Origin: a virus
Direction: 5' to 3' (one strand)
Length of the DNA stretch: 64,000 nucleotides
IMG/VR virus record: IMGVR_UViG_3300035661_000043
Span: 15,756-79,755 of that record
Shown: piece by piece, positions 1-64,000 of the stretch
How positions within the stretch are numbered: position 1 is the stretch's first letter
Layout of the letters: each line of letters opens with the position of its first letter
Notes under the pieces: model-generated
What the model saw: only the letters and a program-made list of their open reading frames with translations
What the model was told of the DNA's origin: nothing
Database searches by the model: none
Program-made: the position numbers and the translations under genes

Positions 1-2
1 TC

Positions 3-2147
3 AATTTTTTCGGGTTCTAGATCAAACGATCTGAAGAGGAGAAACAGCTTCCTAAATCAGTTGTTGCTCCAAATCTAGCAGATGGTTCTATTGTTATTAA
101 TCAGAACTTGGGAACTGGTATTCTCGGAGACTCTTATACTCTTGCATTTGACCCAGACGGTCAGATCACAAATGAGATCGATCTCGTTCGTAGATATAGA
201 GAATTGTGCAGATATCCAGAAGTAGCAGAAGCTATTGAAGATATCGTTAACGAAGCAGTGATTATCGAAGGTGAAGATAAACCTGTTGAAATCAATCTTG
301 AGTATCTTAAGATCTCAGATTCAATCAAGAAAAAGATCACAGAAGAATTTGCCAAGATTCTTTCACTGATGAACTTCAATGAAGAAGGGTATGATCTATT
401 TGAAAGATGGTATGTGGATGGGAAGATCTTTTTCCATATATTACTGGATGAAAATCATTCAAATGGTATCAAAGAGCTAAGATTAATTGACCCACGTAAG
501 ATCAAGAAGATCAAGAATGTGATCAAAGAGAAATTAGCAAGTGGTGTAGAGATTGTCAGGGAAGTACAAGAATATTACATATACAATGACAAGGGTATTG
601 CAGGCGGCACTAGTCAGGGTGTAAGATTAAGTGTTGATTCTGTTGTGTACTGCCATTCAGGTCTGATTGATTCACAAACTGGATTAGTTCAATCATATTT
701 GCATAAAGCAATCAAACCTGCTAACCAATTAAAAATGTTGGAAGAAGCGGTTATTATCTACAGATATACTCGTGCACCAGAGCGTAGGGTATTCTATATT
801 GATGTTGGAAATTTACCAAAAGGTAAAGCTGAGCAATACGTCAGTGATATGATGAATAAGTTCAAGAACAAGTTATCATATGATGCTGTTACTGGGGAAT
901 TGGCAGATTCTAAGAGACACTTGTGTTTGGATATGAGCACACAAGTACCATTGCTTGATGGCAGAACACTGTCTATTTCCGAGATTGCTGCAGAGATGGA
1001 TCAATCAGATAAACCTCTATGGGCATATTCATGTGATCCAGTGACTGGCAAATTTGTGCCGGGTAAAATTACCTGGGCCGGTGTATCTAGACCAAATGCA
1101 CAAGTCATGCGTATTACTCTTGATAATGGAAAAACCATTACTTGCACCCCAGATCACAAATTTCCAGTTTGGGACAAGGGATTCGTAAAAGCTGAAGATC
1201 TATATATTGGCGAATCAATGATCCCGCATTATACTCGTTGGAAGGAAATTGCTAAGGGTTCTTCCAAGAATTACGAACAAATTTTCGAGAATGATACTGG
1301 AGAATGGAAATTCACACATCAAGCAGTATCCGATTGGAAAGATTGTATTACATCGCGCCGTTCATCTACATCATGTGTTTCTTCTGATAACAGTGCAGAT
1401 AGACAAATTGATTCTCTAATGTTCCGTAACCATAAAATTGCAAAAATTGAGTGGTTAGAAGAAACAATGGACACTGGATGTCTGACTATTGACGGAGATG
1501 AAGAATTCCACAATTATCATACATTCGCTCTATCTGCCGGAATTTACACCCAGAACTAGATGATGGAAGATTTCTGGATGCCTAGGCGCGGAGATAAATC
1601 AACAGAAATCACGACACTTCCAGGGGGTCAGGGTCTCGGTCAGTTGGATGATTTGGATTATTTCAAGGATAAACTATATCGTTCTTTAAATGTACCTAAA
1701 TCTAGATTCGTTCCAGATAGTGGTTTCTCTATTGGTAGATCAGATACTATTTCTAGGGATGAAGTAAAATTTGCTAAATTTGTTGGCAAATTGCGCAACA
1801 AATTCGGAAATATCTTTTTAGATATATTGCGCGTTCAATTGATTTCTAAGGGTATTTTCTCTAGTAAAGATTGGGAACAATTTAAAGAGAAGATTAAAGT
1901 CATTTACGCTAAAGATAACTTCTTTGCCGAATTAAAAGAAAATGAAGTTCTTACTACTAGACTTTAGACTGCATTGCAATTGGATCCATTTGTCGGCAAA
2001 TATGTAAGCAAAGAATACATCCAAAGAAAAGTACTAAGATTCACAGATGATGAAATAAAAGAAATAAATACACAAATGGAAGCCGAGATCAAATCTGGTG
2101 ATATTACTGACCCAGTAGCAATGATGCAAGAACCACCTCAGGCATAA
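3..2147 (+). CDS. 20: Portal protein gp20 (5' end outside window) containing an intein; in-frame TAG read as Ser at 18, 1557, 1965
   Basis: gp20 motifs YLHKAIKPANQLKMLE, RAPERRVFYIDVGNLP, EDFWMPRR, LDPFVGKY lie in one frame across three TAGs; ends TAA 2145-2147. Confidence 0.95.
924..1556 (+). mobile_element. Mini-intein (211 aa) in gp20 with a degenerate endonuclease remnant
   Basis: Starts CLDMST (block A), contains TPDHKF (block B), ends HTFALSAGIYTQN; it interrupts KRHL|SMMEDFW; the +1 codon is TAG. Confidence 0.92.
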
Positions 2148-2163
2148 TCTTTAAGGAATAAAC

Positions 2164-2403
2164 ATGACAACAGCGCATGATTTAGTTAACGCAATTCAGT
2201 CAGGCAAAAGTGCAACGATTCAGGCTACTTTTGATTCACTAATGACAGAGAAAATTCAGGGTGGTATCGAGGCATATCGTCAAGCAGTCATCGATAACAC
2301 TTTCAACCCAGAATTGATGGAATCTGCCGAAGAATCTGCCGAAGAATCTGCCGAAGAAGATGCAGATGATTCTAGCATTAATGGACTAAGCAAGAGCACA
2401 TGA
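2164..2403 (+). CDS. Prohead core protein, gp67-like
   Basis: Small acidic protein directly after gp20, RBS AAGGA, ESAEE repeats. Confidence 0.65.
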   Translation: MTTAHDLVNAIQSGKSATIQATFDSLMTEKIQGGIEAYRQAVIDNTFNPELMESAEESAEESAEEDADDSSINGLSKST

Positions 2404-2476
2404 TAGAGTTGGCAACAAAAGCCGTCAAAAGAATTCCTAATATCGGTAAAGCAGTCGACAAACTAACTAAGTAATT

Positions 2477-2899
2477 ATGGCTAAAACAATACTCAAAAAT
2501 ACAGAAACTTTAGCAATCGTAAAAGTTTCTGGCAACAATATCTCAGAGACAATCACTCTTGCTACAGATCTTTTATAGTCATCTACAGTTGTTTCTGGCA
2601 CACCATCAGTTGGTATCAACCATATCCAATGGTCTTTGCAGGGTGACAATGGGGCTACTAAAATTGCTATTACTAGAGGAGCTACAGATGTACTTTCTCT
2701 ATATGATAACGGTTAGGCATTTGATTTTGCTGGCAATGGTGGTTTCTGTGAGACCACAGGGTCTACATCTGATCTAGTAGTCACAATCACTGGCAAAGCA
2801 TATGCTTATATAACTCTCAGAAAACTCTCTGGCTATAAGTCTAAGATTGAGACAGCAGAGTTTGGTTCATATGACGACACAACTGTGGTAGGAAGCTAA
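2477..2899 (+). CDS. Hypothetical head-module protein (140 aa, 2 in-frame TAG)
   Basis: ATG..TAA frame fills the gap between gp67 and gp21 only if TAG is a sense codon. Confidence 0.75.
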
Positions 2900-2901
2900 T
2901 C

Positions 2902-3543
2902 ATGTTGCTTTTAAGAGAATAGGTTGATTTTACTGATGTTCAGTTACTAACAGAGGCAGATGCTTCTGGCAAGAAATCTCTCTTCATTGAGGGTATTTTT
3001 GCTCAAGCCGAAAAGAAGAACCGCAATGGTAGGATTTACCCAAAATCAGTCATGGAAAAGTCTATAACTGATTATATTGATAATCAGGTTAAGAAGAAAC
3101 GTGCTCTCGGAGAAATTAGTCACCCCTCAGATCGACCACAGGTAAAACCAGAACTAGCATCACATCTGATCACAGAACTTCGGTTTGACGGAAATGATGT
3201 TTATGGTAAAGCTAAGGTGCTAGAAACACCACAGGGTCAAGTATTAGCAGGTTTGCTAAATGGTGGTGTTCAGATGGGTGTGTCTACACGTGGTCTCGGC
3301 ACAGTAGTTGAAAGAGCTGGATCAACATTTGTCAACAATGATTATGTTATCATGGCAATTGATGCTGTTGCAGATCCATCTGGAATCGATTGCTTTGTTG
3401 ATGCCGTAAATGAATCTCGTGAATGGTTGGTTCTTGACAATGGTCAGGTAATCGAAAGGATGAGACAAGAAATTAAAAAGACTCAACTCACTGAAGAACG
3501 TAAGTATCAGATGATGTCAGAGTTTTTTGCTTCTTTAAAATAA
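2902..3543 (+). CDS. 21: Prohead protease gp21 (1 in-frame TAG near start)
   Basis: FIEGIFAQAE-KNRNGRIYP, ALGEISHP, GVSTRGLG, DAVADPS. Confidence 0.95.
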
Positions 3544-3618
3544 GAAGCACAACAGATTGATGGTATATTTGAATAGTTGCTTTTTATATTAAGAAATTGA
3601 TTTTCGAGATCTAAAAAG

Positions 3619-3626
3619 TATAAATA
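3619..3626 (+). promoter_or_regulatory. T4-type late promoter TATAAATA
   Basis: Exact consensus upstream of gp22; gp55 is encoded in the window. Confidence 0.8.
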
Positions 3627-3651
3627 AAACATTGTTTATTAGGAATTTAAC

Positions 3652-4680
3652 ATGGGAAAAGAACAAGATCTGTTAGAAGAATTGCGTCTCCGTGCTGCCG
3701 CTCTAGTTGAAGCCAAAGAAAAGGCTTGTGACAAAGAGGATGAGAAAGATATGGATGACGAGAAAGATGAAATCGAGGATGGTGCCGAAGATTCTGATGA
3801 TGATTCTGATGATGATTCTGATGATGATTCTGATGATTCTGATGATTCTGAAAAAGATGACAAGAAAAAATCAAAGAATTCAAAGAATTCAAAGAATGAA
3901 TCTAAGGAAGTTGACATGAGCATCGAATCTATTTTCGAAGGTCAGGATCTGTCCGAAGAATTCAAAATCAAAATTACTGCACTGTTCGAAGCATCAGTTG
4001 CACAAAAAGTTTCCGCTATTGAAGAATCCTATGTGAAAGCAATGGGAGAATTCAAGGCAGAAGTATCTCAGCGGACAATCTCTGAGTCCGCTGAGGTAGT
4101 AGAGGGACTCGTTGAAAGAGTTGATGGATATCTCGACTATATGGTTGAGCAGTGGATTGAAAATAATGAGATTGCCCTTGAACGTGGTATCAAAGCTGAC
4201 CTGTTCGAAAGCTTCATGACTGGTATGAAAGGTCTATTTGAAGAGCATATGATTAATGTCCCGGAAGACAAGATCGAAGTTCTAGAATCCCAAGCAGCCG
4301 AAATTGAAGAATTAGAATCTAAGGTTGACTCTGTTCTCGCAGAAAATGTAGAACTGAAGCAAACTCTAAAAGGAATCGCTAAGCAAAATCAAATCAAGGA
4401 AGCAGCCAATGGCCTTTCCGAAGTAGAGATGGAGCGATTTGTAGAACTAGCTGAAGAACTTACATATGACAATGAAGAAGTTTTCGGTAAGAAATTGTCC
4501 GTAATCCGCGAACAATTCTTCTCGCAGACCGATGACTCCAAGCAATTGGTAGAGTCAGTGGCCAATGTGACTACTGATGAGCCTCTGGTAGAAGTTGAAA
4601 TGCCAAAACGTGCTCTGAGCGAAGGTGTTGACCCTACAATCGCAGCTCTGGCAGCTCGCATCGCCCGTAATTCTTACTAA
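3652..4680 (+). CDS. 22: Prohead scaffold protein gp22
   Basis: LSEEFK..LFEA, VDGYLDYMVEQW, FEEH motifs; lies between gp21 and gp23; DSDD low-complexity tract. Confidence 0.92.
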   Translation: MGKEQDLLEELRLRAAALVEAKEKACDKEDEKDMDDEKDEIEDGAEDSDDDSDDDSDDDSDDSDDSEKDDKKKSKNSKNSKNESKEVDMSIESIFEGQDLSEEFKIKITALFEASVAQKVSAIEESYVKAMGEFKAEVSQRTISESAEVVEGLVERVDGYLDYMVEQWIENNEIALERGIKADLFESFMTGMKGLFEEHMINVPEDKIEVLESQAAEIEELESKVDSVLAENVELKQTLKGIAKQNQIKEAANGLSEVEMERFVELAEELTYDNEEVFGKKLSVIREQFFSQTDDSKQLVESVANVTTDEPLVEVEMPKRALSEGVDPTIAALAARIARNSY

Positions 4681-4705
4681 TCCATTAACTCTAAAGGAAA
4701 ATAAA

Positions 4706-5974
4706 ATGGAACAAAATGTCCAACAATTGGTCAAAAAGTGGTCTCCTATTCTGGAGCACGCCGATATGCCAGCAATCAAGAGCGCTCAAGTTCGCGCTGA
4801 TACTGCTGTTCTGTTGGAGAACCAAGAGCGCGAAATGACCCGTGCTACTTCCTCTCTGAACGAAGATGCAGCCAGTAACGCTGTTGGTGCTATGAGTGAC
4901 ACCGGTGGTGTTGCTAAGTTTGACCCAGTACTGATCAGCTTGGTTCGCCGTGCTGCTCCTGCAATGATCGCTTATGATATCTGCGGTGTTCAGCCTATGT
5001 CCCAGCCTACAGGTCTGATCTTCGCTATGAAGAGCAGGTACGGTTCACAAGGTGGCCCTGAGGCACTGTTCAACGAAGCTGATTCTGACTTCTCAGGCAA
5101 GGGCACGCATGCTGGTTCTAACCCAGTCAACGGTACTTACACTACTGGTACTGGTATGACTACCACCGAAGCAGAAACCCTAGGTTCTACCAACGGTACT
5201 CCTGGTGGCACATTCAATCAGATGGCATTCACCATTGAAAAGACTTCCGTGGTTGCACAAACCCGCGCTTTGAAGGCTGAGTACACTGTTGAACTGGCTC
5301 AAGATCTGAAGTCTGTTCATGGTCTGGATGCTGAACAAGAACTGAGCAACATCCTGTCTCAAGAAATCACCAACGAGTTGAACCGTGAAATCATGCGTAC
5401 CGTGTACACCTCTGCTAAGTTAGGTGCTCAAGTTGGTACTGCTACTGCCGGTACTTTCGATCTGGATGTGGATTCTAACGGTCGTTGGTCTGTTGAGAAG
5501 TTCAAGGGTCTGATGTTCCAAATCGAACGCGAAGCTAACCGTATCTATCAAGAGACACGTCGTGGCAAGGGTAACATCATCATCGCGTCTGCCGATGTTG
5601 CTTCTGCTCTGGCAATGGCTGGTGTTCTGGATTATGCTCCTGCACTGAAGACTGATCTAAATGTTGACGAAGCTACTAGCACCTTCGCTGGTGTTCTGAA
5701 TGGTCGTTACAAAGTATATGTTGACCCATTCGTTGCTAACGGTACTGCTGAACAGTTCCTGTTGGTCGGCTATAAGGGTGCAAATCGCTTTGATGCTGGT
5801 ATGTTCTACTGCCCATACGTTCCACTGCAAATGTATCGTGCAACAGATCCACAAACCTTCCAACCAAAGATTGCTTTCCGTACACGATATGGACTGGTGG
5901 CTAACCCATTCACCACTAACAGTGCTGATAGCAACATTTATTACCGCAAAATTAAGGTTACCAACTTGTTATAA
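4706..5974 (+). CDS. 23: Major capsid protein gp23
   Basis: KWSPIL, FDPVLISLVRR, ICGVQPM, RALKAEYTVELAQDLK, YCPYVPL, FQPKIAFRTRYG. Confidence 0.98.
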   Translation: MEQNVQQLVKKWSPILEHADMPAIKSAQVRADTAVLLENQEREMTRATSSLNEDAASNAVGAMSDTGGVAKFDPVLISLVRRAAPAMIAYDICGVQPMSQPTGLIFAMKSRYGSQGGPEALFNEADSDFSGKGTHAGSNPVNGTYTTGTGMTTTEAETLGSTNGTPGGTFNQMAFTIEKTSVVAQTRALKAEYTVELAQDLKSVHGLDAEQELSNILSQEITNELNREIMRTVYTSAKLGAQVGTATAGTFDLDVDSNGRWSVEKFKGLMFQIEREANRIYQETRRGKGNIIIASADVASALAMAGVLDYAPALKTDLNVDEATSTFAGVLNGRYKVYVDPFVANGTAEQFLLVGYKGANRFDAGMFYCPYVPLQMYRATDPQTFQPKIAFRTRYGLVANPFTTNSADSNIYYRKIKVTNLL

Positions 5975-6014
5975 TTTATAACAAGCTACCTATACTGGAT
6001 ATAGGTTTAATATC

Positions 6015-6038
6015 AAAACCGCCTTCTGGCGGTTTTTT
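6015..6038. terminator. Bidirectional intrinsic terminator after gp23
   Basis: AAAACCGCC-TTCT-GGCGGTTTTTT between convergent genes. Confidence 0.85.
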
Positions 6039-6040
6039 CA

Positions 6041-7486
6041 TTAGTTCAAGATATAGACAAAATTTCCACAGTCATATATTTGAAAATATCCAGCATTTTC
6101 CATAATCTGTCTTTCAGTTAAATCATCTTTATAATAAGTAGGTACTAATTTCTTTAGTTTGGATTTTTGTGTTTGATATCTTGAATACCAACCATTAAAA
6201 CTATGCCAGGAATAACCGGGTTCTGTTTTTCTTATATATTTCCCAAATCGGGAATATGTTTTGCCAGTGGATATTTTTCTGTCGCAATAAGTAAGAATAG
6301 GTTCTGTTGTTATATTATTTCTTACATATTTCATCAATTTTGAAAAACCACCAATGACTGTGACATTAAGTTTAGACGCCATTCTTATTAATTCAAAATT
6401 ACATTCTTTTGTGAATCTACTTTTTCCTATGGATATACACATGACGATCTCATTATCTGATAGAAGAGCAATATAGTTATTAGCAGGAGAAAATCCCTGA
6501 AGATGTGTTTTATCAAAAAATTCTCTTGCTTCTTTCGCTGCAATCTCTTTTATAGTTGTTTTTCTTGCATAGATTTTTTCTGAATTACCTAATTTGTTCA
6601 AAAGAATAGACTTCACAATTTCTGGTTTATGTTTCAATTCCTATTCAAATATATGCATAAGATTAACACCAATTTGAGAAGCCATTTCTGTTTTTTCTAG
6701 ATGAGATTTAATTTCATCTGATTTTTTAGTAGAATGCCAATAGATTCCATCAAATTCAATCCCAAGTTTTAGTTCTGGGATGTAAATGTCAATTTCTCTC
6801 GGAGTTATTACTGATCTACTATTTCTTACAGTATCAAAACCGAAAGATCTGATCCATGCATCTAATTCATCCTCACCAGCAGAACCTGTTTTGGCATAAG
6901 TAAAAAGATTATGATATGCATAATACTTTTGTACAAAAACTACATGAGCACCATTAAAGAATTTCATACTTAGTTCTGATAAAGATTTACACTCATCTCT
7001 AATAGAGCAGAGATAATCTTTGTCAAAATACATATCCAAATTTAAACCAAGTTCTGAAAATTTACTCTTTAAAGATTCGATCTTTCTAATTCCCCTTTTC
7101 TTTTTCTTTGATTCTTTTACACCAGGAATTCCATTATTCCATGAAACACCGTATTTTTCTTGGTAAGTTTTTCTAGCTTTTTCTGCACGTTGTTTAGAAT
7201 TATTTCTTTGAATTTCAGATATTTTGGCAACAGTAGAAGGTTCATTTGCTGCACATCTAGGAGAACATACTTTCTGACCGGGTTTCACATAGTGAATACC
7301 ACCACAGTAACATTTCATTGGCGGCATGTCGCTTATCAAGAAATCGATACGATCCCGCATGTTCCATTTTTCATAGCCAACGGCTGAAGTTTTCTCCATA
7401 ATATATGTAAATAGCCCATGAGACTTGAGATAATTCTCTTGCATTTTTCTGGGACTTTTTCTTACTTCTACAAGTTTTTCTTTCAT
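6041..7486 (-). CDS. Hef-like/Vsr-fold putative homing endonuclease (1 TAG at 6641)
   Basis: EIDIYIPELKLGIEFDGIYWHS, HIFE*E, ELIRMASK, YDCG; the two track ORFs are in frame across one TAG. Confidence 0.8.
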
Positions 7487-7586
7487 TCTAGCCTTAAATT
7501 GGTTATATCAATTTGATGATCTTGTTAATTAAACATGTCTACTAACCTTTTGTAACCTAATTGATGAATTAAGTGTTCAATCTTTT

Positions 7587-7615
7587 CACAAAACCGCCCG
7601 AAGGCGGTTTTTGTG
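7587..7615. terminator. Bidirectional intrinsic terminator, paralog of 6015-6038
   Basis: CACAAAACCGCC-CGAA-GGCGGTTTTTGTG. Confidence 0.8.
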
Positions 7616-7623
7616 TTTCTTCT

Positions 7624-9090
7624 TCATGTTAACACATACTTTAAATTGCCGCAATCATAGTATATCTTGAACTTATTATTAAACATATTCTGTTCTTCTG
7701 TTAAGTTTTGATCAAAAGTCTTTAACAGTGTCGATAATTTGGATTTTTGTGTTTTGTATCTGGAATATGTTCTTGATCCATTTGTCCAAACATACCCAGG
7801 ATCTGTCAATTTCAAGAATGTAAACTATGATTTTGCATATACATTCCCATTTGAAATTCTTCTGTCAGCATATGTAATAATAGAACCAGTATAGTTCTTT
7901 CTGAAATAATTTAGAATCTTCTGAAATCCACCTACAACAGTAGTATTCAATTTAGATGCAAATCTGATGATTTCCCACTCATAGTTCTTTTCAAATCTTG
8001 GTTTACCAAAAGTACAAACTGCTACTAATTCATTCTCATAATATAGACCGAGATTGACTTTAGACACTGCATATCCACTTAGATGTGTTGTTTCCAAGAA
8101 TTGCTTTGTATTTTTAGAATCAACTATTCTAAGATCACATTTTCTAGCATATATCTTTTCTGTGATGCCTAATTTAGAACGAATAATAGATTTGACTAAT
8201 TCCGGAGATTCTTTCCATTCTTCTTCTGTGATTCTTATAACAAGATTACCCGTTTTTTCTGCATCAATCACTTTCTTTTGATGTATTTTCTTTTCGGCAG
8301 ATGAGAGTTTTCTGTCTGATCCGTGAAAATATAGACCATCATATTCTATACCAAAATTCTTTTCTGGTACAAATATGTCTATCTCTCTTTTATCTGTGTC
8401 AAAAATTTTGACATTCTGTTGAACGTCAAATCCAATCGATTTGACGAATTCTGCAATTTGTTTTTGACCAGAAGAAATAGAATAGCCTACTTTCACTGGT
8501 ATTTCATGTAACGCAATATATTTTGCTATAGTTCCTTTGTCAATATCAAACTCCGATGATATATCCATATACGTCTTGTCTAATGTGATATACTGATTAT
8601 ATAGCCAATCTCTGTCTGAAACCATGGTTTCAATTCTTTTCTACAACTTAGATTTAGTCCATACGTGCTTTATATCTTCTCTTTGTGAGTTATATTCTAC
8701 CCCATATTTCTTAATCATTGTTTCTTTTCTGGATTGTTTTCTTTTTTCAAGAATTTCTGGATCTGAATCACGAGTTTTTACAGCAAGACGGATTCTTTCA
8801 ACATCTTTAGAAGAACATTTTTTTGAACAATAATCTGAAATTCCTTTGTCTCCAAATACGAACATTCTTCTATTTGTTTTACACACCGCACAAACCCCAG
8901 GTTCACACAATTGCATTTTGGCTAGTGTGAACAATTCTCTGACAGAATAGCCATCTCGTTCATATATATCTAAAATAGCTAGAATATGTGAAGTGTATTC
9001 AAATTTTGCACGAAGAAATTTGTAATTGCACCTCTTGCTAGGTATTTTTCCATTTACTTCTAGTGCTTCTATTATCTCATCAAACCACAT
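7624..9090 (-). CDS. Second Hef-like putative homing endonuclease (TAG at 8641 and 7825)
   Basis: YCSKKC, KKYGVEY, EIDIFVPEKNFGIEYDGLYFH, YDCGN; three track ORFs join in frame; AGGAG upstream of ATG 9090. Confidence 0.8.
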
Positions 9091-9398
9091 TTGGAAACTC
9101 CTATGTTCTATATTATATATTAATTTGATGATCCAGTGAAGTAAACGGAATGAATAATAGAAACTATTCATTACTTCAATGTGACTAATTTCTCACACAT
9201 AGACAAAGTTATGTTTGTCTGTGTCAGATCACTGCTAGACAAGATCGAAGCTGTAGGACAGTTAATGCAGGAGCCTACTGGTGTCTCCTTCGGTTTATGT
9301 TTCAATTCCTATTCGGACCCAAACCCTTAATTCACGGAGTGCGCGTATTTTTCTCACTTGGTACATAAATAGTACAACACACTTTCGGGGATATTCAA

Positions 9399-10301
9399 AT
9401 GACCGGTAATGATTTAGCTGATATGTTATCCAAGTCTGGATACAAAATAAAGTCGAAAACAAGTACATCTGTTGTTGTATTAGTATCTGGAAATCGCCTT
9501 AATGCTATGAAAGAGTTAGCTGTAAAATTACACAATCTAGGTGCTGTAATGGATCCGAATGCAAAGGGTTAGTAGATCGGTGCCATTATGATTGATAAAA
9601 TTAAGGTATTAGTAAAATCAGATGGGAAGACTGGTGGGCTAGATGTAGAATAGGCGGCTATTGAATCTTTAACTAATGCTATAAATGGGGCATTATGTCA
9701 GGCTGGAGAGCCAATTACTATTAAAATGCCACATCGAACAGTATCTGGGATCGTTGGTGTAGAAAAAACTGCTGGCACACCTAAGTAGGATTTTCACTTA
9801 GTAGATGAAAATGATAGACCTGTAGTTTTCATCTCTCATAAAAAAGGTTCTAAACCAAATGATTTTCAACAATGGGGTGGCATGACAGAAAAAGAAATTG
9901 CTGCTCATAAAGAAGTAATCCAATTCGCTTTGGAATGTAGAGCTAGCCCGCATGTTGGATAGAAGATACCTTAGGGTATGTCTGTGTATAAGAAAATAAA
10001 AAGTAATGATCTAAAGATGATGTAGGTATTTGGTGTCAATTCTCTAAGATAGAATGGTAATGATATCAATTCCGTAGATGTACTAATCCAAGGAGACCCG
10101 GGTGTCAAATTTATATCTGGAGTTACATTTGAATTAACGGGTACAGGTCACATACATTATTACGGCGATATCCCTAGTGGCGGATTTGAACCAGTTTTAG
10201 CATGCATATATAAAGGTGACAGAGATCAATTCGGTATTAAAGGTGCAAGATTTTCTATCTATCCATTCGCAGGAAGAAATTTTAAGGTCCAATTGAAATG
10301 A
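9399..10301 (+). CDS. Hypothetical protein, possible PD-(D/E)XK-like fold (300 aa, 8 in-frame TAG; absent from the ORF track)
   Basis: Open frame with only TAG interruptions: G**IG, GTPK*DF, ISHKKG, FQQWGG; CATAAATA late-promoter variant at 9364. Confidence 0.8.
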
Positions 10302-10801
10302 TATCATTTAGACAATATCTTATAGAGGCAATGGATACTCGTGTTGGAAATTATGTTTAGGTCGGAACAACATTCCCAGACATAATAGATCAGATGGATG
10401 TTTCAACTGGAAATAGATCAAAAGATCCTCATATCACATTAGTCTACTCTAAAGAATCTTCTGTTGATAAAAACAAACTGTTAAAGTCAATCCAGCAATC
10501 ATTTAAAGATTATGGAGTAGCAGAAATAATTGGAGCAGCTGCTTTTAGAGAAGATGATAAAGCATGTATAGTACTCAAACTTAAATCTCCACAATTATCT
10601 AGAATTAATACCGCTCTGTGTTCATTTGAAGATATAAAACATTCATATCCAGAGTTCAATCCACACCTAACTCTATTCTATGATGTAAATCAAGAAGAAG
10701 CAGATTACTGGGTAGATTGGTTAAACCAGAGAGTTAAAGGGAAAATGTTAGAATTCAAAGGATTTGAATAGACAACAATTATAGAAGATTGGAACAAATA
10801 A
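10298..10801 (+). CDS. 2H phosphoesterase, T4 57B/Acb1-like (2 TAG)
   Basis: Two HxT motifs (HITLVYS, PHLTLFY), N-terminal GNYV and C-terminal DW as in 57B. Confidence 0.75.
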
Positions 10802-10889
10802 TGACTACTTCATGAATGCAAACATCACCCGCATAATGCTCACCAAAACCCCAATAATTATAGAAGATTGGAACAAATAATGACTACTT
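10777..10889 (+). repeat. 34-bp direct repeat duplicating the 57B-like/gp3 junction
   Basis: AATTATAGAAGATTGGAACAAATAATGACTACTT at 10777 and 10856. Confidence 0.9.
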
Positions 10890-11431
10890 TAACTTGCCCA
10901 AGCCCAGGTAATGTGAATCCTCTTAGACTCCAGAGTTATCAGTTCACGATTCAGAAATTACCAGAACTGACGTATTTTGTCTCTACTACTGAAGTACCAT
11001 AGATGACGCTCGGTGTTTCTACACAGTCATCTTCTGTACATGATATTAAGATACCAGGTGAAACGATGGATTATTCGGATCTGACTATCGATTTTCAGAT
11101 TGATGAGGAGATGAAGAACTGGAATGCAATTTATTTCTGGATGGTGGGTCTTGGTTACCCAGAAGGTCATGAGTTGTATCGGCGTTATATGAATGCCAAG
11201 GTAAATCAAAATTCTACAAATGAACTGATGAAGGGCTATTCAGATGCATCGCTGATTGTTTTGGATTCTTAGAATAACCCGAAACAGGTTTTTACTTTTG
11301 TGGACTTGTTCCCCGTGAGTCTGTCGGGTATGAGATTTGATTCTAGTAACACAGACAACCCCATAGCAATGGCGTAGGCGACTTTTGCTTATTCTTATTA
11401 CTACATAAATAAGGATGTGCAAACCACTTGA
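10880..11431 (+). CDS. 3: Tail completion/sheath stabilizer gp3 (3 TAG)
   Basis: FTIQKLP, IPGE, FQIDEEMKNW, SDASL, FVDLFPVSLSG; synteny with uvsY. Confidence 0.85.
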
Positions 11432-11441
11432 GACATAAATT

Positions 11442-11876
11442 ATGACATTAGATGATTTGCGGGCTGCTTGGCAGTCTGACTGTGAGATTGACCAAAATGA
11501 TTTAGGGACTGCTTCTGCGAAGAGTCCCAATCTCCATGCCAAATACTTGGATGAATTAATTCAGTACAAACTTCGCATGACTAAACTCCAAAATGAGATC
11601 ATAGAATACAGAGTCAAAAGGACTAAGTATTTTCGTGGTGAAATGACGCGAGAAGAACTAAAAGATGCTGGCTGGGATCAATGGCAATATAAGACATTGA
11701 AGTCCGAAGTAGATGCACTAATTGATGCAGATCCGGATTATCAGAAACTCTCCACTAGAGAACAATACATCAAAACATGTGTGTATTTCCTTGAAAGTGT
11801 TTTACAAGAAATTAGATCTAGATCTTTTACAATTAAGAATATTGTAACTTGGCAACAATGGAGAAGTGGGAATTAA
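11442..11876 (+). CDS. uvsY: Recombination mediator UvsY
   Basis: W..DCEID, PNLHAKYL, RSFTIKN. Confidence 0.9.
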   Translation: MTLDDLRAAWQSDCEIDQNDLGTASAKSPNLHAKYLDELIQYKLRMTKLQNEIIEYRVKRTKYFRGEMTREELKDAGWDQWQYKTLKSEVDALIDADPDYQKLSTREQYIKTCVYFLESVLQEIRSRSFTIKNIVTWQQWRSGN

Positions 11877-11935
11877 TATAGTATATCTATTATTTCAAAG
11901 TCCATAAGAAATACAGATCCGATGAAAGATGTATA

Positions 11936-13483
11936 ATGAATGTAGATGTTGAATTTATCCCAAAGGATGAATAGAATATTCTTATTAGATGTTCTGATTT
12001 TGGTATATACCAAGAAATGTCTGAGTATTTCTCGTTCTTCGTTGAAGGCTACAAGTTTATGCCATCATATCGTAATGGTACATTCGATGGGAAAATTCGG
12101 ATCTTCGATGCTCGATATAAGAAGTTACCAAAAGGACTCTTAAAGATTGCAATAAAATTCTGTAAGGACAGAGATTATACATTCAGCATTGATCCAGAAT
12201 TAAATCCAAAGACTAACTTTAATGAAAAAGAAATTATAGATTGGATAGATTCAATTGATGTTACTACAAAAGGGAAACCAATTGCAGTAAGAGATTACCA
12301 GACACAAGCTATTCTTCAATCTTTGAGATATTATCGTAATCTGCTAATCAGTCCTACTAGTTCCGGAAAGTCATTAATTCTGTATTACAAACTGAGATAT
12401 CACATTGATATACTACATCAGAATGTAGTTGTAATTGTTCCAACAACTCAGTTAGTTGAGCAACTATATTCTGATTTCAAGGATTATAGTGAAACAAATG
12501 GGTGGGATGTTGACGAATATACTCAAATGCTTTACTCCGGGAAAGAGAAGTTATTTACTAAGCAATTAATGATTTCTACTTGGCAATCACTTGCTGCTAT
12601 GTAGAAATTTCATCAAGATAAATTCAAGCATATCTGTGACACAACTGATGTTCTGTGTATGGATGAAGCACATACATATAAATCAGATGTAACTTTAGCA
12701 ACTGCTAATAAGTTTTATAGAGCAAAATGGAGAACTGGTACAACTGGCACACTAGATGACTCGAAAATCAATAAGTTACAGTTAATTGGTCTAATGTCAG
12801 AACCATATCAGGTAATTACCACTCGTGAATTGATGGATCAAAAATCAGTTGTAAATCTTGATATCAAAGTATGCAAAATCCATTACCCCGATGTGCTGAA
12901 ACAGCAATTGATTGGTATGGATTATAAAGCAGAGATTAATTATCTAGTAACATACGAGCCTAGGAATCGATTCATTGCAGATCTTGCCAAGAATACTAAA
13001 GGTGTTACTTTAGTTCTGTATACATATATTGAGAAACACGGTGCAGTATTAGACAAATTCATCCGTGAAATCTGTCCAGGAAGAACAGTGAGATTTATTC
13101 ACGGTGGTGTAGATATTGAAAATAGAGAAGAAGTAAGAAAAGTGGCAGAGACTGATGAAAATTGTATTATCATTGCTTCTTCTGCAATTTTCAGTACAGG
13201 TACTAATATCCCATCAATTGAGAATGTGATTTTTGCAATGCCCACGAAATCAACAATACGTGTGCGGCAATCGATTGGTAGAGGTTTAAGACTAAGAGAA
13301 GGAAAGAATAAATGCACATTGTTTGATGTGGCAGATGATCTCAGTTTCAAGTCGTACACCAACACAACGTTACGTCACATGTTTCATAGAATTGAAATTT
13401 ATGACAAGGAGCAATTTGACTACACAGTCCATAAGATTGATGTCAGTAAATTCATGTCTGACTCATCAATGTACACAGACTAA
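11936..13483 (+). CDS. uvsW: Helicase UvsW (TAG at 11972, 12602)
   Basis: FSFFVEGYKFMP, PTSSGKS, TWQS, DEAH, QSIGRGLR. Confidence 0.95.
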
Positions 13484-13676
13484 AGATAGTTACATTACAA
13501 CCGAGCGGTGGGGGCAACTAAGATTATCCTTTTAATATGATTGTATATTGCCTAGAACTCTTGTAAACCCCTCTTAGCAAAATATTTTTCACACATGCTA
13601 AGAGGGGTTTCTTCATTTTCTTCTGTGTTATAATAGTAAGTGAATGACACAACACATCCTAATTCAGGAGCATACT

Positions 13677-14273
13677 ATGGCGAAATACTACGACGCAACC
13701 CCCATCAAAATCAAACCACCCGTGGATCCAAAGAATCCAGAGCACTACGTCAACAACCAAGACTTCAAAACTGCTCTGTTAGACTATGCGGAGCAAAGAG
13801 ATGCCGCTCTTGCTGCAGGCGAAGAAAAACCCCAAGTGTAGAATTACATCGCTTCATGTTTCCTGAAGATTGCTAAGGGTCTAGGCTCGAAGCACAACTT
13901 CCGGAATTACAGTTATTTGGATGATATGATTAGTGATGCAGTTTTTACATGTCTTAAGAATATCGACTGTTTTGATGCATCTAGAGGAACTAGTGCATTT
14001 GCATATTTCACACAATGTGTCTGGTTTTCCTTTCTTGGCTCTATCAAAGATGAAAAGAAGAAAGAACAGACTAAACGTGATTTGTTCTTCAGAGGGGATT
14101 TTGATACCTTTGATATGGGATCAGAAGATGAAGAATTTCAAATGTAGTATACTGAATACATGAAATCTCTCGGGACAGATTCAACTCCTTATGAATCAAA
14201 AGAACAAAATAAAAGAAAGAAATTTGAAGCAAAGAAATCAGGTCTTGACACACTGTTCGGGGATGAAGAATGA
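13677..14273 (+). CDS. 55: Late sigma factor gp55 (TAG at 13839, 14145)
   Basis: HYVNN, V*NYIASCFLKIA, NFRNYSY, DMISDA, AFAYFTQ. Confidence 0.92.
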
Positions 14274-15319
14274 AAGTGTGCATACTCGGTGATCTTCATC
14301 TAGGTGCACGAAATGGGAGTAATCATTTCTAGGATTACTTTAATAGATTCTTTTCTGAAGTTCTTTACCCATACTGCAAGAAAAATAAGATCAAACATAT
14401 TCTCCAACTTGGAGATTGTATGGATAACAGAACCAATTTAGCATACAAAGCATTTTCAAAATGCCGAGATGTTTGGTTTAATGATATGGGAAATCATGGA
14501 ATATCAATGCATGTTCTTCTTGGCAATCATGATATTGCATATCGGCATACTTTGGAGATTAATAGCCCAGAGTTATTGCTTGGTGAATACAAACATATCA
14601 CTGTTGTGAATAAGCCTACTCAAATCGAATTGGGAGGCACAAAAATTGATATTGTACCTTGGATCTGTGATGAAAATGAAGAACAAATTAAGGAATTTGT
14701 AAAGAGAAAAGATAGAGGATCTATTCTTCTTGGGCATCTTGAATTAGCTGGATTTGCAATGTACAAGGGTATTGAATCTCATGGTGGGATGTCTGGGTCT
14801 ATATTTGATGGGTATAATTTGGTTTTCTCTGGTCATTACCACACGAGAAGTGAAAAGGGTAATATCGTTTACACTGGTATCCCATATGAAATTACTTGGG
14901 CTGACTATGCAGACCCAAAAGGATTTTTTGTCTATGATACTGACAAGAACACCTATGAGTTTGTGAGAAATCCGCTGACTATGTTCGAGAAGATTCACTA
15001 TAATAATGGTAGTAAAGTTGATATATCAAAACTTGCTGGTAAAATTGTGAAGATCATTGTTGGTGAGAAGAAAGATGCAGTTCTTTATGAGAGATGGCTT
15101 GATTCTATTAGATTGGTGTCACCTTACGAATTAACTACTATTGAGAATGATATTGTTTCTTTGGATGGAGAATTAGATGATTCTATTCAGATCGAAGATA
15201 CCCCTACCTTAGTAAAGTCATATATCGACAAGATAGACACATCAGTTTCCAAAGAAGACTTGAATAAGTATATGCAAGCACTTTATTTTGAAGCACTGAC
15301 TACAAACGACACACTGTAA
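14270..15319 (+). CDS. 47: Recombination nuclease gp47, Mre11-like (TAG at 14330)
   Basis: GDLHLG, LGD, GNHD, GHLEL, SGHYH. Confidence 0.95.
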
Positions 15320-15324
15320 ACTAT

Positions 15325-17031
15325 ATGATTATCTTCGAAAGTATAAGAATCAAGAACTTCCTCAGTTACGGCAATGCATGGACTGAATTAAATCTCAGAC
15401 AGGGAAAAGTACTAGTTGCAGGTGCCAATGGGGCAGGAAAATCTACTATGGTAACTGATGCTCTGTAGTATGCACTATTCGGTAAGCCATTTCGTAAGAT
15501 CAATATCCCACAATTGATCAACTCTATCAACCAGAAGGATTGCCAGGTAGAACTAGATTTCTAGATTGGCAAGGATTCTTACCAAATTAAGAGAGGGATG
15601 AAACCGGGGAAGTTCGAAGTATACAAAAATTCAGAATTGATAAAACAGGAAGCAGCAACAAAGGATTATCAATAGTATCTTGAGCAGCAAGTGCTGAAGA
15701 TAAATCATAAGACGTTTGTACAGATTCTTGTTCTTGGTTCTGCTGTTTTTACTCCTTTTATGCAATTAGCAGCCGGTCATAGAAGAAATGTGATTGAAGA
15801 TCTTCTAGATATCAATGTTTTCAGCACTATGCTTAGATTGCTTAAGGAAAAGATTCAAGTCAATAAAGAAGAAACTCTAATCATCAATGGTAAACTAGAA
15901 TCAGCTAAGAAGGAATAGATTGCACAGAAAAGACTCATTGAAACATTGAGTTCTAAGAGTGATGATCAATTGGTAATTCTGTATTCTGAACTCACATAGT
16001 TACAGAACGATATAGTATCGGCAAAATAGAAGAGAAATGATGTACACAAATTACTTGAATCTATCCAGATTCCTGACTTTATGTCAGAAGAATTAGAAGA
16101 TATAAGAGTTGAATTCAATACACTGAAAAAGTAGATTCAATCAGATATCAAGAAGATAGATTCAGTCTCCGCTATTCATTCATGCCCAACATGTTTACAG
16201 TCTGTAACTGATGATCACAAAGTAAGAATCAAGACTGAACTAAAATATAAGTATGATCAACAGAAACCGAAGCTAGATCAGTATTCTAAAAAAGTTGAAG
16301 AACTGACTACACAGAAAGAATTGTTTGATACAGCAAAGATCGAACAGCAGAAAATGTTGAAAGAACTTGCTGCGATAGACCAGAAAATAATTTCCCTTGA
16401 AGAACAAGAATCTTCCACACGAGTGAAGATCGAGACACAGAAACAAAGTTCTTCTGCAGACTTGGAAAAAGAAAAAGATCGACTCAGAGATTTAGCACAA
16501 TCTGCTCTTATGTTGATTGAACGCAAGAACGAATTGATCACAGAGAAATAGATTCAAGAAGTCTCTCTAGGTCTTCTGAAGGACACAGGTATTAAGGCTA
16601 GTATCATCAAAGAATACCTGCCGATTCTCAATAAGATGATCAACAAGTATCTATCTGAGTTCGACTTTTTCATTAATTTTGTATTGGATGAAAATTTCAA
16701 TGAACAGCTGTTGAGCAGAGGAAGAGATTCGGCTTAGTACTTCTCTCTATCAGAGGGTGAAAAGAAGCGAGTAGATGTTGCAATTCTTCTCGCATTCAGG
16801 CATATTGCTTCTCTAAAGAATTCTGCAAAGATCAATTTGCTTGTTCTTGATGAACTTGATTCTGGGTTGGATCACGACTCTCGTTTGAAGTTGCTAGAAT
16901 TGATCCAGACTATGGATTCCGATGTCTGGATGGTCTCCCACTCTATACAGAACACTGAACTTGAACAGCAGTTCGATAAGGTGACTTTTGTAATGAAGAA
17001 GGGAGATTTTTCAGAAATGATCATCAAGTGA
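15325..17031 (+). CDS. 46: Recombination ATPase gp46, Rad50-like (9 in-frame TAG)
   Basis: KNFLSYGN, GANGAGKST, LFGKPFR, CPTC hook, SEGEK, LDE; one frame to TGA 17029. Confidence 0.95.
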
Positions 17032-17127
17032 ATCTACATGTGCTAAAATTTTGAATTTCTCCATGAGAAATATGTTATAATGATTTTACTGGCAATAATG
17101 CCATTTTTACTATAAGGTGACTACTTT

Positions 17128-17790
17128 ATGAACTTATCAAAACAAACACTGTCCATTCTTAAGAATTTTGCGGGTATCAACGGTAACATTGCACTGAAGA
17201 AGGGATCCGTTCTTACCACTATCTCCCCACAGCGCAATGTTGTAGCATCTGTGACTGTGACGGAGGACTTTCCAGAAGACTTCTATATCTATGATTTAAG
17301 TCAATTCCTGGGTGTTCTATCACTGTTTTCTGATCCAGATATCGACTTCAGCTCAACCGTTGCAACGATCAAGGAAGGAAAAAATAGTATCAAGTACTAT
17401 GCAGCAGACAAATCTGTTCTACTGCTCCCACCAGACAAGGCTATCAAGTTCCCCGGAGCTGATGTCGAGTTTGAATTTACTGCAGAACAGTTAACCGCTA
17501 TTCAGAAGACTTCCAGTGTACTTTCTGCTCCAGATCTGAGTATCGTTGGTGATGGAAAAACCTTGACAATGAAAGTCTTAGATCTTAAGAATAATAGTAC
17601 AAATAACTATGAAGTTGAGATCGGTGACACCACAGAAGAGTTTGTTGCTAACATCACAATTAGTAACCTGAAAATGATTAATCAGTCCTATAAAGTTGAG
17701 CTGTCATCAAAGAAAATTTCTAAATGGACTGCTCTGGATGGTGATATGACGGTGTATGTAGCTCTGGATTCTACTTCCACATTCTCGTGA
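17128..17790 (+). CDS. 45: Sliding clamp gp45
   Basis: LSKQTLSILKNFAGIN, IYDLSQFL. Confidence 0.95.
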   Translation: MNLSKQTLSILKNFAGINGNIALKKGSVLTTISPQRNVVASVTVTEDFPEDFYIYDLSQFLGVLSLFSDPDIDFSSTVATIKEGKNSIKYYAADKSVLLLPPDKAIKFPGADVEFEFTAEQLTAIQKTSSVLSAPDLSIVGDGKTLTMKVLDLKNNSTNNYEVEIGDTTEEFVANITISNLKMINQSYKVELSSKKISKWTALDGDMTVYVALDSTSTFS

Positions 17791-17912
17791 TATAATGGGG
17801 CTTTGTCCCCCTTCCAAGAGTTAGATTTTACTAAATTGGTAACATCAAAAGATATGAGTGGAATAGCACTAGACAGTAAATTGAACCATCTGAATAATCT
17901 GAAAGATATATT

Positions 17913-18854
17913 ATGAGCAGTATTGAAAATTTTGTGTGGAGTGAAAAATATCGACCTTAGACTGTGGCAGAATGCATACTCCCACAGTCAATCAAAAATG
18001 TGATTGTAAGCATGATCAAGAATGAAGATGTGACACATATTCTTATGTCTGGATCTGCTGGTTGTGGGAAAACAACATTAGCTAGAGCCATAGTAAATGA
18101 CTATGGTGGTGAATATCTGTTCATTAATGCATCTTTGGAGAATGGTATCGACACTATCCGAACTAAGGTTATGCAGTATTCCAGTACTGTTTCTTTGGAA
18201 GGAAAACAGAAATTTCTCATCATGGATGAATTTGATGGAATTTCTCGACAGAGTCAAGAGGCTCTTCGTGGTATCATTGAAGAGTTTAAGAATGTAAGAT
18301 TCTTCTTTACTTGCAATTTTAAAAATCGTATTATCGATGCTATCATCTCTCGTACAGTTGAGATCAATTTTACTATCCCAAGTGATGAAAAATCAAAACT
18401 TCAGTCTCAGTTCTTCAAACGTATAGTTGAGATTCTGAAAAAAGAAAATGTAGAGTTTGACCCAAAAGCAGTTGCAGAACTCATCCAAAAAAGTTATCCA
18501 GACAATCGTAAGATTCTGAATGAACTACAACGATATGCGTCAGGTGGTAAAATTGATGCAGGTGTTTTGATAGATCAAAGTAAATCTCACTTCAAAGATC
18601 TACTCAAAACCCTGAAAGAAAAGAACTTTACGGAGATGCGCAAGTGGGTCGCAAAAAATACCGATATTGAACCACAATCACTATTTCGGGAGATTTATGA
18701 TTCTGCTAATGAGCAATTGCTACCTTCTTGTATACCTCAAGTAGTAATTCTTGCTGCAGATTATGGGTTCAAGTCTACACATTCAGTTGATCAAGAAATT
18801 CTTATTGCTGCATTTCTCACTGAATTTATGGCAGGTGCTCAATGGAAGCAGTAA
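17913..18854 (+). CDS. 44: Clamp loader large subunit gp44 (TAG at 17958)
   Basis: EKYRP*TVAECILP, GSAGCGKTT, DEFD, SR motif. Confidence 0.95.
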
Positions 18855-19174
18855 ACACTCTAACGGATTTGACACTGTTTGTTTTTTTACTACTGGCTGT
18901 AGTAATAGGATGGACTACAGGTTATTACAAAGGGCTCATCACCGGCTATAATTATGCTAAATCGGAAGAGATAGATAAGTACCCAGTTGCCAATGTGTAT
19001 TTTTATGACACAGACAAAGAGGATGCAGACAAAGAGGATGAATATTCATTTGTGAATATGGTGACTGGTGAGTTTATCACCTCCGGCTCATTTAATGAGT
19101 GTATTGAGAAATTAAAATCTAAAGATACATCTAAGCTTGTTGTTTTTTCTAAAGGAGAAAAAGATGAGCAGTAA
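18842..19174 (+). CDS. Hypothetical membrane-anchored protein
   Basis: Hydrophobic N-terminus; coupled to neighbouring genes. Confidence 0.6.
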   Translation: MEAVNTLTDLTLFVFLLLAVVIGWTTGYYKGLITGYNYAKSEEIDKYPVANVYFYDTDKEDADKEDEYSFVNMVTGEFITSGSFNECIEKLKSKDTSKLVVFSKGEKDEQ

Positions 19175-19556
19175 TCCTTTTGATTGGCTGAATAATATCA
19201 ATGGGTCTACTGAATCTATTTGGGATGAATCTACCTCTGAAAAAGATTATAATTCTTTCATGATAAACCGGGGTTTATCACAATTTCGTGACACAGTTCT
19301 ATTTTCTCAGATGATGAATGAGAAGTCACAGTATCTTTCAAATAAGATGCAATATGACTTTTACAGATTGGGAATCACTCATAAGAAAAAACGATTCGCC
19401 AAGTGGCATAAACCAGAAAAACTTCAAGAAATTGAAATGTTATCCAAGCACTTTGGTATCTGTATTAGAGTTATGGAAAACTATGTTTCTCTTCTGTCAG
19501 ATGAAACTAAGAAAGAATTATTGGCTTCACTGGCTAGGGGTGGTAGGAATAAGTAA
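19164..19556 (+). CDS. 62: Clamp loader small subunit gp62
   Basis: PFDWLN, FMINRGLS, MQYDFY, KKRFAKW. Confidence 0.9.
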   Translation: MSSNPFDWLNNINGSTESIWDESTSEKDYNSFMINRGLSQFRDTVLFSQMMNEKSQYLSNKMQYDFYRLGITHKKKRFAKWHKPEKLQEIEMLSKHFGICIRVMENYVSLLSDETKKELLASLARGGRNK

Positions 19557-19599
19557 AAGATTTACACTTATCCTATTGCGCATATCCGCTTTGGGATTT

Positions 19600-19850
19600 G
19601 AAAATCTGATTCATATTTGGCGGCTTCTGATTTCCACATTAAATTCTGTGTACTAAATAATACGGAAAGATTCTAATCCAGTATGCTTGATTAATTCTTT
19701 TACATACTTAGATGATGTTTTATATCATCTTGTGTTAACAATTTTGAATGATGACAGCCTGATTTTGTTTCAGATCCGCGATATAAAAGACCAGAAGATG
19801 TGTGTTCTATGATATAAAAGTATGGTTTCGATTTTTTACGCTGGACATAA
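19600..19850 (-). pseudogene. Frameshifted GIY-YIG homing endonuclease remnant
   Basis: Minus-strand fragments KPYFYIIEHTSSGLLYRGS..GCH and SSKYVKELIK..GLESF in different frames. Confidence 0.6.
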
Positions 19851-20015
19851 CATTTCCTTAAAGATTTGTAGCATAAATATGTTTAGAGGTACTGGGAACA
19901 GGAATTCCGCAAGTATAACCTATTCATAGTTTTCGACAAATAGAAAACAATGTTTCATTGATGAGTGAAACTGATTATGCAACTTTAATAGGATCCCTGG
20001 ATAGGGGTGAGCAAC

Positions 20016-20456
20016 ATGGAACTAAAAAATGATTACACTGTCTGGGACTTCAAATGGTAGCCAGATATTATGCTAGAGATCAGTTTAATCGACCCTGATT
20101 CTTTTCTCAAAATCAAAGAAACATTGACTCGTATTGGTATTTCTTCGAAGAAAGATCAAACTTTGTATCAGACGTGCCATATCTTACATAAGAAGGGCAA
20201 GTATTATATTGTTAGTTTCTTGGAGCTATTTGCACTTGATGGGAAGGATACAACTCTGGGTTACGAAGATGTAGCTCGTAGAAATACTATCGCTTCTTTG
20301 ATTGAACAGTGGGGAATGTGTTCTGTCATAAAGACATCCATGTATGAGAATGCAAGAGTTCCTGTTTCTTCTATTAAAATTATTTCTCACAGTGAAAAGA
20401 AAAATTGGAATTTGATACCAAAGTATAATCTTGGTAAATTTAAGACCAAATCATAA
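20016..20456 (+). CDS. regA: Translational repressor RegA (TAG at 20058)
   Basis: FLKIKETLTRIG, LYQTCHILHKKG, ELFALDG. Confidence 0.95.
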
Positions 20457-20547
20457 AGAATTCAAAAGAATTTGAGGGTAGTTCCCTCAAATAGGAAGAT
20501 GCCTATTGGGTCTTCCTCTAACCTTGTCTAATTGAAAGGAAAATAAA

Positions 20548-21009
20548 ATGGACTTATTTGATCAACTAACTCGTGGCTACATTGGTGCTGACAGATTTTT
20601 TAATCTGCAAGCTCAACTAGCTGCAAATGCCAAGAAATTTGGAACGTTCCCGTTCTATAATATTAAAAAGACCGAAGAAAATAAGTATACAGTAGAATTG
20701 GCTCTTGCAGGTTATAGTATTTCTGATCTAGAGATTACTCTAGAAAAGAATGTTCTGACTATCTCCAGTAGCGGAAAGGATGAAAATTCTACAAACTATA
20801 TTTTCAAAGGTTTTGCTTCCAGAAAATTCACTCGTCAATTCACACTGATGGACAATATTAAGGTGGCAGGAGCGGATTTGGTAAACGGTATTCTCTCTAT
20901 CTGGTTAGAGGAATATGTGAAAGAAGAAGATAAACCAAAGAAAATTAATATCGGCCCTCCTTCTGAAGAACTACATCCACAATTGTTAAACGAATCCTCA
21001 AACTTCTGA
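20548..21009 (+). CDS. Small heat-shock protein (Hsp20/IbpA family)
   Basis: FPFYNI, ELALAG, FTRQFTL, NGILSI. Confidence 0.92.
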   Translation: MDLFDQLTRGYIGADRFFNLQAQLAANAKKFGTFPFYNIKKTEENKYTVELALAGYSISDLEITLEKNVLTISSSGKDENSTNYIFKGFASRKFTRQFTLMDNIKVAGADLVNGILSIWLEEYVKEEDKPKKINIGPPSEELHPQLLNESSNF

Positions 21010-21059
21010 TGCTTTGAACTAAATAGGTCCATGGTTAACTCTATGGACCTTTAAAGTTT

Positions 21060-21269
21060 ATGCCAGCAAAAATTGAGCGAATAGCAGTATTTGGATCTAA
21101 GAAGATTGATGACTGGATATTCCGAGTTTAGATCTAGAACTCGGAGAATATTATGATTATGTGCTATGATAGTAATGATCCTGTGAATTTCATAATACGT
21201 TTCTTCTTAGATGAAGAACAAGCTAATGCTTTTGTTCATGAAGCTGCTATGGGGAAACACTAGCCGTAA
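21060..21269 (+). CDS. Hypothetical protein (69 aa, 3 TAG)
   Basis: ATG..TAA frame filling an intergenic gap when TAG is sense. Confidence 0.55.
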
Positions 21270-21327
21270 CATTCACTATAAGATTATGATATAATGAACT
21301 TTGTTATTATGAAAGAGGTGATCAAAA

Positions 21328-21912
21328 ATGTATTTGTATGACTTAGAGACACTTGGTGTAAATGAAACAGCTGTAGTACTTTCTATAGGTTGCATTTATA
21401 TCAGTTCACCAGAACCGTGTTCATATCATGATTTGATGAAGAATTCTTTCTTCGTGAAATTGGATGCTAAACATCAAATCCAAAAACTGGGTCGACAAGT
21501 TACTTCCTCTACCGTAGATTGGTGGGCAAAACAAAGCACCGCTGCTAAGCATACATCATATATCCCAAGTAAGAATGATGTGACACCTGACGTGGCGCTT
21601 CAGCAACTACGGAAGTTTGTCTATGACAACACCGGGCAATCTCGAGTCAAGTGCTATACTCGTGGATCCATGGATGTTATTGTTTCAGAGCATTTGGCTA
21701 AGCAAGTCGACATGAAACTTCCTTGGGTGTATAATAACTTCAGAGATATTCGTACTGCTATCGATATTCTATACACACTCAGTAAAGATGGGTATGTGGC
21801 AGTAGACCAGACAAAATGCTTTGGTTACACAGATGACATGACTATTGCGCACAACCCAGTGCACGACTGTGCTCGCGATGCTGCAATGCTACTTTTTGGA
21901 AAGACTGAATGA
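21328..21912 (+). CDS. DexA-like 3'-5' exonuclease
   Basis: DLETLG, TVDWW, RDIRT, HNPVHDCARD. Confidence 0.85.
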   Translation: MYLYDLETLGVNETAVVLSIGCIYISSPEPCSYHDLMKNSFFVKLDAKHQIQKLGRQVTSSTVDWWAKQSTAAKHTSYIPSKNDVTPDVALQQLRKFVYDNTGQSRVKCYTRGSMDVIVSEHLAKQVDMKLPWVYNNFRDIRTAIDILYTLSKDGYVAVDQTKCFGYTDDMTIAHNPVHDCARDAAMLLFGKTE

Positions 21913-23414
21913 CAAGATTTTATACAAACGTAGTAAGACTCGGGAACAATATCTGTGTCCGAGAGCAAACAGAAACTGGACCTAGCAAGTTTAAAACTCG
22001 TTACCAGCCAACATTATTTCTAAAGACCGACAAGGAGTCAAAGTTTAAGACTCTGTACGGAGATTTTGCTAAACCCGTGCAACAAGACTCGATGTCAGAA
22101 GCACGAGAGTTCATCAAGAAATATGAAGGTGTACGTGGGGTAGAATTGTTCGGTCAGCATAACTGGGTTCTTCAGTACATTAATGAGACATATTCTGGAT
22201 CAGTTAACTTTGACCCAAAACTGATTTCTGCTTGGTCTTTAGATATAGAAACGCTATTGTTTGAAGATGCAGAAGGAAAGATTACTGGCTTCCCGAATGC
22301 AGAGACAGGTGATTGTGAAATCACTCTTATCACAATTCAATGTCTGCAGAGCAAACAGTGCTTCACATTTGGCTCACGCGAGTATAAAGGTGAAAAAGTT
22401 CTTGATAGCAGGTACATGAACTGTGGATCTGAAAGGGAAATGCTTAAGCAGTTCATACAATTTTGGCAACTCAAATCAGTAGAAGTGATCACTGGATGGA
22501 ACATCGAGCGGTTTGATATTCCGTACATTGTGAATCGTGTAAAAGTAGTTCTCGGAGAAGAATGGGCCAAGAAGTTATCACCGTGGGAATCAGTTGAAGT
22601 TATTAAGAAACGTGTCTCCGGTGGGTTTGGTGGAGATGAAGAAATCATCTGTAATATTGCTGGTGTGTCTATTCTAGACTATATGGCTCTGTACAAGAAA
22701 TTTGTGTTTGTAAAACATGAATCTTACTCGTTAGGGCATATTGCACAGGAAGAACTTGGTGAGACCAAATTGGACCACTCGGAGTATAAGAACTTCAATG
22801 AGTTCTACTGGAAGGGGTTTGATGCAAAGTATGTTGACTATAACATCCGAGATACGCAACTTGTTGCTCGTCTTGAAGATAAATTGAAACTTATTGAGTT
22901 AGTCTATACTCTGGCATATTTGGCAAAAATCAACTTTACAGATGTTTTCAGTCCTGTAAAGATGTGGGATTCTATTCTCCACAACAGGCTGTTTGGTGAA
23001 AATACGGTTGTGCCACTGAAGGAACACAATCCTGATGGTGACAAGCACATCGAAGGTGCTTATGTAAAGGACCCATCAGTTGGTATGCATGAATGGGTTA
23101 TCTCATTAGATGCTACAAGCTTGTATCCATCCATCATGATGACACTGAATATCAGCCCAGAAACATATCGAGGTATTGACAAAGAATACAATGTTGATTC
23201 TTTGTTGGCTGGGAAAATGAAGTTGGATCCACCTCAAAATCAAGCATGGGGACCGAATGGTTCCAAGTTTGAAATTACTACACGCGGTGTTATCCCAAAG
23301 ATTGTAGAAGAAATGATGGCAGATAGGAAATCTTCTAAAAAGAAAATGCTTAATAGGACTCAGGATCTGGAACACATCAAGACAGAAATCACCAGGCGTG
23401 GATTGAAAGTGTAA
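21909..23414 (+). CDS. 43: DNA polymerase gp43, part A (exonuclease, motif A)
   Basis: DIET, GWN..FDIPY, YNIRD, DATSLYPS; ends at the fingers tip with TAA. Confidence 0.95.
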   Translation: MTRFYTNVVRLGNNICVREQTETGPSKFKTRYQPTLFLKTDKESKFKTLYGDFAKPVQQDSMSEAREFIKKYEGVRGVELFGQHNWVLQYINETYSGSVNFDPKLISAWSLDIETLLFEDAEGKITGFPNAETGDCEITLITIQCLQSKQCFTFGSREYKGEKVLDSRYMNCGSEREMLKQFIQFWQLKSVEVITGWNIERFDIPYIVNRVKVVLGEEWAKKLSPWESVEVIKKRVSGGFGGDEEIICNIAGVSILDYMALYKKFVFVKHESYSLGHIAQEELGETKLDHSEYKNFNEFYWKGFDAKYVDYNIRDTQLVARLEDKLKLIELVYTLAYLAKINFTDVFSPVKMWDSILHNRLFGENTVVPLKEHNPDGDKHIEGAYVKDPSVGMHEWVISLDATSLYPSIMMTLNISPETYRGIDKEYNVDSLLAGKMKLDPPQNQAWGPNGSKFEITTRGVIPKIVEEMMADRKSSKKKMLNRTQDLEHIKTEITRRGLKV

Positions 23415-23584
23415 GATCAAAAAGTTTCCGACTATTGATTTAGCTGGGACTTTTGTATATTACCAAATACACGTTCACTTTTCTTCATTCCCACAAACGG
23501 GAAGTAATTTTTCTTCGATATCAACAATTTTCAACCTTTACTATATCACCATATAGTATATTTTATTAGAACAGGACCTCATAT

Positions 23585-24229
23585 ATGGATCTTTCTAAAC
23601 TTTCCGATTCCGAATTGTTAAAACTCTACAATAAAGCAGAAGAGGAAATCTCCGCTCTTGATAACTTACAAATGGCACTCAAGATCTCTTTAAATTCACT
23701 TTACGGTGGAATTGGAAATCAAGGGTTCCGTTTCTTCAACTCTAATGTTGCAGAGACAATTACATTGACCGGTCAGTATGTTCTTCGGTCTATTGAGCAA
23801 AGCATCGATGATAAACTGAATAAAGTATTCAAGACAGAGGGTCACAAGTACCTGATCTATATCGACACTGATTCTGTCGTCGGAGATACAAAAATTTTAG
23901 TTAACGGCACTGAAACAACAATTGCAGATTATTATGATTCTAAGACGGAGTTCATCAAAAGAGATGAATTTAATAAAGACTATGTTAAAAAATGTGATTC
24001 AGATTACACACCTACTGTGAATCCAAATACACAGGTAATGGAAAATAAATCTGTTTCATATGTTATGAAACATAGAGTAAAAAAGAGAATGTATAAAATT
24101 ACTGTTGGTGGAAAAGAAGTAATTTGTACGAATGATCACTCAATTATTGTACGCAGGAATAGTCTCATTCTTTCCGTTATTCCCTCAGACATTCTGAAGA
24201 CTGATGAGTTAATACATATTAAGCACTGA
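23585..24229 (+). CDS. 43: DNA polymerase gp43, part B fused to split-intein N half (23873-24226)
   Basis: KISLNSLYG (motif B), YIDTD then SVVGDT..TNDHS; ends TGA. Confidence 0.92.
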   Translation: MDLSKLSDSELLKLYNKAEEEISALDNLQMALKISLNSLYGGIGNQGFRFFNSNVAETITLTGQYVLRSIEQSIDDKLNKVFKTEGHKYLIYIDTDSVVGDTKILVNGTETTIADYYDSKTEFIKRDEFNKDYVKKCDSDYTPTVNPNTQVMENKSVSYVMKHRVKKRMYKITVGGKEVICTNDHSIIVRRNSLILSVIPSDILKTDELIHIKH

Positions 24230-24288
24230 ATTTGTATGAACTAATACATGACTAAAGATCGTGATTTAATTATAGAAAGATTAAAAAA

Positions 24289-25242
24289 ATGCAATTAGAG
24301 TTCACAACTGATTTTCAGATTGAAGATTTAGGTGAGATCGAAGAAGATGTTTATGATATTGAAACAGAAGATAATCATAATTTTTTCGGCAACGGTGTTT
24401 TAGTACACAACAGTTGTTACATCAATGTCGCCCCAGTTGTACAGAAATATCTATCAGATATTCCCGATAAGTCTGAGATTATTAAACGATTAGAAAAATT
24501 GGCAGTTGATATTATTCAAAAGAATGTCAATGATATTGTGAATGATGTCTGTAAGCAAATGAATGTCTACGAGAACAAACTATCATTTAAATTAGAGGTA
24601 TGTGCAGATAAGGCAATCTGGTTAGCAAAGAAAAAATATGTAGTACGTGCATATTCTTCTGAGGGTGTTACATACTCAAAACCAAAATATAAAACGATTG
24701 GTTTGGAACTCGTCCGTTCGTCTACTCCAATGTTTATCCGTAAGAAGTTGAAGGATGTTCTCCCATTGGTGTTTGACACAGATCAAAGCACAATTCAGAA
24801 ATTTTTATTAGAAACTCGTAAAGAGTTTGATCAATTGTCGGTGCAAGAAATTGCATTTCCAAGATCTGCTAACAATTTAGAGGAATATTCCGATAGTCAA
24901 AATATCTACAAAAAGGGTGCTGGTGTGTCTACACCAATACATGCCCGCGCAAGTTTGTTGTATAATGATCTAATACGGAAGAAAAATCTTCAAGGGCAGT
25001 TTCCAATTATTGTTTCTGGTGCGAAGATCAAATTTGTGTATCTAAAACTACCAAATACTCTAAGAGAGAATGTCATTGCTTTCCCTGCTGATGAGACTCT
25101 TCCTATTGAATTTGACCTACACCAGAAGGTTGACAGAGATATTCAATGGGACAAAACGATGATTGCTTCTACACAGATCATTCTAGATTCAATTGGTTGG
25201 TCAGCTATCGAACAGTCAAGTTTAGATGACTTTTTTGGTTAA
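24289..25242 (+). CDS. 43: Split-intein C half (41 aa, 24289-24411) fused to gp43 part C
   Basis: VYDIETEDNHNFFGNGVLVHN|SCY, then AKKKY, GLELVRSSTP and C-terminal clamp-binding SLDDFFG. Confidence 0.92.
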   Translation: MQLEFTTDFQIEDLGEIEEDVYDIETEDNHNFFGNGVLVHNSCYINVAPVVQKYLSDIPDKSEIIKRLEKLAVDIIQKNVNDIVNDVCKQMNVYENKLSFKLEVCADKAIWLAKKKYVVRAYSSEGVTYSKPKYKTIGLELVRSSTPMFIRKKLKDVLPLVFDTDQSTIQKFLLETRKEFDQLSVQEIAFPRSANNLEEYSDSQNIYKKGAGVSTPIHARASLLYNDLIRKKNLQGQFPIIVSGAKIKFVYLKLPNTLRENVIAFPADETLPIEFDLHQKVDRDIQWDKTMIASTQIILDSIGWSAIEQSSLDDFFG

Positions 25243-25360
25243 TAGTGAAAGATACAAAAGTTTAAACGGAAAAGAAACTTGGTATTTTTTGATCCATCTT
25301 TCATTAAGAGGAAACTCAGAAATTCGCTGAGTGGTTTCATATTCAAGGAGATATTTTAAA

Positions 25361-26434
25361 ATGAGTAAATTATTGCAAAAAATGTTGAAAGCAGGTTCTG
25401 CAGGGGCTACAATTCTGTCAGAAGCTGATATGTTCAAAGAACAAGATCTCGTTCAGACATCGCTTCCTATTATTAACATTGCATATTCTGGTAAAGTAGA
25501 TGGTGGGTTCGGCTCCGGTCTAACAATTCTGGCAGGTGAATCAAAGACATTTAAAACTGCTCTGGCACTATATTGTCTGAAGGCGTATTTGGACAAATAC
25601 AAAGACGGTATTGGTGTTCTATATGATTCTGAGGGTGGTTGTAACCCACAATATATTAAGTCATTTGGTATTGATCCAGCCAGAGTTGTTCACGTTCCAG
25701 TTGAACATGTTGAACAACTGAAGTTTGACTTTGTTAAGAAACTAGAAGAAATCGAAAAGGGTGATAAAGTATTTTTCTTGGTTGATTCAATTGGTCAAAT
25801 TGCATCAAAGAAAGAAACTGATGATGCGAGTGATGAGAAATCAGTGGCTGATATGTCACGTGCCAAAGCTATTCGGTCTCTCCTCCGTCTTGTGACAGTG
25901 CAATTGAATAAAAAGTTGCTACCATGTTTCATGATCAATCACGTCTATCAAGAAATTGGTATGTTCCCAAAGACTATCATTCCTGGTGGAACAGCTGTCA
26001 CATATTCCGCGAACACTATCTTTGTTATTGGAAAATCACAAGACAAATCTTCAGATGGTGAATTGAATGGTTGGCACTTCACATTGAATATTCATAAATC
26101 TCGATTTGTCCGTGAAAAGGCTAAATTCCCATTCACTGTGAATTATGAAACAGGTATTAAGCCATATTCCGGTCTTTTGGACATGGCAATTGAATTGGGT
26201 GCAATTGTATCTCCTTCGTCCGGATGGTACTCTGTAGTTGATCTGGTGACTGGAGAAATTTCATCTAAAAAATATAGAAAAAAGGACTGTGATTCGGAAG
26301 AATTCTGGAGTCCTATCTTAGAATCAAAGGAATTTAAGCAAAAAGTGATTAATCGTTATATGCTATCTTCTCCTAGTATGACAGATGAAGATATTGACAC
26401 CGCAATGAGCGAGATTGGAGATGACAATGAGTGA
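25361..26434 (+). CDS. uvsX: RecA-like recombinase UvsX
   Basis: AGESKTFKT, YDSEGG, DSIG, ADMSRAK, KSRFVREK. Confidence 0.95.
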   Translation: MSKLLQKMLKAGSAGATILSEADMFKEQDLVQTSLPIINIAYSGKVDGGFGSGLTILAGESKTFKTALALYCLKAYLDKYKDGIGVLYDSEGGCNPQYIKSFGIDPARVVHVPVEHVEQLKFDFVKKLEEIEKGDKVFFLVDSIGQIASKKETDDASDEKSVADMSRAKAIRSLLRLVTVQLNKKLLPCFMINHVYQEIGMFPKTIIPGGTAVTYSANTIFVIGKSQDKSSDGELNGWHFTLNIHKSRFVREKAKFPFTVNYETGIKPYSGLLDMAIELGAIVSPSSGWYSVVDLVTGEISSKKYRKKDCDSEEFWSPILESKEFKQKVINRYMLSSPSMTDEDIDTAMSEIGDDNE

Positions 26435-26699
26435 ATTTGATTATGTGCCTTCAGATGTTCACAAAGACAAAATTGTGATTAAAATAAACTCTGGTCCATT
26501 TGCCGGCATTAGTTATGTTCTTGGGGAAGTAAATTTTCCCGATGAAGATGAACCAATTCTACAATTCCAATACGATATCATAGAAGGCGAACCTTATGAT
26601 GTGCAGGCATTTGAAAAGTTTGTTGGTGATGCTCTTGTTGAAATGTTGACAAAATCCTTAGAGGAACATACCACTGTATTCAAGGGCGGAACTGAATAA
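26427..26699 (+). CDS. Small conserved protein at the gp40 position
   Basis: Lies between uvsX and gp41; GPFAGI..LQFQYDI. Confidence 0.55.
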   Translation: MSEFDYVPSDVHKDKIVIKINSGPFAGISYVLGEVNFPDEDEPILQFQYDIIEGEPYDVQAFEKFVGDALVEMLTKSLEEHTTVFKGGTE

Positions 26700-26747
26700 A
26701 GGAAGAACGACATCCTCAATTTAGATATTTGAATTGAGGATGTTTCC

Positions 26748-26977
26748 CTCCTTTCTTCCATACCATTCGATGTATCTTCTTTCTAGTGCAAAAGCACCTA
26801 TTTCTGACAGATTTCTTTCTAGTATGACTATATTACTTTTATGATGGAATATGTAGACTTCCATGTTTTGCATATGCTCTTTTGCCGCTGCCTATGTAGT
26901 ATGGTGTGCCGGCTTTAGCGGTATCACTATCTTTTGATCTCAGATAGGCATAAACGTAATATATTTTTGTTGCTCAT
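26748..26977 (-). pseudogene. Frameshifted GIY-YIG homing endonuclease remnant
   Basis: YYVYAYLR..GTPYYIG and ILERNLSEIGAFALERRYIEWYGRK in shifted frames. Confidence 0.7.
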
Positions 26978-27059
26978 ATAAGCCTTTAGTTGGTTGAGTA
27001 AAGTCATCGGGAACGCCAATTCCGCGGGTGACACCTATTCATAATTGTGGAGTTTAGTA

Positions 27060-28502
27060 ATGCAAATTGAGTCAGTGATTATATCGAGTCTTTTGATTAG
27101 TGAGGACTACGCCAGAAAGGTAGTTCCTCACCTTGAAAAAGAATATTTCGCAGAAAGAGTTGATGCTCTCATTTACGATGAAATCAATACTTTCTTCTTG
27201 AAATTCAATGTGCTTCCTACAAAGGATGTACTGCGTGTGCAAATTACAGACAAGTCAGGTATTTCTAATTCTGATGCCGAAGACGCTCTTGCTAGGATAC
27301 AAGGTCTTTCAACCGAGCCGAAAAATCTAGATTGGCTAATAGAAAAGACTGAAGCATTCTGCAGAGATCGTGCTCTGTACAATGCTATCATGAAATCTAT
27401 CACCATCATCGACGGCAAAGATCAGAAACACTAGCGGGAAGCAATCCCTAGTATTCTTCAAGAAGCATTGGGGATTTCTTTTAACACTGCGGTTGGTCAC
27501 TAGTATCTTGATGATGCAGAAAAACGGTTTGATTTTTATACTCGTGTTGAATCTAAGATCGTCATGGATATTGAGATGTTCAATAAGATCACAAATGGCG
27601 GACTGAGCAGAAAAACTCTAAACATCTTATTAGCTCAATCTGGTGGTGGTAAATCATTGGTGATGTCGCACATGGCCGCAGGATGTTTACGAGATGGATT
27701 AAATGTACTCTATATCTCTATGGAGATGTCCGAAGAAAAGATCGCAGAACGTATCGATGCCAACTTACTTGATGTTGAAGTTGACAAGATCAAAGATATT
27801 GGTAAGGATATCTTCTGCACAAAAATTTCTAATCTTGCAGCTAAGACTCACGGAAGATTGTTTATCAAGGAGTATCCATCCGGTGCAGCACACACAGGTC
27901 ATTTCCGCGGTCTGTTAGAAGAACTGAAAACTAAGCAAGATTTTACCCCTGACATTATCTTCATTGATTACCTTGGCATCTGTGCTTCATCTAGGGTGAA
28001 GATGGGAGGGTCAGTTAACTCTTATGCTTACCTGAAATAGATAGCAGAAGAACTTCGTGCATTTGCCACAGAGAATGATGTGCCTGTCGTGACTGCAGGT
28101 CAAGTGAATCGTGGTGGGTACAACACCACAGATTTAGACATGACTGACACATCAGAAAGTTTAGGTATTGCTATGACCGCAGATGTGATGCTAGGTATTG
28201 TTCGAACTGAAGAACTCGATGATATGAATCAGTTGATGATGGTACAACTGAAAAATAGATATTAGGATCCCACTATCAATAAAAGATTTACTGTCGGTCT
28301 AAATCGCGCTAAGATGAAGTTATATGATCTGGAAGGGATGGCAAATTCCGGTTTCACACCAGATGCAAAAAATAAAACATATGCACCAAAAATTGCATAG
28401 AACACCAGAGAAGACACACCGGTATCAGAAGATGTTATAGAATAGTTACCGGTTGCAGGTATTAAATCTAAAACAGTCAACACACAAGGATTCGCGTTTT
28501 GA
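27060..28502 (+). CDS. 41: Replicative helicase gp41 (6 TAG)
   Basis: FCRDRALYNA, AQSGGGKS, SMEMSEEKIAERID, IDYLGIC, K*IAEELR, KNRY*DP. Confidence 0.95.
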
Positions 28503-30112
28503 ACTATGAAAAATATATTGATGATCACTTCCCATTTGAGAAGTTCAATCCAGGTCAGAAGGAAGCAATTGATTTCGCCGTAACAAATCTAGTTGCAGGA
28601 AAAAAGCATATTCTTATGGAACTGCCGACAGGTATAGGCAAGAGTGCTATTGCTACAACAGTACATAGAGTCATGCGTCAGATCAAAAAGGGTAAAGAGA
28701 ATTGGAAAACTGCAATTATTACTGCTACTAAAGGTCTACAAGAGCAGTATCTTCATGATGATAAGGAGATTTTCTCGTTAAAAGGTCGTCAGAACTACCC
28801 CTGTTCAAAGAATGCAGGACATTATGGCTCTGCAAAATGTAAACAAACTTGTAATGCGGGTGGCTGTGTTCCTGCTTCATCTTGTGATTACTTCAAGACC
28901 CGCGAGGTGTGGAGACTACACGCAGATCTTCGTTTGACTAACACATCTTTCCAAATTAAGGCACCAACAGTATTGATTGGTGATGACAAATCTCGTGCAT
29001 CACTCACTGTTATCGATGAATGTCATGAGATTGATGAGCAGTTGGTGAAACATGCTGCTTTGACTATAGATGTTGTCGATCTTACTTCTATCGAAAAGGT
29101 GGCCGGCAAGAACTTCACCGGTAGATTTGCTGCTTTCATCAATGACTTCTCCGAGTATGATGAGGGTTTCTATTTTGTCCCTGACGCGGATATCCAGAAA
29201 TCTGCCAAGGAACTCATTGATGCTATCGATACTAAGGCAGGTGAACTTGAGCAGAAAGCCAAGGAGTCTTCTCATGGGCATGGGTCTATTGCAGCGGTGA
29301 TAGATGATCTGAGAGGTTGGGCAACAGCTCTGCATTCTTTTGCATTTTCTGGTGGTGAGTGGATTATTGAAGAATATGCATATGCTCAGAAACTGGTCTT
29401 AACACCAGTATATACGCATCAGGTTGTGAACAAAGGTCTGTATGACAAATGTGATCAGTTTATTCATATGTCGGCTACGATCTGCGGATTTGATGAGTAT
29501 ATGAAAACGATGGGGATAGATAAGAAGGATGTCGCTGTGATCGATGCGGCAAATCCCATTCCAGTCGAACAAAGACCTGTGTATGCGATGAATGCTATCA
29601 AAGTGTCAGGATAGTTCGATAAAGAGAAATTGGCGACATTTGTTGACAAGATTATTGATCGACATGGGACTGATAATGGTGTTATTCATACCGTGTCTTT
29701 CCAACTTGCTAAAGACATCCGTGATAACTCTAAACACAAGAAACGTATGGTGATCAGTAACGACAGGGATGAAATTATCTCTCTTTTGAAAAAGAAGAAT
29801 ATGATTTTATTGAGTCCCAGTGTTGAGTCGGGATATGACTTCAAGGGAGATCTTGCTAGATGGCAAATTCTACCAAAGGTACCTTACGAGTATCTTGGTA
29901 ACCCAAGAATAAAATTGTTAATGAACAGGTAGAATAAATGGTACGCCAGACAAGCTATTCTTAGAATTGTTCAATCATCTGGTAGAGCTGTCAGAGGTAT
30001 GGATGATTATGCCACAACATACATCATCGATAGTAACTTTAGCACGTTGTGGCATGGAAATCAGGAATTATTCCCGAGTTGGTTCAAAGAAGCTGTCACT
30101 GTTGTAAAATAA
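28499..30112 (+). CDS. DinG/XPD-family helicase (TAG at 29612, 29930)
   Basis: PTGIGKS, KGRQNYPC with Cys cluster, DECH, MSAT, QSSGRAVR. Confidence 0.88.
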
Positions 30113-30253
30113 TTTGTGCTTAAGCGTGCTTTTATTCTAGTATGTGTTATAATGCAACTATGATCAAACAAACACTCATCGAAATCATCCAGGCATCAGT
30201 AATAGGTGCCATGTTCTTTGGTCCCCTCTTTTACTATTATGTCTGGTAATATC

Positions 30254-30550
30254 ATGAAAAAACTTGCAATTGCTCTTACCTTTGCTGTCGGTGTAACCTC
30301 TGCCCAAGCTTGGGGTGATCGCGAGCAGGGTGCCCTTCTAGGATTAGTCATTGGAGGTGCTATCGCTGCACAAAAAACAGAACCTCAACGATATCCATAC
30401 GATGTGTATCCACAGCAGCAAATTATCGTTCAACCACAACAACAGTTGGTATGTGGTTACAATACATATTGCGGTCCTACTTATTGCTATCAAGAACCAA
30501 TCTGGGGTCAGTATGGGCAAGTCATAGCATATCGAAATGTGTGTCGATAA
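30254..30550 (+). CDS. Secreted glycine-zipper-like protein
   Basis: Signal peptide MKKLAIAL..AQA, GALLGLVIGG. Confidence 0.65.
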   Translation: MKKLAIALTFAVGVTSAQAWGDREQGALLGLVIGGAIAAQKTEPQRYPYDVYPQQQIIVQPQQQLVCGYNTYCGPTYCYQEPIWGQYGQVIAYRNVCR

Positions 30551-30584
30551 TCCAGTAAAATTAACAACTATAGAATGAGTTTCT

Positions 30585-30698
30585 ATGTCAATTAGAAACG
30601 GCATTTTAATCGGAAGGTTCCAACCCTTTCGTGGTGGGCGGTTAAGTGCAAAGACACAACTACACACGAAAAACTTTTCACATAAATTAATGAGGTAA
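30585..30698 (+). pseudogene. Truncated NadM-like adenylyltransferase N-terminus
   Basis: GILIGRFQPF followed by unrelated sequence and TAA. Confidence 0.5.
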
Positions 30699-30815
30699 TG
30701 AAATGATGTCATTCTGGTCAGCATGTTTAGGTGCTATAATCGGCACATTGGTAGCACTGGGTATAGTATCTCTTTGGCTATGGTATGAATTCTTTTCAGA
30801 TGATGATGAAGAAGA

Positions 30816-31355
30816 ATGAGAATCACAGGAAAAATTAGAATCATTGAGACTGGAATTGATACCAAACCTTTTCTAGAAGAACTGGAGCAAAACAAGCATC
30901 TTTGGTAGATGGTGAAAAAGATGCAAGACATTGGTGGAGATAAAGACCCGTATGGATTCTTGCCACTTTGCATGGGAGTAGAAGATAAGCCAGGGAACAT
31001 CAAGAATTCGGACATTCATAGTAAGACTCCAGCGTATTGGCAATTCCCCATGATAAGAAAGTTTCTTAATGAACGAAATGCATCAGAACATTCTCGTGCC
31101 GCTTTCTTTAAACTAGCCCCAGGTGGTTGTGTTGGTAAACACATCGATGATGGTGACTATTATCTAAACAAAGATCGCTATCACTTTTCACTGTCTGGTG
31201 TCTATAATTACTGGTGTGATGGGGATTGGCTAGAAGTTCATCCAGGTACTTTCTTCTGGTTCGATAACAAAAGAGAACATTGGGCAGATAATATTGGGGG
31301 TGTTGACAGAGTTACATTCGTCTTTGACTTGAAACATTCCTCTACAAACCCATGA
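30816..31355 (+). CDS. Asp/Asn beta-hydroxylase-like 2OG-Fe(II) oxygenase (TAG at 30906)
   Basis: HID..Y, RYH, WFDNKREH, RVTFVFD. Confidence 0.85.
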
Positions 31356-31760
31356 TGAAGTTTTGAACAAGTTTTGATCAAATCCCCTCTTTAGGGGATT
31401 TTTAGTTTCTGCTGTTTTCCGTAAAAAACCATGAGGGGTCCCTCATCCACTGAAAAACGATGAAAAAAGTGTATATAGATCAATCACTTAGCTGCGATAA
31501 AACGCAGAAAATATCGTTTCTAAAGCAATCTCATAGATTTTATGATTAAGGAAATTTATCAGGACTAGAACATGATAAACAAAATTGTATCGTAGAACAG
31601 TGTGAAACTGCTAAGAGGGGTTTACAGGGGACTCCCTTCCTAATAGAATGGACATATTAAAAGGATAATTCAGAAGTACTCTGTCGTTCGTTGGTAATGG
31701 AGCTACATGATGGTACACATACCAAGAAGATGCAGTCACAAATTTGTTGACCAATGTAGA

Positions 31761-31786
31761 GCTTTTAATCAAAGCCGTGTTATAAT
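31761..31786 (+). promoter_or_regulatory. Representative of a phage promoter family RCTTTTA-N13-TATAAT
   Basis: Same spacing at 30128, 31761, 32023, 32598, 32805, 32986, 33177, 39848, 42410, 43627, 49400, 51689, 57133, 63312. Confidence 0.8.
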
Positions 31787-31826
31787 GAACACATGGAAAC
31801 AAACAAGGTAAACTAAGGTAACAATC

Positions 31827-32018
31827 ATGACTAAACTTTCAACTGTGATTTTCTCTATGTCTTCCTCTAACATCCGAAATGCTAACAAGATCTTTGATGG
31901 TTCTATTGAAAAGACCAAAGAACAGAAGAAGTTGACTTCTATTGCAAATCGAGTGTCTAAAGCCAAGCGCGAGTCTATGAAGCCTGGTCCTTGTGTTGTG
32001 ATCACTTCTCAGAAATAA
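31827..32018 (+). CDS. Hypothetical protein
   Basis: Follows promoter and RBS. Confidence 0.55.
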   Translation: MTKLSTVIFSMSSSNIRNANKIFDGSIEKTKEQKKLTSIANRVSKAKRESMKPGPCVVITSQK

Positions 32019-32397
32019 AGTAGCTTTTATTCGGATGTGTGTTATAATGAACACATGAAAACAAAACAACAAATTGCCCTTGTTCTTTATCATCTCGACC
32101 CAATGGGTACTTGCTGTAAAGAGAACGAACTCTTCGATGAGTATGAAAAAGAAGCAGATATGATTGCTTCTGGTTGTTCGTTGAAAGCTGTATTCTTTTC
32201 TTGCTTTTGGAAAGGTTGTTTAAATAATAGACAACTGAAAGAAATCAAGGAAAAGATCGATGCTATAGTTTAAGCAGTTGCTGAATGAGAATGAAGCTCA
32301 AGCAGGGGCTCCTATGATCATTACTGAGACTGTGACTATTTTGGAAATAGTTGTAAAATAGTTTCCTAAAAGTTGCACATTGAGTATAAATAAGTAT

Positions 32398-32520
32398 ATG
32401 AACAAAATTTTCAATCACTTCCATAGAGCTCCCTCAAGTCTAGACACAAAATAGACATGGTGCTGTGCATACACAACTGGCTATAATGCACCGATGATTG
32501 AGGGAAGAGGATACACCTAA
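32398..32520 (+). CDS. Putative leader peptide (40 aa, 1 TAG) after late promoter TATAAATA at 32385
   Basis: ATG 5 nt after the promoter; terminator hairpin at about 32553-32585. Confidence 0.35.
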
Positions 32521-32801
32521 GCATAACAAGAACGATACTTTATATCTTGTTAGGGTCTTAGGGAAACTTAAGATCCTTTTTGTTTATGATCTGCGATACT
32601 TTTAATCAAAGTTGTGTTATAATAAACACATGAAAACAAAACTTCAAACTGTTGTGTTAGGTGGGAGAGCTTATGTGGGTGGATTCATAAATCAAAACAA
32701 CTGGGTTGTGGATCTGAAGGGAAGAAATGTAGCTGAGTGCTATAGCAAAGAGGTTGCAAGAGCTCTTGCAAAAGAACTCAACAAAATGTTTGAATACGGT
32801 A

Positions 32802-33210
32802 ACAGCTTTTAATCAAAGTTGTGTTATAATAAAAGAAAAACAAGTGATCGGACTTGTTTGGATGGATCTTTTAAAATTTGTTGTCATAACGCTTTAGTGG
32901 TTATATTCTGACACAGTGTTACACAGTACAGTCTATGAGTTTTTTAGGATGTTGACAACAAATTTTAAAAGTTTCATTTAGTACAGCTTTTAATCAAAGT
33001 TGTGTTATAATAAACACATGGAAACAAACAAGGTGATAGGGCTTTGTTTGATGGATCTTTTAAAATTTGTTCTAGTTACGTGCACAATGGGTAGACATGT
33101 TGGTAGCTAAACATCAGTGGTGTTTAGAAATACGATTTGGTAACTAGAACAAATTTTAAAAGTTTCATTTAGTACAGCTTTTAATCAAAGTTGTGTTATA
33201 ATAAACACAT
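32802..33210 (+). repeat. Tandem promoter plus long-hairpin cassettes
   Basis: Constant flanks; inverted repeats 32868-32886/32953-32971 and 33057-33079/33140-33162. Confidence 0.8.
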
Positions 33211-33459
33211 GATCCGATGATAGTGTTGGATCACAAAGGTTCATTAAAAATTAAGAACACTTTAAAAGTATAATTCCTAGTGTTAGAGTGTGGAGATAAT
33301 CTACCCTAGCACTAGGAGCTATATTGAAGATATTTTTCCTGGGATTTTAGCAGACCGATGGTTAGCTATCTCTCGGTTTAAGATATCTTCAATATGGGGG
33401 AATGGGACTGCATGGGTGATGTTGAAAGACTCAGATCGGATCATTATAGATATTCTCCA

Positions 33460-33679
33460 CACAATTTTGTTGCATCGGACCAAGATCCGGCATGTGACTC
33501 CAGAGCAAATGAAACCGAAAGGTTTCCAACGGTTGTAAGTGACGATGGGAGGTGATCGGAACTTTCACAATTTTGTTGCATCGGACCAAGATCCGGCATG
33601 TGACTCCAGAGCAAATGAAACCGAAAGGTTTCCAACGGTTGTAAGTGACGATGGGAGGTGATCGGAACTTTCACAATTT
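33460..33679 (+). repeat. Exact 106-bp tandem duplication of a structured element
   Basis: Copies start at 33460 and 33566; contains GAAACC-GAAA-GGTTTC hairpin. Confidence 0.9.
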
Positions 33680-33777
33680 AATAGCTGCAGATACCTAGCA
33701 TCTCCCAAGTATGCAGGTGACAATTTAATGCAATGCTGCAACTGTCAGGAAAGAATCCATATACTGACAATAATTTT

Positions 33778-33853
33778 CTCTCGTTGGCGTAATCTGGTAG
33801 CGTTCCTGGTCTGGATCCAGGGGGTCTGAGTTCAAATCTTAGGCGGGAGACCA
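33778..33853 (+). tRNA. tRNA-Pro(TGG), atypical C33
   Basis: CCTGG-TCTGGAT-CCAGG arm, TTCAAAT loop, ACCA end. Confidence 0.7.
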
Positions 33854-33893
33854 CAGTTCATTAACATTATGTTCTTGACTAAGTTTTTAGTAT

Positions 33894-33971
33894 CCGTGAT
33901 TCGCCTAGTCTGGAATGGCACTCCATCTGGGGTGGAGAATAACGCAGGTTCGAATCCTGCATCACGGACCA
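33894..33971 (+). tRNA. tRNA-Pro(TGG)
   Basis: CCGTGAT/ATCACGG acceptor, GGTTCGAATCC, CCA. Confidence 0.8.
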
Positions 33972-33994
33972 GTTTTTAGAAGAAAGTAGTAAGT

Positions 33995-34082
33995 GGAGGT
34001 GCTGAGCATAAGTGAGCTCAACTGACTGTAAATCAGCCGCATCATCAATAAGCCTGTGTAGGAGCGTTACCTGCCGCCTCCA
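33995..34082 (+). tRNA. tRNA-Tyr(GTA)
   Basis: CTGA-CTGTAAA-TCAG, long variable arm, extended flanking stem. Confidence 0.7.
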
Positions 34083-34201
34083 CTTACTACTTTCATATTC
34101 CCATAATTTGTTAACTTAAAAGGAAGAACATCACGAAACGTGGTAAATGTAAGTGACACTCAGATGTCTGGGTTGTCACGTTAATTCAAAATATGTGTCA
34201 C

Positions 34202-34276
34202 CCCTCTAAAGTGTTACGGCTGCACAGCGGACTCTTACTCCGACAAGTCTGGATTCGAGTTCCAGTGGAGGGACCA
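34202..34276 (+). tRNA. tRNA-Lys(CTT)
   Basis: CGGA-CTCTTAC-TCCG, T arm, ACCA. Confidence 0.65.
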
Positions 34277-34280
34277 ATAT

Positions 34281-34356
34281 GGGACTATAGTTTAATGGTT
34301 AAAACATCACCCCTTTAAGGTGTAAGCTCTCGGTTCGAATCCGAGTAGTCCTACCA
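34281..34356 (+). tRNA. tRNA-Lys(TTT)
   Basis: GGGACTA/TAGTCCT, CACC-CCTTTAA-GGTG, ACCA. Confidence 0.8.
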
Positions 34357-34485
34357 TTCATATAGTAAGACCATCGACGGGTGCCATACTGCAGATTACA
34401 GCAGTCAACATTCGGTGCTCCTGCCAGGGTGCGAAAAGCTGGGTTGGCAGACTCGGCAAATTATTGATGGTCTTACTATATGAAT
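34356..34485 (+). ncRNA. Unknown structured RNA closed by a 20-bp terminal stem
   Basis: ATTCATATAGTAAGACCATC / GATGGTCTTACTATATGAAT with GC-rich interior hairpins. Confidence 0.5.
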
Positions 34486-34646
34486 GAATTTTGCCCGGTT
34501 AGCTCAAATGTAGAGCAATCGACCAGATCCAAAGAATAATTATAAAGCATTGCAAGATAAAGAAAAGATAAAATCTGTAATCAAACAAAATGAAGTTAAT
34601 TTGAAGATCGTATTGAATCATCAATTGACTTTATTACATATAAGAA

Positions 34647-34720
34647 GCCTCTGTAGTTAAATGGTATAACGGGCGCTTGATAAGCGCTTATTGTATGTTC
34701 AATTCATACCAGAGGTACCA
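34647..34720 (+). tRNA. tRNA-Ile(GAT)
   Basis: GCGC-TTGATAA-GCGC, ACCA. Confidence 0.8.
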
Positions 34721-34728
34721 AGAATAAT

Positions 34729-34800
34729 GGGGTTACCGTATGGGACGGACTCGGGGTTTGCAACCTTGATGATGCGGATCGTTACCGCATAACTCCACCA
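34729..34800 (+). tRNA. tRNA-Ala(TGC)
   Basis: G3-U70 in GGGGTTA/TAACTCC, loop TTTGCAA, ACCA. Confidence 0.7.
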
Positions 34801-34912
34801 CAGGATAATAGAAATCCTAGGTATCTATAAGGGCTTGCCCTAGATCATGAACACGGGATCCTTTCCACGAGGGTTTAGTGTAATGTCTCCGGCACAATCC
34901 ACCAATTTTAAT

Positions 34913-34987
34913 GCTGAAGTAGTTTAACTGGAAAAATCGCCCTTTGGTATGGGGCAGTCATGGGGTCAGTTCCCATCTTCAGCTCCA
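34913..34987 (+). tRNA. tRNA-Thr(GGT)
   Basis: GCTGAAG/CTTCAGC, loop TTGGTAT, TCCA. Confidence 0.7.
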
Positions 34988-35099
34988 ATCCGCCTCCACT
35001 TACTACTTTCATATTCCGTTCACTCCCGGATATGGTAAAGGTCTCTGGCTGTTAACCAGAAGGGAGTGTGGGTATCATTGTATCCTAGACAGTATTTTT

Positions 35100-35175
35100 A
35101 GCCTTAAGAGTGAATGAGATTCCTATCTCTATGACATAGAGATGATGCGAGGTGCGACTCCTCGTTAGGCCACCA
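35100..35175 (+). tRNA. tRNA-Val(GAC)-like, degenerate
   Basis: TCTCT-ATGACAT-AGAGA, T arm, ACCA; poor D arm. Confidence 0.45.
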
Positions 35176-35312
35176 GTTTTCGGTTCTAAGATTTTACGTA
35201 AGCATACCACTTCTTAGAAGTGGAGGAGAGAGATCGTTACTCTCTAGAACCGTCCGAAATTCTAGCTGCAGGAGTAATTTCCTGTCTAGACCCGGGAAGT
35301 CATGACCCCGGG

Positions 35313-35408
35313 ACCTCGTAGTGATGGAATGGTAGACATAGGCTCGTATAGTGATCCGGTGGAAATAAACGCCACATGCAGGTTTCGAAGTCCTGCCTAC
35401 AATGAGGT
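35313..35408 (+). ncRNA. tRNA-like RNA without a canonical anticodon arm or CCA (copy 1)
   Basis: Shares 24 identical nt and a T-like arm with 37967-38070. Confidence 0.55.
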
Positions 35409-35439
35409 TAAGTAAACATGATGTCATGAGTTTTAAGAT

Positions 35440-35514
35440 GCCTCCGAGGTGTTGGTGATTACATCTCTGACTTCCACTCAGATGTATCCGGTTTGACTCC
35501 GGACGGAGGCTCCA
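35440..35514 (+). tRNA. tRNA-Gly(TCC)
   Basis: GCCTCCG/CGGAGGC, TCTGA-CTTCCAC-TCAGA, TCCA. Confidence 0.8.
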
Positions 35515-35528
35515 GTTTTGATTAGTAA

Positions 35529-35604
35529 TGTGTGATAGCTCAGTTGGTAGAGCAGATGGTTGTTACCCATCAGGTCGAGGGTTCGAAGCCTTCTCACACA
35601 GCCA
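35529..35604 (+). tRNA. tRNA-Asn(GTT)
   Basis: Canonical cloverleaf, GATGG-TTGTTAC-CCATC, GCCA. Confidence 0.85.
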
Positions 35605-35655
35605 AATTTTATATGCCCTTATAGCTCAGTTGGAAGAGCAACAAAAAAAATATAT

Positions 35656-35730
35656 TCTCTTAAAGCATAGATAGCGATGCAGGGGTCTTGTAAACCTCAG
35701 AGGAGCGCGCAAGTCGTTCTGGGAGAACCA
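35656..35730 (+). tRNA. tRNA-Thr(TGT)
   Basis: GGGGT-CTTGTAA-ACCTC, ACCA. Confidence 0.7.
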
Positions 35731-36585
35731 TCACAATAAAGTTTGTATATATTCCCAACTCAGTTGGTGCTTATTTAAGATATGAACTATGACATTATTT
35801 TCTTCCATAACTTTTGAAATTTTTTCTGTGTCTATGGATATTAGATAATCGTTTTTAGGATCTAAATACACATCATATTCTACTAGGTAAAAATCTGCAA
35901 AGTATTTTTTAGTACCATATCTCAGATAAGATGGTCTAGTCCAATTGATATTGTTAGAATCTAATTCGGTTGCGATTTTATATTCATAAGAAGATTCTAA
36001 CCAGACTTTTCCAGCAAATCTAGATTCATACCAACCCCAGGCTTTATTGTTTTTATTTCCACCAAGAGCCGGATTTGATTTTGCTGTTTCTGATAATCTT
36101 TTGAGATAACATTCCTTTGAACAAGTTTTTCTGTCTCCTGGGAAGCATTTATTGCAAACACAACACCAAGAAACATAAGTAAATTTTAATTTTTCTCTAT
36201 TAGTTTTTGTTTCATTGTGTTTTGTTTTTATTTTTTGTAGTTTTGGTCCGATAAAAGCAGGTCTATTACATTTTTCTCTTTTTCTATTTGTATAAGAAGC
36301 AGCACATGAATGAGAACAATATTTGTTATTTCTTGCCTTCATTGATTTAGGTTTTCCACATTCACATAGATTCGGATTTGAATTATATTCGGCTATGCGT
36401 GCGGCTGCTTTTGCCTTTTGTGTAATGTGATTCTATTTGCTAGCTTTGCCTGCTTTAATCTTCTAAAGTTTTCCAGCTTCAGTGTGCGCTGCGATAAAAT
36501 GAGAAAAGATACCTTTGGAAGATTTGATTTCTCTACATTCTAAACAGGAGACTAGAGGAGATAGATATTTGTCTTCGACTGTCAT
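35731..36585 (-). CDS. Putative PD-(D/E)XK homing endonuclease within the tRNA cluster (2 TAG)
   Basis: CSHSC and CSKEC fingers, LESSYE, YFADFYL, DPKND; frame extends to ATG 36585 through two TAGs. Confidence 0.75.
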
Positions 36586-36865
36586 AGTTGTTACCTTAAT
36601 AAATAAAAATGATATGGGACAGCTTGGTTGTTACCTTACTGGGTTGAATGATACGCCAATATCATTCTAACCATATCTATGTATACAAATTAGTTCTTGA
36701 GGGTCCGGGATTCGAATTCTCGTGAGGGCACCAAGTTTTGATTAGTAATGTCTTTAGCGAGAGAGTCTAGTAGACACAGATTGTTCTTCGGTGTTATACG
36801 AGATGATCTTGTCACTCAATAGTAGGAGAACATGAGGAGTGGCCTACTAATCAGATTTATTTTAT

Positions 36866-36941
36866 TGCGGCGTGGAGAAGTAGTATCTCATCAGTCTCAT
36901 AAGCTGAAGGTCGTCTGTGCGATTCAGACCGTTCGCAACCA
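36866..36941 (+). tRNA. tRNA-Met(CAT), initiator-like
   Basis: TCAGT-CTCATAA-GCTGA, AACCA; imperfect acceptor. Confidence 0.65.
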
Positions 36942-37211
36942 CTTTATTTTGTATTACTTCGAATGCTGTTTCTGGAGTGTAAGATCTATCTTCAAAGATG
37001 AGAACTTCCAAACCAACTGCTTCGAATTCATTTATTTCAATTCTATCTCGGTTTTGTACTTGCAACAGAGAGTGTTGTTAATCGACTCAATGAGGCTTTA
37101 CTCTGCCCGAAGAATATCAGTGAGTTTATCTCAGTGCTACACGTCTTTCAACAGTGAAAATCTTTTCAATCTTTTCAATCATTCCTTAGCTCAGGAACAA
37201 TTAATTTTAAT

Positions 37212-37286
37212 GCTGCGTAGTCCGAAAAGTGAGGGCGCGACTTGATAAGGCGCTGGCAGATGGGGCAGTACCATCACGCAGCACCC
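37212..37286 (+). tRNA. tRNA-Ile(GAT)-like, degenerate
   Basis: GCTGCGT/ACGCAGC acceptor, TTGATAA loop, mismatched stem. Confidence 0.45.
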
Positions 37287-37454
37287 ATTTTCAATAGGAA
37301 GTATGAGGATCATTACCTCGTAATAGGTGTAACTATACTTTGTATTTCCACCGTAGACTTGGTGTCCCGGAACTGCGCGCGCCGGAAGACGGTTCGATTC
37401 CGTCGTTAAAAGGTTTATGTTAGGTTCGATTCCTAACCGGTGGCCTACTTATTA

Positions 37455-37820
37455 TGTGCGATATCTCTATCGCACATCAGAATGACTGTATGGATCTTCG
37501 GATCTGTGAAGTTGAAAGAAATGTGTTCAGGAAGCGAGTTCGAGTCTCGCCAGCTCCACCAGAAGTATATCATCTGATGCATTCTGTGTGCTGTATATAT
37601 TGCAAGTATTCAGTATACTTCTGATGGGGCTGTATTGGTTTCGACTGGGCAATGAGTATGGAGATGGACAGTTTGGCAACGCAGAAGCCATTATGATTGG
37701 GTCTTCCCGGTTGAAGAAGCAAACAAAAGTAAAAGCAAACGCTGATACATTCCTGATGGCGGCTTGATCGCCCAGTGAGGATTCCTTGGGTGTTCCTTAT
37801 TACCAAAACACCCATCCTAA
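37455..37820 (+). ncRNA. ssrA: Circularly permuted two-piece tmRNA; tag ANADTFLMAA (outer ends approximate)
   Basis: T arm plus CAGCTCCACCA ends at 37561, before GGGGCTGTATTGGTTTCGAC at 37626; G3-U70 pair; tag frame 37735-37767. Confidence 0.9.
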
Positions 37821-37825
37821 TATAC

Positions 37826-37913
37826 GGAGAGTGGACCTGCAGGGTGCAGGCGCTGTTTGCTAAACAGTTGGTGTCAGGAATGGCATTCCGGTCGGGACGG
37901 ACTCTCTCCTCCA
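37826..37913 (+). tRNA. tRNA-Ser(GCT)
   Basis: GGAGAG/CTCTCC, CTGT-TTGCTAA-ACAG, long variable arm, TCCA. Confidence 0.75.
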
Positions 37914-37966
37914 AAATTCTTTCTAAGAGCTGATCCCTCTTAGTTAGACAGGAGTTATAACTCCTG

Positions 37967-38070
37967 GGCCCGTAGTGATGGAATGGTAGACATAAGCCCA
38001 CGTGGGCTGGTGGGATAAACCCCGGGGTTTAAACCCCACGTACAGGTTCGAGTCCTGTCTACAATGGGCC
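37967..38070 (+). ncRNA. tRNA-like RNA (copy 2)
   Basis: GTGATGGAATGGTAGACATA D-like arm, CAGGTTCGAGTCCTG, closing GGCCC/GGGCC. Confidence 0.55.
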
Positions 38071-38080
38071 AAATAATTAT

Positions 38081-38155
38081 AGATTCTAGGGTGTGATAGC
38101 AGCACGATTCCCTCATAAGGAATAGGACTCCGAGCGTAACGGATAGAATCTACCA
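38081..38155 (+). tRNA. tRNA-Met(CAT)
   Basis: ATTCC-CTCATAA-GGAAT, ACCA. Confidence 0.7.
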
Positions 38156-38174
38156 AATGACAGACTTCTTTGGT

Positions 38175-38249
38175 GTGATGTTAGCTTAACAGTAAAGTCC
38201 GAGAATGTGACTCTCGTGGATATGGATGCGACTTCCATACATCACCCCA
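38175..38249 (+). tRNA. tRNA-His(GTG)
   Basis: GTGATGT/ACATCAC, CGAGA-ATGTGAC-TCTCG, CCCA. Confidence 0.75.
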
Positions 38250-38288
38250 AAGAAGTTTTAATGCTCCGGCTCCTCTGTCAATTTTTCA

Positions 38289-38540
38289 ATGATGAAAGTT
38301 CATCATGACTACTACCAAAGAAACCCAAGACAACGCATCATTTGTACAGATGGCAATGATGTGAAAAGTAAATGGAAAGCTTTTATTCATTCCTGTGATA
38401 TAATACATTCATGGAAACGAACGATGACTGGAAACGCGAATTCTTCTACTATCGTCAATTTCGAGTTTGGGTTGGTGAAAGATAGTGAAGGCAACCAAAT
38501 TGGTGATACTGAATACTTTCCAACAAAACTCTCACAGTGA
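38289..38540 (+). CDS. Hypothetical protein
   Basis: ORF between tRNA genes. Confidence 0.45.
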   Translation: MMKVHHDYYQRNPRQRIICTDGNDVKSKWKAFIHSCDIIHSWKRTMTGNANSSTIVNFEFGLVKDSEGNQIGDTEYFPTKLSQ

Positions 38541-38877
38541 CCTGGAAAGAGGAAGTTGTTAACTATACTTCCTCTTCATAGTAAGCAGAAGGTGGATCTA
38601 TGTACAGTAGCACGCACTTGACATTCTTATTTTTAATGAGTAAATCATGATCATCAAAGCTAATGTTTCTGTGTGTGATATCACAGATAGGAACTACGGT
38701 AAGTATATCGAAGGTGCTGCAGCTATTGCCGTGGTGCAACCGGTCGCTGGTGTGCTGTACTCTGGTTTGGTCCTGAGTATATTGCAGAGAATGATTTGAA
38801 GATCACCTCTCGTGAAGAAGCAGTTAAGAAGATTGAAGCACTGGGAGATCAGGTAGATTCTTAAAGAAAGATAAATT

Positions 38878-39141
38878 GCAAATTTAGCTCAATGGTTAGA
38901 GCAGCGGACTCATGAAAAATTGTGCACCTAGGTAGGGATGCTTAGTGTGAATGTTGTCAAATTCGAAGAAACCTAAGTCAGAAATGATATGGTAACCTCG
39001 AGCCAAGCCTGAGAAATTAGGTGCTGTGTAGAGACTAGACGGCAACCATCTAGAACAGATGAAGGTATAGTCCAGGGAGTGGCGAAAGTCACACAAACCA
39101 GAATCCGTTGGTTACAGGTTCGAGTCCTGTAATTTGCACCA
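38878..39141 (+). tRNA. tRNA(CAT), probably Ile2, interrupted by a group I intron
   Basis: Exon 1 38878-38913 ends CTCAT; exon 2 39102-39141 AATCCG..ACCA; the spliced product is a canonical cloverleaf. Confidence 0.92.
38914..39101 (+). mobile_element. Group I intron (188 nt), Azoarcus tRNA-Ile type
   Basis: GTCAAATTCG..AAACCTAAG, GAGCCAAGC, GTAGAGACTAGACGGC, ATAGTCCAGGGAGTGGCGAAAGTCAC, terminal G. Confidence 0.93.
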
Positions 39142-39185
39142 AGAATTAATGCGAGGTTGGTATAGATAGATGGTAACCTCTTAAA

Positions 39186-39260
39186 CGCACCGTGGCTGAA
39201 ATGTTAGGCAGTGGATTGCAAATCCACTTTATGAGATCTCAGAATTCTCCGGTGTGTCCA
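39186..39260 (+). tRNA. tRNA-Cys(GCA)
   Basis: GTGGA-TTGCAAA-TCCAC, U73 CCA; atypical T loop. Confidence 0.7.
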
Positions 39261-39379
39261 TATTTTTCAGTAAGTGACTAAGAAATAATCTATCTCTGAT
39301 GTTCGTATAATGAGCTGTTTCTCTTAGTTAGAAGATAAGAGAATATTGAACAACCCATTGTATTTGTTCTTAAAAATTC

Positions 39380-39454
39380 GGGTCTGTGGTGAAACGGAAA
39401 TCATAAGAATCTTCTAAATTCCTGTTCCAAGTTCGATTCTTGGCAGACCCACCA
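39380..39454 (+). tRNA. tRNA-Arg(TCT)
   Basis: GGGTCTG/CAGACCC, loop CTTCTAA, ACCA. Confidence 0.85.
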
Positions 39455-39552
39455 TTTAATATTGGAAGTAGCTCAATTGGTAGATCACAGACTCGAGTAT
39501 GAAGATGAGACGGATCGCCGTAGTAAATGGGCTATCCAATTGACCGTTTAAT

Positions 39553-39627
39553 ATACCCTTAAGATAATGGCAGTCGTCAGGTCTCCAAAACCTTGAAGTC
39601 GCGGTTCGAGTCCGTGGGGTTATGCCA
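39553..39627 (+). tRNA. tRNA-Trp(CCA)
   Basis: AGGT-CTCCAAA-ACCT, GGTTCGAGTCC, GCCA. Confidence 0.75.
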
Positions 39628-39911
39628 TAATATAATACAACTATAGTTTAGTTTGGAGATGTAACTTACATCTCGTCTCCGGATAGCTGCTCCATGTTCG
39701 AATCTCTCTAGGTGTTCCGATATTCGGTGATTGATCCCAGTCATCGCTGGGCATACACTGGAAATGTATCGGTCTGTATGAAACTGGATTCGTGTCGGTA
39801 ACGACTATCTCCTCCATCTTAAAGCCCCGATGCTGAAAGATATTTGAACTTTTATTCAGTCCGGTGATATAATTCATCCACACCACAACAAAACACTGAA
39901 AGAGGTAGTAT

Positions 39912-40367
39912 ATGAAGAATGGTGAATTATTGTCAAAGGCTATCATTATTGCGACAAACGCACATGCTGGACAATTTGATAGGGGTGGTACTCCATATAT
40001 CCTGCACCCACTGCGAGTGATGTCATACTTGGAGGATGCAGACGAGGAACTCCAGTGTATTGCAGTTTTACACGATGTAGTAGAGGACACCTCTGTTACT
40101 TGGAAAGATCTTATCGAAGCAGGTATGACTCAACGAATCATCAGTGCTCTAAGATTGCTGACAAAGCTTTCCGGTCAGACACCGGATGAATACAAAGCAG
40201 GAGTTCTTTCTTCTGTGGATGCGATGAAGGTGAAAATGTGCGACTTGCGTCACAATTCTGATGTCCGCAGGTTGAAAGGCGTCTCTGAAAAAGACATAGC
40301 AAGAACTGCAAAGTATCACATGTTCTATATGGAAATCAAATCTGTTTTAGAACAAAGCAGAATTTGA
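39912..40367 (+). CDS. HD-domain (p)ppGpp hydrolase-like protein
   Basis: AHAGQ..G.PYILHP, AVLHDVVEDT, VKMCDLRHN. Confidence 0.85.
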   Translation: MKNGELLSKAIIIATNAHAGQFDRGGTPYILHPLRVMSYLEDADEELQCIAVLHDVVEDTSVTWKDLIEAGMTQRIISALRLLTKLSGQTPDEYKAGVLSSVDAMKVKMCDLRHNSDVRRLKGVSEKDIARTAKYHMFYMEIKSVLEQSRI

Positions 40368-40487
40368 CATGAAGGAAAATTGAACATTACTCTCACTTTA
40401 GCTGAACTCTAGTTTAGTGTAGTCGAGTCTTCTGTTTGTGATGTAGAATATTCACCGGATCTGATCCGTGCTACTGCCCAAGATAAT

Positions 40488-40564
40488 CCGCCGTTAGCGC
40501 AATTGGTAGGAGGCAACTGGCTTAAGACCAGTACAGTGTGGGTTCGAATCCTCACGGCGGACCA
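40488..40564 (+). tRNA. tRNA-Leu(TAA), short variable arm
   Basis: CCGCCGT/ACGGCGG, ACTGG-CTTAAGA-CCAGT, ACCA. Confidence 0.85.
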
Positions 40565-40584
40565 TGTATTATGAAAGAGTGAAA

Positions 40585-40944
40585 ATGAAAGACATCCTAG
40601 GTCGCGAAGTTCATGTTGGTAATTATATTGCCTATGCTCAGGTTGCCGGTAGATCTGCTAATATGGCAATTTACAATGTCATCGCCATTGTCGGTGATTA
40701 CCATGGTACTATCAAGGCGACGAAACTAGTAGAGAGCTATGGAGATTATGCTCCATCTCGAATGTGTACTCTCACATCTGGAAAGGTAATTCCATGGCGA
40801 TATGCGACACACACGAAAGATGTATGGAAACTTATTGAAATGACTCCAGAAGAAAAAGATGCAGTAGATAACAAGACATTCACTCTGAAGATCGGAGAGA
40901 GAATCATTATCCTCGATAATTTTACTCCAGATGTAGTAAAATAA
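40585..40944 (+). CDS. Hypothetical protein
   Basis: MKDILGREVHVG start typical of small phage proteins. Confidence 0.6.
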   Translation: MKDILGREVHVGNYIAYAQVAGRSANMAIYNVIAIVGDYHGTIKATKLVESYGDYAPSRMCTLTSGKVIPWRYATHTKDVWKLIEMTPEEKDAVDNKTFTLKIGERIIILDNFTPDVVK

Positions 40945-41029
40945 TACACAGACCGAGAAGTCTTGGTACTAGTCATCGGTGATGCATCATCATACTTATA
41001 TCCGATTGAAATGTTCTTAATTCAGTAAT

Positions 41030-41704
41030 ATGTCTCGACATCTTATGTTACAATGTCTTTTCAGCACACCTCTTTGGTCTTCTAATAAAATGGAAGACTT
41101 TCAAGAGAAGAAAAAAGCGATTATTCCATATCTATTGGATGATAATAACTACATTCTTTCTGGGAAAAAGAATGGACTTTTGATCACAGATGCAAATTTA
41201 CACAAGAATGCTGAATTCCGTGATATCTATAATTTCATGCGGATGAATGTATACAAAGCAATGCAAGAACTAGGTTTTCAGCCTAGATTCACTGTGACAA
41301 GTATGTGGGCAACAAAACAAGAATCATTTGCATATCATCACTTGCACACTCACCGGAATTCTTTTCTCGGATCGGTGATGTATATTCACACAGACTCACC
41401 TACTAGTGGTACTACATTTGTTAATCCAACTGCTAGCATGTGGCAGTTGGAACCTGCATATCACGGTGGGTCTATGCCTCTTATTGCGAATTCATTTACT
41501 ACAGACTTTGAAGAAGGTTCTGCTCATGTGTTTCCTGGGTGGCTGCAACACTATACAGAACCTAGTAAGTCTTCGTGTAGGATTGTCATTGCGATGAACA
41601 TAATGCCTGTAGGTGGCACGAATAGAGATCACTACGATCGATATGAGTTCCCATCGGATATGAATTTGTTAGAAATAGAAAAAAATGTATTTCATCCCAG
41701 CTAA
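41030..41704 (+). CDS. Putative 2OG-Fe(II) oxygenase
   Basis: HHLHTHRNSFLGSVMY, VFPGWLQH, RIVIAMN. Confidence 0.85.
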   Translation: MSRHLMLQCLFSTPLWSSNKMEDFQEKKKAIIPYLLDDNNYILSGKKNGLLITDANLHKNAEFRDIYNFMRMNVYKAMQELGFQPRFTVTSMWATKQESFAYHHLHTHRNSFLGSVMYIHTDSPTSGTTFVNPTASMWQLEPAYHGGSMPLIANSFTTDFEEGSAHVFPGWLQHYTEPSKSSCRIVIAMNIMPVGGTNRDHYDRYEFPSDMNLLEIEKNVFHPS

Positions 41705-41764
41705 AGTATGTTATAATTACTCAACAACAAAAGAGAAACACTCTTTCTAACTTAATAGTTTAAT

Positions 41765-41854
41765 GGAAGTTTGGCAGAGTGGTTTATTGCCGCGGACTCT
41801 AAATCCGCTGAATCAGAGATGGTTCCACGAGTTCGAATCTCGTAACTTCCTCCA
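41765..41854 (+). tRNA. Amber-decoding tRNA with CUA anticodon and Ser-type body
   Basis: GGAAGTT/AACTTCC, GCGGA-CT-CTA-AA-TCCGC (anticodon 41799-41801), 6-bp variable stem with GAGA loop, perfect T arm, TCCA. Confidence 0.95.
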
Positions 41855-41867
41855 CCAATTACTTGCT

Positions 41868-42047
41868 ATGATAGACGAATCTCATCTGCCGACATCAGAA
41901 CAGTCTTTGATCTTTAGACTCAGGAAACGAGCCGAGATTCGTAGATCCATCAGTCACAGAAAATCAGTTCAAGAAAATCAACCAGACAGAATAGCAGATC
42001 TTTTAGAAGAAGCTGCGAACGAATTGGAGAGATTAAAACATGAGTAA
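41868..42047 (+). CDS. Conserved small phage protein
   Basis: RLRKRAEIRR..RKSV..DRIADLLEEAA; true start is after the tRNA. Confidence 0.65.
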   Translation: MIDESHLPTSEQSLIFRLRKRAEIRRSISHRKSVQENQPDRIADLLEEAANELERLKHE

Positions 42048-42197
42048 CCCAGAAACAAACTAAATCATTCTAGAAGAATTGCAAAGACTAGGACAAAGGG
42101 ATACACGATCTTTAGTTGTGTATTTTCTCACTTTACTGCTGATAATAGGTGCTACTTGTGGTACCGAATCTCTTAACATTGAAATAGGAATAACAAA

Positions 42198-42398
42198 ATG
42201 AGTATCTCTGAAAGCCGCGGTTCATCTATTGATCTTGAAAAATGTGTTGAACAATCTGGAAATCGGTATAAGTTAGTAATTGAGGCAGCTGCTCTGGCTC
42301 GAGATATCAAGCGCAAGAATCGACATTCTCCATATCGCGAACACCAGTTTCCCCAAGTCACTTCATTGAAGATGATCGAAGAGGGCAGAGCAAAATGA
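42198..42398 (+). CDS. RNA polymerase omega (RpoZ)-like protein
   Basis: CVEQSGNRYKLVIEAAALARDI..VTSLKMIEEG resembles the omega core. Confidence 0.65.
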   Translation: MSISESRGSSIDLEKCVEQSGNRYKLVIEAAALARDIKRKNRHSPYREHQFPQVTSLKMIEEGRAK

Positions 42399-42855
42399 AC
42401 TTATCTTGAGCTTTTATTCTGAGATGTGTTATGATAAACACATCAACACAACACTTGAATCAATATAATCATGCCTTCACAGATCATCAAATATCACCCA
42501 CGTACCACTGATATTGCTCTTTTGTTCTCACCTGAGAGCAAAGAATACTGGATCGGTGAATACTCTCCATTCTGTACTCATCAATCCGGTGAACCAGATT
42601 ATATCTGGGTTGCTGGCAGTTGGACTTCCTTAGAGGAAGCCGATCTTTCTCTGATTCTTTGGATGTAAAAATTTGATCATGCGCAAATCTGAACTCGAAT
42701 TCACACAGACTCGTGTTTCTAGCAAATCTTTCCGTGAAAAACCTCGCAAAGAGAATGAACAATATTCTCGTAATGAGAAGAAGAAAGAATATCAACGAGA
42801 GCGTGCTCGACAAAAACGTGACATTTAAACTAATTTCTAACTGTAGAAAGACAAT

Positions 42856-43131
42856 ATGAAAACTATTGCAATGAAACTTGTATCCGGAGAAGAACTGATT
42901 GGTCGATCTGTATCAGAGACAGCTACTTTGACCACCATCTCCCATGCTCGTACTATGGGTCTGCAGCAAGATCAACAAGGTCGATATGGTGTAGGGATGA
43001 TGGACTACATTCTGGCTAACAAAGATTGTGAGATTTCCATCTCCAAGGATAAGATCATCACCATGTATGAACCCGCAGTGGAAGTAGAGAAGGCTTACCT
43101 ATCTCAAACATCTGGAATTCAACTATCGTGA
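42856..43131 (+). CDS. Sm-like domain protein
   Basis: KLVSGEELIG..AYLSQTSGIQL. Confidence 0.65.
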   Translation: MKTIAMKLVSGEELIGRSVSETATLTTISHARTMGLQQDQQGRYGVGMMDYILANKDCEISISKDKIITMYEPAVEVEKAYLSQTSGIQLS

Positions 43132-43324
43132 AAGAAAAGATTGCGATAGTTCTTGTTAGTTCGAATATCCATGCATTGACTAGATCATCTAAGAAGGAAA
43201 TGTTAACACAATTCTCATCACACATGTCATGACAATGTTTTTCTCCTTTTCGCGTGTTTACTAAGCTCGATGAAAACGGAGTTCGTATTTTTCTATCAAA
43301 CCCACTGTAATTAAGGAAATAAAA

Positions 43325-43585
43325 ATGACACAGAAACAATTCTCCACACCTCAAGTCAAACATGGCAAGGGTGATCCACAAACTCCTCGCAAGACACCAG
43401 TCACCGGTCCTACTTGGCGCATGTCGCACGCAGTGAAAAACCTGCTTGGGTCAGAACGTGATCCGGTTCAGCGAGCCATCTATAAGAACATGATGGTAGA
43501 GGCAAGTGCTTATGCTGCAGCACAGGCAGCCGAACTTGCTAAGAAGAAGGACAAGAAAAGCGCTGCACCGAACTCCGGTAATTGA
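43325..43585 (+). CDS. Hypothetical protein
   Basis: RBS AAGGA, followed by a hairpin. Confidence 0.6.
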   Translation: MTQKQFSTPQVKHGKGDPQTPRKTPVTGPTWRMSHAVKNLLGSERDPVQRAIYKNMMVEASAYAAAQAAELAKKKDKKSAAPNSGN

Positions 43586-43683
43586 TCTTTTCTTTTGCCT
43601 AAAAGCTCCTCTGTGAAAGCATTGGAGCTTTTATTCATTTGTGTGGTATAATACACTTATAAACAACAAAACACAGGTATAAA

Positions 43684-44004
43684 ATGACAAACGCTAAAAC
43701 AGAATTGCTGCACATATTGCAAGGTCATGGTACTCGCATCAAATGTGCGGTCATCGCCCTTGGGGATGAGTATAGTGATACTACCCAACAAGTCTTTAAC
43801 TTGAAGCTCGGTGCTTCTGATAAAGAAGTAGATGATTTCTTCAACTCCTTGGACTTCGAGTATGATTCTGGATATGGCAGACAAGAGCTGTTCGGCACAG
43901 TCTGGCTGGAAAAAGAAGGTACTTGGCTGACGCGCGGAGAGTATGACGGATCTGAATGGTGGGAATTCCATGAATGCCCTGAGATTCCTATGGAGATGTT
44001 ATAA
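43684..44004 (+). CDS. Conserved hypothetical phage protein
   Basis: YDSGYGRQELFGTVW..RGEYDGSEWW. Confidence 0.7.
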   Translation: MTNAKTELLHILQGHGTRIKCAVIALGDEYSDTTQQVFNLKLGASDKEVDDFFNSLDFEYDSGYGRQELFGTVWLEKEGTWLTRGEYDGSEWWEFHECPEIPMEML

Positions 44005-44155
44005 GGGTTTAGATTTCACAAGTTTATAGACGAGAATGAAAGTTCCGAATATGATTATATGTCTATGGAATGGCTGCTGAACAACAAAATTCTAATTAGA
44101 CTTCCGTTCATCATCTATACTTTTGTTTACAAATATCAGATCAAAGAGATCAATC

Positions 44156-44647
44156 ATGTCTAAGTTTCAAAAGTATTTCACTAACCTCGGTATTGATGTC
44201 CAGAAAGTTCTAGAACTGGATGAATTCAGTGGGTGTTCTTATGTCGGGCAATTTCCTGGTGGTCGCCGCAAGGATAATGGATCCATCGACTTCCGTGATA
44301 GCGCAGTTGACGTCTTTTATCAACCAAATCCAGATCGTTCTCTAGGGCACACAAACTATTTTTCTGTGTTCAATCATCAAGGGTCGGTCTATATTGCCAA
44401 TGCAGAATATGTGACTGATGTTCTTCTGAATGGTATCATTGACTCAGAAGGAGATATTCTCTACGCGCGCTATCAACATGACTTCCGCTATACTTTCGAT
44501 AAAAAGTGTGGTGTTGATGGTGGATGGTGGCTGAAATGGGAAGATGGGCTTTGGGCTATGGCTGCTCGAACTATTGGTTCTGTAGATGGAAGTCTCCCTA
44601 AGTGGGTTAATATCCGTGTGAAAGATGGTATTCTTTCTGAGGTCTGA
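44156..44647 (+). CDS. Hypothetical protein
   Basis: Long ORF co-oriented with neighbours. Confidence 0.6.
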   Translation: MSKFQKYFTNLGIDVQKVLELDEFSGCSYVGQFPGGRRKDNGSIDFRDSAVDVFYQPNPDRSLGHTNYFSVFNHQGSVYIANAEYVTDVLLNGIIDSEGDILYARYQHDFRYTFDKKCGVDGGWWLKWEDGLWAMAARTIGSVDGSLPKWVNIRVKDGILSEV

Positions 44648-44924
44648 TGACTTATATTCGGTTCTGCGATTGGTCGGTGTATCTACAACGCTGGGCGCGA
44701 ACATGTAGAAAAATTCAAGCAATGGGTAATCGATTCGGAAGAAGAAGGATATACCATCAAATTTGAGATGTGCTAAGATTTCAGAGGTTGAGAAAAGTCA
44801 TTGATGGACTGCCCAGAGTATTTCTGGTCTTGAGAAACAACTATCATGACTCGCTGGGGGATTGGCCGAATTTGGCCAAATGTGATCAAGTACACATTTT
44901 TGTGTAAACATAGGAGTATTGAAA

Positions 44925-45278
44925 ATGTCTAACCAGCAATTTGAGTATACTGAAGAGATGATAGATCATCTCGATAAGGTCGAACTATATATCCATGGGT
45001 ATCGTCTTGCGCTGACATGGTTTGCGTGCCCTGAGCAATATGATATGTTTGACCGTGCTGGAAACATGGTAGCATATTTTCGGTTGAGGGACGGATCTTT
45101 TAGAGTTGATGTCCCAGGCTGTGGTGGAAGGACCGTCTATCAGAATTCTGATGTTGAAGGTGATGGTAGATTCAGTAAAAAAGAGCGATTTGGTGAACTG
45201 ACAAAAGCAGTTGAACACGTGATAGAATACTATTTGAACACAGAATGGTATTCTAACGATGATGTTAACTATTCTTGA
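44925..45278 (+). CDS. Hypothetical protein
   Basis: ACPEQYD..YFRLR motif; RBS AGGAG. Confidence 0.6.
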   Translation: MSNQQFEYTEEMIDHLDKVELYIHGYRLALTWFACPEQYDMFDRAGNMVAYFRLRDGSFRVDVPGCGGRTVYQNSDVEGDGRFSKKERFGELTKAVEHVIEYYLNTEWYSNDDVNYS

Positions 45279-45798
45279 ATAATTCACCTATACCAAGAGA
45301 AATATCATGGAAATCAAACTCCATTCATATCACGAAGTTGAAATCATCGAATCTGAACGTGGCTATGATCAAAAGATCGATGCAGTGAAATATTTTGACT
45401 CGAAAGAAGATGCCATGTGCTTCTGTGCCGAGTTTAATGCGCAAAACACATCAAAGACTATACCAGTCAGGTATGCTGAATATGTTGGAAAGTTTGGTCA
45501 TTGAAATGAATAACACAATTGATGTCGATGAATTGCAGTACTCGAGTGAGTACGCCGAATACATCATGACACATGGAGACCGCCCGTGTTACAATGGTAG
45601 TATGCTCCTCGAACTGATGGAGCAGGGTTACTTATTCAGTGCTTTCTTGGAAAGCATTAATGAAGACGATGAATGACGGATGGTCCGATGCTATGACTAT
45701 CCCATATCTCTGTGATGCTGATGATAGAACTTCTTGTGGTGCAATGAACTACTTGATGAAGTGATATAATACATAATGGACCAATCAAATAGGAAATT

Positions 45799-47352
45799 AT
45801 GAAAAAGACGATTGAACAAAAATACCGTAAGCTGGATGAAATTTCTCACGTACTTTTGAGACCTGGAAGATATCTAGGTAGTATTACTCCGCACACCGCT
45901 GATGCATGGACTGTGACTGAATCTGGTACTATGCAAAAGAGGAGTCTGACATGGACTCCTGCTTTGCTTAAGATCTTTGATGAGATCATTTCTAACTCTG
46001 TTGACTTTAGCAAGACAGAAGAAGGAAAGCATCTGGATACTATCAAGGTGGATTTGAACCGGATAACTGGTGAGATCACAGTATACGATAATGGCGGTAT
46101 CGCTGTGATCAAACACAGTGAATATGATCAGTATATCCCGGAGATGATCTTTGAATTGCGCTCTGGATCAAATTTCGATGATTCGGAAGATAGCATGGCA
46201 ACCGGGCAGAATGGAGAAGGCTCAGCCCTAACAGCTATTTTCTCCTCTGAGTTCGAAGTACAGACTGCAGATGGATCTAATCAATTCATCCAGACTCGCA
46301 CCGACAATTCAAGGAAGATTTCCGACCCTAAAGTCAAGACATCAGATAAACACTTCACGAAGATTCGATTCATTCCGGACTATGAAAAGTTCGGTCTTGA
46401 TGGTCTTGATACCGATAATGAAGCTAGATTGATTAAGCGTGTATATGATGTAGCTGGCTGCAACCCAAAACTGAATGTATATCTCAATGGGAAGCGGATC
46501 AAGATTGCCTCATTCTCTGACTACGTGAAATTGTATACATCTGATTTTGTGCACGAAGAAAACGATCACTGGCATGTTGCATTGGCTGCTTCGGAAGATG
46601 GATTCAATCATGTATCATTTGTGAATGGTACAGAAACTACCACCGGGGGGAATCATATCAGCTACATCGCAGATCAGATCACGAACAAGCTGCGCGACTT
46701 CTTCAAAAAGAAACACAAAGTAGATGTGAAGCCAGGAGATATTCGGAATCACATGCTCCTGTTTATTGATGCCGGTATTATCAGACCAAGATATTCAAGC
46801 CAGACTAAAGAAGATCTGATTACAGAATCAAAGAACTTTGGTACTAGTATTGAAATTTCAGATAAGTTCATCCAAAAGGTTATCAAATCAAATATCGTTC
46901 AGTCTGTATTGGATTGGGTAAATGCAAAAGCTGCAGCAGCTGAAGCAGCGGAACTTCGCAAGAAATCAAAGGACATTGACAAGGCGAACCTACGAAAGAT
47001 CAGCAAGTTTACTGATGCCACACAGAAAGAAAATCGTGATCAATGCATGATTTTCATTGCCGAGGGTGAATCTGCTGCAAGTTCTATTCTGTCTGCGCGT
47101 ACAGGCAATATCGGTTGTTACCCATTGAAGGGTAAGCCGATTAACGCTATGGCTGCTACAACTAAGGATCTTCTTGATAATAAAGAATTCACTGAGCTGA
47201 TGACCGTCACAGGTCTGAAAATTGGTGAGAAAGTTAAAATAGAAGTAGATTCACTATATGAAATCTATATTGATGATATCTCATATATTGTGTCTACAGA
47301 AGATATCATTATTCACAAAGATAAACAATATATTGTAAAAGATTTAATCTGA
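45799..47352 (+). CDS. 39: Type II topoisomerase large subunit gp39 (ends inside the TOPRIM domain)
   Basis: HVLLRPGRY, EIISNSVD, DNGG, GQNGEG, EGESA, PLKGK; lacks DxDxDG; ends TGA. Confidence 0.95.
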   Translation: MKKTIEQKYRKLDEISHVLLRPGRYLGSITPHTADAWTVTESGTMQKRSLTWTPALLKIFDEIISNSVDFSKTEEGKHLDTIKVDLNRITGEITVYDNGGIAVIKHSEYDQYIPEMIFELRSGSNFDDSEDSMATGQNGEGSALTAIFSSEFEVQTADGSNQFIQTRTDNSRKISDPKVKTSDKHFTKIRFIPDYEKFGLDGLDTDNEARLIKRVYDVAGCNPKLNVYLNGKRIKIASFSDYVKLYTSDFVHEENDHWHVALAASEDGFNHVSFVNGTETTTGGNHISYIADQITNKLRDFFKKKHKVDVKPGDIRNHMLLFIDAGIIRPRYSSQTKEDLITESKNFGTSIEISDKFIQKVIKSNIVQSVLDWVNAKAAAAEAAELRKKSKDIDKANLRKISKFTDATQKENRDQCMIFIAEGESAASSILSARTGNIGCYPLKGKPINAMAATTKDLLDNKEFTELMTVTGLKIGEKVKIEVDSLYEIYIDDISYIVSTEDIIIHKDKQYIVKDLI

Positions 47353-47400
47353 AGTCAGACAATTTGGCTATATGTTTGTCAGAAATCGAAAGGATTGGAA

Positions 47401-47964
47401 ATGGAAATTAAAGTAAAAAAAATTGATGTCAATCATCAAAACATGACAAAATATCTTGGTGATAATAATGTTATCAGAAAGACTAATCTTAGAAGCAGTC
47501 TGCGCTTCGGCAAATTGGTTATGTGCGCAGACGCAGACGCAGATGGTTAGCTTCGGCTAACTAATCTATAAACTAATTTAAGAAAGAATATTGGCTCACA
47601 TATTTGTGGCTTAATTATGGCAGGGCTGAAGAAATTTTGGCCCGAATTATTTTCTCTAGGTGCAGTATATCGATTCCAGACACCGATTATGAAAGTTATG
47701 ATCGGCAAGGATGAAAAATATTTCTATTCACTTGATGAATTCTCTGTTTGGGAAAAGACTAATACTAAATCTTTCAAGACTCGGTATCTGAAAGGTCTTG
47801 GCTCTTCTACCGCGGAAGACTTCCGAGGTTATTTTGCTAACATGGATAACAATCTAGTGCAGATTACGTTACAATCTACTGATGATCTAGACATTGTTGA
47901 TCTGGTATTTGGTAAGGAAACAGGAGCAGCTGATGCTCGTAAAGTCTGGTTGGATTTGGAGTAA
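47401..47964 (+). CDS. 60: Topoisomerase small subunit gp60 with a 48-nt bypassed coding gap (47548-47595)
   Basis: MEIKVKKID..MTKY..NNV..RSS..CADADADG|gap containing TAG and TAA|SHICGL..RYLKGLGS. Confidence 0.9.
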
Positions 47965-47967
47965 TCT

Positions 47968-49278
47968 ATGGCAAAAATGAATATTAAAGACTTTTTCGGC
48001 ACTGCCGTGCGCGACTACTCCATTTATGCATGCGAACGTGCTATTCCATCTGGCTGTGATGGTCTCAAGCCAAGTCAGCGCAAGGTGTTGTATGGAATGA
48101 CAAAAGAATTTCCTACTCAGGAAGTGAAAGTTTCCATCTGCGCGGCTACTATCCAAGCAGTGACCGCATATCATCATGGTTCTTTGGAAGCAGTAGTCAC
48201 AGGAATGGCACAGAACTTTGTTGGTTCTAATAATGTCCCATTGTTGGAAGGCATCGGACAGTTTGGTTCTCGAATCACATCTACACCCGCAGCATCTCGG
48301 TACATTTTTGCTAAGTTGTCTCAGCAAGCGAAACAGCTGTTTAGGTCTGTAGATGACAATATTCTGGAATGGTTGGATGACGATGGTCAGAAAATTGAGC
48401 CAAAGTTCTACCTCCCAGTTCTACCTCTGGTTCTCATCAATGGTGCAGAAGGCATGGGTACTGGTTTCTCCACTTACATTATGGGGTATAAACCGGATGA
48501 TCTAAAGAAACGCACACTGGAAATCCTCAACGGAAGCAAGAAAAAGACTTCATTGACTCCTTGGTATCGAGGGTTCAGTGGCACTATTTCTAAGAATCTT
48601 GAAGGTCAGACTGTAACTACAGGTAAACTAGAAGTTGTTAATACTACAACGATCAAGATCACAGAGTTGCCAATCGGGATGTTTACGATGAAATACCGTG
48701 ATCATCTGAACTCAATGGAAGACAAAGATCTGATCAAGTCATATGATGACAATTCGAATGAGCAGAAAATTGAGTTCATTGTGAAGGTATCACGTGAATT
48801 TTCTGCTAAGTCTGAAGAAGAACTCATCAAGGCTTTCAAACTACAGAACCGTAATTCTGAGACTATTACCGTTTGGGATGAGAAGGAAAAGATTCGTAGG
48901 TTTGATTCAGCTGAGGACTTGTTGGAATGGTTTGTTGCATTCCGATTGATCAAGTACGAAGATCGCCGGGTGTACATGATTTCTGCGGCAGAAGAACGTG
49001 TCAAGAAAATGACAGAACAAATGCGGTTCATCCGATTGTATCTGAAACGTTCTTCTGTTTGGTCAAAGACTAAGATTGATCTGATTCGGCAAGAATTGAC
49101 TGACGAACTGTTTGAATCTATAGATGAATTACTTGCTATCCGTGTGTCTCGTCTTACCGGCGATGCGATCGAAGAACTTGAGCAGAAGATCAAAAATGAA
49201 CTTGACACGATCACTGCGTTGAAGAATACATCTGCTAAAGATTTGTATGTGGAAGATTTGAACAGCCTAAAGGTGTAA
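47968..49278 (+). CDS. 52: Topoisomerase medium subunit gp52
   Basis: RAIP..DGLKPSQRK, YHHG, GQFGSR, ASRYI. Confidence 0.95.
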   Translation: MAKMNIKDFFGTAVRDYSIYACERAIPSGCDGLKPSQRKVLYGMTKEFPTQEVKVSICAATIQAVTAYHHGSLEAVVTGMAQNFVGSNNVPLLEGIGQFGSRITSTPAASRYIFAKLSQQAKQLFRSVDDNILEWLDDDGQKIEPKFYLPVLPLVLINGAEGMGTGFSTYIMGYKPDDLKKRTLEILNGSKKKTSLTPWYRGFSGTISKNLEGQTVTTGKLEVVNTTTIKITELPIGMFTMKYRDHLNSMEDKDLIKSYDDNSNEQKIEFIVKVSREFSAKSEEELIKAFKLQNRNSETITVWDEKEKIRRFDSAEDLLEWFVAFRLIKYEDRRVYMISAAEERVKKMTEQMRFIRLYLKRSSVWSKTKIDLIRQELTDELFESIDELLAIRVSRLTGDAIEELEQKIKNELDTITALKNTSAKDLYVEDLNSLKV

Positions 49279-49431
49279 TTTGGGTGAATATGAGATGGAT
49301 CATGAAGCAGTCGCCAAGAGAAAGTTGCGGCAGTGATTGAACCATCACATTCGTATCTTACTTAGAAGAGATGACCGAAAGTTACTCAGATCCAGTGTGA
49401 CTTTTATTCATCCCTGTGATATAATTCATCC

Positions 49432-49758
49432 ATGATCAAAAATACCACACTCTCACTCCTGACTAACTTCCGTGAATCTGTTTTGTTTCATGGAGACGTT
49501 CGAAAAGCAATCACCAAACTTTGTGATAAGTACTCTTATCCAATTTCCATCACACTCGAAGGTTCATTTGCAGATGATAAAGCAGTCTGTGAAGAAATTT
49601 TCGATCTGATCAACAATCCATATCGTCAAGAAGAGCGTGTCAAATTGTATGGTCGTGGTCGCTCTGTTTCTGTTGGTGATTTAGTTGGTATTGATAATGA
49701 TGAAACAGGTATAACAGCATTTTATGCTTACACACCATCTGGTTGGGTCAAAATCTAA
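49432..49758 (+). CDS. Hypothetical protein (YodL-like motif)
   Basis: RSVSVGDLV; promoter at 49400. Confidence 0.55.
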   Translation: MIKNTTLSLLTNFRESVLFHGDVRKAITKLCDKYSYPISITLEGSFADDKAVCEEIFDLINNPYRQEERVKLYGRGRSVSVGDLVGIDNDETGITAFYAYTPSGWVKI

Positions 49759-50167
49759 GGAGAAGATCATACCAAAAGGAATACACATTCCTGTACAGGA
49801 ATTTGATCTTTATTCATCCCTGTGATATTGTTCGTGAACAAAATATATGACATCATCCTAGGATGATGTCATTTCTGATCTTAGTTGTTGTGGGTATTGC
49901 TAACACACCTAGTACCACAACTGAGAAGGAACGTTGCGAAGCAACGGGTGGTGAGTATGCCCAGACCATGAAGACATACCACACTTGTGAAACAAAGAAT
50001 TGAAATGATCATGAATGCATGGAAAGTTTCCTGAATAATGTTCATATTGACACATGTGTTTTATGTTCGTAGTTTATCAGATATCGAGGTCAAGTCTTTT
50101 CTGATATATCATGACGGTTTCGATCCTGCTATTAAAGTCATAAAGAAACGAAAATAAAGGGTATGTG

Positions 50168-50821
50168 ATGAAAAACAAATATTTTGACTACATGCGAGCT
50201 AAAGCAAAGAAATATGCTAAGACATGGCATCGCGCAAATCAGCTAACTCCATTGGGTAACGCACTGATTCACTGTTATGATAATCCTGACAATAAGAAGG
50301 AACATGGTTGGTGGGATGATGTGCAGTTTAAACTTGGTGGTCAGGTCATCACTGTGTGGTGGATCCACCCTCGTATGGCATTCTCAGATACTACTGACAC
50401 TGTTGCATATGATTCTCTGCCTCCAGCACCAGAATGGAATTGGGCTTCTAGCGGAGTCAAGAACTACAAAAAGATCGGCAAGAACAAGAATCGCAAGCGC
50501 TTAGTTTCAACTACTATTCCACCATCTCCAGCGAGTTTTACTGAATGGTGTGATCTCTGGAAAGTACGGCGTGCGGAAGTTCGGCAGTCTACGGACATTG
50601 TGATCCGCCCTTCTATTAAAGTTGATCAACTGTCATGGTGTCGTGGTGTGTCACTGTGTATTCCAATTGAAGCCGTTGATGCCGATTCTGTAGAGCAGGT
50701 TGCAGAGATTGCAAAGAAACTGCTGCGTGGTGAAACTACACTGGATGAACTGTTCCCGAACTATACATATACTAAAGATGACTGGGCTGCCGAAGCTCAA
50801 TCAAATTGGAATATGACATGA
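50168..50821 (+). CDS. Hypothetical protein
   Basis: Long ORF; WWDDV, WIHPRM. Confidence 0.65.
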   Translation: MKNKYFDYMRAKAKKYAKTWHRANQLTPLGNALIHCYDNPDNKKEHGWWDDVQFKLGGQVITVWWIHPRMAFSDTTDTVAYDSLPPAPEWNWASSGVKNYKKIGKNKNRKRLVSTTIPPSPASFTEWCDLWKVRRAEVRQSTDIVIRPSIKVDQLSWCRGVSLCIPIEAVDADSVEQVAEIAKKLLRGETTLDELFPNYTYTKDDWAAEAQSNWNMT

Positions 50822-51016
50822 CGCAAGAAATGCAGTTGAATAAAGCCGATCTAGAGAAACTGATGCAGGCTATGAATGAATACAAATGTGATGTTGTTAA
50901 AATCATTCGGCACGCAGAAACATCTATCGGTTACTTGATGGATATCGAATTTGTTGATATCATTACAAAAAGTAACCGTAGAGTACCAGTGGTAACTTAC
51001 TCAGATTGGTGAAATT

Positions 51017-51325
51017 ATGGAATTCCCAGACAGTTGGATTCTATGCAAGATAACAGACAAAGAAAAGAATCAAGTTCAGTATAGAGTATTTGCTGGATGG
51101 TATGGTGGATACTGTGTGTCTGATTCTTGGAAGATGTCATCTCCGGTTGTAAAGACTGAAGTGACAGATAATTCATTTGACTACTTTACCAACAGCGGTA
51201 ACTGCTATCGTTGTTACAAATCAACTGAGGGTATGAGTAGCTATATGGATAGCATATATTCTAGCTACACAGATCGGAATACAGATATACTGTTCATTGA
51301 ACGTGTATGTCCGGAGATTATATGA
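51017..51325 (+). CDS. Conserved hypothetical phage protein
   Basis: PDSW..YRVFAGWYGGY..DSWKMSS. Confidence 0.65.
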   Translation: MEFPDSWILCKITDKEKNQVQYRVFAGWYGGYCVSDSWKMSSPVVKTEVTDNSFDYFTNSGNCYRCYKSTEGMSSYMDSIYSSYTDRNTDILFIERVCPEII

Positions 51326-51791
51326 TCTGGGGGCTGGCAAAGCCATATTCAAACCCGGGAGAAACCCGGGAGTTTGTTGCCAAAAATTGGGGAGTTGAGT
51401 TGTGATTCTACATATAATGAATGACTTCGAAGTCAGTAAAGATTGGATCCATTACTCAGATCTGGGTGATGAAGTAATTGCGGATGCCATGGACTTCCTG
51501 AAACCAAAGTGTGTCCGTGATATGCTACACTTTCATGCGGAAAAGTGGGTCATGTCAGAAGTAAATATGCTACCCATTATGCGAATGTTGGATGAAATTT
51601 CATCAAAACTCGAGTGGCATTACTTCCAAAGAGAAGATGATGTTTATTTCCAAGTCTATGTGACTCCCCGGCAGTTCGACCCTTCATAACTTTTATTCAT
51701 CCCTGTGTTATAGTACATGTACTAACTCATTACATTATTGATTGCACCACTTGTCGGACATATTTGGTGTACTAAAATAGAGAAAATAATC

Positions 51792-52259
51792 ATGCCTTGG
51801 ATTCAACATTTTGGTCGTAGTGATATCAAGAACGGTACTCACTACGAGCCCGGTGATAACACTGTACTCATTCAGATCAAAGACTATAATGAGAATTTCG
51901 TTGAGCCTAAGTGTAGGTTTGTCGACATAGTCAAGTTTGAGTTTGAAGATGTAGAAGATGAGACAAATCCAAATTCCATCACGGATCATGATGCTAAATT
52001 GATAGCAACTGTTCTACGTAGTGCGTATGAGCAGAATCAGAATGTGATTGTGCATTGCGTTGTGGGTTTGTGTCGTAGTTCTGCCGTGGCTGTCGCTGGG
52101 CACCTGATCGGATTCGATCTGGAAGATAAAGTGCGGCTACCGAATATTTTGGTGATGAAGAAAGTATTTCAAGCGCTCGGTCTTTACTTCGATCCGAATG
52201 AATCATCTTTTAAGACAATACCTGATCCCTATGACATCATGACTGATAACGAGAACTAA
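51792..52259 (+). CDS. CX5R phosphatase (PTP/DSP-like)
   Basis: VHCVVGLCRS. Confidence 0.8.
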   Translation: MPWIQHFGRSDIKNGTHYEPGDNTVLIQIKDYNENFVEPKCRFVDIVKFEFEDVEDETNPNSITDHDAKLIATVLRSAYEQNQNVIVHCVVGLCRSSAVAVAGHLIGFDLEDKVRLPNILVMKKVFQALGLYFDPNESSFKTIPDPYDIMTDNEN

Positions 52260-52261
52260 TC

Positions 52262-52738
52262 ATGAAATTGAAGACTATCAACTACGATGAAGTGCGGAAA
52301 TACTTGAAGAACACTTCTCCTACTAGTAAAATTTATCTTGGGGCAGACTCGGAACGAGTTAATGTAGACAATATTTGGCACGTTGATGTACTCGTCTGTC
52401 TTATCGTACATGACAGTCAGAAATATGGCGGGAAATTCTTTGGCGGAATTTCTAGAGAGAAGGACTTCGATAAGACTCTGAACAGACCACAAATGCGCAT
52501 GATGATGGAAGCATATGCTGTATCACAATTGTATTTGGATCTAGCTGATGTACTGGCGCCATTCGATCCAGAAATTCACTTGGATATTTCTCCCATTAAA
52601 GAAAATGGTTCAAACTGTGCACATAGTCAAGCTACTGGGTATGTGAAAGGTGTAACTGGTTTGGACCCAGTGTGTAAAGGATTTGCTGCTAGTAATGTAG
52701 CAGATGCTACAAAACGACTTTTGTCAGATAATAAATAA
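52262..52738 (+). CDS. RNase H-like YkuK-family protein
   Basis: IYLGADS, RMMMEA, EIHLDI, ASNVAD. Confidence 0.8.
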   Translation: MKLKTINYDEVRKYLKNTSPTSKIYLGADSERVNVDNIWHVDVLVCLIVHDSQKYGGKFFGGISREKDFDKTLNRPQMRMMMEAYAVSQLYLDLADVLAPFDPEIHLDISPIKENGSNCAHSQATGYVKGVTGLDPVCKGFAASNVADATKRLLSDNK

Positions 52739-52829
52739 TCCATAAAGGAAATACTACTATGTCAATTATGAATTTTGCCTTCTTCGCCGCTCTTATGTTC
52801 ATGCCATTCCTCGTGTTCGGTATGATTTG

Positions 52830-53384
52830 ATGATACCATTCCGGGATTTCAGTAAACTACAATTTGCAAACGATGGGACTAGGACTTTATTTGAGTCTGC
52901 TATAGCACCAGAAATTGTATATGCTCTCAAAGACTGGAAGGAACAAGCTAAAGTTGGAGTACTCATTGGTGGGTTGGCACTATCTTATTGGGCAAAACCC
53001 CGATACACGCAAGACGCAGATATGTTATTTTTGCAGCCAAGTGATGTGCCGCATTCTATTGAAAAATTCAAGGCTCACAGAAAAGGTGCATTTGAACATA
53101 AAGTTACTCAAGTAGAAATAGAGTATGCTCACCGTGATAATATACCGGTGCCGCAACATGTCATTGATGCAGTATTCAAAACCGCAGTTGATGTAGACGG
53201 TATAAAGGTTGCATCTAAGTCTGCGCTGATTGCGCTAAAGTTACATAGATTTTGGTTGAAGGATCAGGCTGATATTATTACTTTGGCTGCATTGGGAGGA
53301 ATTGATCTCACACCATTCCATCTCGAAAAGAAGTTTTTAGATATGTACCATGATCTTCTAGATAAACACAGACACGAAACTTGA
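52830..53384 (+). CDS. Nucleotidyltransferase-fold protein
   Basis: LIGGLALSY..PRYTQDAD, LIALKL..R.KDQADI. Confidence 0.75.
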   Translation: MIPFRDFSKLQFANDGTRTLFESAIAPEIVYALKDWKEQAKVGVLIGGLALSYWAKPRYTQDADMLFLQPSDVPHSIEKFKAHRKGAFEHKVTQVEIEYAHRDNIPVPQHVIDAVFKTAVDVDGIKVASKSALIALKLHRFWLKDQADIITLAALGGIDLTPFHLEKKFLDMYHDLLDKHRHET

Positions 53385-53386
53385 TT

Positions 53387-53758
53387 ATGAATTTTGTTGA
53401 ATTTACTACAGAGCAGTATCCTGAGTTGCTTAAAGGTAATATTGGATGCTGTGTTGTTGAATCATGGGCACCTGCAGTCACTAAAGCTTTGGATGAACTA
53501 GAAGCATTGCGACTATCTGGTGTTGATATCCGAGTAGCCCAGATCAAAGAAAAATTTGGTTCACTGCGCATATATGTCAGAGGTGAGGGATATTCTGAAG
53601 CAGAACCTATCATCACCAGAGCCGAGATTGAAACAGAATCTATCTGCTCTGTCTGTGGTTCTACAGAAGATGTGCAGCGGGGTACCAGAGAAAAAGACTC
53701 GAGATGGATACTCACCCTGTGTAAAGAACATCGCTATATTCCAAAGGATAGCGATTAA
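53387..53758 (+). CDS. Conserved hypothetical protein
   Basis: QIKEKFGSLRIY, CSVCG, TLC..H. Confidence 0.7.
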   Translation: MNFVEFTTEQYPELLKGNIGCCVVESWAPAVTKALDELEALRLSGVDIRVAQIKEKFGSLRIYVRGEGYSEAEPIITRAEIETESICSVCGSTEDVQRGTREKDSRWILTLCKEHRYIPKDSD

Positions 53759-53968
53759 GAAACCCTACCTTGGGGCTGCAGCGCTGCGGTTAGATCGAAA
53801 GATCAGGCGTCCATGGTATCTTGTAGCCATGTAAAGGGATCTCACATCCCCTGAGTTACTCCGCCATGAGTAACAAGAAGAAATTATACAAGCGTATACT
53901 TATGCGGTAGGAGCGAAATGCCTACGCTGGAATCGTAACCAGCATCTATTCTTCAAAGACATTACATT

Positions 53969-54418
53969 ATGATCCAATACAAAGTTGGTGATATTCTCCA
54001 AAACATCAAGTCAGGTGTTCTTCTACACTCCGTTAATTGTCAAGGGGTGATGGGAGCAGGTGTAGCTAGGGGTATTCGTGATATGTATCCACATGTATAT
54101 CAAATCTACAAAAGCCACTGCACCATTCTTAAATCTAGTGCGCTGGGTGATGTATTACCTACAAAAGCAGGTAATCTATTGATCTTGAATGGTTTTGGGC
54201 AAGAATCAACAGGTGGTCACAGAGCAGTCTCTTATGATGCAATAGATACTATTTTTAATACAATCTATTGCTCAGGAGAATATGACAGAGTTAACAAAGA
54301 AATTCATACTGTGAAAATCGGTGCTGGTTTGGGTGCTGGTAATTGGAAAGTCATTGAACAGATTATTCTCACATACCTACCAGAAAGTTGTAATCTTTAT
54401 GTTTGGGACTTTAAATGA
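53969..54418 (+). CDS. Macrodomain (ADP-ribose processing) protein
   Basis: GDI, HSVNCQGVMGAGVA, IGAGLGAGNW. Confidence 0.9.
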   Translation: MIQYKVGDILQNIKSGVLLHSVNCQGVMGAGVARGIRDMYPHVYQIYKSHCTILKSSALGDVLPTKAGNLLILNGFGQESTGGHRAVSYDAIDTIFNTIYCSGEYDRVNKEIHTVKIGAGLGAGNWKVIEQIILTYLPESCNLYVWDFK

Positions 54419-54573
54419 TTATTGAACAACAACATGACATGATACAAGCAGAGGCAGGTAAAGGTTCTGCACCAAGGAAGACCTAGGATCAAAAGAAGTA
54501 TGCAGACAATTGGGATCTGATCTTTGGTAAGAAGAAAGAACCAACCCCTACTCAACAAAATAAGATCCAATAA
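54415..54573 (+). CDS. Small conserved phage protein (1 TAG)
   Basis: GKGSAPRKT*DQKKYADNWDLIFGKK. Confidence 0.6.
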
Positions 54574-55141
54574 AGAAAAGCCCTATGATTTTTAGTCATA
54601 GGGCTTTTTAGTTTCTGCTTCAAGAATGCTTCAAGAATTGTAGAATTTTACAAGAATACATTTCTAGTACTCTAGAATTATCTTCTAGTATTTTCTTTTG
54701 GAATCATGTACTTTTGGTTTCATCAGGCAAAGGAGCCCTATCCGGGGCTCCAATGCCTGATAAAGTATCATGTACTTTCGGATCACCAGGGGTTTAATCA
54801 TCAACCAGACTTAACTGGAAAGGCGGCTGACCGGTACCTTTTATGACTAGGAGCGACTTTCGTCTCAGCGGGGCTAAATGATGCTTATAAACCAAAAACA
54901 TCATCTAGGTGTGTCATTTCAACACATCATTCTTTGCTGGCACTTTCGTGCCTGTTAGTTTGTTATCCGTCCCGACTAGCTCCTTCCAGGCTTTCCGGTT
55001 GATAGGTCTTTCAAGGCAGACATCACCTCTAAGTAATCCGACGATCTCGCGACGTCTTGTGCATCCGCAATAAGGATCCATCATCATTGCGTCACATAGT
55101 ATATATTAACATACTTTCCCCAGAAGTGATTATTCTTAGTG

Positions 55142-55202
55142 CTTTTACACAACTTTTACACAACTTTTACACAACTTTTACACAACTTTTACACAACTTT
55201 TA
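55142..55202 (+). repeat. 11-bp tandem repeat CTTTTACACAA x5.5
   Basis: Direct reading of the sequence. Confidence 0.95.
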
Positions 55203-55607
55203 TGCGGTTTTTTGTTAAAATATATTCATGATCAAATATAACGGTAAATAATATGACGATAGCACTTACTAACTATTCTCGTGTAGTGGCTGCTAGTTAG
55301 TATCTCTCTATCCACAAACCTCACAAAAGTGTCTAGGCATAAGATCATACTACAGTTGAAGTGTGCTGGATTAGAATGAATATGAATTTCAAAAGATGGG
55401 ATTGAATAATGTCTTACATGTCAAAACAACGACAGAAACGAAAACTGCCACACCGTAATTTCTTAGTACCTTTGGTTATCAAGAAGACTGGTTCTGGAAA
55501 ACACAAAGACAAGAAACGTGAATCGAAGGGGAAACATCATGAGTGAATGTTACTGATCACAGGTGAACACCGGATCATATGAAGTTGCTCGCAGAGCCGG
55601 GATCTCG

Positions 55608-56618
55608 TTAAGAGATAACCCATCCCTTAGAAGCATCTACATATGTTAATGTGAGATTTGCATTCATTACATTTACAGTCATGTCTTCTGCAAAGCCCAT
55701 GATGTTTGATCCATTACGCAATAGTGTTGGTGTTACTGTATTACTACTATTGATGATCCGCACCCAGTCACCCATTACTGGGGTTGGAGGAAGTGTTATG
55801 TTTGCAGATGCAGTTAGGATATATGTTCTCTACTGGGTGACCTAAGTGTCTCCTGAAATCACATACACCTATTCTCTGTAATCAAGATTAGCAGAAGGAA
55901 TCTTCCCCACACCAATTCGACCTGATGTCTGAGTGTCACCCTATGCTGTGAATCTAATTCGCTCAATATTGTTTGTATTGATGATGAGATCTTTGTTATC
56001 TACTAGATTGATATAGGCATTACCAGATGCAACCTGCTGGACGATCAACCCTAATGCATTAGATTCATCCTTGACCCTAATACCTGGATTTGTACCTGCT
56101 ACATCTAATTTCCACGCTGGTGATACTACACCCAGTCCGATATTCCCGCTAACATCTTTAACAAACTGGTTGCTACCGATGGTGATCTCAGTTGTGTTGC
56201 CGGTGAAACCGTTGATCGTGGGAAGATTAAGAACTGGAGATGTCAATGTTTTATTTGTCAACGTCTGTACACTGTTTAGAGTCACACTATTAGAAGAAAT
56301 AGATGAAACCTACTGCTGCAGATTTGATATGTCCGAAGTTTGAGTGGATGTTAGAGTCTGTAGTGAACTTATGTTACCAGTATTAGTAGAAACATTTCCC
56401 TGGACAGTCGTGACTGTTCCAGAAAGAGTTGTGACTGTTCCAGAAAGAGTTGATAGGTTAGAATTTGTAGTACTATTCCCACTCTCAACCAATGCAAGTT
56501 CATCTGACAGAGACTTAAAATTGCCGTCAATTTCTTCATTCGTCAGAGGTGAACCCTTGACTGAGGTGCTATTTGGCACAGAAGGGGAACCGGTGCGATA
56601 TTTGATATTGGCTGCCAT
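55608..56618 (-). CDS. Virion fibre/baseplate-type structural protein (336 aa, 5 TAG)
   Basis: KGSPLTNEEIDGNF, coiled coil, QTLTNKTLTSP, GNIGLG, ITLP..GDWV, YVD..GW; one frame through five TAGs. Confidence 0.85.
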
Positions 56619-56671
56619 TATTTCTCCGGGCATAAATTAGTATAGAATATTTGTATTTAATAGGATTCAAC

Positions 56672-57133
56672 ATGACAAACGATTTTTATGCCTCACAAGA
56701 GGGTGCCGCACTGATGCCAAATGGTATGAGGTATTTTCATTTCTATGGACAAGTTGCCCCCAACAAATTTGATCTTATAGTAAAGACGATAAAAGAAGGT
56801 GAGGGATATCCAACACTAGCTGAAGCGCTGTCTAAATCTCTTTCCATGAACCGTAAGCCAGAAGAAGATGAACAGAAGTTTATCGACAAACTCAGACTCT
56901 GGGTGAATATGGATTTCGGCAAAGGACTGGGAGAAGACTATCCAGAACTCAAACTAGTAGCATGGGCTGGAACACACAACACACAAAAGCCTGTTGTCTT
57001 TTACACTTACAAAAACCAAAAGAAGTGGGTAACACATCCACAAATTCAACTCATGGTTCAACGATATGGAGTGTATTATGGGGCTGAAGCAGTTCGGGGA
57101 AAGAAATTACCCAAGTTTCATGATAAAGTGTGA
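56672..57133 (+). CDS. Hypothetical protein
   Basis: ORF with RBS AGGA. Confidence 0.6.
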   Translation: MTNDFYASQEGAALMPNGMRYFHFYGQVAPNKFDLIVKTIKEGEGYPTLAEALSKSLSMNRKPEEDEQKFIDKLRLWVNMDFGKGLGEDYPELKLVAWAGTHNTQKPVVFYTYKNQKKWVTHPQIQLMVQRYGVYYGAEAVRGKKLPKFHDKV

Positions 57134-57443
57134 CTTTTATTGCCTGATGTGATATAATAAACATATCAAAACATCGATACAAAGACATTATGAAACTTGT
57201 TGTGAGACATACCGATGGTGCCCCTTCTACATGGGAATCTAATATTCCAGTAGAAGAATATAGAAAAGCCATGAAAGAAGTTGTCGAATCTATCATTCAA
57301 GAGACCAAAGAAGCACCTCTCGTAGTTCTCGCTAGGATTAAATGAGTGAATGATATAATGGGGAGACTCTACAAGATTAGCCAAGAGTCTCCCTCATCTA
57401 TTTGATTCCGATCTGGCAAACCTCCAATAGGAAAATCTTAATC

Positions 57444-57908
57444 ATGAATGAAGTAGAGTATTCAGTAAATCTTGATGCTATCATCAACACAGAAAAGTAT
57501 ATCCTGGCAAGTGATGTTGCAACTCTAGTGAAAATGAATGGTCATATGACTATTGGTACCATTCTTAAGTCATTAGAATATCACAAACTTACTATGTTCG
57601 TTCAGCACATCGGAGATACAGTTCATATAGAAGAACCTTCTGATGAAACCTGTCATGATGAACTCATGATTCTATCTTTGATCATGTTGCAGGCTGAAGG
57701 TGGGTATATCAATTTCGATGTAGACATGGCAATAAAACACTTGAATCAAGTTGTTTCATTTATCCTCATGGAATCTTTGTTCAGGATGGGGTTAATTGAA
57801 CTGATGCATGACAATCTTTCCTTTGATGAAGCAGCAGCAAATAGAATGATAGCCCGGGCTACTCCAGCAGGAAAGAAATTCTCTCAGAGGCAAGATGATG
57901 TTTCTTAA
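57444..57908 (+). CDS. Hypothetical protein
   Basis: ORF in an operon with the kinase gene. Confidence 0.6.
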   Translation: MNEVEYSVNLDAIINTEKYILASDVATLVKMNGHMTIGTILKSLEYHKLTMFVQHIGDTVHIEEPSDETCHDELMILSLIMLQAEGGYINFDVDMAIKHLNQVVSFILMESLFRMGLIELMHDNLSFDEAAANRMIARATPAGKKFSQRQDDVS

Positions 57909-58097
57909 TTTTGTAGAATATTTGTTCTCATTCTCTAGGGTTGTTGGTATTCTTCTCATTTCATATGGTGGTGTGCTGGCAGTTATCCCAGATTCAAATA
58001 CTTTGAATGTAATAGGCATGATAAGTTATTACCTCGGCACATATCAGGCATTCGTTATGGCACCCGACATTGAAAATCTAGATGGAGAATATTCAGT

Positions 58098-58751
58098 ATG
58101 ACAGTATATGTTTGTTTGGAAGGTGGAGAGGGTTGCTACAAAACAACCATGACAAAAGCTCTGGCAGAATACTATCGCGACAAGGGGTTTAAAGTACTTG
58201 AGACAAAAGAACCAGGCACACAACATCTTCCTGTGACTATGAAATTACGGGAATTGATGTTGAGTAATGAGTTTGACAATGATCTGACTCCTGCCGCTCG
58301 AGAACTAATTTCTCAGGCCATTCGTTCTATTCATATCGAAAAGTTGATCATTCCTGCAATCTTGAAAGATGAGTACGATCTTATTATCCAGGACCGCGGA
58401 GTCTTCTCTGGTCGTATCTATGCCACAGCGTGTGGTATTTCTGGTGATCACATTGAGAACTTGGAAGACTTTATCATGGAAGATTTCTACCAAAGATGGG
58501 ATATTCTCTACGATCATGTCTTTGTATTCCATAATGAAGGTGGTTTGAAGACCGCGACTGAAGCAAAAAATGAATTTGGAGTTGGTGATGCTATGGAATC
58601 TCGTGGCGATGCATTTCATGAACATGTGAATAATTCTTTTATGAAATTAGACACAAGTGATCTTACTTCCTACACAATGAGTCATCATGATGTGGCAGGA
58701 AAGACTACACATGATTTGGTAGAAGAATGCGCAAAGATACTTAATCTGTGA
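58098..58751 (+). CDS. tmk: Thymidylate kinase
   Basis: EGGEGCYKTT, TKEPG, IQDRG. Confidence 0.88.
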   Translation: MTVYVCLEGGEGCYKTTMTKALAEYYRDKGFKVLETKEPGTQHLPVTMKLRELMLSNEFDNDLTPAARELISQAIRSIHIEKLIIPAILKDEYDLIIQDRGVFSGRIYATACGISGDHIENLEDFIMEDFYQRWDILYDHVFVFHNEGGLKTATEAKNEFGVGDAMESRGDAFHEHVNNSFMKLDTSDLTSYTMSHHDVAGKTTHDLVEECAKILNL

Positions 58752-58769
58752 CGACATGAAAGGAAGAAT

Positions 58770-59273
58770 ATGAAGTTTACCGAAATTAGCACGAAGTCTA
58801 AGCAAAAGCTGACAGACCAGGACAAATTGGCAAAATTCAATGATGTGATGAGATCTAACTGTCTAGATAGAAATAACATCCGGGACATCGAGCTGATTGG
58901 TTCTAATCGCTTTGATCTCTCAACGGAGAATAGCGACTATGATTATATTGTTCCAGATGATTCTGAGTCTTTGGATTATATTATTGAGAAATTTCATGAA
59001 TTTGACATTGAGTTTAATGTAGGTGAACCCATTGAGTATCTTATTGGAGGATCGGACGAGACAGGAACAGTAGGTGTTGTCTATGCTATGAACAAGAGAA
59101 TCAATATTATCGTTAAAGAGAAAGAATCATTCGAACTTTGCCGAACAGTCTTTGCCGGTATCACGGAGGATTTCTTCAAGAAGAATCTTTGGAAGAGCAA
59201 CCCAGAAACACCTATTACAACTAAACAAGTGCGAGAACGACTTTCTCTCTTGATGAAATTTGTTGGCTGTTGA
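58770..59273 (+). CDS. Minimal nucleotidyltransferase-like protein
   Basis: IGS..F....SDYDY. Confidence 0.6.
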   Translation: MKFTEISTKSKQKLTDQDKLAKFNDVMRSNCLDRNNIRDIELIGSNRFDLSTENSDYDYIVPDDSESLDYIIEKFHEFDIEFNVGEPIEYLIGGSDETGTVGVVYAMNKRINIIVKEKESFELCRTVFAGITEDFFKKNLWKSNPETPITTKQVRERLSLLMKFVGC

Positions 59274-59344
59274 ATGTAAAAATCGAAACTTAAATTCTGT
59301 CTTGTGTTATAATAACTCATCATCATCAAAACACAGAGTTTAAA

Positions 59345-59617
59345 ATGGCAAAACGGCTGACAGTAAATCACTTCTCCCAGGAAGTACTAGTGCTCTCTGA
59401 TTTGGTATTGCAACGGTTTCAAGTGCAAGAAGATACAAAGAACTTAAGTTATGAGGTTCTCTGTGATCTTACTTCTGGATATGTTCAGTTATTCTTGACA
59501 GATCTTGCTTTCCAGGGAGAGTCTAGGTCTGTAATGTTGAAAAAGATCAAAGATCGTTGCCATACTGTTTGTGTACAGATCAATGCTATCAAATCTGGTA
59601 CCACTGTTTCCCTTTAA
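59345..59617 (+). CDS. Hypothetical protein
   Basis: Follows a promoter, precedes rIIA. Confidence 0.55.
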   Translation: MAKRLTVNHFSQEVLVLSDLVLQRFQVQEDTKNLSYEVLCDLTSGYVQLFLTDLAFQGESRSVMLKKIKDRCHTVCVQINAIKSGTTVSL

Positions 59618-59637
59618 ACACAACTGAATTCCATATT

Positions 59638-61662
59638 ATGATTATTACTGATCAAGTAGAAAATCGACCAACTCTGAGTTCTGCTATTACTGATACTAAT
59701 CAGTTCACTATCAAGAACTCGGCAAAAGCTTTCCATATTCTTTCTACATCTCTCTACTCCGATACCAAGCTTGCAATTCTCCGTGAACTTGGGTGTAATG
59801 CTCGAGACAGCCACGTAGAAGCAGGTCAGACTAAACCCTGGCGTTTGCACTTGCCGACATTGGTAAATCCAATGCTAGAGATTGAAGACTATGGTGTTGG
59901 ATTGGATCATGATCAGGTCATGAACATGTTCACCACATTCTTTGAATCAACAAAGACTGATTCTAATGAATTCGTTGGTGCTCTGGGTCTCGGTTCGAAG
60001 TCTCCATTTAGCTACACAGATAACTTTACTGTGATTACCATTAAGAATGGTGTGCGGAATGTCTATTCTGCTTATAAGACTGATGCTGGTGTTCCGGCTA
60101 TCGCTCGGATGCACACAGAACAGACTGATGCTGGCAATGGTGTGCTGATTCAGATTGCAGCAAAGACTCAGGATTTCAACGACTTTGAGCAGAAAGCACG
60201 ACAAGCACTTGCTTTCTTTGATCAATTGCCCACGTGCAATAAAAATCTTGCTAAGGCAATGCTAAAACCTTTCGCACCATTCGGTACTGATCTTGGTGCA
60301 GAACAAGCTACGGGTTATACCTCTCCATCTGTAGTGATGGGTGGCATTGCTTATAGGATCGAATCTAGTCGTAAAGAGTTTCAACAATACGGCACTCTGC
60401 TATCGCATAAGATTATCCTCCGCGCAAACATCGGTGATGTTGAGATGACTCCTTCTCGAGAGGGATTGACTTACAATAAGCAGACAACTGATTGGATTGT
60501 CTCTAGGTTGGAAGATCTCACGCATAAAATTCAGATTGAACTTGAGAAGAAAGTAGCCGAGTATACTTCAAAGTGGGAATTGGCTAAGTTTTTGGTCGGG
60601 CAAAATGAAAATTATTCACTGTACAGCGCTGCAGTGGAGCGTCTCATCAAAATTCATTTCCCAGATGGGATCCCAAAACTTACCTTTGAAGAAGCTGAAC
60701 TTCGACAGTACGATATTCGAATGTCCAAGTATGTACAGAAGGTTAGCGGTTATGGAAAGACTAAACCAAATCTTCAACCCACTGCATTCGGATTGTCGGC
60801 ATCCGACATGTCACAGAGTAGTTACAGGTTTCGTGGTAAAAGATACAATTTCATGTTCGACGATTCCAAAGTCCGAGTGATGGATATGCTCAACTGTAAT
60901 ATTGATGGGGATGTTTATCTGTTCCAGAGTAAAAATCCAGCAGCAGAAGAGTTCATCAAGAAGAAACTTAGTGAAACTGAATTTAGTCTGATGTATACTT
61001 CCGCACATGTGAATAAGGTAGCATCTCAGAAACGTGAGAAGATTGACTTCTATAAGTTTGATGTTGTAGAGATCGGTGGTTACCACACCCGTAGGAAAAT
61101 ATTGAAGGCAATTCGTTGCTCTGGGTCAGTTCCTGCAGCTGCGATGTTTTGGGTCCAGATGAGAGGATCAAATATTGATGCAGATGTGTTGCTTGGTACA
61201 AATCTTCTCAATCAAGATTTGATTCAGTTTATCGAGAAACACCCCAATAAGGTAGTTGGATTCTCAAAGACATCGAAGTCCCCAAAGGGGAAGTTGATCG
61301 ATTTGACTAAACATCTTCAGGGTGTATTCGATAAAGAGGTTGCTCGTATCAAGACTCCAGAAGGATTGGAAGAGGCTGTTATTCAACAATGGTCGAAGTT
61401 CGGATATGACAACATCCCAGATCTTTCCGATGCAGATATTGCTCTTTTGGATGACAAGACTCTAGCCAAAATGGCTACCATCAAAAAATCTAAGTCAGAG
61501 ACGTTCCTATTCCTCTCTAGAATTAAAAATCTCGTGCCAACATTCGAGGTGAAACACACCGAGATTTTTTCCCACCTTCAAAAGCATTATTCTGTCATCA
61601 ACTTCAACTCTGATTACAAATATAAAGTAGCGTTGATGAACTTCATCTTCAACAGCAAGTAA
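59638..61662 (+). CDS. rIIA: rIIA protein
   Basis: LYSD..AILREL..NARDSH, DYGVG, STK, GALGLGSKSPFSYTD, PSREGL. Confidence 0.93.
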   Translation: MIITDQVENRPTLSSAITDTNQFTIKNSAKAFHILSTSLYSDTKLAILRELGCNARDSHVEAGQTKPWRLHLPTLVNPMLEIEDYGVGLDHDQVMNMFTTFFESTKTDSNEFVGALGLGSKSPFSYTDNFTVITIKNGVRNVYSAYKTDAGVPAIARMHTEQTDAGNGVLIQIAAKTQDFNDFEQKARQALAFFDQLPTCNKNLAKAMLKPFAPFGTDLGAEQATGYTSPSVVMGGIAYRIESSRKEFQQYGTLLSHKIILRANIGDVEMTPSREGLTYNKQTTDWIVSRLEDLTHKIQIELEKKVAEYTSKWELAKFLVGQNENYSLYSAAVERLIKIHFPDGIPKLTFEEAELRQYDIRMSKYVQKVSGYGKTKPNLQPTAFGLSASDMSQSSYRFRGKRYNFMFDDSKVRVMDMLNCNIDGDVYLFQSKNPAAEEFIKKKLSETEFSLMYTSAHVNKVASQKREKIDFYKFDVVEIGGYHTRRKILKAIRCSGSVPAAAMFWVQMRGSNIDADVLLGTNLLNQDLIQFIEKHPNKVVGFSKTSKSPKGKLIDLTKHLQGVFDKEVARIKTPEGLEEAVIQQWSKFGYDNIPDLSDADIALLDDKTLAKMATIKKSKSETFLFLSRIKNLVPTFEVKHTEIFSHLQKHYSVINFNSDYKYKVALMNFIFNSK

Positions 61663-61713
61663 TTTCTACTGGTGTATAATACATATATCAACACAACCAA
61701 GAAAGGTAACATC

Positions 61714-62667
61714 ATGATCCCATTTATTCTCCAAGGCAGCAATATTGTTCTTTACGTCAATGGTCAACCAGTAATTGTTGACACGACACATGTCAATTAC
61801 AAAGCAGTCAAAGAAGCAATTGTCGCCCAAGACTGGGAAACAGTAAAAGAAATGGCTACAGTGAAAGCCGCTGTGGCAAAAGCATCGAATGGCCGAGTAT
61901 CGGTATCCGAAGATCAAGTCATGTTCGATGGTGTTGTAGTACATAATGCACTGTCGCGACGCATGATTCAGATGTTTGCTGAGGGGTTCCCTATCGTGCA
62001 CTTCTGTAAGTTCATGGAAAACTTGGATGCAAATCCTTCCTTCCGTGCTCGCAATGAACTGTATGGCTTCTTGGAAGCATGCAATCTACCCATCACGGAT
62101 GATGGTTGCTTCTTGGCATATAAGAAGATCAAGTCTGACTGGACTGATTGCTACACAGGCAAGATTGATAACAGCATCGGTTCTAAACCCACTATGCCAC
62201 GTCGAGATGTGAACGAAGATCCTAATCAGACTTGCTCTGCTGGTCTACATGTATGTTCATATTCTTACTTGGAGTCTTACGGTGGAGATCGTATTGTAGC
62301 AGTCAAGGTAAATCCTGCTGATGTAGTAGCAGTGCCGACTGACTACTACGACACAAAGATGCGTGTGTGCCAGTATGAAGTAGTGGAAGAACTGCCATTT
62401 GAAGCGGCACAAAAAGATGATGTACTGAGTGCAGGACCTGTTGTCCGTACAGGTTACATTCAGCCCACCCCTCGTAAGATTTCTTACATGGTGGAAGATG
62501 TTCTGGAATATATGACACCTGATCAATTTGAGAAGTTGGTGAACCATCTCGAATGTGATGAGTCAGGTGCCGAACTCGATATCGAGTACTACAACTATTT
62601 GGATCTCATCGATACTGTCAAGATTAGCCGTATTCGTAAGGCAATCGATGCCCTAGGTCTGGTATAA
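61714..62667 (+). CDS. rIIB: rIIB protein
   Basis: NPS..ELYGFL, ITDDGCFLAYK, TCSAGLH, VNPADVVAVP.DY, KMRVC.Y. Confidence 0.93.
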   Translation: MIPFILQGSNIVLYVNGQPVIVDTTHVNYKAVKEAIVAQDWETVKEMATVKAAVAKASNGRVSVSEDQVMFDGVVVHNALSRRMIQMFAEGFPIVHFCKFMENLDANPSFRARNELYGFLEACNLPITDDGCFLAYKKIKSDWTDCYTGKIDNSIGSKPTMPRRDVNEDPNQTCSAGLHVCSYSYLESYGGDRIVAVKVNPADVVAVPTDYYDTKMRVCQYEVVEELPFEAAQKDDVLSAGPVVRTGYIQPTPRKISYMVEDVLEYMTPDQFEKLVNHLECDESGAELDIEYYNYLDLIDTVKISRIRKAIDALGLV

Positions 62668-62673
62668 AGTAGA

Positions 62674-62940
62674 ATGACTAAACTGACCGAGTCTGATATG
62701 GTAGACTTGGTTGTGGAACTAGCTCAACAAGTGGAATCTACGGATTCTATAGATTGGGCTATGTTTCCTACCAGTGAAGATAGTCTATACAGAGTAGCAG
62801 CAACACAGATCCTAGAAAATTTTAATATGATCAAGAACAAAGATGATCAGATCATGATGCTTCTTGCCACCACTGTAAAATTAGTAGTAGAGAATGCAGT
62901 TCTGAATTACCAGGTTCTGTCTCATCAAAAACCATTCTAA
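62674..62940 (+). CDS. Hypothetical protein
   Basis: IDW..KLVVENAVLN. Confidence 0.6.
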   Translation: MTKLTESDMVDLVVELAQQVESTDSIDWAMFPTSEDSLYRVAATQILENFNMIKNKDDQIMMLLATTVKLVVENAVLNYQVLSHQKPF

Positions 62941-63360
62941 TATGAGTAGATCACGGGCTTTTTGTAAGAAAGTAGCCGGATTCAATACTTCGTTATAGCA
63001 AAGAGGTCTCAGAGTCTAGAAATAGATCGGTCTGGGACCTTTCGCTTTATTGTAGGCACATATCTTGTTCGGGTACATCATGATAGAATAACTGGCAGAA
63101 CCTCATGAGGTTCTAATGGATTCAGATGACAGAATGGATAGACTCTGAGTGAAGTAGGCAAAGGATTTAGCTAGGTTTGCAAAACTTCTGGAAATTCTGC
63201 TACAATTCTCCACATACAGCAGATCATGACTTCAGTCTTCTAGAAGCATTCTGCGGGAATCACAATATTCCAGATATTGAAGACAAGATCAAAATCAGTG
63301 GCTATAACTAAGCTTTTATTCATTCTTGTTGTATAATACATCCATACCAAAGGAAACCTT

Positions 63361-63990
63361 ATGCAATCCAACATAGTTACCCAACCTTTTGTTACCAGTT
63401 TGAATGCAATTCGTGAGCATAAACCTTGCACAAAAGGTTGGACTAAACTTCTCAAACACTTGAAGAAGACTCAAGCTGATGATGAAGAACTTAACTTGTT
63501 GACAGTTCTGGAATCAAATGGGTTGGATGATGCTCTGTGGTGCCTGAGGGCTGTTAAAGGACAAGATAAAGCTATCCGGTTGTACGCTGTCTGGTGTGCC
63601 CGGCAGGTACAACACTTGATGAAAGACCAGCGCAGTCTAGATGCTCTAGACATGGCTGAAAAGTTTGCTAAGGGTGAAGCTACAGAACAAGAACTAGAAG
63701 ATGCTTCTAACTCTGCTTATGATTCTGCTCACACTGCTAATACTGCTCGCGATGCTGCTGCTAATGCTGCCGCTTATGCTGCTTACGGTGCTGCTTACGG
63801 TGCTGCTCGCGATGCTGCTTACGGTGCTGCTTACGGTGCTGCTCGCGATGCTGCTAACTCTTCTTACGCTGCTGCTCGCGGTGCTGCTTACAGTGCTGCT
63901 TACAGTGCTAATTCCGCTGCTGCTCGCGCTTCAGCCAAAGCAAAACAAAAACAAGAACTTATCCTGGTTCTCAACGGCAAGTACAGCTAA
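63361..63990 (+). CDS. Hypothetical protein with Ala-rich AAYG/AARD repeats
   Basis: PCTKGWTKLL, SNGLDDALW, LYAVWCAR; 12-bp repeats at 63720-63930. Confidence 0.7.
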   Translation: MQSNIVTQPFVTSLNAIREHKPCTKGWTKLLKHLKKTQADDEELNLLTVLESNGLDDALWCLRAVKGQDKAIRLYAVWCARQVQHLMKDQRSLDALDMAEKFAKGEATEQELEDASNSAYDSAHTANTARDAAANAAAYAAYGAAYGAARDAAYGAAYGAARDAANSSYAAARGAAYSAAYSANSAAARASAKAKQKQELILVLNGKYS

Positions 63991-64000
63991 TTTCTACTAC

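Follow-up and report, generated by a model that had tools for sequence, protein, structure and literature searches.

Serine is inserted at UAG by a tRNA-Ser with a CUA anticodon in the serine amber suppressors of the laboratory, i.e., T4 psu1+ (a mutant T4 tRNA-Ser gene) and E. coli supD/serU, because seryl-tRNA synthetase (SerRS) ignores the anticodon. The phage studied here resembles them, and the T4 suppressor is likewise phage-encoded. However, each suppressor is one mutation, selected for the rescue of amber mutants, whereas here the tRNA gene is fixed and more than 100 in-frame TAGs depend on it. A change in the anticodon of tRNA-Ser has also captured a codon in the CUG=Ser yeasts (tables 12 and 26; tRNA-Ser(CAG)), although that change was sense-to-sense in a cellular genome and the present one would be stop-to-sense in a virus. 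We know of no NCBI table from 1 to 33 in which TAG stands for serine. In phages, UAG to Ser and UAG to Gln recoding with a Ser-tRNA(CUA) has been reported (Ivanova et al. 2014, Science 344:909; reviewed in PMC4695839), and the amber-to-Ser phages are described in the review as also carrying RF2. For phages with a code unlike that of their hosts, a survey lists two changes and no others, TAG to Gln and TGA to Trp (10.1101/2021.08.26.457843; PMC9523058), and in the recent phage recoding literature amber recoding is taken as Gln only.

The present case is an uncultured T4-like myovirus from microbial mats and sediments, represented by a 79.8-kb record (about 45% of the genome). The window, i.e., the whole stretch of 64,000 nucleotides analysed, contains the T4-type genes for the portal, gp21-23, gp41, gp43-47, gp55, uvsW/X, rIIA/B and gp39/60/52, in line with the T4-like lineage named in an earlier, sequence-only reading of the same DNA. 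Comparison with relatives indicates that this phage very probably uses UAG as a serine codon via its own tRNA(CUA), derived from tRNA-Ser, and that UAA and UGA stay as stops. As far as the review describes them (PMC4695839), the amber-to-Ser phages are alike in that a phage-encoded Ser-tRNA(CUA) reads UAG as Ser in a host presumably of standard code; for RF2, no PF00472 match was found in the 79.8-kb record, which covers about 45% of the genome. The TAG=Ser code of phages is rare and was already reported, so that of the phrase "rare or undescribed" in the earlier reading only the first word stands (PMC4695839); the T4-like carrier is a new case. The code-15 phages (crAss-like, Lak, Garnet and Topaz; 10.1101/2021.08.26.457843; PMC9523058) share with it the TAGs in virion and replication genes, the tRNA(CUA), early or 'code-change' genes free of in-frame stops, and TAA and TGA as remaining stops, but they insert Gln, whereas here Ser and a class II tRNA are involved.

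About 100 in-frame TAGs are present in ORFs, essential genes among them, and when TAG is taken as sense the split ORFs join to full-length T4-type genes. When the ORFs of the whole record were re-called in this way (n = 109), 61 ended in TAA and 48 in TGA; the earlier statement that no confidently called gene ends in TAG holds, with the caveats that this outcome is built into the ORF calling itself and that TAG 47548 (see below) has to be set apart. Features whose span is written with two dots are on the plus strand unless otherwise stated. The portal gene (gp20; 18..2147, 5' end beyond the window; Pfam Portal_T4 547 bits in two stretches, PDB T4 gp20 E=4e-103) has TAGs at 18, 1557 and 1965, and the gp21-like head maturation protease (2902..3543; phrog_207, E=7e-66, residues 3-210) has one at 2920. 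Two TAGs are in the late sigma factor gp55 (13644..14273; phrog_234, E=1e-44, residues 30-202), one in the SbcD-like gp47 (14270..15319; phrog_100), nine in the SbcC/Rad50-like gp46 (15325..17031; phrog_77), one in the clamp-loader subunit gp44 (17913..18854, TAG 17958; PDB 3u5z/8unf), six in the replicative helicase gp41 (27045..28502; phrog_19) and two in another helicase (28499..30112; phrog_2488). The profile matches cross the TAGs, covering residues 1-566 of 568 in gp46 and 6-440 in gp41. A fibre-like ORF on the minus strand (55608..56633) has five; ORF fusion is the sole basis for it and family searches gave no match, and therefore its TAGs are the least secure of all.

The counts above are those of the sequence-only reading, which needs amending in two genes. 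Its 'gp3', here a tail-tube-like gene (10868..11431; phrog_45), has the three TAGs. The uvsW helicase gene (11849..13483; PDB 2oca, E=1e-65) has the two TAGs claimed only within the part aligned to T4 UvsW, the longest ORF having three (11879, 11972 and 12602). The TAG assigned to regA lies upstream of the real start, since T4 RegA aligns from residue 22 (ATG at 20070), and regA is TAG-free. Further TAG-bearing ORFs, absent from the earlier list, are a conserved gene for a 300-aa protein of unassigned function (9399..10301; phrog_13937) with eight TAGs (9570, 9573, 9651, 9786, 9960, 9972, 10023 and 10050), 10298-10801 with two, and two HNH-like genes.

An origin of the TAGs in misassembly, or in decay of the genes to pseudogenes in a defective phage, has a negligible probability. 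Sequencing errors are excluded, as contigs assembled independently from four runs, each of a different study, match 9399-29398 at approximately 100% identity, with zero variants at any TAG. Decay is opposed by the 15 TAG positions kept in relatives and by the fact that genes are interrupted by TAG alone and never by TAA or TGA. Past each TAG, homology remains as strong as before, and also for TAGs close to 3' ends the alignment runs on wherever relatives align.

The identity of the residue can be read directly from relatives. In 6312 codons aligned to three contigs with 81-90% nucleotide identity to the window, the partners of TAG were TAG (15), Ser codons (17, i.e., TCT 10, TCA 3, TCG 2, TCC 1 and AGT 1), Gln codons (7) and others (5). 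With an empirical substitution matrix from those same alignments, the log10 likelihood was -30.7 for Ser, -50.5 for Ala and -52.6 for Gln; Ser was ahead of all other residues by more than 13 log10 units, and Gln was 15-22 units worse in this test. With distant relatives alone (35-55% identity), Ser exceeded Gln by just 2.7 log10 units. The six TAG sites of gp41, for example, are TAG, TCG, TCT, TCC, CAG and TAG in L002 (87% amino acid identity), in which the two sites of the 28499..30112 helicase are GCT and GAT. L100 has AGT at uvsW TAG 12602, TCT at the gp47 site and CAA, TAG and TCA in the tail-tube-like gene, and L099 has TCT at the gp44 site. The translation of TAG as Gln (NCBI table 15), as in the crAss-like and Lak phages and in databases, could appeal to the seven CAG/CAA partners and to the window's own protein as stored in the databases, with Q at 8/8 TAGs, but in view of these likelihoods it is very improbable. 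Gln codons were nevertheless 7/29 of the non-TAG partners, above the ordinary Ser/Gln exchange; such an excess is expected where CAG-to-TAG transitions supply TAG sites, and some insertion of Gln may also contribute.

Deep alignments of gp46, gp41 and ORF 9399 gave the same answer at 22 TAG columns, where the summed log-odds were +6.55 for Ser, -5.4 for Thr, -5.7 for Asn, -8.6 for Ala, -9.8 for Gln and -17.3 for Cys. Ser alone was positive, in accordance with the earlier call of serine, and as TAG columns do not align with Gln, table 15 was rejected. Columns 58, 59 and 130 of ORF 9399 are Ser in 114-115/116 homologues, and so is column 471 of gp46 in 97/120. Several motifs singled out by the sequence-only reading proved to be Ser sites: gp46 (TAG)YFSLSEGE (S in 97/120), gp46 DF(TAG)IG (S the most common residue), gp44 KYRP(TAG)T, whose TAG 17958 is opposite Ser of T4 KYRPSTIDEC (PDB 3u5z/8unf), and uvsW KDE(TAG)N, with TAG 11972 likewise opposite Ser of T4 UvsW. 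The claim also stands for gp46 DAL(TAG)Y, where the column has S/C/T, and in three cases it failed, the relatives that can be aligned having Lys at gp20 FGF(TAG)I, Pro at gp55 V(TAG)NYI and G/A/S at gp41 K(TAG)IAEELR. Mixed columns with S/T/C or S/A, such as column 209 of ORF 9399 (S 67, A 46), would also suit another small residue on a serine-type tRNA, be it Thr, Cys, Ala or a serine modified on the tRNA (phosphoserine or selenocysteine, for example). The scores of Thr, Ala and Cys are against this, and it is hardly credible on the tRNA evidence below; incidentally, no SepRS-, PSTK- or SelA-like gene was noted.

A further indication of serine came from the portal gene, which contains an intein (924..1559 including the +1 codon, residues 273-483) with a Pfam match above the cut-off (PF14890, Intein_splicing, 39.5 bits; cut-off 35.8) and the NrdJ-1 intein as PDB match. 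It has Cys1 (Cys273) in CLDMSTQ, TPDH as the TxxH block and a C-terminal GIYTQN, with Gln and not His as the penultimate residue. The +1 extein codon is the TAG at 1557-1559, and the site is Ser329 in the intein-less T4 gp20 and Ser in both G001 and G002. Splicing needs Ser, Thr or Cys at +1, and Gln could not act as the +1 nucleophile.

A tRNA with anticodon CUA is encoded at 41765..41854 (ARAGORN; Rfam tRNA model 54 bits). It is a 90-nt class II tRNA with a 7-bp acceptor stem, a 5-bp anticodon stem and a 6-bp variable arm, and its minimum-energy fold is a cloverleaf; G1-C72, G2-C71, A3-U70, C11-G24, the loop CUCUAAA, U73 and an encoded CCA were observed. Among 50,697 phage records, its nearest annotated matches were 4/4 tRNA-Ser, and identity was 72-61% to Ser tRNAs, 58-52% to Tyr and 52-36% to Leu. 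The closest were tRNA-Ser(UGA/GCU) of T4-like relatives (72-66%), with which it has U73 and the variable arm in common. ARAGORN labelled it tRNA-Pyl from the anticodon alone, and this was rejected on its length, class, variable arm and anticodon stem; tRNA-Pyl is recognised by a short variable loop, a small D-loop and a 6-bp anticodon stem. The discriminator favoured by E. coli SerRS is G73, and U73 could therefore be cited for a different residue, as could Ser-like tRNAs with other identity elements that inserted Ala (PMC5389517). However, U73 also occurs in the tRNA-Ser(UGA) and tRNA-Ser(GCU) genes of three T4-like relatives (L023, L053 and L088), G3-U70 is absent, and the acceptor/T arm is 7/5, compared with 8/5 in tRNA-Sec. 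A Gln-type suppressor was not found, this serine-like molecule being the sole tRNA(CUA) in the record (about 45% of the genome). A candidate extended -10-like motif (TGtTATAAT, a consensus match alone) is at 41709..41717, about 47 nt upstream; a promoter scan requiring a -35 element found nothing on the plus strand. The reading of TAG as Ser is supported by four independent lines that agree, i.e., codon partners, deep columns, the intein +1 site and the tRNA-Ser-derived tRNA(CUA).

In the proposed mechanism, a phage tRNA-Ser would have changed its anticodon to CUA. SerRS reads the long variable arm and the acceptor stem and ignores the anticodon, so that serylation of this tRNA by the host enzyme is expected. 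The charged tRNA would then compete for UAG with release factor 1 (RF1) of the host and presumably win, placing Ser there, and UAA and UGA would keep terminating. No release-factor gene, anti-RF1 function or aminoacyl-tRNA synthetase was found in the 79.8-kb record.

The distribution of TAG is uneven. In most genes for structure, recombination and replication, TAG occupies roughly 8% of the serine sites, but it is nearly absent from gp22, gp23 and gp45, the most highly expressed genes, and from a block of early-type genes (41030..64000, plus strand) comprising 2OG oxygenase, topoisomerase II gp39/60/52, phosphatase, kinase-like, rIIA and rIIB genes. The share of TAG among Ser sites is 1.5% in the block vs 7.9% upstream (p=4e-7), and the five TAGs of the block are confined to two small unsupported ORFs. 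An A follows in-frame TAGs in 47% of cases vs 33% after other Ser codons (p=0.003), and A following UAG favours suppression in E. coli. Within the block, a gene-60-like site (47545..47595) consists of GGT, TAG in a UUCG hairpin, an in-frame TAA at 47569, and GGC; removal of 48 nt restores the motif DADADG-SHI. TAG 47548, the codon following take-off, is probably not read as Ser and resembles a codon for stalling or termination.

These features might also point to suppression instead of full reassignment, with mainly Ser at UAG, partial termination by RF1, reading by near-cognates (e.g., Gln) and a meaning that varies by time or context. The excess of Gln partners, the TAG-free early-type block, the gene-60-like site, the six TAGs at most 10 codons away from the end of an ORF and the lack of an RF1-neutralising gene in the part of the genome covered would all be compatible with it. 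It is nonetheless unlikely: six to nine TAGs per gene demand near-complete read-through, a mixed product would be costly at invariant Ser columns and at the catalytic intein residue, and close relatives keep TAG much like other Ser codons (15/35 vs 9/27 for TCG). Full reassignment to serine is preferred. A more tentative idea, possible but rather doubtful, is that UAG has two meanings, acting early as a stop or stalling codon and as Ser once tRNA-Ser(CUA) accumulates, so that the code is a developmental timer and serine recoding is recurrent and overlooked. It is prompted by the avoidance of UAG in early-type genes and its position after take-off at the gene-60-like site. If true, replication and virion genes with several TAGs, as well as intein splicing in the portal, would be gated by the tRNA.

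Public databases render the TAGs of this phage as Gln (code 15), which is incorrect; about 8% of serine sites, catalytic and invariant positions included, are wrong or missing in each affected protein. The members that JGI/IMG contributes to a related protein cluster are fragments of 45-91 aa, as code-11 calls cut at TAG would give. The same TAG=Ser signal was found in two unrelated IMG/VR phage groups tested. Since the best-studied phage family offers a well-documented Ser case as well, the amino acid should be inferred genome by genome and table 15 not presumed. Experiments could draw on the established tools of T4, namely amber genetics, psu1 as a laboratory tRNA-Ser suppressor and bypassing in gene 60, and the serine-type tRNA(CUA) lends itself naturally to amber suppression toolkits as a candidate component. 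A second candidate tRNA (34281..34356), labelled 'Stop(tta)' by ARAGORN, is ambiguous in register: the UUA reading forces two mismatches on the stem, while Infernal gives the loop CCUUUAA and anticodon UUU, and it is probably a tRNA-Lys(UUU) with C33.

The window, bases 15756-79755 of the record, has a G+C content of 38.7% and the gene content of a T4-like myovirus. A T4-like structural set (portal, prohead protease, scaffold and major head protein) is accompanied by a replication, recombination and transcription set (gp46/gp47, gp45, gp44, gp41, uvsW, uvsX, gp55 and DNA polymerase), and topoisomerase II subunits, rIIA and rIIB are also encoded. The nearest cultured relatives are marine cyanomyoviruses, with an identity of only about 37% in the scaffold protein. 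The gp43 DNA polymerase (21328-25242) is split by TAA/TGA into three consecutive ORFs, matching profile positions 6-497, 497-626 and 581-852, and a separate exonuclease-like ORF lies just before them.

When the window was read with table 11, the standard bacterial code, conserved genes were fragmented, and reading through TAG produced fused full-length ORFs. In total, 106 in-frame TAGs were distributed across 44 of the 92 window ORFs (72 across 27 of the 60 ORFs of at least 100 aa), and profile HMM matches ran across them, covering residues 1-566 of 568 in gp46, with its nine TAGs, and residues 6-440 in gp41. With TAG as a sense codon, the whole record yielded 109 ORFs in a greedy gene set, terminated by TAA (61) or TGA (48). 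A stop-to-stop coverage measure could not distinguish TAG from TGA or TAA and was abandoned. The region 9399-29398 was recovered at about 100% identity in contigs from four sequencing runs of as many studies (two metagenomes from microbial mats, two from sediments), with few variants and none on TAG codons; the possibility that the TAGs are artefacts was rejected because of this agreement. ORF fusion, profile matches and the four-run reproduction therefore confirm the in-frame TAGs noticed in the sequence-only reading, and its per-gene counts were all correct except that for regA. In the long regA ORF (20007-20456), the match to T4 RegA begins at residue 22, so the TAG at 20058 precedes the true start (20070) and is not within the gene. 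The same position is also TAG in L099, a close IMG/VR contig. The richest small gene, ORF 9399-10301 with eight TAGs, had been overlooked. In-frame TAGs are also present in both members of a paralogous pair of 481 and 515 aa (6041-9171, minus strand), which comes directly after the gene of the major head protein, in the opposite orientation; the pair falls into "homing endonuclease/HNH" PHROGs and has weak REase and Mom-like Pfam matches.

Three close contigs of one metagenome series (L002, L099 and L100; 81-90% DNA identity to window positions 4.8-30.4 kb, 6312 codons aligned) provided information on the amino acid inserted. The partners of 35 window TAGs were TAG in 15 cases, Ser codons in 12, Gln codons in four and others in four, and nine TAGs in the relatives were paired in the window with Ser (5), CAG (3) and GAG (1). 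When the 29 non-TAG partners were scored with a substitution matrix derived from those same alignments, log10L was -30.7 for Ser, -50.5 for Ala and -52.6 for Gln (-28.2, -41.8 and -43.0, respectively, when conditioned on changed codons). The most frequent partner was TCT, which is two mutations away from TAG, as predicted if the two codons are synonymous. Partial or time-dependent suppression of UAG is the main alternative to a uniform serine code. Gln made up 7 of the 29 non-TAG partners, a share above ordinary Ser/Gln exchange; the excess was attributed to CAG and TAG being a single transition apart, and it leaves room for some ambiguity. Retention between the relatives was about equal for TAG (15/35) and TCG (9/27), and thus TAG behaves as an ordinary codon.

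Deeper alignments also pointed to serine. In ORF 9399-10301, 114-115 of 116 homologues have Ser at TAG columns 58, 59 and 130; at column 209, 67 have Ser and 46 Ala. In gp46, column 471 was Ser in 97 of 120 sequences and column 48 was S, C or T, and column 130 of gp41 was Ser in 52 and Thr in 23 (50 and 23 without two later-added genomes). A Codetta-style log-odds sum over 22 TAG columns, based on homologues below 62% identity for gp46 and ORF 9399 and on tblastn relatives for gp41, was positive for Ser only (+6.55), the values for Thr, Asn and Gln being -5.4, -5.7 and -9.8. The reading of TAG as Gln, far behind Ser in both the likelihoods and the column sum, was rejected. In a whole-genome tally against five T4-like genomes (35-55% identity) Ser was also the best residue, but just 2.7 log10 units over Gln; this tally is only weakly informative: most of the TAGs fall in columns that vary, and the five genomes are closely related to one another. 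In solved T4 structures, Ser is found at the TAG positions of gp44 (KYRPSTIDEC) and UvsW.

The portal gene (gp20) is interrupted by an intein of 211 residues (924-1559) which scores above the Pfam Intein_splicing cut-off. It begins with Cys1, contains a TPDH block and ends in Asn, with Gln instead of His as the penultimate residue. The +1 codon immediately following it is TAG (1557-1559), and intein-less portals have Ser at that exact site, both in T4 gp20 (...HNM/SMTEDYW, the slash marking the site) and in G001 and G002 (...KFM/SMLEDFW). Protein splicing requires Ser, Thr or Cys at +1. Insertion of Gln at this TAG would therefore leave the portal unspliced and presumably dead, and with a TAG codon for the +1 nucleophile the maturation of the portal depends on the insertion of Ser at UAG.

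A tRNA with an amber-reading CUA anticodon is encoded at 41765-41854 (90 nt). It forms a canonical 7/5 cloverleaf with a 6-bp variable arm, U73 and an encoded CCA, and contains the pairs G1-C72, G2-C71, A3-U70 and C11-G24. Among 50,697 phage records, every annotated near match was a tRNA-Ser. Compared with the class-II tRNAs of T4-like relatives, its identity was 72-61% to Ser(UGA)/Ser(GCU), 58-52% to Tyr and 52-36% to Leu, and several genuine Ser tRNAs of these relatives also have U73 and a nearly identical variable arm. ARAGORN labelled the gene tRNA-Pyl, which was rejected since the label is assigned from the anticodon alone. Since the anticodon plays no part in recognition by SerRS, a tRNA-Ser body with a CUA anticodon should remain a serine tRNA and would still be charged with serine by this enzyme. 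A TGtTATAAT motif, a consensus match only, is located 47 nt upstream. No close copy of the tRNA was found in IMG/VR with a strict pattern or in JGI metagenomes, and the oxygenase gene adjoining it had only distant relatives (at most 35% identity). Taken together, the partners in close relatives, the deep columns, the +1 position of the intein and this serine-type tRNA strongly support the proposal of the sequence-only reading that TAG encodes serine, and UAG is very probably read in this way by the phage.

The TAGs are unevenly distributed. Their share of serine sites was 7.9% from the start of the record to 31 kb of the window and 1.5% in plus-strand genes at 41-64 kb (p=4e-7), a block which includes the 2OG oxygenase, gp39/60/52, rIIA and rIIB and in which the five TAGs are confined to two small unsupported ORFs. 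There was also no TAG in gp22, gp23, gp45, uvsX and two of the three DNA polymerase pieces. Early-type genes and those with very high expression thus avoid TAG, whereas genes for replication and recombination, such as gp41, gp46 and uvsW, do not; this distribution matches only loosely the published idea of recoding delaying late genes. The T4 late-promoter word TATAAATA was not enriched in the sequence (2 sites vs 4 expected), and promoters gave no basis for separating early from late genes. Counted over every ORF of 100 aa or longer in the whole 79.8 kb (the window plus 15.8 kb upstream), the base following an in-frame TAG was A in 47% of cases, and that following the other Ser codons in 33% (p=0.003). 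A search for release-factor and class-II aaRS domains gave no match in the IMG/VR virus record, whose 79,755 bp are only about 45% of the genome according to CheckV.

One TAG of the plus-strand block is in the topoisomerase small subunit (47401-47964), at a site resembling that of T4 gene 60. The frame runs ...DADADG up to a GGT codon. A TAG located within a UUCG hairpin comes next, then a TAA in the same frame (47569) and finally GGC TCA CAT ATT (SHI...); 48 nt after take-off, GGC and SHI... restore the TOPRIM motif. The bypass layout is similar to that of T4 gene 60, but the take-off GGT and the landing GGC differ. Judging from this arrangement, the TAG is probably not read as Ser. Its position in the TAG-depleted block would fit translation of that block while UAG still stalls ribosomes.

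Serine-type amber recoding seems, from sequence comparison, to recur in unrelated phages. A pattern search of IMG/VR for a serine-type D-arm combined with an anticodon loop containing CUA gave 35 contigs, 12 of which (L120, L125, L126, L128, L130, L135, L137, L144, L145 and L149-L151) contain serine-like class-II tRNA(CUA) genes of 84-89 nt, about 51-64% identical to that of the window and mostly with G at the discriminator position before the 3' end. In two other lineages, each compared with its own relatives, the terminase TAG of contig L155 corresponded to Ser in 8/8 relatives and the portal TAG of L166 (residue 528) to Ser in 14/14; the partners over all TAG sites of L166 were S 38, E 9, T 9 and Q 8.

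A large public protein collection renders the TAGs of this phage as Gln. Its copy of the protein of ORF 9399-10301 has Q at 8/8 TAGs, and close relatives in the collection have Q at otherwise invariant Ser columns. From this copy and from JGI/IMG fragments, we infer that the Q at TAG columns of the closest Logan/ENA relatives (P0001-P0012) also represents TAG codons. JGI/IMG sequences in a related cluster are fragments of 45 and 91 aa, as expected from code-11 gene calls broken at TAG.

In the literature on code-15 phages (preprint 10.1101/2021.08.26.457843; PMC9523058), a survey of recoded phages gives TAG to Gln and TGA to Trp as the sole changes seen where the code differs from that of the host, amber recoding is handled in tool papers as table 15 (TAG as Gln), and a phrase search of the literature for TAG or UAG to serine found no phage paper. 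However, phages with UAG to Ser are credited to Ivanova et al. (2014) in a review (PMC4695839). The TAG = Ser code is rare and largely forgotten, not new; new here are its occurrence in a T4-like lineage and the intein and bypass details.

Several other RNA genes were detected. ARAGORN labelled the tRNA at 34281-34356 as tRNA-Stop (tta), again from the anticodon alone, and the label was rejected. Infernal aligned its loop CCUUUAA to give anticodon UUU with C33, whereas the UUA register of ARAGORN needs two stem mismatches; the gene is probably not an ochre suppressor, TAA also being the commonest stop here. Its D-arm shares 20 identical nt with a phage tRNA-Gln(UUG) in IMG/VR contig L159. A group I intron (38902-39094; Rfam 66 bits) is inserted in the anticodon loop of an ARAGORN tRNA-Met(CAU) (38878-39141), and an extra tRNA at 36867-36937 (Rfam 45 bits) was absent from the ARAGORN calls. 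Searches with both ARAGORN and Rfam gave no tRNA-Ser(GCT) gene in the record. The phage also encodes a permuted two-piece tmRNA at 37502-37767 (Rfam RF04321, 94.7 bits) with the tag peptide ANADTFLMAA according to ARAGORN, which may hint at the host group.

Follow-up and report, generated by a model that had tools for sequence, protein, structure and literature searches.

Inteins in phage portal proteins have been described in mycobacteriophages of cluster C1 (Kelley et al., 2016; PMC5050341). In the C1 inteins the penultimate His is replaced by Gly, Lys or Ser, and a block-F His is thought to substitute for it; loss of the penultimate His had thus already been described for phage inteins, and such inteins splice well (PMC5050341). 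The intein reported here is like them in being of class 1, in residing in the portal, in having HNH or no endonuclease within its family and in having the penultimate His replaced. It differs from them in that Lys or Gln occupies the penultimate place in its family, in that its host is a T4-type gp20 portal and in that the +1 codon is TAG, a terminator in the standard code. The closest solved structures, in sequence as well as in fold, are those of the cyanophage-like inteins NrdJ-1 and gp41-1 (PDB 8ubs and 6qaz), which are likewise of the mini-intein HINT type with Ser at +1; identity to them is only 17-18%, they come from other host proteins, and the solved forms are split or engineered and have an ordinary +1 codon.

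According to PMC4695839, Ivanova et al. (2014, Science 344:909) described phages that read UAG as Ser by means of a Ser-tRNA(CUA) of their own. Such phages resemble the present case in that a phage-encoded tRNA-Ser(CUA) reassigns UAG to Ser; as far as that work is represented in PMC4695839, neither an intein nor a T4-like phage from a microbial mat is mentioned, whereas here the reassigned codon would be catalytic. Phage recoding is mostly of another sort, namely that of the code-15 phages (crAss-like and Lak phages), in which TAG is Gln (PMC9523058, PMC11210395). Code-15 phages are similar in that a phage suppressor tRNA makes a stop codon sense and in that in-frame TAGs occur in virion genes; in the phage studied here, in contrast, TAG appears to be Ser and not Gln, and in-frame TAGs are also found in the replication genes gp44 and gp46. 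T4 psu1+, a tRNA-Ser whose anticodon is CUA, reportedly inserts serine at amber codons; it is a laboratory mutant for the rescue of amber mutants. Here too a T4-type phage tRNA-Ser body is combined with a CUA anticodon, but the suppressor would be a fixed, required part of the phage code. No earlier case was found of an intein in which a reassigned stop codon encodes the +1 nucleophile. The case involves no new mechanism: it is a corollary of an amber-to-Ser code and joins known things.

The stretch of DNA analysed (the window) comprises the final 64 kb of a viral contig of 79.7 kb, which is itself a fragment and originates from microbial-mat and sediment metagenomes. The phage is T4-like, and its nearest cultured relatives, with portals only 46-48% identical to its own, are Pelagibacter phage HTVC008M, the Methylophilales Melnitz phages and cyanomyophages. 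Public contigs from two sequencing runs (X1 and X2) match the intein-bearing stretch, including the TAG, with 0 differences, and a contig from a third run (X3) also contains the TAG and has its sole difference at position 1903; the intein itself is without a difference in all three. The three runs stem from different samples and studies, X1 probably being the source of the window. Since the TAG-bearing stretch is present in contigs of three runs, it is no assembly error. Diverged intein-free relatives are found in the same samples; in their contigs position 856 is joined to position 1560 with 70 letters in between, which is exactly the remaining N-extein plus one codon.

All features described in the following are located on the plus strand. 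The portal reading frame enters the window at base 3, the gene itself beginning a few codons before that stretch, and it ends with a TAA at 2148-2150. The N-extein (1-923) matches the Pfam profile Portal_T4 at positions 2-251 (5.4e-94) and the C-extein (1560-2150) at positions 253-433 (1.3e-71), the second match starting at the TAG-encoded residue, so that the profile runs on across the junction. The C-extein also matches T4 gp20 structures (2e-41). As it matches the Portal_T4 profile over the full length and T4 gp20 as well, the protein is a T4-type gp20 (PF07230). An IMG/VR contig (G001) encodes a portal that is 93% identical to that of the window and contains no intein; it reads CAC CTG TCA ATG ATG (RHL-S-MMEDFW), where the window reads CAC TTG, then the intein, then TAG ATG ATG. 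Removal of the insert therefore restores the portal, with a continuous profile match and the RHL-S-MMEDFW of the relative, showing that the insertion is clean and in frame. The insertion site is the conserved portal motif H(L/M)-S-M-x-E-D-F/Y-W.

The earlier note had described a portal intein with TAG at +1. Pfam, the predicted fold and the three runs agree with this and place the intein at 924-1556 and the TAG at 1557-1559. The frame reads ...SKRHL, followed by the insert CLDMSTQ...GIYTQN, the TAG and MMEDFWMPRR. The insert is a class-1 mini-intein of 211 residues from Cys1 to Asn211 (Intein_splicing, 3.2e-10). We aligned it with about 17-18 homologous inteins from related loci (alignment A1), and all residues invariant in this alignment are retained: the first nucleophile Cys1 (TGT, 924-926), T75 and H78 of the block B motif T75-P-D-H78 (TxxH, 1146-1157), D190, H199, G206 and the C-terminal N211. 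Blocks F and G (1491-1556) contain D190, H196, H199, G206 and GIYTQ-N211, Asn211 being encoded at 1554-1556. Relatives L095, L001 and L002 have an HNH domain between the splicing lobes. No HNH motif was found in the window's intein, and only a short remnant of the homing-endonuclease domain (about residues 141-170, 1344-1433) is present at this place, which indicates a mini-intein that lost its homing enzyme. An AlphaFold (AF2) model of the insert built on A1 has a pLDDT of 87.6 and a pTM of 0.83 and is uncertain only at residues 148-162 (pLDDT <50). The top 40+ Foldseek matches of this model are all inteins, as expected for a HINT fold, and the target-normalised TM scores against the solved inteins NrdJ-1, Ssp DnaB and Mtu RecA are 0.80-0.83. 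By sequence, the NrdJ-1 intein is the nearest one of solved structure (1.2e-6). The insert thus has the Cys1, the TxxH motif, the C-terminal Asn, the HINT fold and the in-frame position of class-1 inteins; only the penultimate His, a frequent but not an obligatory feature of such inteins, is replaced, by Gln210.

To place the intein in its family, 1.84 billion representative proteins were searched, of which 3102 match it with E <= 1e-3, and 416 reach E <= 1e-30. The matches are for the most part phage portals with one to several intein copies. Among the junctions of the 150 best-matching proteins, 90 have Lys as the penultimate residue, 8 each have Gln, Tyr and Cys, and a single one has His. 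The penultimate Gln had been pointed out before as standing in place of the usual His. Gln210 is indeed present, but the family norm is Lys, and since Lys is usual and Gln recurrent at this place, Gln210 is no anomaly. Ends with Gln-Asn before a Ser occur in other members as well, for example in P0004 at the same site. At the +1 position, about 135 junctions of these 150 proteins have Ser (122), Thr (4) or Cys (2) and never Gln; a few other letters were counted where the regex pattern slipped out of register. The stated rule that +1 must be Cys, Ser or Thr is therefore borne out within the family. In 20 further distinct viral or metagenome loci with an intein at the same site, the +1 residue is Ser or Thr, written with ordinary codons.

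The same intein occurs in full length, with its HNH domain, at the same site in a deeply diverged second lineage, a 3.9-kb metagenome contig (L095), where GIYTQN is again followed by TAG and then by MMEDFW. The aligned portal exteins of this contig are 63-83% identical to those of the window, and at synonymous sites the divergence of the two has reached saturation (pS 0.68-0.80). For the N-lobe of the intein dN/dS is about 0.08, and the C-lobe is 95.6% identical (pN 0.037 versus pS 0.80). Conservation of the splicing lobes in spite of saturated synonymous sites would be the signature of a working intein, and by these ratios the splicing domain is under strong purifying selection. These data bear on the possibility that the intein is a decaying relic which, after loss of the endonuclease, cleaves only or stays in the portal. 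The deletion of the HNH domain, the low model confidence at residues 148-162 and a penultimate Gln instead of His are what such a relic might look like. On the other hand, every invariant catalytic residue is kept, the splicing lobes are strongly constrained, Gln-Asn ends before Ser recur in other members including P0004, and phage inteins without penultimate His splice well (PMC5050341); furthermore, a portal motif of such high conservation would hardly tolerate an insert of 211 residues. We regard a relic as very improbable and favor a functional intein.

The codon following Asn211 is TAG (1557-1559), and the residue predicted here is Ser, the nucleophile of transesterification; the TAG is confirmed by the three runs and is present in L095 too, and the homologous portal column supports Ser. 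Across 26 other distinct portal loci the homologous column holds Ser 23 times and Thr three times, never Gln, and T4 gp20 has Ser329 at this position. The homologous codon is TCA in G001, TCG in L008-11 and TCG in a group of portals 65% identical to that of the window. The Ser column of the portal means that the extein alone calls for Ser at the TAG. Homologs of gp20 had been said to read SM.EDFW, and this agrees with the S-M-x-E-D-F/Y-W of the portal homologs and with Ser329 of T4. Likewise, the argument that the intein speaks against Gln at TAG gains from the absence of Gln both in the approximately 135 family junctions and in the 26 portals. If TAG is read as Ser, as the codon and column comparisons and the tRNA suggest, the +1 residue would be one of the three used by inteins, whereas neither the standard code nor code 15 would supply Cys, Ser or Thr at this place. 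A pattern scan of IMG/VR for N-TAG-MMEDFW yielded no additional copy.

Reading the +1 TAG as a true stop would give two chains, one consisting of the N-extein and the intein and one of the C-extein started at ATG ATG, or else a broken gene in a defective phage. Two ATG codons do open the C-extein directly after the TAG, and with the standard code gene callers terminate the protein at this codon. A third allele (P0014), a mini-intein with a different remnant that is known from its predicted protein alone, ends exactly after GIYTQN. Yet the 15 bases upstream of the ATG contain no Shine-Dalgarno-like purine run, and both Met residues belong to the conserved S-M-M-E-D-F-W of intein-free portals. 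In addition, the 43 in-frame TAGs of the contig also interrupt other essential genes, C-extein and intein are under purifying selection across two TAG-bearing lineages, and splicing would be impossible for an intein without its C-extein. Termination at the +1 codon is therefore highly improbable in our view, and TAG is better taken as a sense codon.

The meaning of TAG was assessed by comparison with relatives. In the 7808 homology-supported codons of the contig, 43 in-frame TAG codons are present and 0 TAA and 0 TGA. The base 3' of the TAG is A in 46% of the cases versus a background of 33% (n = 41), which is too weak to use. A first tally of codon meaning with three cultured references was noisy (S 15, D 14, stop 14, Q 13); it included antisense and out-of-frame ORFs as well as poorly aligned sites and was replaced by codon pairs from close relatives and by filtered columns. 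Codon pairs between the window's contig (G000) and G001 are TAG/TAG (19), TAG/TCN (15), TAG/CAG (7), TAG/GCN (5) and TAG/CAA (0), and 7 of the 15 TAG/TCN pairs involve TCT, which is two changes away from TAG. Between the window and L095 the non-identical pairs are AGT/TAG, TCA/TAG, TAG/TCT and TTG/TAG, and where L095 has a TAG in the motif IGE-x-MVP, 33 of 33 homologs have Ser in the same column. Log-odds computed from the homolog columns at filtered sites are +3.0 for Ser and -5.9 for Gln, all other residues being below -29. In gp46 and TerL, TAG also falls into a few columns with conserved Lys or Cys, and Thr is frequent at several TAG columns. Together these comparisons support the reading of TAG as Ser in this clade. 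A TAG-containing portal with TCA at +1 (L096) had been considered as support as well; it was dropped, as its TAGs align with hydrophobic columns, and this sequence probably either uses another TAG meaning or is broken.

The commonly reported phage reassignment of TAG, Gln as in code 15 (PMC9523058, PMC11210395), would leave the exteins without ligation, and the portal would either retain the insert or end as two pieces. The seven TAG/CAG pairs between G000 and G001, with portal position 1965 among them, and the second rank of Gln in the column log-odds speak in its favor. Each of these seven pairs involves just one C/T transition and lies at a variable polar site, and CAA is never paired with TAG although it is the commoner Gln codon (167 versus 136 for CAG). 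Against Gln stand also the 15 TAG/TCN pairs and the AGT/TAG pair, the Ser column of 33 homologs at the L095 TAG, a +1 position that is never Gln in family junctions or portals, and the tRNA described below, whose body is type II and serine-like and whose GAGA loop is no copy of a Gln anticodon loop. Decoding as Gln is accordingly extremely unlikely.

A single tRNA able to read TAG was found, a phage tRNA with the anticodon CUA at 41765-41854, identified by ARAGORN and Rfam, which we presume to be the TAG decoder. Its cloverleaf is of the canonical type II, as in serine tRNAs, with a 6-bp variable-arm stem and a GAGA loop that contains no copy of the Gln anticodon loop. The tRNA has G1-C72, G2-C71, A3-U70 and C11-G24; its discriminator is U73, and the CCA is encoded. 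Its full-length blastn matches in 50,697 phage records are, wherever annotated, tRNA-Ser. A tRNA-Ser(UGA) of a T-even-like phage has the same GGAAG...CTTCC-U-CCA ends, and the acceptor ends together with U73 recur in a Vibrio phage tRNA-Ser. U73 differs from the G73 of E. coli tRNA-Ser, but two annotated phage tRNA-Ser genes have U73. A tRNA-Ser(GCT) was not found by ARAGORN in the 79.7-kb contig. On these features the tRNA is classified as a T-even-type tRNA-Ser with predicted serine identity.

The tRNA and the codon comparisons also single out Ser among the three residues that an intein can use, which the chemistry of the intein does not. Thr or Cys at the TAG, or an ambiguous decoding, would be compatible with splicing, since intein chemistry accepts all three; Thr is in fact the +1 residue of several same-site inteins and is frequent at several TAG columns. 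The variable loops of tRNA-Thr and tRNA-Cys are short, however, whereas that of the tRNA(CUA) is a long arm of the serine type and its matches are annotated as tRNA-Ser, and the pairs with close relatives are TCN or AGT, with no ACN and no TGY. We hold such a decoding to be just as improbable as that with Gln and retain Ser.

We consider it very probable, from comparative evidence at the sequence level, that this amber-to-Ser T4-like phage contains a splicing-competent mini-intein in its portal with a TAG-encoded Ser at +1 that is decoded by tRNA-Ser(CUA). The host seryl-tRNA synthetase would charge the phage tRNA, and the ribosome would insert Ser at 1557-1559. Splicing would then start with an N-S acyl shift at Cys1, after which the N-extein would be moved onto the hydroxyl of the TAG-encoded Ser. 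Asn211 would cyclise, helped by the block-F histidines in place of the penultimate His, and a final O-N shift would yield a portal with the sequence ...RHL-S-MMEDFW..., the same as in the intein-free relative. The ligated junction peptide expected for the spliced portal is HLSMMEDFWMPR. Insertion of Gln, Tyr, Lys or Leu at the TAG, or termination, would lead to an unspliceable or truncated precursor. Since any other residue or a stop would give a dead precursor, maturation of the portal would need the right residue and not read-through alone.

The portal contains two more in-frame TAGs. The first in the frame translation (FGF-TAG-IKR, 18-20) is kept in G001 and lies in a variable column of the homologs (Glu 17, Ser 9, Thr 3), and the third (1965-1967), within the C-extein, aligns with TCT (Ser) in L095 and with CAG in G001. 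The need for suppression is therefore not peculiar to the +1 codon; what is peculiar to it is that the identity of the inserted amino acid matters. The earlier note had made portal production depend strictly on amber-Ser decoding. The comparative evidence that TAG is Ser supports this in part, but the strictness does not follow from chemistry alone, which also permits Thr or Cys.

TAG makes up about 7% of the Ser codons and yet is found at +1 in both lineages, which is mildly suggestive of selection or of co-conversion together with the intein. One may ask whether the +1 TAG is maintained by selection rather than by chance and acts as a code lock and checkpoint. This reading draws on the TAG being common to two lineages with saturated synonymous sites and on P0014 also stopping after the Asn; we regard it as improbable. 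If a code lock were real, the portal, the starter of head assembly, would mature only once correctly charged tRNA-Ser(CUA) is present. The intein-bearing allele, spread by HNH with co-conversion of the flanks, would moreover function only in amber-to-Ser phages.

At this locus a reassigned stop codon would hold a chemically indispensable residue. The intein would thus be a natural reporter of the meaning of TAG, as the portal would form only with Ser, Thr or Cys, and it offers orthogonal and readily testable evidence that a T4-like phage decodes amber as serine. For recoded phages, annotation tools presume table 15 (TAG as Gln), and under this table intein and portal would look defective. Inteins and variant genetic codes can evidently become entangled: an allele of this kind would be unusable in a phage with the standard code or with code 15.

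Between the contig of the phage (G000, positions 1-19341, corresponding to window positions -15755 to 3586) and its close IMG/VR relative G001, whose portal lacks the intein, seven TAG/CAG pairs were found, five of them in fibre-like genes. This suggests C-to-T change of CAG, at sites tolerating Ser or Gln, as the main origin of new TAG codons. In alignments with three cultured references, the gp46 TAGs at window positions 15466 and 15673 and the TerL TAG at genome position 12056 fall into conserved Cys or Lys/Arg columns, not Ser columns, and their surroundings are well aligned.

The related portal gene on metagenome contig Ga0031655_10002443 (L096) carries an intein at the same site as the window portal and contains five in-frame TAGs. 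Three of these lie in hydrophobic homolog columns (I30/V14/L9, F23/Y4 and L26/M3), the remaining two in the columns N18 and R10. On this alignment evidence, Ser is ruled out as the meaning of TAG in the L096 portal; TAG may be read as Leu there, or else the gene may be broken.

At window positions 34281-34356, ARAGORN reported a putative tRNA with the anticodon TTA ("tRNA-Stop"). In the TTA register its anticodon stem is poor, and an alternative register yields the anticodon TTT (Lys) with C33. An ochre suppressor at this position is doubtful, because the portal gene terminates in TAA. The tRNA region of the window phage contains a permuted tmRNA at 37469-37858 (Rfam, 94.7 bits; ARAGORN tag ANADTFLMAA) and a group I intron at 38902-39094 (66.4 bits).

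At a single portal site, the same intein occurs in three allelic forms, of which the window copy (924-1556) is one. The allele of the related locus L095 (152-2263) is full-length with an HNH endonuclease, whereas those of the window and of the predicted protein P0014 are mini forms with differing remnants, suggesting that the endonuclease was lost independently among these alleles. Intein-free alleles occur as well: in four sequencing runs (X1-X4), diverged portal alleles of related phages, at a depth of 4-22, lack the intein in the stretch matching window positions 856-1560 and are found together with the intein-bearing phage in the same mat and sediment samples.

Other portals contain several inteins of this family. 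The loci L001 (IMGVR_UViG_3300010389_000064), L002 and L003 and many of the predicted proteins have two to six per portal, with recurring insertion sites at YDA|S, RHL|S, LPGG|S and YNPL|S. In T4-like and related portals, the conserved core is a hotspot of intein insertion.

Follow-up and report, generated by a model that had tools for sequence, protein, structure and literature searches.

The split tRNA gene at 38878-39141 raises the question of whether a phage can carry, within a tRNA gene, a working ribozyme of the kind that interrupts the Azoarcus pre-tRNA-Ile and, if so, which tRNA is restored by splicing and where the intron came from. Coordinates throughout are those of the window, the whole 64,000-nt stretch of DNA that was analysed, unless another record is named. 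All phage introns known in 2014 lay in protein genes, despite the many tRNA genes of phages (Hausner 2014, PMC3984707). The introns later found in the tRNAs of Lak phages were described as ‘enigmatic’ and left unclassified, with no earlier phage tRNA introns reported (Devoto 2019, PMC6784885), and the survey of Williams 2020 (bioRxiv 10.1101/2020.01.27.920355) covers bacteria only. In the literature that we searched, no group I intron is described from a phage tRNA.

With introns allowed (ARAGORN -i), a tRNA(CAU) is found on the + strand that folds into a perfect cloverleaf, 76 nt long once spliced and with its CCA encoded, and an intron of 188 nt is placed between positions 36 and 37 (ctcat-intron-aatcc). 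In its default mode ARAGORN calls no tRNA at 38878-39141, and tRNAscan-based pipelines also skip this gene. The Rfam group I model (RF00028, Intron_gpI) gives 66.4 bits over 38902-39094, above its gathering threshold of 50 (E 1.2e-14, model positions 1-253), and this is its only match in the 79.8-kb record. The intron holds no ORF and has no room for a homing-endonuclease gene, and a Pfam search of the ORFs around the tRNA cluster returned no homing endonuclease. The initial annotation, made from the letters alone, had described a group I intron of this position and length, inserted 3' of the CAT of a phage-encoded tRNA and free of ORFs; each of these points proved exact. The U at position -1 (T38913) forms a U.G wobble with G38922, a pair invariant in 38/38 aligned sequences, and the omega G (G39101) directly precedes the 3' exon. 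By its sequence and its drawn helices (Table 1), the intron belongs to group I and to the IC3-like ‘Ile2.5Ug’ class, the class of the Azoarcus pre-tRNA-Ile intron.

Table 1. Parts of the split tRNA(CAU) gene and its intron, in window coordinates.
Feature	Position	Strand	Description and basis
tRNA 5' exon	38878..38913	+	acceptor 5' strand, D arm, anticodon stem 5' strand, loop C-U-C-A-U; U36 (38913) is -1; ARAGORN -i
Group I intron	38914..39101	+	no ORF; omega G 39101; RF00028, alignment, drawn helices, pair counts
P1	38911..38924	+	exon CAU (38911-38913) and intron GA with UUGUG (38920-38924); loop AAAA
P2	38925..38949	+	bulged U 38946, GGGA tetraloop 38935-38938; 10 pairs, all standard in the window
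P3 5' strand	38953..38958	+	GUUGUC; partner 39041-39046; 100% paired
P4-P5 domain	38963..39001	+	P4 is 38963-38968 with 38996-39001, one A x C
P5	within 38963..39001	+	11-nt receptor CCUAAG (38972-38977) / UAUGG (38988-38992); L5 GAAA 38981-38984
P6 and short P6a	39002..39027	+	P6 39002-39003 with 39026-39027; P6a 39007-39012 with 39017-39022, GAAA loop
J6/7, P7 5' strand, J7/3, P3 3' strand	39028..39046	+	P7 GACUA 39033-39037, J7/3 GAC, P3 GGCAAC 39041-39046; holds the conserved 17-mer GTAGAGACTAGACGGCA
P8	39047..39061	+	5-bp hairpin CAUCU/AGAUG, loop AGAAC; alignment, distance tally
J8/7 and P7 3' strand	39062..39072	+	J8/7 AAGGUA, P7 UAGUC (39068-39072); drawn helices, pair counts
P9	39079..39092	+	GUGGC-GAAA-GUCAC; 100% paired, 4/5 pairs covarying
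tRNA 3' exon	39102..39141	+	A37 A38, anticodon stem 3' strand, variable loop, T arm, acceptor 3' strand, A73, CCA; ARAGORN

Relatives of the intron were sampled through the 17-mer of J6/7-P7-P3' (Table 1), which is found in 62 IMG/VR contigs and, among the matches listed, in more than 120 bacterial genomes, none of them an Azoarcus record. In this 17-mer-sampled set the bacterial tRNA(CAU) copies come nearly all from Betaproteobacteria (Polynucleobacter, Methylophilaceae, Oxalobacteraceae, Rhodocyclaceae, Neisseriaceae and Chitinibacter). As Azoarcus-type reference we take L193, a Rhodocyclaceae copy with a 205-nt intron, presumed equivalent through a 19-nt motif of the published Azoarcus ribozyme. 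Insertion after CAU at 36/37 is common to all 43 non-redundant relatives. At 188 nt the window intron is the shortest of the 44 family members sampled (198-249 nt in the others) and, as had been proposed, shorter than its Azoarcus-like counterpart. The proposal that it is more AT-rich holds only relative to L193 (44% vs 60% GC); in the family GC content reaches down to 42% (median 48%). Aligned globally, the intron is 69-77% identical to family members; BLAST aligns intron positions 38-188 to three relatives (G001-G003) at 73-76% and, to L193, only positions 113-186 at 82%, so that the Azoarcus likeness is one of site, class and core and not of close identity. In a maximum-likelihood tree the window intron is nested in the family, within a six-member clade (support 96/98) that also holds the Polynucleobacter copy L126, the copy L075, two Burkholderiales MAGs and the viral copy L021; all six have a bulged U in a P2 of the pattern CACC...GUGUG. 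This phylogeny places it closest to Polynucleobacter-type copies of Burkholderiales and to viral copies rather than to Azoarcus itself.

The spliced product is probably tRNA-Ile2, to judge from its exons. In its D arm, anticodon arm and variable loop the tRNA does not differ from the tRNA(CAU) of L193, and 5' exon positions 6-36 match E. coli tRNA-Ile(CAT) at 29/31 positions, in 5424/5426 genomes and at ~2 places per genome, with the G27.U43 pair common to both tRNAs. That the product is instead an elongator tRNA-Met is unlikely, although this alternative has several points on its side. ARAGORN labels the gene Met, by its anticodon, and the contig, 45% complete, holds no homologue of TilS (PF01171). 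Moreover, the determinants of E. coli TilS are C4-G69 and C5-G68, and the window tRNA has A4-U69 and A5-U68 at these places, which counts against the Ile2 reading. A tRNA-Met would, however, have to be reconciled with an exon whose best E. coli matches are annotated tRNA-Ile, with the Ile-like G.U at 27-43, with an anticodon arm of the Azoarcus type, and with a second tRNA(CAU) at 36867-36937. It would also have to be reconciled with the intron site, for which Ile2.5Ug, subgroup IC3, is the classical class name and which is filed under Ile2 (Williams 2020, bioRxiv 10.1101/2020.01.27.920355). The second tRNA(CAU) scores 45 bits with Rfam, is missed by ARAGORN and has irregular D arm and acceptor pairing; it may be the tRNA-Met of the phage. 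ATA is used at 13 per 1000 codons in the long frames.

The helices P1-P9 were drawn by homology with the relatives, on an alignment (A1) made from sequence only of the window intron with 37 non-redundant tRNA(CAU) introns that share its site (31 bacterial, 6 on viral contigs). All of them form in the window, where the single non-standard pair is an A x C in P4. Over the 38 sequences 84% of the cells are paired, compared with 29-45% when the partners are slid, and 26 pairs show double changes, compared with 14.4 +/- 1.8 in shuffles, none of 500 of which reached as high a count. Pairing is 99-100% in P1, P3, P6, P7, outer P8 and P9; in P1 it is 99.4%, with the C-G and A-U pairs as invariant as the U.G. 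P3 and P7, the two helices singled out for scrutiny in the initial annotation, are both present and 100% paired, with double changes in each, and covarying pairs number two in P3 and four in P9. Only 48% of P2 is paired, because the register differs between two P2 subtypes in the sequence-only alignment. The window alone shows two compensatory changes: P3 pair 2 is U-A there and G-C in the 37 other sequences (pair 3 is C-G in three sequences), and one P4 pair has changed from G-C to A-U. Further compensation is found in wastewater relatives, where A38966G and T38998C together turn a P4 A-U into G-C. In one of these relatives, contig X5, T39010C with A39019G turns a P6a U-A into C-G and C39083T with G39088A turns a P9 C-G into U-A; G39011A (P6a, X5) and G39082A each change a G.U to A-U. 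The window intron also keeps every column that is invariant across the family. Complete and compensated, P3 and P7 indicate that the pairing is present and under selection. Minimum-free-energy folding recovers only P4, P5, P6a and P8 (z -2.3), as is expected because the ribozyme is pseudoknotted.

We consider it very likely that the region is a functional phage tRNA(CAU) gene split by a group I ribozyme, its product most likely being a tRNA-Ile2 that reads AUA after lysidine formation. In the mechanism that we propose, the split gene would be transcribed as part of the phage tRNA cluster and the 188-nt intron would fold through P1-P9, with a P3/P7 pseudoknot core and with the L9 GAAA presumably docked on the 11-nt receptor of P5. 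An external guanosine would attack after U36, which is held in its U.G wobble by the guide GUG; the terminal G39101 would then take the same pocket, and exon ligation would restore the anticodon loop CUCAUAA. A host TilS, which we assume, would turn C34 into lysidine to give a tRNA-Ile2 that reads AUA. The intron itself would persist as a phenotypically near-neutral passenger without an endonuclease gene, and, if it moves at all, would do so through reverse splicing or through recombination of tRNA alleles with and without the intron. Three features count against the functional reading: a lost L2-P8 contact, the A x C in P4 and a terminal branch eight times the median.

The first of these concerns the periphery of the ribozyme. 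The Azoarcus structure has two tetraloop-receptor clamps, L2 GAAA-P8 and L9 GAAA-P5, of which the L2-P8 contact aids folding. In the window L2 is GGGA, compared with GAAA in 37/37 relatives, and P8 is, in the window alone, without the 11-nt receptor CCUAAG...UAUGG that 37/37 relatives possess. Judged from the alignment, both partners of the contact have been lost together, and only the L9-P5 clamp of the Azoarcus type is intact. The clamps are peripheral and do not define the class, so the class membership of the intron stands, but with this contact lost self-splicing may be weak or chaperone-dependent. A stronger form of this idea, that the catalytic design is intact but not self-sufficient and that without the L2-P8 clamp the intron splices in vivo only with the help of an RNA chaperone, from host or phage, or of a protein cofactor, strikes us as quite unlikely. 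It can draw on a combination of GGGA L2 and receptor-less 5-bp P8 that is unique among the 38 aligned sequences, on the shortened P6a and on the A x C in P4. Minimal P8 hairpins are, however, found in other IC3 tRNA-intron classes (e.g. CCCGAAAGGG, at 8 viral loci), which indicates that a small P8 is tolerated in the subgroup; the L9 GAAA and the P5 receptor CCUAAG-UAUGG are both kept; and the new GAAA loops L5 and L6a might compensate for the lost clamp.

The terminal branch of the window intron is the longest in the tree (0.39, compared with a median of 0.048), which could mean relaxed constraint. Carried further, this branch, the missing tertiary contact and the P4 mismatch would make the intron a decaying, non-splicing relic and the tRNA a pseudogene, a reading that is very improbable for an intron that has retained every family-invariant core position, in which, as in its close relatives, the changes in P3, P4, P6a and P9 compensate each other, and whose exons form a flawless cloverleaf. 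The acceptor stem of the window tRNA is AT-rich, unlike that of every bacterial copy, and taken together with the long branch suggests a long residence in phages. The anticodon stem is of the GCGGA/UCCGU allele, the Azoarcus/Methylophilaceae type, whereas the clade-mates of the intron have GAGGA/UCCUU; this disagreement between intron clade and exon allele hints at separate histories for intron and exon. As to the host, the betaproteobacterial host hinted at in the initial annotation finds an echo in relatives that are almost wholly betaproteobacterial in our sample, but the long branch and AT-rich acceptor stem run counter to it, and we take it, from the intron relatives only, as a weak hint of a host in the Betaproteobacteria.

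The source record is an IMG/VR virus of 79,755 bases, 45% complete by CheckV, from a microbial mat. The phage is T4-like, with PHROG matches to portal, major head protein, DNA polymerase, UvsX and helicase as well as to both topoisomerase II subunits, rIIA and rIIB. By major head protein its closest cultured phages are Pelagibacter phage HTVC008M (61%) and Methylophilales phage Melnitz (59%), followed by T4-like cyanophages; the hosts of these nearest cultured phages are SAR11, OM43 and cyanobacteria. The tRNA cluster, at 33.8-41.9 kb, comprises 13-14 tRNA genes and a permuted tmRNA and has T4-like genes on either side. Misassembly of bacterial DNA onto a phage contig, a thought raised by an intron family otherwise almost wholly betaproteobacterial, is extremely improbable, since in the source-run assembly one 4.7-kb contig covers the entire 801-nt stretch in its intron-containing form with zero differences, a contig from a second study's run covers 38750-39110 with the 5' junction and the complete intron, a 3.8-kb wastewater contig ~94% identical over 38620-39142 retains the split gene, and the gene, with its AT-rich acceptor stem unlike all bacterial copies, lies within a 14-tRNA cluster between T4-like genes. 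The wastewater contig has fewer differences within the split tRNA gene than in the upstream ORF.

A search of sequencing runs for the stretch listed no RNA run, and a promoter and terminator scan gave nothing above chance. Contig joints 38913>39102 and 38913>39108 were considered as spliced RNA and rejected: the contigs are 60-220 nt long, with mismatches and foreign flanks, and by their sequence derive from other organisms, whose tRNA(CAU) genes have no intron.

The window has several other features of note. Reading TAG as sense joins many broken frames over 1-64000 (e.g. 15325-17031, 27045-28502 and 108-2147), with nine in-frame TAGs in a frame of 568 aa and six in one of 485 aa; the portal gene is also fused in this way. 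When frames are delimited by TAA or TGA, 6.4 of every 1000 codons are TAG, and the pattern fits amber reassignment. A 90-nt long-arm tRNA(CUA) at 41765-41854, labelled ‘Pyl’ by ARAGORN, is a candidate decoder of the recoded TAG, and a tRNA(UUA) at 34281-34356 (67 bits on the Rfam tRNA model) would read TAA. The tmRNA of the cluster is of the permuted two-piece kind (37502-37767, Rfam tmRNA_permuted 94.7 bits; ARAGORN 37469-37858; tag ANADTFLMAA), and a permuted tmRNA inside the tRNA cluster is known from Melnitz-like phages and pelagimyophages (PMC9004378). At ~39187-39262 a further element resembles a tRNA and is called by neither ARAGORN nor Rfam; it combines a 7-bp acceptor stem and a Cys anticodon (GCA) in the stem-loop GUGGA-UUGCAAA-UCCAC with a weak D stem and an atypical T loop (CUCAGAA). 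Matches to 39192-39250 also occur in other metagenome contigs. The DNA polymerase frame at 21909-23414 corresponds to no more than the N-terminal half of the usual family, of 856 positions, and matches a 502-position PHROG end to end, and the polymerase gene may be split.

Split tRNA genes are not confined to this phage. The initial annotation had remarked that phage group I introns usually sit in protein genes; reviews agree, but the tally of phage tRNAs does not, with dozens of split tRNAs in IMG/VR and further cases in the phages Atu_ph07 and LR756501. About 50 of the 62 viral contigs with the 17-mer have an intron-split tRNA according to ARAGORN, 24 of them Leu-UAA and 10 CAU; the remainder are Lys, Arg, Tyr and others, which are less secure calls. 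Several lie within tRNA arrays, and four of the contigs are jumbo phages, 92-100% complete and 235-442 kb long. A query with the T4-like capsid protein matched none of five viral contigs with the nearest tRNA(CAU) introns, several of which are only 1-9% complete (CheckV), and some ‘viral’ contigs of low completeness may be host flanks of proviruses.

The cultured Agrobacterium phage Atu_ph07 has an unannotated tRNA-Leu(UAA) (record positions 112884-113257, within L207, MF403008.1 112284-113857) with a 278-nt group I intron at U34/A35 (RF00028 48.9 bits in a whole-record search). A ‘hypothetical protein’ CDS is annotated over part of this split tRNA, and the genome paper of the phage used tRNAscan-SE and leaves introns unmentioned. 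The 735-kb uncultured phage LR756501 likewise has a group I intron in tRNA-Leu(UAA) (RF00028 56.6 bits); a second and stronger group I match, of 96 bits, lies at LR756501.1 718159-718390. When run on the excised Atu_ph07 and LR756501 loci, RF00028 gave no match even at E 0.001; the whole-record search matched both, so we take the blank as a quirk of the tool. The only match to the window tRNA and intron in a blastn search of GenBank phages was an intron in a capsid gene, in KT997847. The L017 query matches, over 60 nt (239-298), 9/9 Prevotella Lak-B genomes (H58-H66, ~290 kb) at 78%, and going by this match a group I intron may be among the ‘enigmatic’ introns of Lak tRNAs. Intron-less tRNA(CAU) genes are found in 12 viral contigs, and those of L215, L216 and L218 are identical to the spliced window tRNA from position 8 to 65, an indication that intron-plus and intron-minus alleles of one tRNA coexist in phages.

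By these comparisons the window intron is an addition to a known class in an under-reported setting and is not unique. On the data here, the statement that phage group I introns occur only in protein genes is an annotation artefact: standard tRNA finders and GenBank annotation miss split genes, and phage tRNA repertoires, along with the codon-supply arguments built on them, are therefore incomplete. Phage-mediated spread of tRNA introns, suggested in the initial annotation, is plausible as a candidate process. We offer only tentatively, as possible though doubtful, the broader proposal that phage tRNA genes are a large overlooked reservoir of IC3 introns and a vehicle between bacterial tRNA genes, and that the 188-nt copy, clampless at L2-P8, is the smallest of the natural self-splicing introns of the Azoarcus class. 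It would fit the grouping of the intron with Burkholderiales copies against a different tRNA-Ile2 exon allele, as well as the intron-less phage alleles with an identical tRNA body. An ORF-less intron with both alleles present in phages makes a natural system for the spread of endonuclease-free introns, and the cultured phage Atu_ph07 offers a bench system for phage split tRNAs. Structural studies of RNA gain a ready-made minimal variant of the Azoarcus ribozyme, 188 nt long and lacking one of the two clamps.

Set beside the Azoarcus type, as represented by L193, the window intron has the same gene type, 36/37 site and guide GUG pairing with CAU, and the same J3/4, J6/7-P7-P3', J8/7, P9 GAAA and P5 11-nt receptor, with identical D and anticodon arms in the exons. 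It differs in being 17 nt shorter and lower in GC, in its GGGA L2, its receptor-less 5-bp P8, its short GAAA-capped P6a and its L5 GAAA, and its carrier is a T4-like phage and not a bacterial chromosome; the two are not grouped in the tree. With the Burkholderiales Ile2.5Ug copies (L126, L075, L147 and L159) it shares the P2 subtype CACC...GUGUG with its bulged U and the J2/3 AAU, at a best tree-alignment identity of 76% (L126), whereas those copies keep the L2 GAAA and the P8 receptor. The tRNA-Leu(UAA) introns have an IC3-type core with the same 17-mer region and also split the anticodon loop, but of another tRNA and at another site, U34/A35. The introns of T4 td, nrdB and nrdD (sunY) and other phage introns are likewise group I ribozymes, of T4-like and other phages; they belong to subgroup IA, lie in protein genes, are larger and often carry homing-endonuclease ORFs. 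In the Lak megaphages, too, introns occupy phage tRNA genes; theirs were not assigned to a ribozyme class, whereas that of the window is, by its sequence and drawn core, clearly group I.

Follow-up and report, generated by a model that had tools for sequence, protein, structure and literature searches.

A serine-type class II tRNA with a CUA anticodon as the probable reader of UAG in a T4-like phage

A tRNA gene with the anticodon CUA, here referred to as tRNA(CUA), is located on a contig of a T4-like phage whose reading frames are interrupted by numerous TAG codons. This raises the question whether its product decodes UAG in the phage, and which amino acid it delivers. The contig (IMG/VR record IMGVR_UViG_3300035661_000043) is linear, comprises 79,755 bp and was estimated by CheckV to be approximately 45% complete. 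The stretch analyzed, referred to as the window, covers bases 15756 to 79755 of the record (64,000 nt); all positions given below are those of the window unless another contig is named. Pfam and tblastn analyses identified gp17, gp18, gp19, gp20, UvsW, gp55, gp47, gp46, gp44, gp43, gp41 and the topoisomerase II subunits, which assigns the phage to the T4-like group. The same sequence was found in microbial-mat and sediment metagenomes of three further studies, with no RNA run among the matches. The answer to which we assign a probability of about 85% is that tRNA(CUA) acts as a phage amber suppressor with the body of a bacterial class II tRNA-Ser, and that through it the T4-like phage translates UAG as serine.

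The tRNA(CUA) gene and its promoter-like element

ARAGORN identified 14 RNA genes in the window, including a 90-nt tRNA with the anticodon CTA at 41765-41854 (+ strand); the label "Pyl" given to it by the program derives from the anticodon alone. The gene scored 54.1 bits on the Rfam tRNA model RF00005, well above the gathering score of 29, and the ViennaRNA fold of the single sequence showed a fifth hairpin in addition to the arms of a cloverleaf (z = −2.44). A preliminary description of this DNA, made from the letters only, had claimed a perfect 90-nt cloverleaf with a CUA anticodon. Cloverleaf, length, and anticodon were confirmed, and the word "perfect" is justified except for two wobble pairs (G13.U22 and a U.G pair in the variable stem). 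An identical gene was present on a contig from a second metagenome sample.

The anatomy of tRNA(CUA) was read from the sequence. The acceptor stem comprises 7 bp (GGAAGUU/AACUUCC), and the D stem (GCAG/UUGC) has four pairs including G13.U22 and encloses the loop AGUGGUUUA. In this loop (AGU-GG-UUUA), three nucleotides precede G18G19 and four follow, a layout as in E. coli serT; position 20b is U, not G. The anticodon arm is formed by the stem GCGGA/UCCGC and the loop CUCUAAA. It is followed by U44, a 6-bp variable stem (GAAUCA/UGGUUC, with one U.G pair) closed by the loop GAGA, and then directly by C48. The T arm has the stem ACGAG/CUCGU and the loop UUCGAAU, and the 3′ end consists of the discriminator U73 and an encoded CCA. 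Both the long 6-bp variable stem abutting C48 and the GGAAG acceptor start, which had been noted before, were thus recovered. In pyrrolysine tRNAs, the D loop is small, the variable loop has 3 nt, and the anticodon stem comprises 6 bp; tRNA(CUA) has only the anticodon in common with them and differs in its 18-nt variable region and its canonical D and T loops.

An extended −10 promoter-like motif, TGTTATAAT, is located at 41709-41717 (+), 48 nt upstream of tRNA(CUA) and 5 nt past the stop codon of the upstream ORF. The gene had been proposed to stand behind its own element at about 41709, and this element was indeed found, as a motif common to 21 other sites. The motif TGNTATAAT occurred 22 times in the window, always on the + strand, versus 4.5 copies expected, and none of 100 shuffled sequences reached 22. 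In 13 of the 22 copies, including those before the main tRNA cluster, a GCTTTTAWTC box was present near −30 (about 12 nt upstream of the motif); it was absent at the remaining nine, among them the copy before tRNA(CUA). Based on the enrichment of TGNTATAAT and the missing box, tRNA(CUA) has its own promoter-like element of slightly different build; the separate timing that the preliminary description had read from this element has weak support. A sigma-70 scan requiring a −35 element yielded no more sites in the window than expected by chance, the 41709 site not being among them, and the T4 late motif TATAAATA was not enriched. Sites combining the motif with the box include those at 31778-33202, 38396, 39865, 43644, 49417, 57150, and 59305 (all +), and the arrangement resembles a T4 middle promoter with a MotA box. 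As stated earlier, tRNA(CUA) is positioned apart from the main tRNA cluster; the distance to the last cluster tRNA amounts to 1.2 kb, with two ORFs in between.

TAG as a sense codon and the residue at TAG

When TAG is read through, fragmented frames merge into full-length genes. About 90 in-frame TAGs were found in at least 30 genes, which encode structural as well as replication and recombination proteins; gp46 contains nine, gp41 six, a 300-aa protein eight, and a 567-aa protein twelve. Their distribution divides the contig into two blocks. The 39 genes of the first 46 kb contain 89 in-frame TAGs in 12,640 codons. The second block comprises 20 genes, among them those for the topoisomerase II subunits and thymidylate kinase identified by Pfam, and extends from 56.8 kb of the record to the contig end (41030-64000, +). 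None of its 4,521 codons is an in-frame TAG, while the frequency in the first block predicts about 32, and none of its genes stops at TAG. As it begins at the ORF just upstream of the tRNA gene (41030), tRNA(CUA) is located inside the TAG-free block, near its head. The stop codons of the 59 genes are TAA (36) and TGA (23), never TAG. The locus thus has the hallmarks of phage stop-codon recoding: a suppressor tRNA, many in-frame stops, the lack of a TAG terminator, and a TAG-free block.

The residue represented by TAG was deduced from codon swaps between the phage and a close relative, to which the IMG/VR contigs L002 and L003 belong (approximately 84% nucleotide and 91.5% amino acid sequence identity over 4,407 aligned codons). 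Ten TAGs are common to both phages, and at 20 sites TAG in one faces a sense codon in the other. This codon specifies Ser at 13 sites (TCT 8, TCA 3, TCG 1, AGT 1), Gln at four, and Glu, Gly, and His at one each. Evaluated with the substitution frequencies of the pair itself, the swaps gave log-likelihoods of −42.1 for Ser, −78.1 for Ala, and −81.1 for Gln; neither Leu nor Tyr ranked among the eight best residues. Four Gln swaps in 20 exceed the usual exchange between Ser and Gln; this excess fits with CAG being a single-transition neighbor of TAG.

Conserved columns of homologous proteins pointed to the same residue. In the SbcC/Rad50-like gp46 (15325-17031, +), whose nine in-frame TAGs became apparent on translation, Ser predominates at the TAG columns 48, 198, 409, and 471 among 120 homologues; it occupies these columns in the closest ones (50–79% identity), and 97 of the 120 have it at column 471. 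In the gp41 replicative helicase (27045-28502, +; six in-frame TAGs), alignment with homologues revealed Ser at columns 153, 332, and 407 in most of the closest ones, and at column 153 in all that were aligned. JGI gp41 proteins of 85–89% identity have Ser at four of the six TAG sites; as these proteins were called with code 11, no TAG can be hidden in them. The gp44 clamp loader (17913-18854, +) contains a single TAG in the motif EKYRPxT, which reads QKYRPST in T4 gp44 (PDB 8unf), and L002 has TCT at this site. Among the T4 proteins in the PDB, gp44 alone gave a clear result, those for gp41, gp46, and gp17 being too distant to inform on the residue. At the level of 80 T4-like loci with about 40% identity, discrimination was weak (log-likelihoods of −62.2 for Ser, −62.6 for Thr, and −63.9 for Gln). 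Some gp46 homologues (P0005-P0011 and P0018, 58–78% identical) have Gln at these and at other columns where Ser is otherwise conserved; they are probably code-15 gene calls on phages in which TAG stands for Ser, which would amount to a systematic error of annotation.

An additional constraint comes from the portal protein gp20 (108-2147, +), in which Pfam (Portal_T4, Intein_splicing) located a 211-aa intein with a TAG as its +1 codon (1557-1559, +). The intein begins with CLDMST and ends with YTQN, giving the junction ...YTQN-TAG-MMEDFW. Protein splicing requires Cys, Ser, or Thr as +1 nucleophile; thus, Gln, Leu, and Tyr are incompatible with the portal TAG. In intein-free gp20 homologues, the corresponding position is occupied by Ser (four) or Thr (one). 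The portal intein therefore represents a built-in test, as its splicing depends on Ser, Cys, or Thr at the TAG position. Its penultimate residue is Gln, not His. Further inteins were observed in the large terminase (contig L004, 10631-12844) and in the DNA polymerase (23435-24229).

These data provide independent support that TAG is read as serine in this phage. Swaps, Ser columns, and the intein +1 position are all at odds with genetic code 15, in which TAG specifies Gln.

Amino acid identity of tRNA(CUA) and alternative explanations

In E. coli, the variable stem of class II tRNA-Ser abuts position 48, whereas tRNA-Leu and tRNA-Tyr have unpaired bases there. SerRS recognizes the long variable arm and ignores the anticodon. 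The layout of tRNA(CUA) is that of a class II tRNA-Ser, with the variable stem abutting C48, no unpaired nucleotide on its 3′ side, and a 3+4 D loop. The closest genes, whether from E. coli or from the phage collection, are all annotated as tRNA-Ser, with 73–76% identity over the full length, and include E. coli serT. The preliminary description had suggested isotype model scores as a check. Home-made Infernal covariance models were used, built for Ser and Leu only from small training sets (11 independent phage tRNA-Ser and 8 phage tRNA-Leu); tRNA(CUA) scored 71.9 bits on the Ser model versus 49.5 bits on the Leu model, a difference of 22 bits in favor of Ser.

At the level of single positions, tRNA(CUA) has the G1-C72, G2-C71, and C11-G24 pairs characteristic of tRNA-Ser (D stem G10 C11 A12/U23 G24 C25). 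The former two are conserved in most bacterial tRNA-Ser (PMC9976931). The G73 found in nearly all bacterial tRNA-Ser is replaced by U73, a departure from a bacterial rule that may not be that of the host. Among 15 phage tRNA-Ser with sense anticodons, four likewise have U73, one of these from a T4-like Erwinia phage, and G73 is only of moderate importance for SerRS in E. coli and no determinant in vitro (PMC9976931); thus, U73 does not exclude SerRS. A73, in turn, is critical for LeuRS and TyrRS (PMC9976931) and was found in all eight Leu and both Tyr tRNAs of the phage sample. Its replacement in tRNA(CUA) removes a determinant that these rival enzymes need.

From these sequence features we infer that tRNA(CUA) would be charged by the host SerRS, a charging that the Ser residue deduced at TAG supports indirectly. 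Within the 80 kb of the record, no release-factor domain, no class II synthetase core, and no synthetase gene at all was detected, and no further CUA tRNA was found, also when ARAGORN was run at a low threshold that gave many doubtful calls. The serine-type TAG decoder proposed in the preliminary description is supported by two independent lines, from the protein side (swaps, Ser columns, intein +1 position) and from the tRNA side (architecture, nearest genes, models, missing A73).

In the mechanism we propose, the host RNA polymerase would transcribe tRNA(CUA) from the extended −10 promoter, and RNase P would trim a leader of approximately 40 nt from the transcript, the CCA end of which is already encoded. 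Host SerRS would then charge the tRNA, recognizing its long variable arm as well as the G1-C72 and G2-C71 pairs and leaving the anticodon unread, while U73 in place of A73 would keep off LeuRS and TyrRS. The Ser-tRNA(CUA) formed would outcompete RF1 at UAG. Full-length gp41, gp46, terminase, portal, and tail proteins would consequently be made only after tRNA(CUA) has built up, and the portal intein would depend on the TAG-encoded Ser for splicing. The TAG-free genes, on the other hand, could be translated before tRNA(CUA) accumulates.

Other explanations have to be weighed against a serine suppressor. It is very unlikely that tRNA(CUA) reads UAG with another amino acid, either Leu or Tyr as the other class II types, or Gln. 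For Gln, one may refer to the four Gln swaps at 20 TAG sites and to the published phages with a code differing from that of the host, in which the residue was Gln or Trp in every case; yet the swaps favor Ser over Gln by log-likelihoods of −42 versus −81, Gln tRNAs belong to class I, and Gln is as incompatible with the intein +1 position as are Leu and Tyr. The case for Tyr would rest on U35 and A36, which belong to the determinant set of TyrRS (PMC9976931), and that for Leu on the 49.5 bits that tRNA(CUA) still reaches on the Leu model. Both residues were outside the best eight in the swap analysis, the A73 needed by their synthetases is missing, and C48 follows the variable stem directly, which is the arrangement of tRNA-Ser and not that of tRNA-Leu or tRNA-Tyr; the Leu score itself is 22 bits below that of the Ser model. 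Alternatively, TAG may be read as Ser mainly by a different decoder, tRNA(CUA) being an accessory. This decoder could be a second suppressor encoded in the missing 55% of the genome, a host tRNA, or the tRNA at 34281-34356 (+), if this had the anticodon UUA and read TAG by wobble. We consider such an arrangement unlikely. With a contig of about 45% completeness there is room for a second suppressor, or for a phage factor acting on RF1; tRNA(CUA), on the other side, is intact, is preceded by a promoter-type motif, is identical in the strain from the second metagenome, and is a member of a conserved family. ARAGORN labeled the tRNA at 34281 "Stop(UUA)", whereas Infernal placed a 4-bp anticodon stem around the loop CCUUUAA, resulting in the anticodon UUU preceded by C33. 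As a class I tRNA it would not be charged by SerRS, and a UUA anticodon would also decode TAA, the terminator of 36 of the 59 genes. No relative of this tRNA was present among the loci examined.

The reassignment may also not be the phage's own, if the host itself read TAG as Ser and tRNA(CUA) only topped up the supply. Phages of code-25 bacteria are indeed known to use the code of their host (10.1101/2021.08.26.457843). The 20 consecutive TAG-free genes, with 0 instead of about 32 TAGs in 4,521 codons, rather fit genes that need the standard code, and a bacterium with TAG as a Ser codon is neither known nor was one found in the literature. We regard a serine-reading host as highly improbable. 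The probability is negligible that tRNA(CUA) is a nonfunctional relic, or that the in-frame TAGs are assembly artifacts or programmed truncations. The phage does contain several aberrant tRNA-like elements, which is nothing specific to a relic, while all stems of tRNA(CUA) are paired, its loops are canonical, and its sequence is identical in independent metagenome contigs. The TAGs are located within essential conserved domains, the frames run on past them, and ten are in common with the 84%-identical relative. The evidence on all these points is best accommodated by tRNA(CUA) as a serine-inserting suppressor of the phage.

Related CUA tRNAs, known recoding systems, and other tRNA-like elements

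A pattern search identified six further IMG/VR phage contigs with class II CUA tRNAs that have the same D arm (UGGCAGAGUGGUUUAUUGC). Three of these contigs are complete genomes: G001 (77 kb), G002 (77 kb), and G003 (IMGVR_UViG_3300021400_000154, L199-L204; 110.6 kb with direct terminal repeats). A search of IMG/VR with the exact anticodon-arm pattern gave 46 CUA tRNAs and no orthologue of tRNA(CUA). In the alignment of tRNA(CUA) with its six homologues, 98.3% of the stem cells were paired, and 14 of 27 pairs exhibited compensatory changes; this covariation was reached by none of 500 shuffles, and slid controls did not come close either. The six homologues scored 54–70 bits on the Ser model.

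In G003, a single base separates the CUA tRNA from a tRNA-Ser(UGA), whose acceptor stem is also that of the CUA tRNAs in another lineage. The genome contains a tape-measure-like frame of 5,479 codons (50530-66969 of G003) with 57 in-frame TAGs and neither TAA nor TGA. In a tail protein of G003, residue 322 is encoded by TAG, and 122 of 133 homologues have Ser at this position, which links a Ser-type CUA tRNA to TAG as a Ser codon also in an unrelated phage. A close relative of this tail protein was not found in IMG/VR. The terminase of G003 was discarded as a test of the residue, since its three TAGs are upstream of the true start. Swaps between G003 and L181 amounted to three only, all to Gln, and those between G001 and G002, which carry a related tRNA, were to Gln (five), TAA (four), and Ser (three).

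At somewhat less than even odds, we consider that TAG-to-Ser is a recurrent, as yet unpublished phage code, in which one tRNA family with an invariant D arm and host-adapted acceptors has spread across unrelated lineages, and in which portal splicing serves as a checkpoint of virion assembly. The lineages concerned would be the T4-like myovirus from mats, the 110-kb siphovirus-like phage, and the 77-kb phages. If this is true, virion assembly would check suppressor activity, as the portal intein splices only after Ser has been inserted at UAG.

In phages with a code unlike that of their host, only TAG-to-Gln and TGA-to-Trp have been observed according to the preprint of Borges and coworkers (10.1101/2021.08.26.457843). 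Recoded phages with a Sup(CUA) tRNA and TAG as a Gln codon comprise crAss-like, Lak, Garnet, and Topaz phages and phAss-1 (10.1101/2021.08.26.457843; PMC9523058; PMC10607447); the metaproteomic validation and the phAss-1 paper both concern Gln. No report of TAG or UAG being read as Ser in a phage was found by full-text searches of the literature. To our knowledge, TAG is a Ser codon in none of the NCBI translation tables. The phage described here resembles code-15 phages in having a phage-encoded suppressor tRNA, in-frame stops in a subset of genes, a block compatible with the standard code, no dedicated synthetase, and a host presumed to use the standard code. It differs from them in the residue, which is Ser instead of Gln, in the class II Ser-type tRNA, and in its nature and origin, the code-15 phages being gut phages and this one a T4-like myovirus found in sediment and microbial mats. 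In addition, TAG is found here in replication and recombination genes, beyond the late or lytic genes affected in code-15 phages. Whereas recoding by suppressor tRNAs is known as such, our data support phage stop-codon recoding with serine and a class II tRNA as new.

Serine-inserting amber suppressors are well known from the laboratory, namely E. coli supD (serU, a tRNA-Ser with a CUA anticodon) and psu1+ of phage T4 (a mutant T4 tRNA-Ser). Both combine a class II tRNA-Ser body with a CUA anticodon, are charged by SerRS, and insert Ser at UAG, as predicted for tRNA(CUA), and psu1+ is likewise carried by a T4-type phage. They are single-step laboratory mutants that rescue few nonsense alleles; tRNA(CUA), unlike them, is a fixed separate gene with U73 in a genome adapted to it (about 90 sense TAGs, no TAG stops, a TAG-free block). 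In the Candida clade, CUG was reassigned to Ser through a tRNA-Ser(CAG) (NCBI table 12). There, too, a Ser tRNA captured a codon by means of a new anticodon, which SerRS does not check. The Candida change is from sense to sense in a eukaryotic nucleus, whereas that of the phage is from stop to sense in a virus and proceeds against the release factor of the host.

The bias toward Gln and Trp has been explained in the literature by the unusual ease with which GlnRS and TrpRS can be repurposed. As SerRS never reads the anticodon, any copy of a tRNA-Ser can capture a codon, and a serine code would represent a third, mechanistically simpler route to stop reassignment in phages. For annotation, this implies that gene callers offering only code 15 place Gln at sites where TAG stands for Ser, and that screens based on a gain in coding density can miss such phages. 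tRNA(CUA) itself offers a natural candidate when a Ser amber suppressor is sought.

The window contains further tRNA-like elements. The preliminary description had likened the ends of tRNA(CUA) to those of a tRNA-Ser(GCT) at 37826. The element at 37826-37913 (+) does start with GGAGAG, ends with CUCC-U-CCA, and has a GCU loop, but its arms are aberrant (a 6-bp/3-nt "D arm" and a noncanonical T loop). It was called neither by ARAGORN nor by Rfam (E < 0.1), scored 28.4 bits on the Ser model, and folded with z = −1.24; its function as a tRNA-Ser(GCU) is doubtful. It may nevertheless be real, as the same odd D arm is present in an ARAGORN-called tRNA-Ser(GCU) of another phage; the comparison with it carries little weight in either direction. 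A class II tRNA-Tyr(GUA)-like gene at 33995-34082 (+) has A73, lacks an encoded CCA, and is odd in its T loop; it scored 26–29 bits, just below the Rfam gathering score. The permuted two-piece tmRNA at 37502-37767 (+; 94.7 bits, Rfam) encodes the tag peptide ANADTFLMAA and may hint at a host with a permuted tmRNA. In the tRNA-Met(CAU) at 38878-39141 (+), a 188-nt group I intron follows position 37 (RF00028, 66.4 bits; found by ARAGORN with introns allowed), and junctions of its flanks without the intron also exist in metagenome contigs.

Follow-up and report, generated by a model that had tools for sequence, protein, structure and literature searches.

Comparison with related genes makes it highly probable that one of the homing-endonuclease bypass cassettes of the T4 gene 60 family sits in the DNA topoisomerase II locus of an uncultured, T4-like phage, and that ribosomes hop at this place from a GGU to a GGC glycine codon. 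The phage, at 39% G+C, is from a microbial mat or sediment and is represented by a record that is about 45% complete; the whole 64,000-nt stretch of DNA that was analysed is referred to here as the window. A first-pass annotation had proposed a gene-60-type bypass from GGU to GGC, and the proposal gains comparative support from the glycine at which the insertion lies, the two cassette extensions, the hairpin, the gap and the out-of-frame gaps of sister cassettes. It had also presented the non-identical take-off and landing codons as a novelty and natural examples as very rare. Neither statement can be kept, since GGU/GGC pairs are already described for Stupor, Abraxas, S16, MGS1 and MGS12, among dozens of gene 60 cassette homologues (28 genomic and 13 metagenomic; Manning & Atkins, bioRxiv 10.1101/2022.08.31.505936). 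With the family and its GGU/GGC hops already known, what is new here is the window cassette as a member of that family, together with its setting in a phage that recodes UAG.

The coordinates of the locus are collected in Table 1. ORF1 matches phrog_543 over residues 2-485 (E = 1e-135; PHROG profiles, positions 21-507) and can be aligned with T4 gp39, with RsoM2USA_485 of Ralstonia phage RsoM2USA and with L003, a gene on an IMG/VR contig. From ATG 47401, ORF2 reads MEIKVKKIDVNHQNMTKYLGDNNVIRKTNLRSSLRFGKLVMCADADADG, after which TAG 47548 stands directly behind GGT 47545. This 49-aa 5' part matches phrog_19082 (E = 1.4e-6), a profile of 45 positions annotated as DNA topoisomerase II, which is presumably the gp60 N-terminus. 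The frame that follows GGC 47593 reads SHICGLIMAGLKKFWPEL... and ends with TAA 47962-47964; this 3' segment is 47% identical to RsoM2USA and matches phrog_543 positions 523-637 and phrog_7229 positions 50-163. The phrog_543 positions left between ORF1 (to 507) and the 3' segment (from 523) give room for the 16-aa homR. Between ORF1 and ORF2 the window has no endonuclease gene, only the spacer. Over 47392-48100 the window is matched without a single difference by Logan contigs from three runs, one of which belongs to a separate sediment study, and since the same sequence is present in the contigs of three runs, the cassette is real DNA and not an assembly artefact. In the output of gene callers, what is probably a two-chain enzyme subunit will appear as three fragments of 517, 49 and 115 aa.

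Table 1. Coordinates of the topoisomerase locus and of other features of the window.
Feature	Position	Strand	Remarks
T4-type portal gene with intein (Pfam Intein_splicing)	21-2147	+	intein ~924-1556; TAG 1557-1559
Endonuclease gene containing TAG	7627-9192	-	
UvsW helicase gene containing TAG	11975-13480		
Helicase gene (phrog_2488) containing TAG	28472-30109		
'Stop(tta)' tRNA, anticodon UUA	34281-34356	+	ARAGORN; anticodon stem with two mismatches
tRNA, anticodon CUA, long variable arm	41765-41854	+	ARAGORN; Rfam tRNA, 54 bits; outside the cassette
ORF1, gp39-like topoisomerase II large-subunit N-terminal part, 517 aa	45799-47352	+	stop TGA
ORF1 core	45799-47238	+	alignments
Cassette-derived C-terminal extension (CTE) of ORF1	47239-47349	+	alignments
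Spacer between ORF1 and ORF2, 48 nt	47353-47400	+	AGGA 6 nt 5' of ATG 47401
N-terminal extension (NTE) of ORF2, MEIKVKKIDVNHQNMTKYLGDNNVIRKTNLRSS	47401-47499	+	unique; presumed nascent-peptide signal
homR of ORF2, LRFGKLVMCADADADG, 16 aa	47500-47547	+	ends at the take-off codon; alignment with uninterrupted L003 and RsoM2USA_485
Take-off stem-loop, 8 pairs (one G-U)	47544-47563	+	U47544-C47551 / G47556-A47563, UUCG loop 47552-47555
Putative take-off codon GGT, Gly49 of ORF2 (T4 Gly46)	47545-47547	+	
UAG, A site at the proposed take-off	47548-47550	+	
[quoted passage not shown]
Putative landing codon GGC	47593-47595	+	decoding would resume at 47596
ORF2 3' segment, large-subunit C-terminal part, 122 aa + TAA	47596-47964	+	PHROG and RsoM2USA homology
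gp52-like topoisomerase II medium subunit	47968-49278	+	next gene downstream; phrog_551, E = 1e-132

Relatives in which the gene is uninterrupted define the insertion. Among 50,697 phage records, megablast and blastn gave no match to the locus, and tblastn alone returned relatives, all below 60% identity, the best being the uninterrupted 638-aa gene RsoM2USA_485 (47% identity). The closest relative is L003, with 74% amino acid identity in gp39, and because its gene is unsplit it is the window that carries an insertion, at 47239-47595. Relative to L003 and RsoM2USA, the window continues after ...TGLKIGEKVK with a 37-aa tail and a stop, followed by a new start, a 33-aa unique peptide, homR and the gap, and the parental MRFGKFVIVADSDADG is replaced by homR LRFGKLVMCADADADG. 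When 48 nt are removed, the junction reads DADADG-SHICGLI and aligns with zero indels to DSDADG-RHITGLI of L003 and DADVDG-LHISGLL of RsoM2USA, so that the TOPRIM motif is restored as had been noticed from the window itself. Cassettes of the family interrupt the gene at the invariant Gly of the TOPRIM motif DxDxDG or at the Asp before it (bioRxiv 10.1101/2022.08.31.505936); in the window it is the Gly, and alignment with T4 gene 60 places the T4 gp39/gp60 split in the same column.

All of the elements that the first-pass annotation had picked out at the junction are present, namely GGT 47545 followed by TAG within a UUCG hairpin, TAA 47569, GGC 47593 and SHICGL. Both GGT and TAG lie within the 5' arm of the take-off stem; the 25-nt hairpin folds with -9.6 kcal/mol (z = -4.7), none of 200 shuffles folding as well, and its motif TTAGCTTCGGCTAA occurs once in the window. 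Loops of UUCG, UUUG or GNRA type are characteristic of the family. As a candidate intrinsic terminator the hairpin was rejected, there being no T-run 3' of it. The 3' gap, from the hairpin to the landing codon, is 86% A+U and contains no GG, and hence no premature landing triplets, and a second zero-frame stop lies within the gap (TAA 47569-47571). The GGT and GGC at the two ends are matched Gly codons with a wobble difference only, and a further cognate GGC is found inside the hairpin at 47555-47557. A search of the 5-7 nt before the landing codon in the window found no canonical mini-SD (GAG, GGG, GGA or AGG); AAG 47584-47586 sits 6 nt 5' of the landing codon, at the position of the GAG in T4. 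Folding also gave a candidate 8-bp 5' stem (47498-47505/47525-47532) and candidate 3' hairpins (47593-47611 and 47623-47643), but such 5' stem-loops and 3' slippage-barrier hairpins are conserved in no other cassette, which agrees with the published view.

Five further topoisomerase cassettes, found by searching with the take-off hairpin as an exact 20-nt pattern, have a 20-mer identical to that of the window (L016, L017 (= L022), L028, L029 and L031), and the identity of the hairpin among them is thus partly a matter of ascertainment. Matched Gly codons, either identical or differing at the wobble position, are present in all five, and the predicted hops vary in length: GGT to GGC over 49 nt in L016, 43 nt in L017 and 48 nt in L029, and GGT to GGT over 43 nt in L031 and 42 nt in L028, whose contig ends 4 codons past the landing codon. 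A UAG after the take-off codon and a second zero-frame stop within the gap occur in 5/5, the 3' gaps are 70-91% A+U, and the four cassettes readable beyond the landing codon (not L028) resume at xHIxxLL. Their NTEs are 28-63% identical to that of the window. A mini-SD (AGGA or GAG) is present in L016, L017 and L031, and the canonical form is absent also from L028 and L029. A VSR-like endonuclease ORF stands between ORF1 and ORF2 in L017 (510 aa) and L031 (415 aa), and there is none in L028. The remaining 10 of the 15 metagenome matches to the hairpin pattern were discarded as unrelated contexts (L018-L021, L023, L025-L027, L030 and L024). In all of these other than L024, the 20-nt GGTTAGC-TTCG-GCTAAC hairpin comes right after an ORF ending ...RRAIIDG-TAG and has a T/A-rich tract 3' of it, and it looks like a terminator in another organism.

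The sister gaps bear directly on whether the 48 nt, being in frame, might simply be translated, with tRNA(CUA) acting at the UAG and a second suppressor at UAA 47569. The gap is a multiple of three in the window, L029 and L028, TAG is a sense codon in this phage, and ARAGORN reports a tRNA with anticodon UUA. However, 3/5 sister hops have lengths not divisible by three, which rules out read-through as the common mechanism: gaps of 43 and 49 nt with the same hairpin are not readable through. Translation of the gap would also give a product of 187 aa in place of the 171 aa predicted for bypass, with a 16-residue insertion that would fall inside the invariant DxDxDG-xH motif of the TOPRIM fold, and outside the hairpin the gap is only 42% identical between the window and L029, though the hop is 48 nt in both, with no sign of a conserved peptide. 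The second suppressor is questionable as well, since the UUA call has a poor anticodon stem and in another register is tRNA-Lys(UUU), no in-frame TAA was seen in conserved genes, and TAA ends 15/33 ORFs between 42 and 64 kb. We therefore regard read-through as very improbable, and the in-frame length of the hop in the window, judged from the sister sequences, is best seen as incidental.

A second set of comparisons concerns the 3' segment. In the comparison with L029, the window shows saturation at synonymous sites (pS ~0.75) and a pN of 0.18-0.27 in both ORF2 segments (3' segment: pN 0.18, pS 0.77), while the NTE has a dN/dS of ~0.1; both segments of ORF2 are under purifying selection. The low pN extends to the stretch of 20 codons that in L029 separates the landing codon from the first ATG 3' of it. 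Bypass could be dispensed with if the locus encoded a three-piece enzyme or were a decaying relic, ORF2 stopping at the UAG (or at the UAA after amber read-through) and the 3' segment being started separately, for example at AUG 47617. An in-frame AUG does lie 8 codons past the landing codon, split phage topoisomerases such as T4 gp39 and gp60 assemble from separate chains, and the mini-SD of the window is weak and its hairpin weaker than that of T4. Campylobacter phages, moreover, have kept a topoisomerase split without the bypass cassette (bioRxiv 10.1101/2022.08.31.505936). Nonetheless AUG 47617 is not conserved, L029 having Cys at this position and its first downstream Met at residue 21, and independent initiation of the 3' segment is disfavoured because of this. 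In the L029 comparison purifying selection still acts on the codons from the landing site to that Met, a start at 47617 would remove the conserved SHICGLI after DxDxDG, and no sister cassette has lost the hairpin or the duplicated Gly codons and their match. A decaying relic or an enzyme made without bypass is accordingly unlikely here, and bypass remains the reading we prefer.

The two cassette extensions also have counterparts in T4. The NTE is 38% identical to the N-terminus of T4 gp60 (BLASTP, E = 5e-8), and this, with the phrog_19082 match, bears out the resemblance to gp60 that the first-pass annotation had seen in the upstream peptide. The resemblance that it saw between the gp39 tail and that of T4 stands in part: the window CTE aligns with the CTEs of L028, L031, L017 and T4 in a five-sequence alignment, but pairwise BLASTP of the window and T4 CTEs gave no alignment. 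Residues reported as conserved in the nascent peptide are Y16 (invariant), Q19, V22, R24 (R/K), Y33 (Y/F) and T40 (T/S) (bioRxiv 10.1101/2022.08.31.505936). In the window NTE, T4 Y16, V22 and R24 are kept and Y33 is present as Phe, and the Tyr (Tyr18, the counterpart of Y16) is invariant in 7 cassettes. T4 Q19 is replaced by Asp and T4 T40 by Ala, both of them positions reported as conserved; the unsplit parental gene L003 also has Ala at the T40 position. A 49-aa ORF, P0007, is 86% identical and likewise ends ...ADADADG, and viral contigs searched with the NTE alignment or with P0007 yielded no related loci. The NTE strings of the window are absent from the supplementary files of Manning & Atkins, from which we conclude that the window holds an unreported member near clade 11, and one that breaks the rule that T40 is T or S.

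The similarity to T4 gene 60, a mobA cassette, extends over the whole arrangement. In both, the insertion is at the Gly of DxDxDG and the enzyme is split into gp39 plus a CTE and gp60 plus an NTE; the take-off Gly codon lies in a UUCG hairpin and has a UAG behind it, a matched Gly codon for landing stands beyond an A/U-rich 3' gap, the nascent peptides are homologous (Tyr16, Val22, Arg24), and a Gly triplet within the hairpin is, or in the window would be, ignored. They differ in that the predicted hop in the window is 48 nt, in frame and from GGU to GGC, whereas in T4 it is 50 nt and from GGA to GGA; the window has AAG where T4 has the GAG mini-SD; and the window has no mobA remnant. The phages themselves are about 30% identical in the enzyme core, and that of the window, unlike T4, decodes UAG as sense. 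The apical stem in the window has one G-C pair fewer, which is the configuration of the '-GC' T4 mutant, in which RF1 termination and read-through are both increased; in T4, structural work shows RF1 and read-through to be blocked by the hairpin in the A site together with the nascent peptide (PMC5462505). Together with the lack of a canonical mini-SD, the Asp and Ala at Q19 and T40, and candidate 5' and 3' stem-loops without conservation among cassettes, the missing G-C pair weakens the analogy with T4. The mini-SD is common but not universal in the family, one published case being without it, MGS2, and the shortest published gaps are 20 nt (bioRxiv 10.1101/2022.08.31.505936).

Comparison with T4 also bears on removal of the 48 nt from the RNA before translation, either as a mini-intron or by processing and ligation. 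In T4 the homologous gap is retained in mature mRNA, and ribosomes bypass it (PMC5462505; Manning & Atkins, bioRxiv 10.1101/2022.08.31.505936). Self-splicing introns are far larger than 48 nt, and Rfam finds no family at the gap, though the same search finds a group I intron elsewhere in the window (38902-39094). Among the sequencing runs listed for the stretch, none is of RNA. Removal at the RNA level is thus scarcely credible, and a gap that is present in the mRNA and crossed by ribosomes remains the favoured explanation.

The most likely scenario is that a cassette inserted into the gene for the topoisomerase II large subunit, giving rise to an ORF1 with the cassette tail and an ORF2 with the cassette peptide, and that in doing so it put a copy of its own in place of about 20 parental codons and introduced a gap of 45 nt that is not translatable, the endonuclease gene having been lost since. 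Ribosomes would then translate ORF2 up to Gly49 (GGU), where the NTE in the exit tunnel and the UUCG hairpin in the A site would stall them, burying the UAG so that both termination and decoding are blocked. Peptidyl-tRNA-Gly would unpair and stay in the P site as the ribosome slides 48 nt across the A/U-rich gap, passing over the cognate GGC in the hairpin (47555-47557) in the way that T4 ignores its GGG, and would re-pair at GGC 47593, with decoding restarting at UCA. The predicted product is a gp60 of 171 aa with an intact DxDxDG-SHI TOPRIM motif, and its junction peptide would be ...ADADADG-SHICGLIMAGLK (...ADADADG-SHICGLIM). The only Gly tRNA encoded in the window is tRNA-Gly(UCC), so the hopping tRNA would be the tRNA-Gly(GCC) of the host. 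By analogy with T4 we infer that bypass occurs, and likewise its efficiency and the identity of the tRNA.

Among published cassettes, a close one is nMG12 of clade 11 in the alignment file of Manning & Atkins, which is the same cassette as L031. It shares the GGTTAGC-TTCG-GCTAAC hairpin (identical to that of the window), the GGU-UAG take-off and the CTE/NTE architecture; cassettes related to nMG12 have a VSR-type endonuclease in place of MobA. The NTEs of the two are only 28% identical, however, and nMG12 hops 43 nt out of frame and possesses a T4-like GAG mini-SD and an endonuclease gene, neither of which the window has. Members without an endonuclease, as well as clades with GIY-YIG or VSR endonucleases, have been described (bioRxiv 10.1101/2022.08.31.505936). 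Salmonella phage S16 and the Acinetobacter phages Stupor and Abraxas have the same GGU take-off and GGC landing codons as the window, which can be read by one tRNA-Gly(GCC), but these are cultured Straboviridae with MobA-type elements and with CC-UUCG-GG or GNRA hairpin tips, and in Stupor and Abraxas the A site holds the rare codon AGG and not a stop. A more distant parallel is provided by the byps of Magnusiomyces capitatus mitochondria, where inserts of 27-55 nt are passed over by programmed bypassing, with take-off and landing codons that match fully or by wobble, and with a poorly decoded sense codon in the A site. The byps are nonetheless unrelated, being GC-cluster-like and present in many genes, without an NTE cassette or a homing endonuclease. 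With the window, the gene 60 bypass family reaches a further T4-like lineage that is uncultured and deeply diverged, and together with its sisters the window offers a set of natural variants in which the signals needed for bypass could be tested, with hops of 42-49 nt, one hairpin, several members without a mini-SD, and Ala at T40.

A more complex relationship is seen with the codon UAG, which this phage reads as sense in other genes. In-frame TAGs are present within the UvsW helicase, where the alignment to T4 UvsW passes straight over the TAG position, within the second helicase (phrog_2488) and within the T4-type portal, and further ORFs in 1-45 kb also have an in-frame TAG. The portal gene is interrupted by an intein, and its TAG encodes the +1 extein residue, where T4 gp20 has Ser329. 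The residue at +1 after an intein must be Ser, Thr or Cys, and this, with T4 Ser329, gives independent support for TAG as Ser. The tRNA with anticodon CUA is likely to be the decoder of UAG in this phage; its long variable arm, together with the portal site, makes Ser the most likely meaning, and the phage thus probably reads TAG as Ser. In contrast, the long ORFs between 45.8 and 53.3 kb, which include the topoisomerase genes, have no in-frame TAG, with two doubtful calls in the rest up to 64 kb, and TAG terminates 1/33 ORFs in the 42-64 kb region, where TAA terminates 15/33. One compartment of the genome contains in-frame TAGs, and another is largely without them. Conserved genes showed no recoded TAA; the tRNA that ARAGORN calls UUA may be a tRNA-Lys(UUU), since in an alternative register its loop is CCUUUAA, with C33, and it adjoins a tRNA-Lys(CUU).

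The sense reading of UAG in other genes also counts against bypass here, for a cognate tRNA could compete with the hop at GGU-UAG. One of two things would have to be true, or both: translation of the topoisomerase genes precedes the action of the suppressor, or the UAG is shielded by the hairpin. We tentatively suggest, as a possibility that is itself rather doubtful, that bypass here out-competes the cognate tRNA(CUA) and not a release factor, and that topoisomerase output falls as the suppressor tRNA accumulates, which would amount to a temporal shut-off. Were this the case, ribosomes reading through would stop 7 codons on, at UAA 47569, and nature would have provided in this locus a test of what licenses take-off, the A-site hairpin or the stop codon. 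With its take-off UAG in a UAG-reassigning genome, the cassette is in any event a natural experiment on competition between a tRNA and take-off, and recoded hosts are not discussed by Manning & Atkins (bioRxiv 10.1101/2022.08.31.505936).

Among various other features of the window, we note that the VSR-like endonuclease of the L017 cassette has a free-standing homologue at 7627-9192 (-), with 35% identity over 279 aa (E = 1e-37), so that the family of the lost cassette endonuclease is present elsewhere in the genome; this gene itself holds two in-frame TAGs. In the tRNA cluster, Rfam reports a permuted tmRNA at 37502-37767 (+; 94.7 bits) as well as the group I intron at 38902-39094 (+; 66.4 bits). 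Two adjacent ORFs in the same frame on the + strand, at 59557-61662 (701 aa) and 61672-62667 (331 aa), have no Pfam match, and we take their sizes and their place near the topoisomerase genes to recall T4 rIIA and rIIB.
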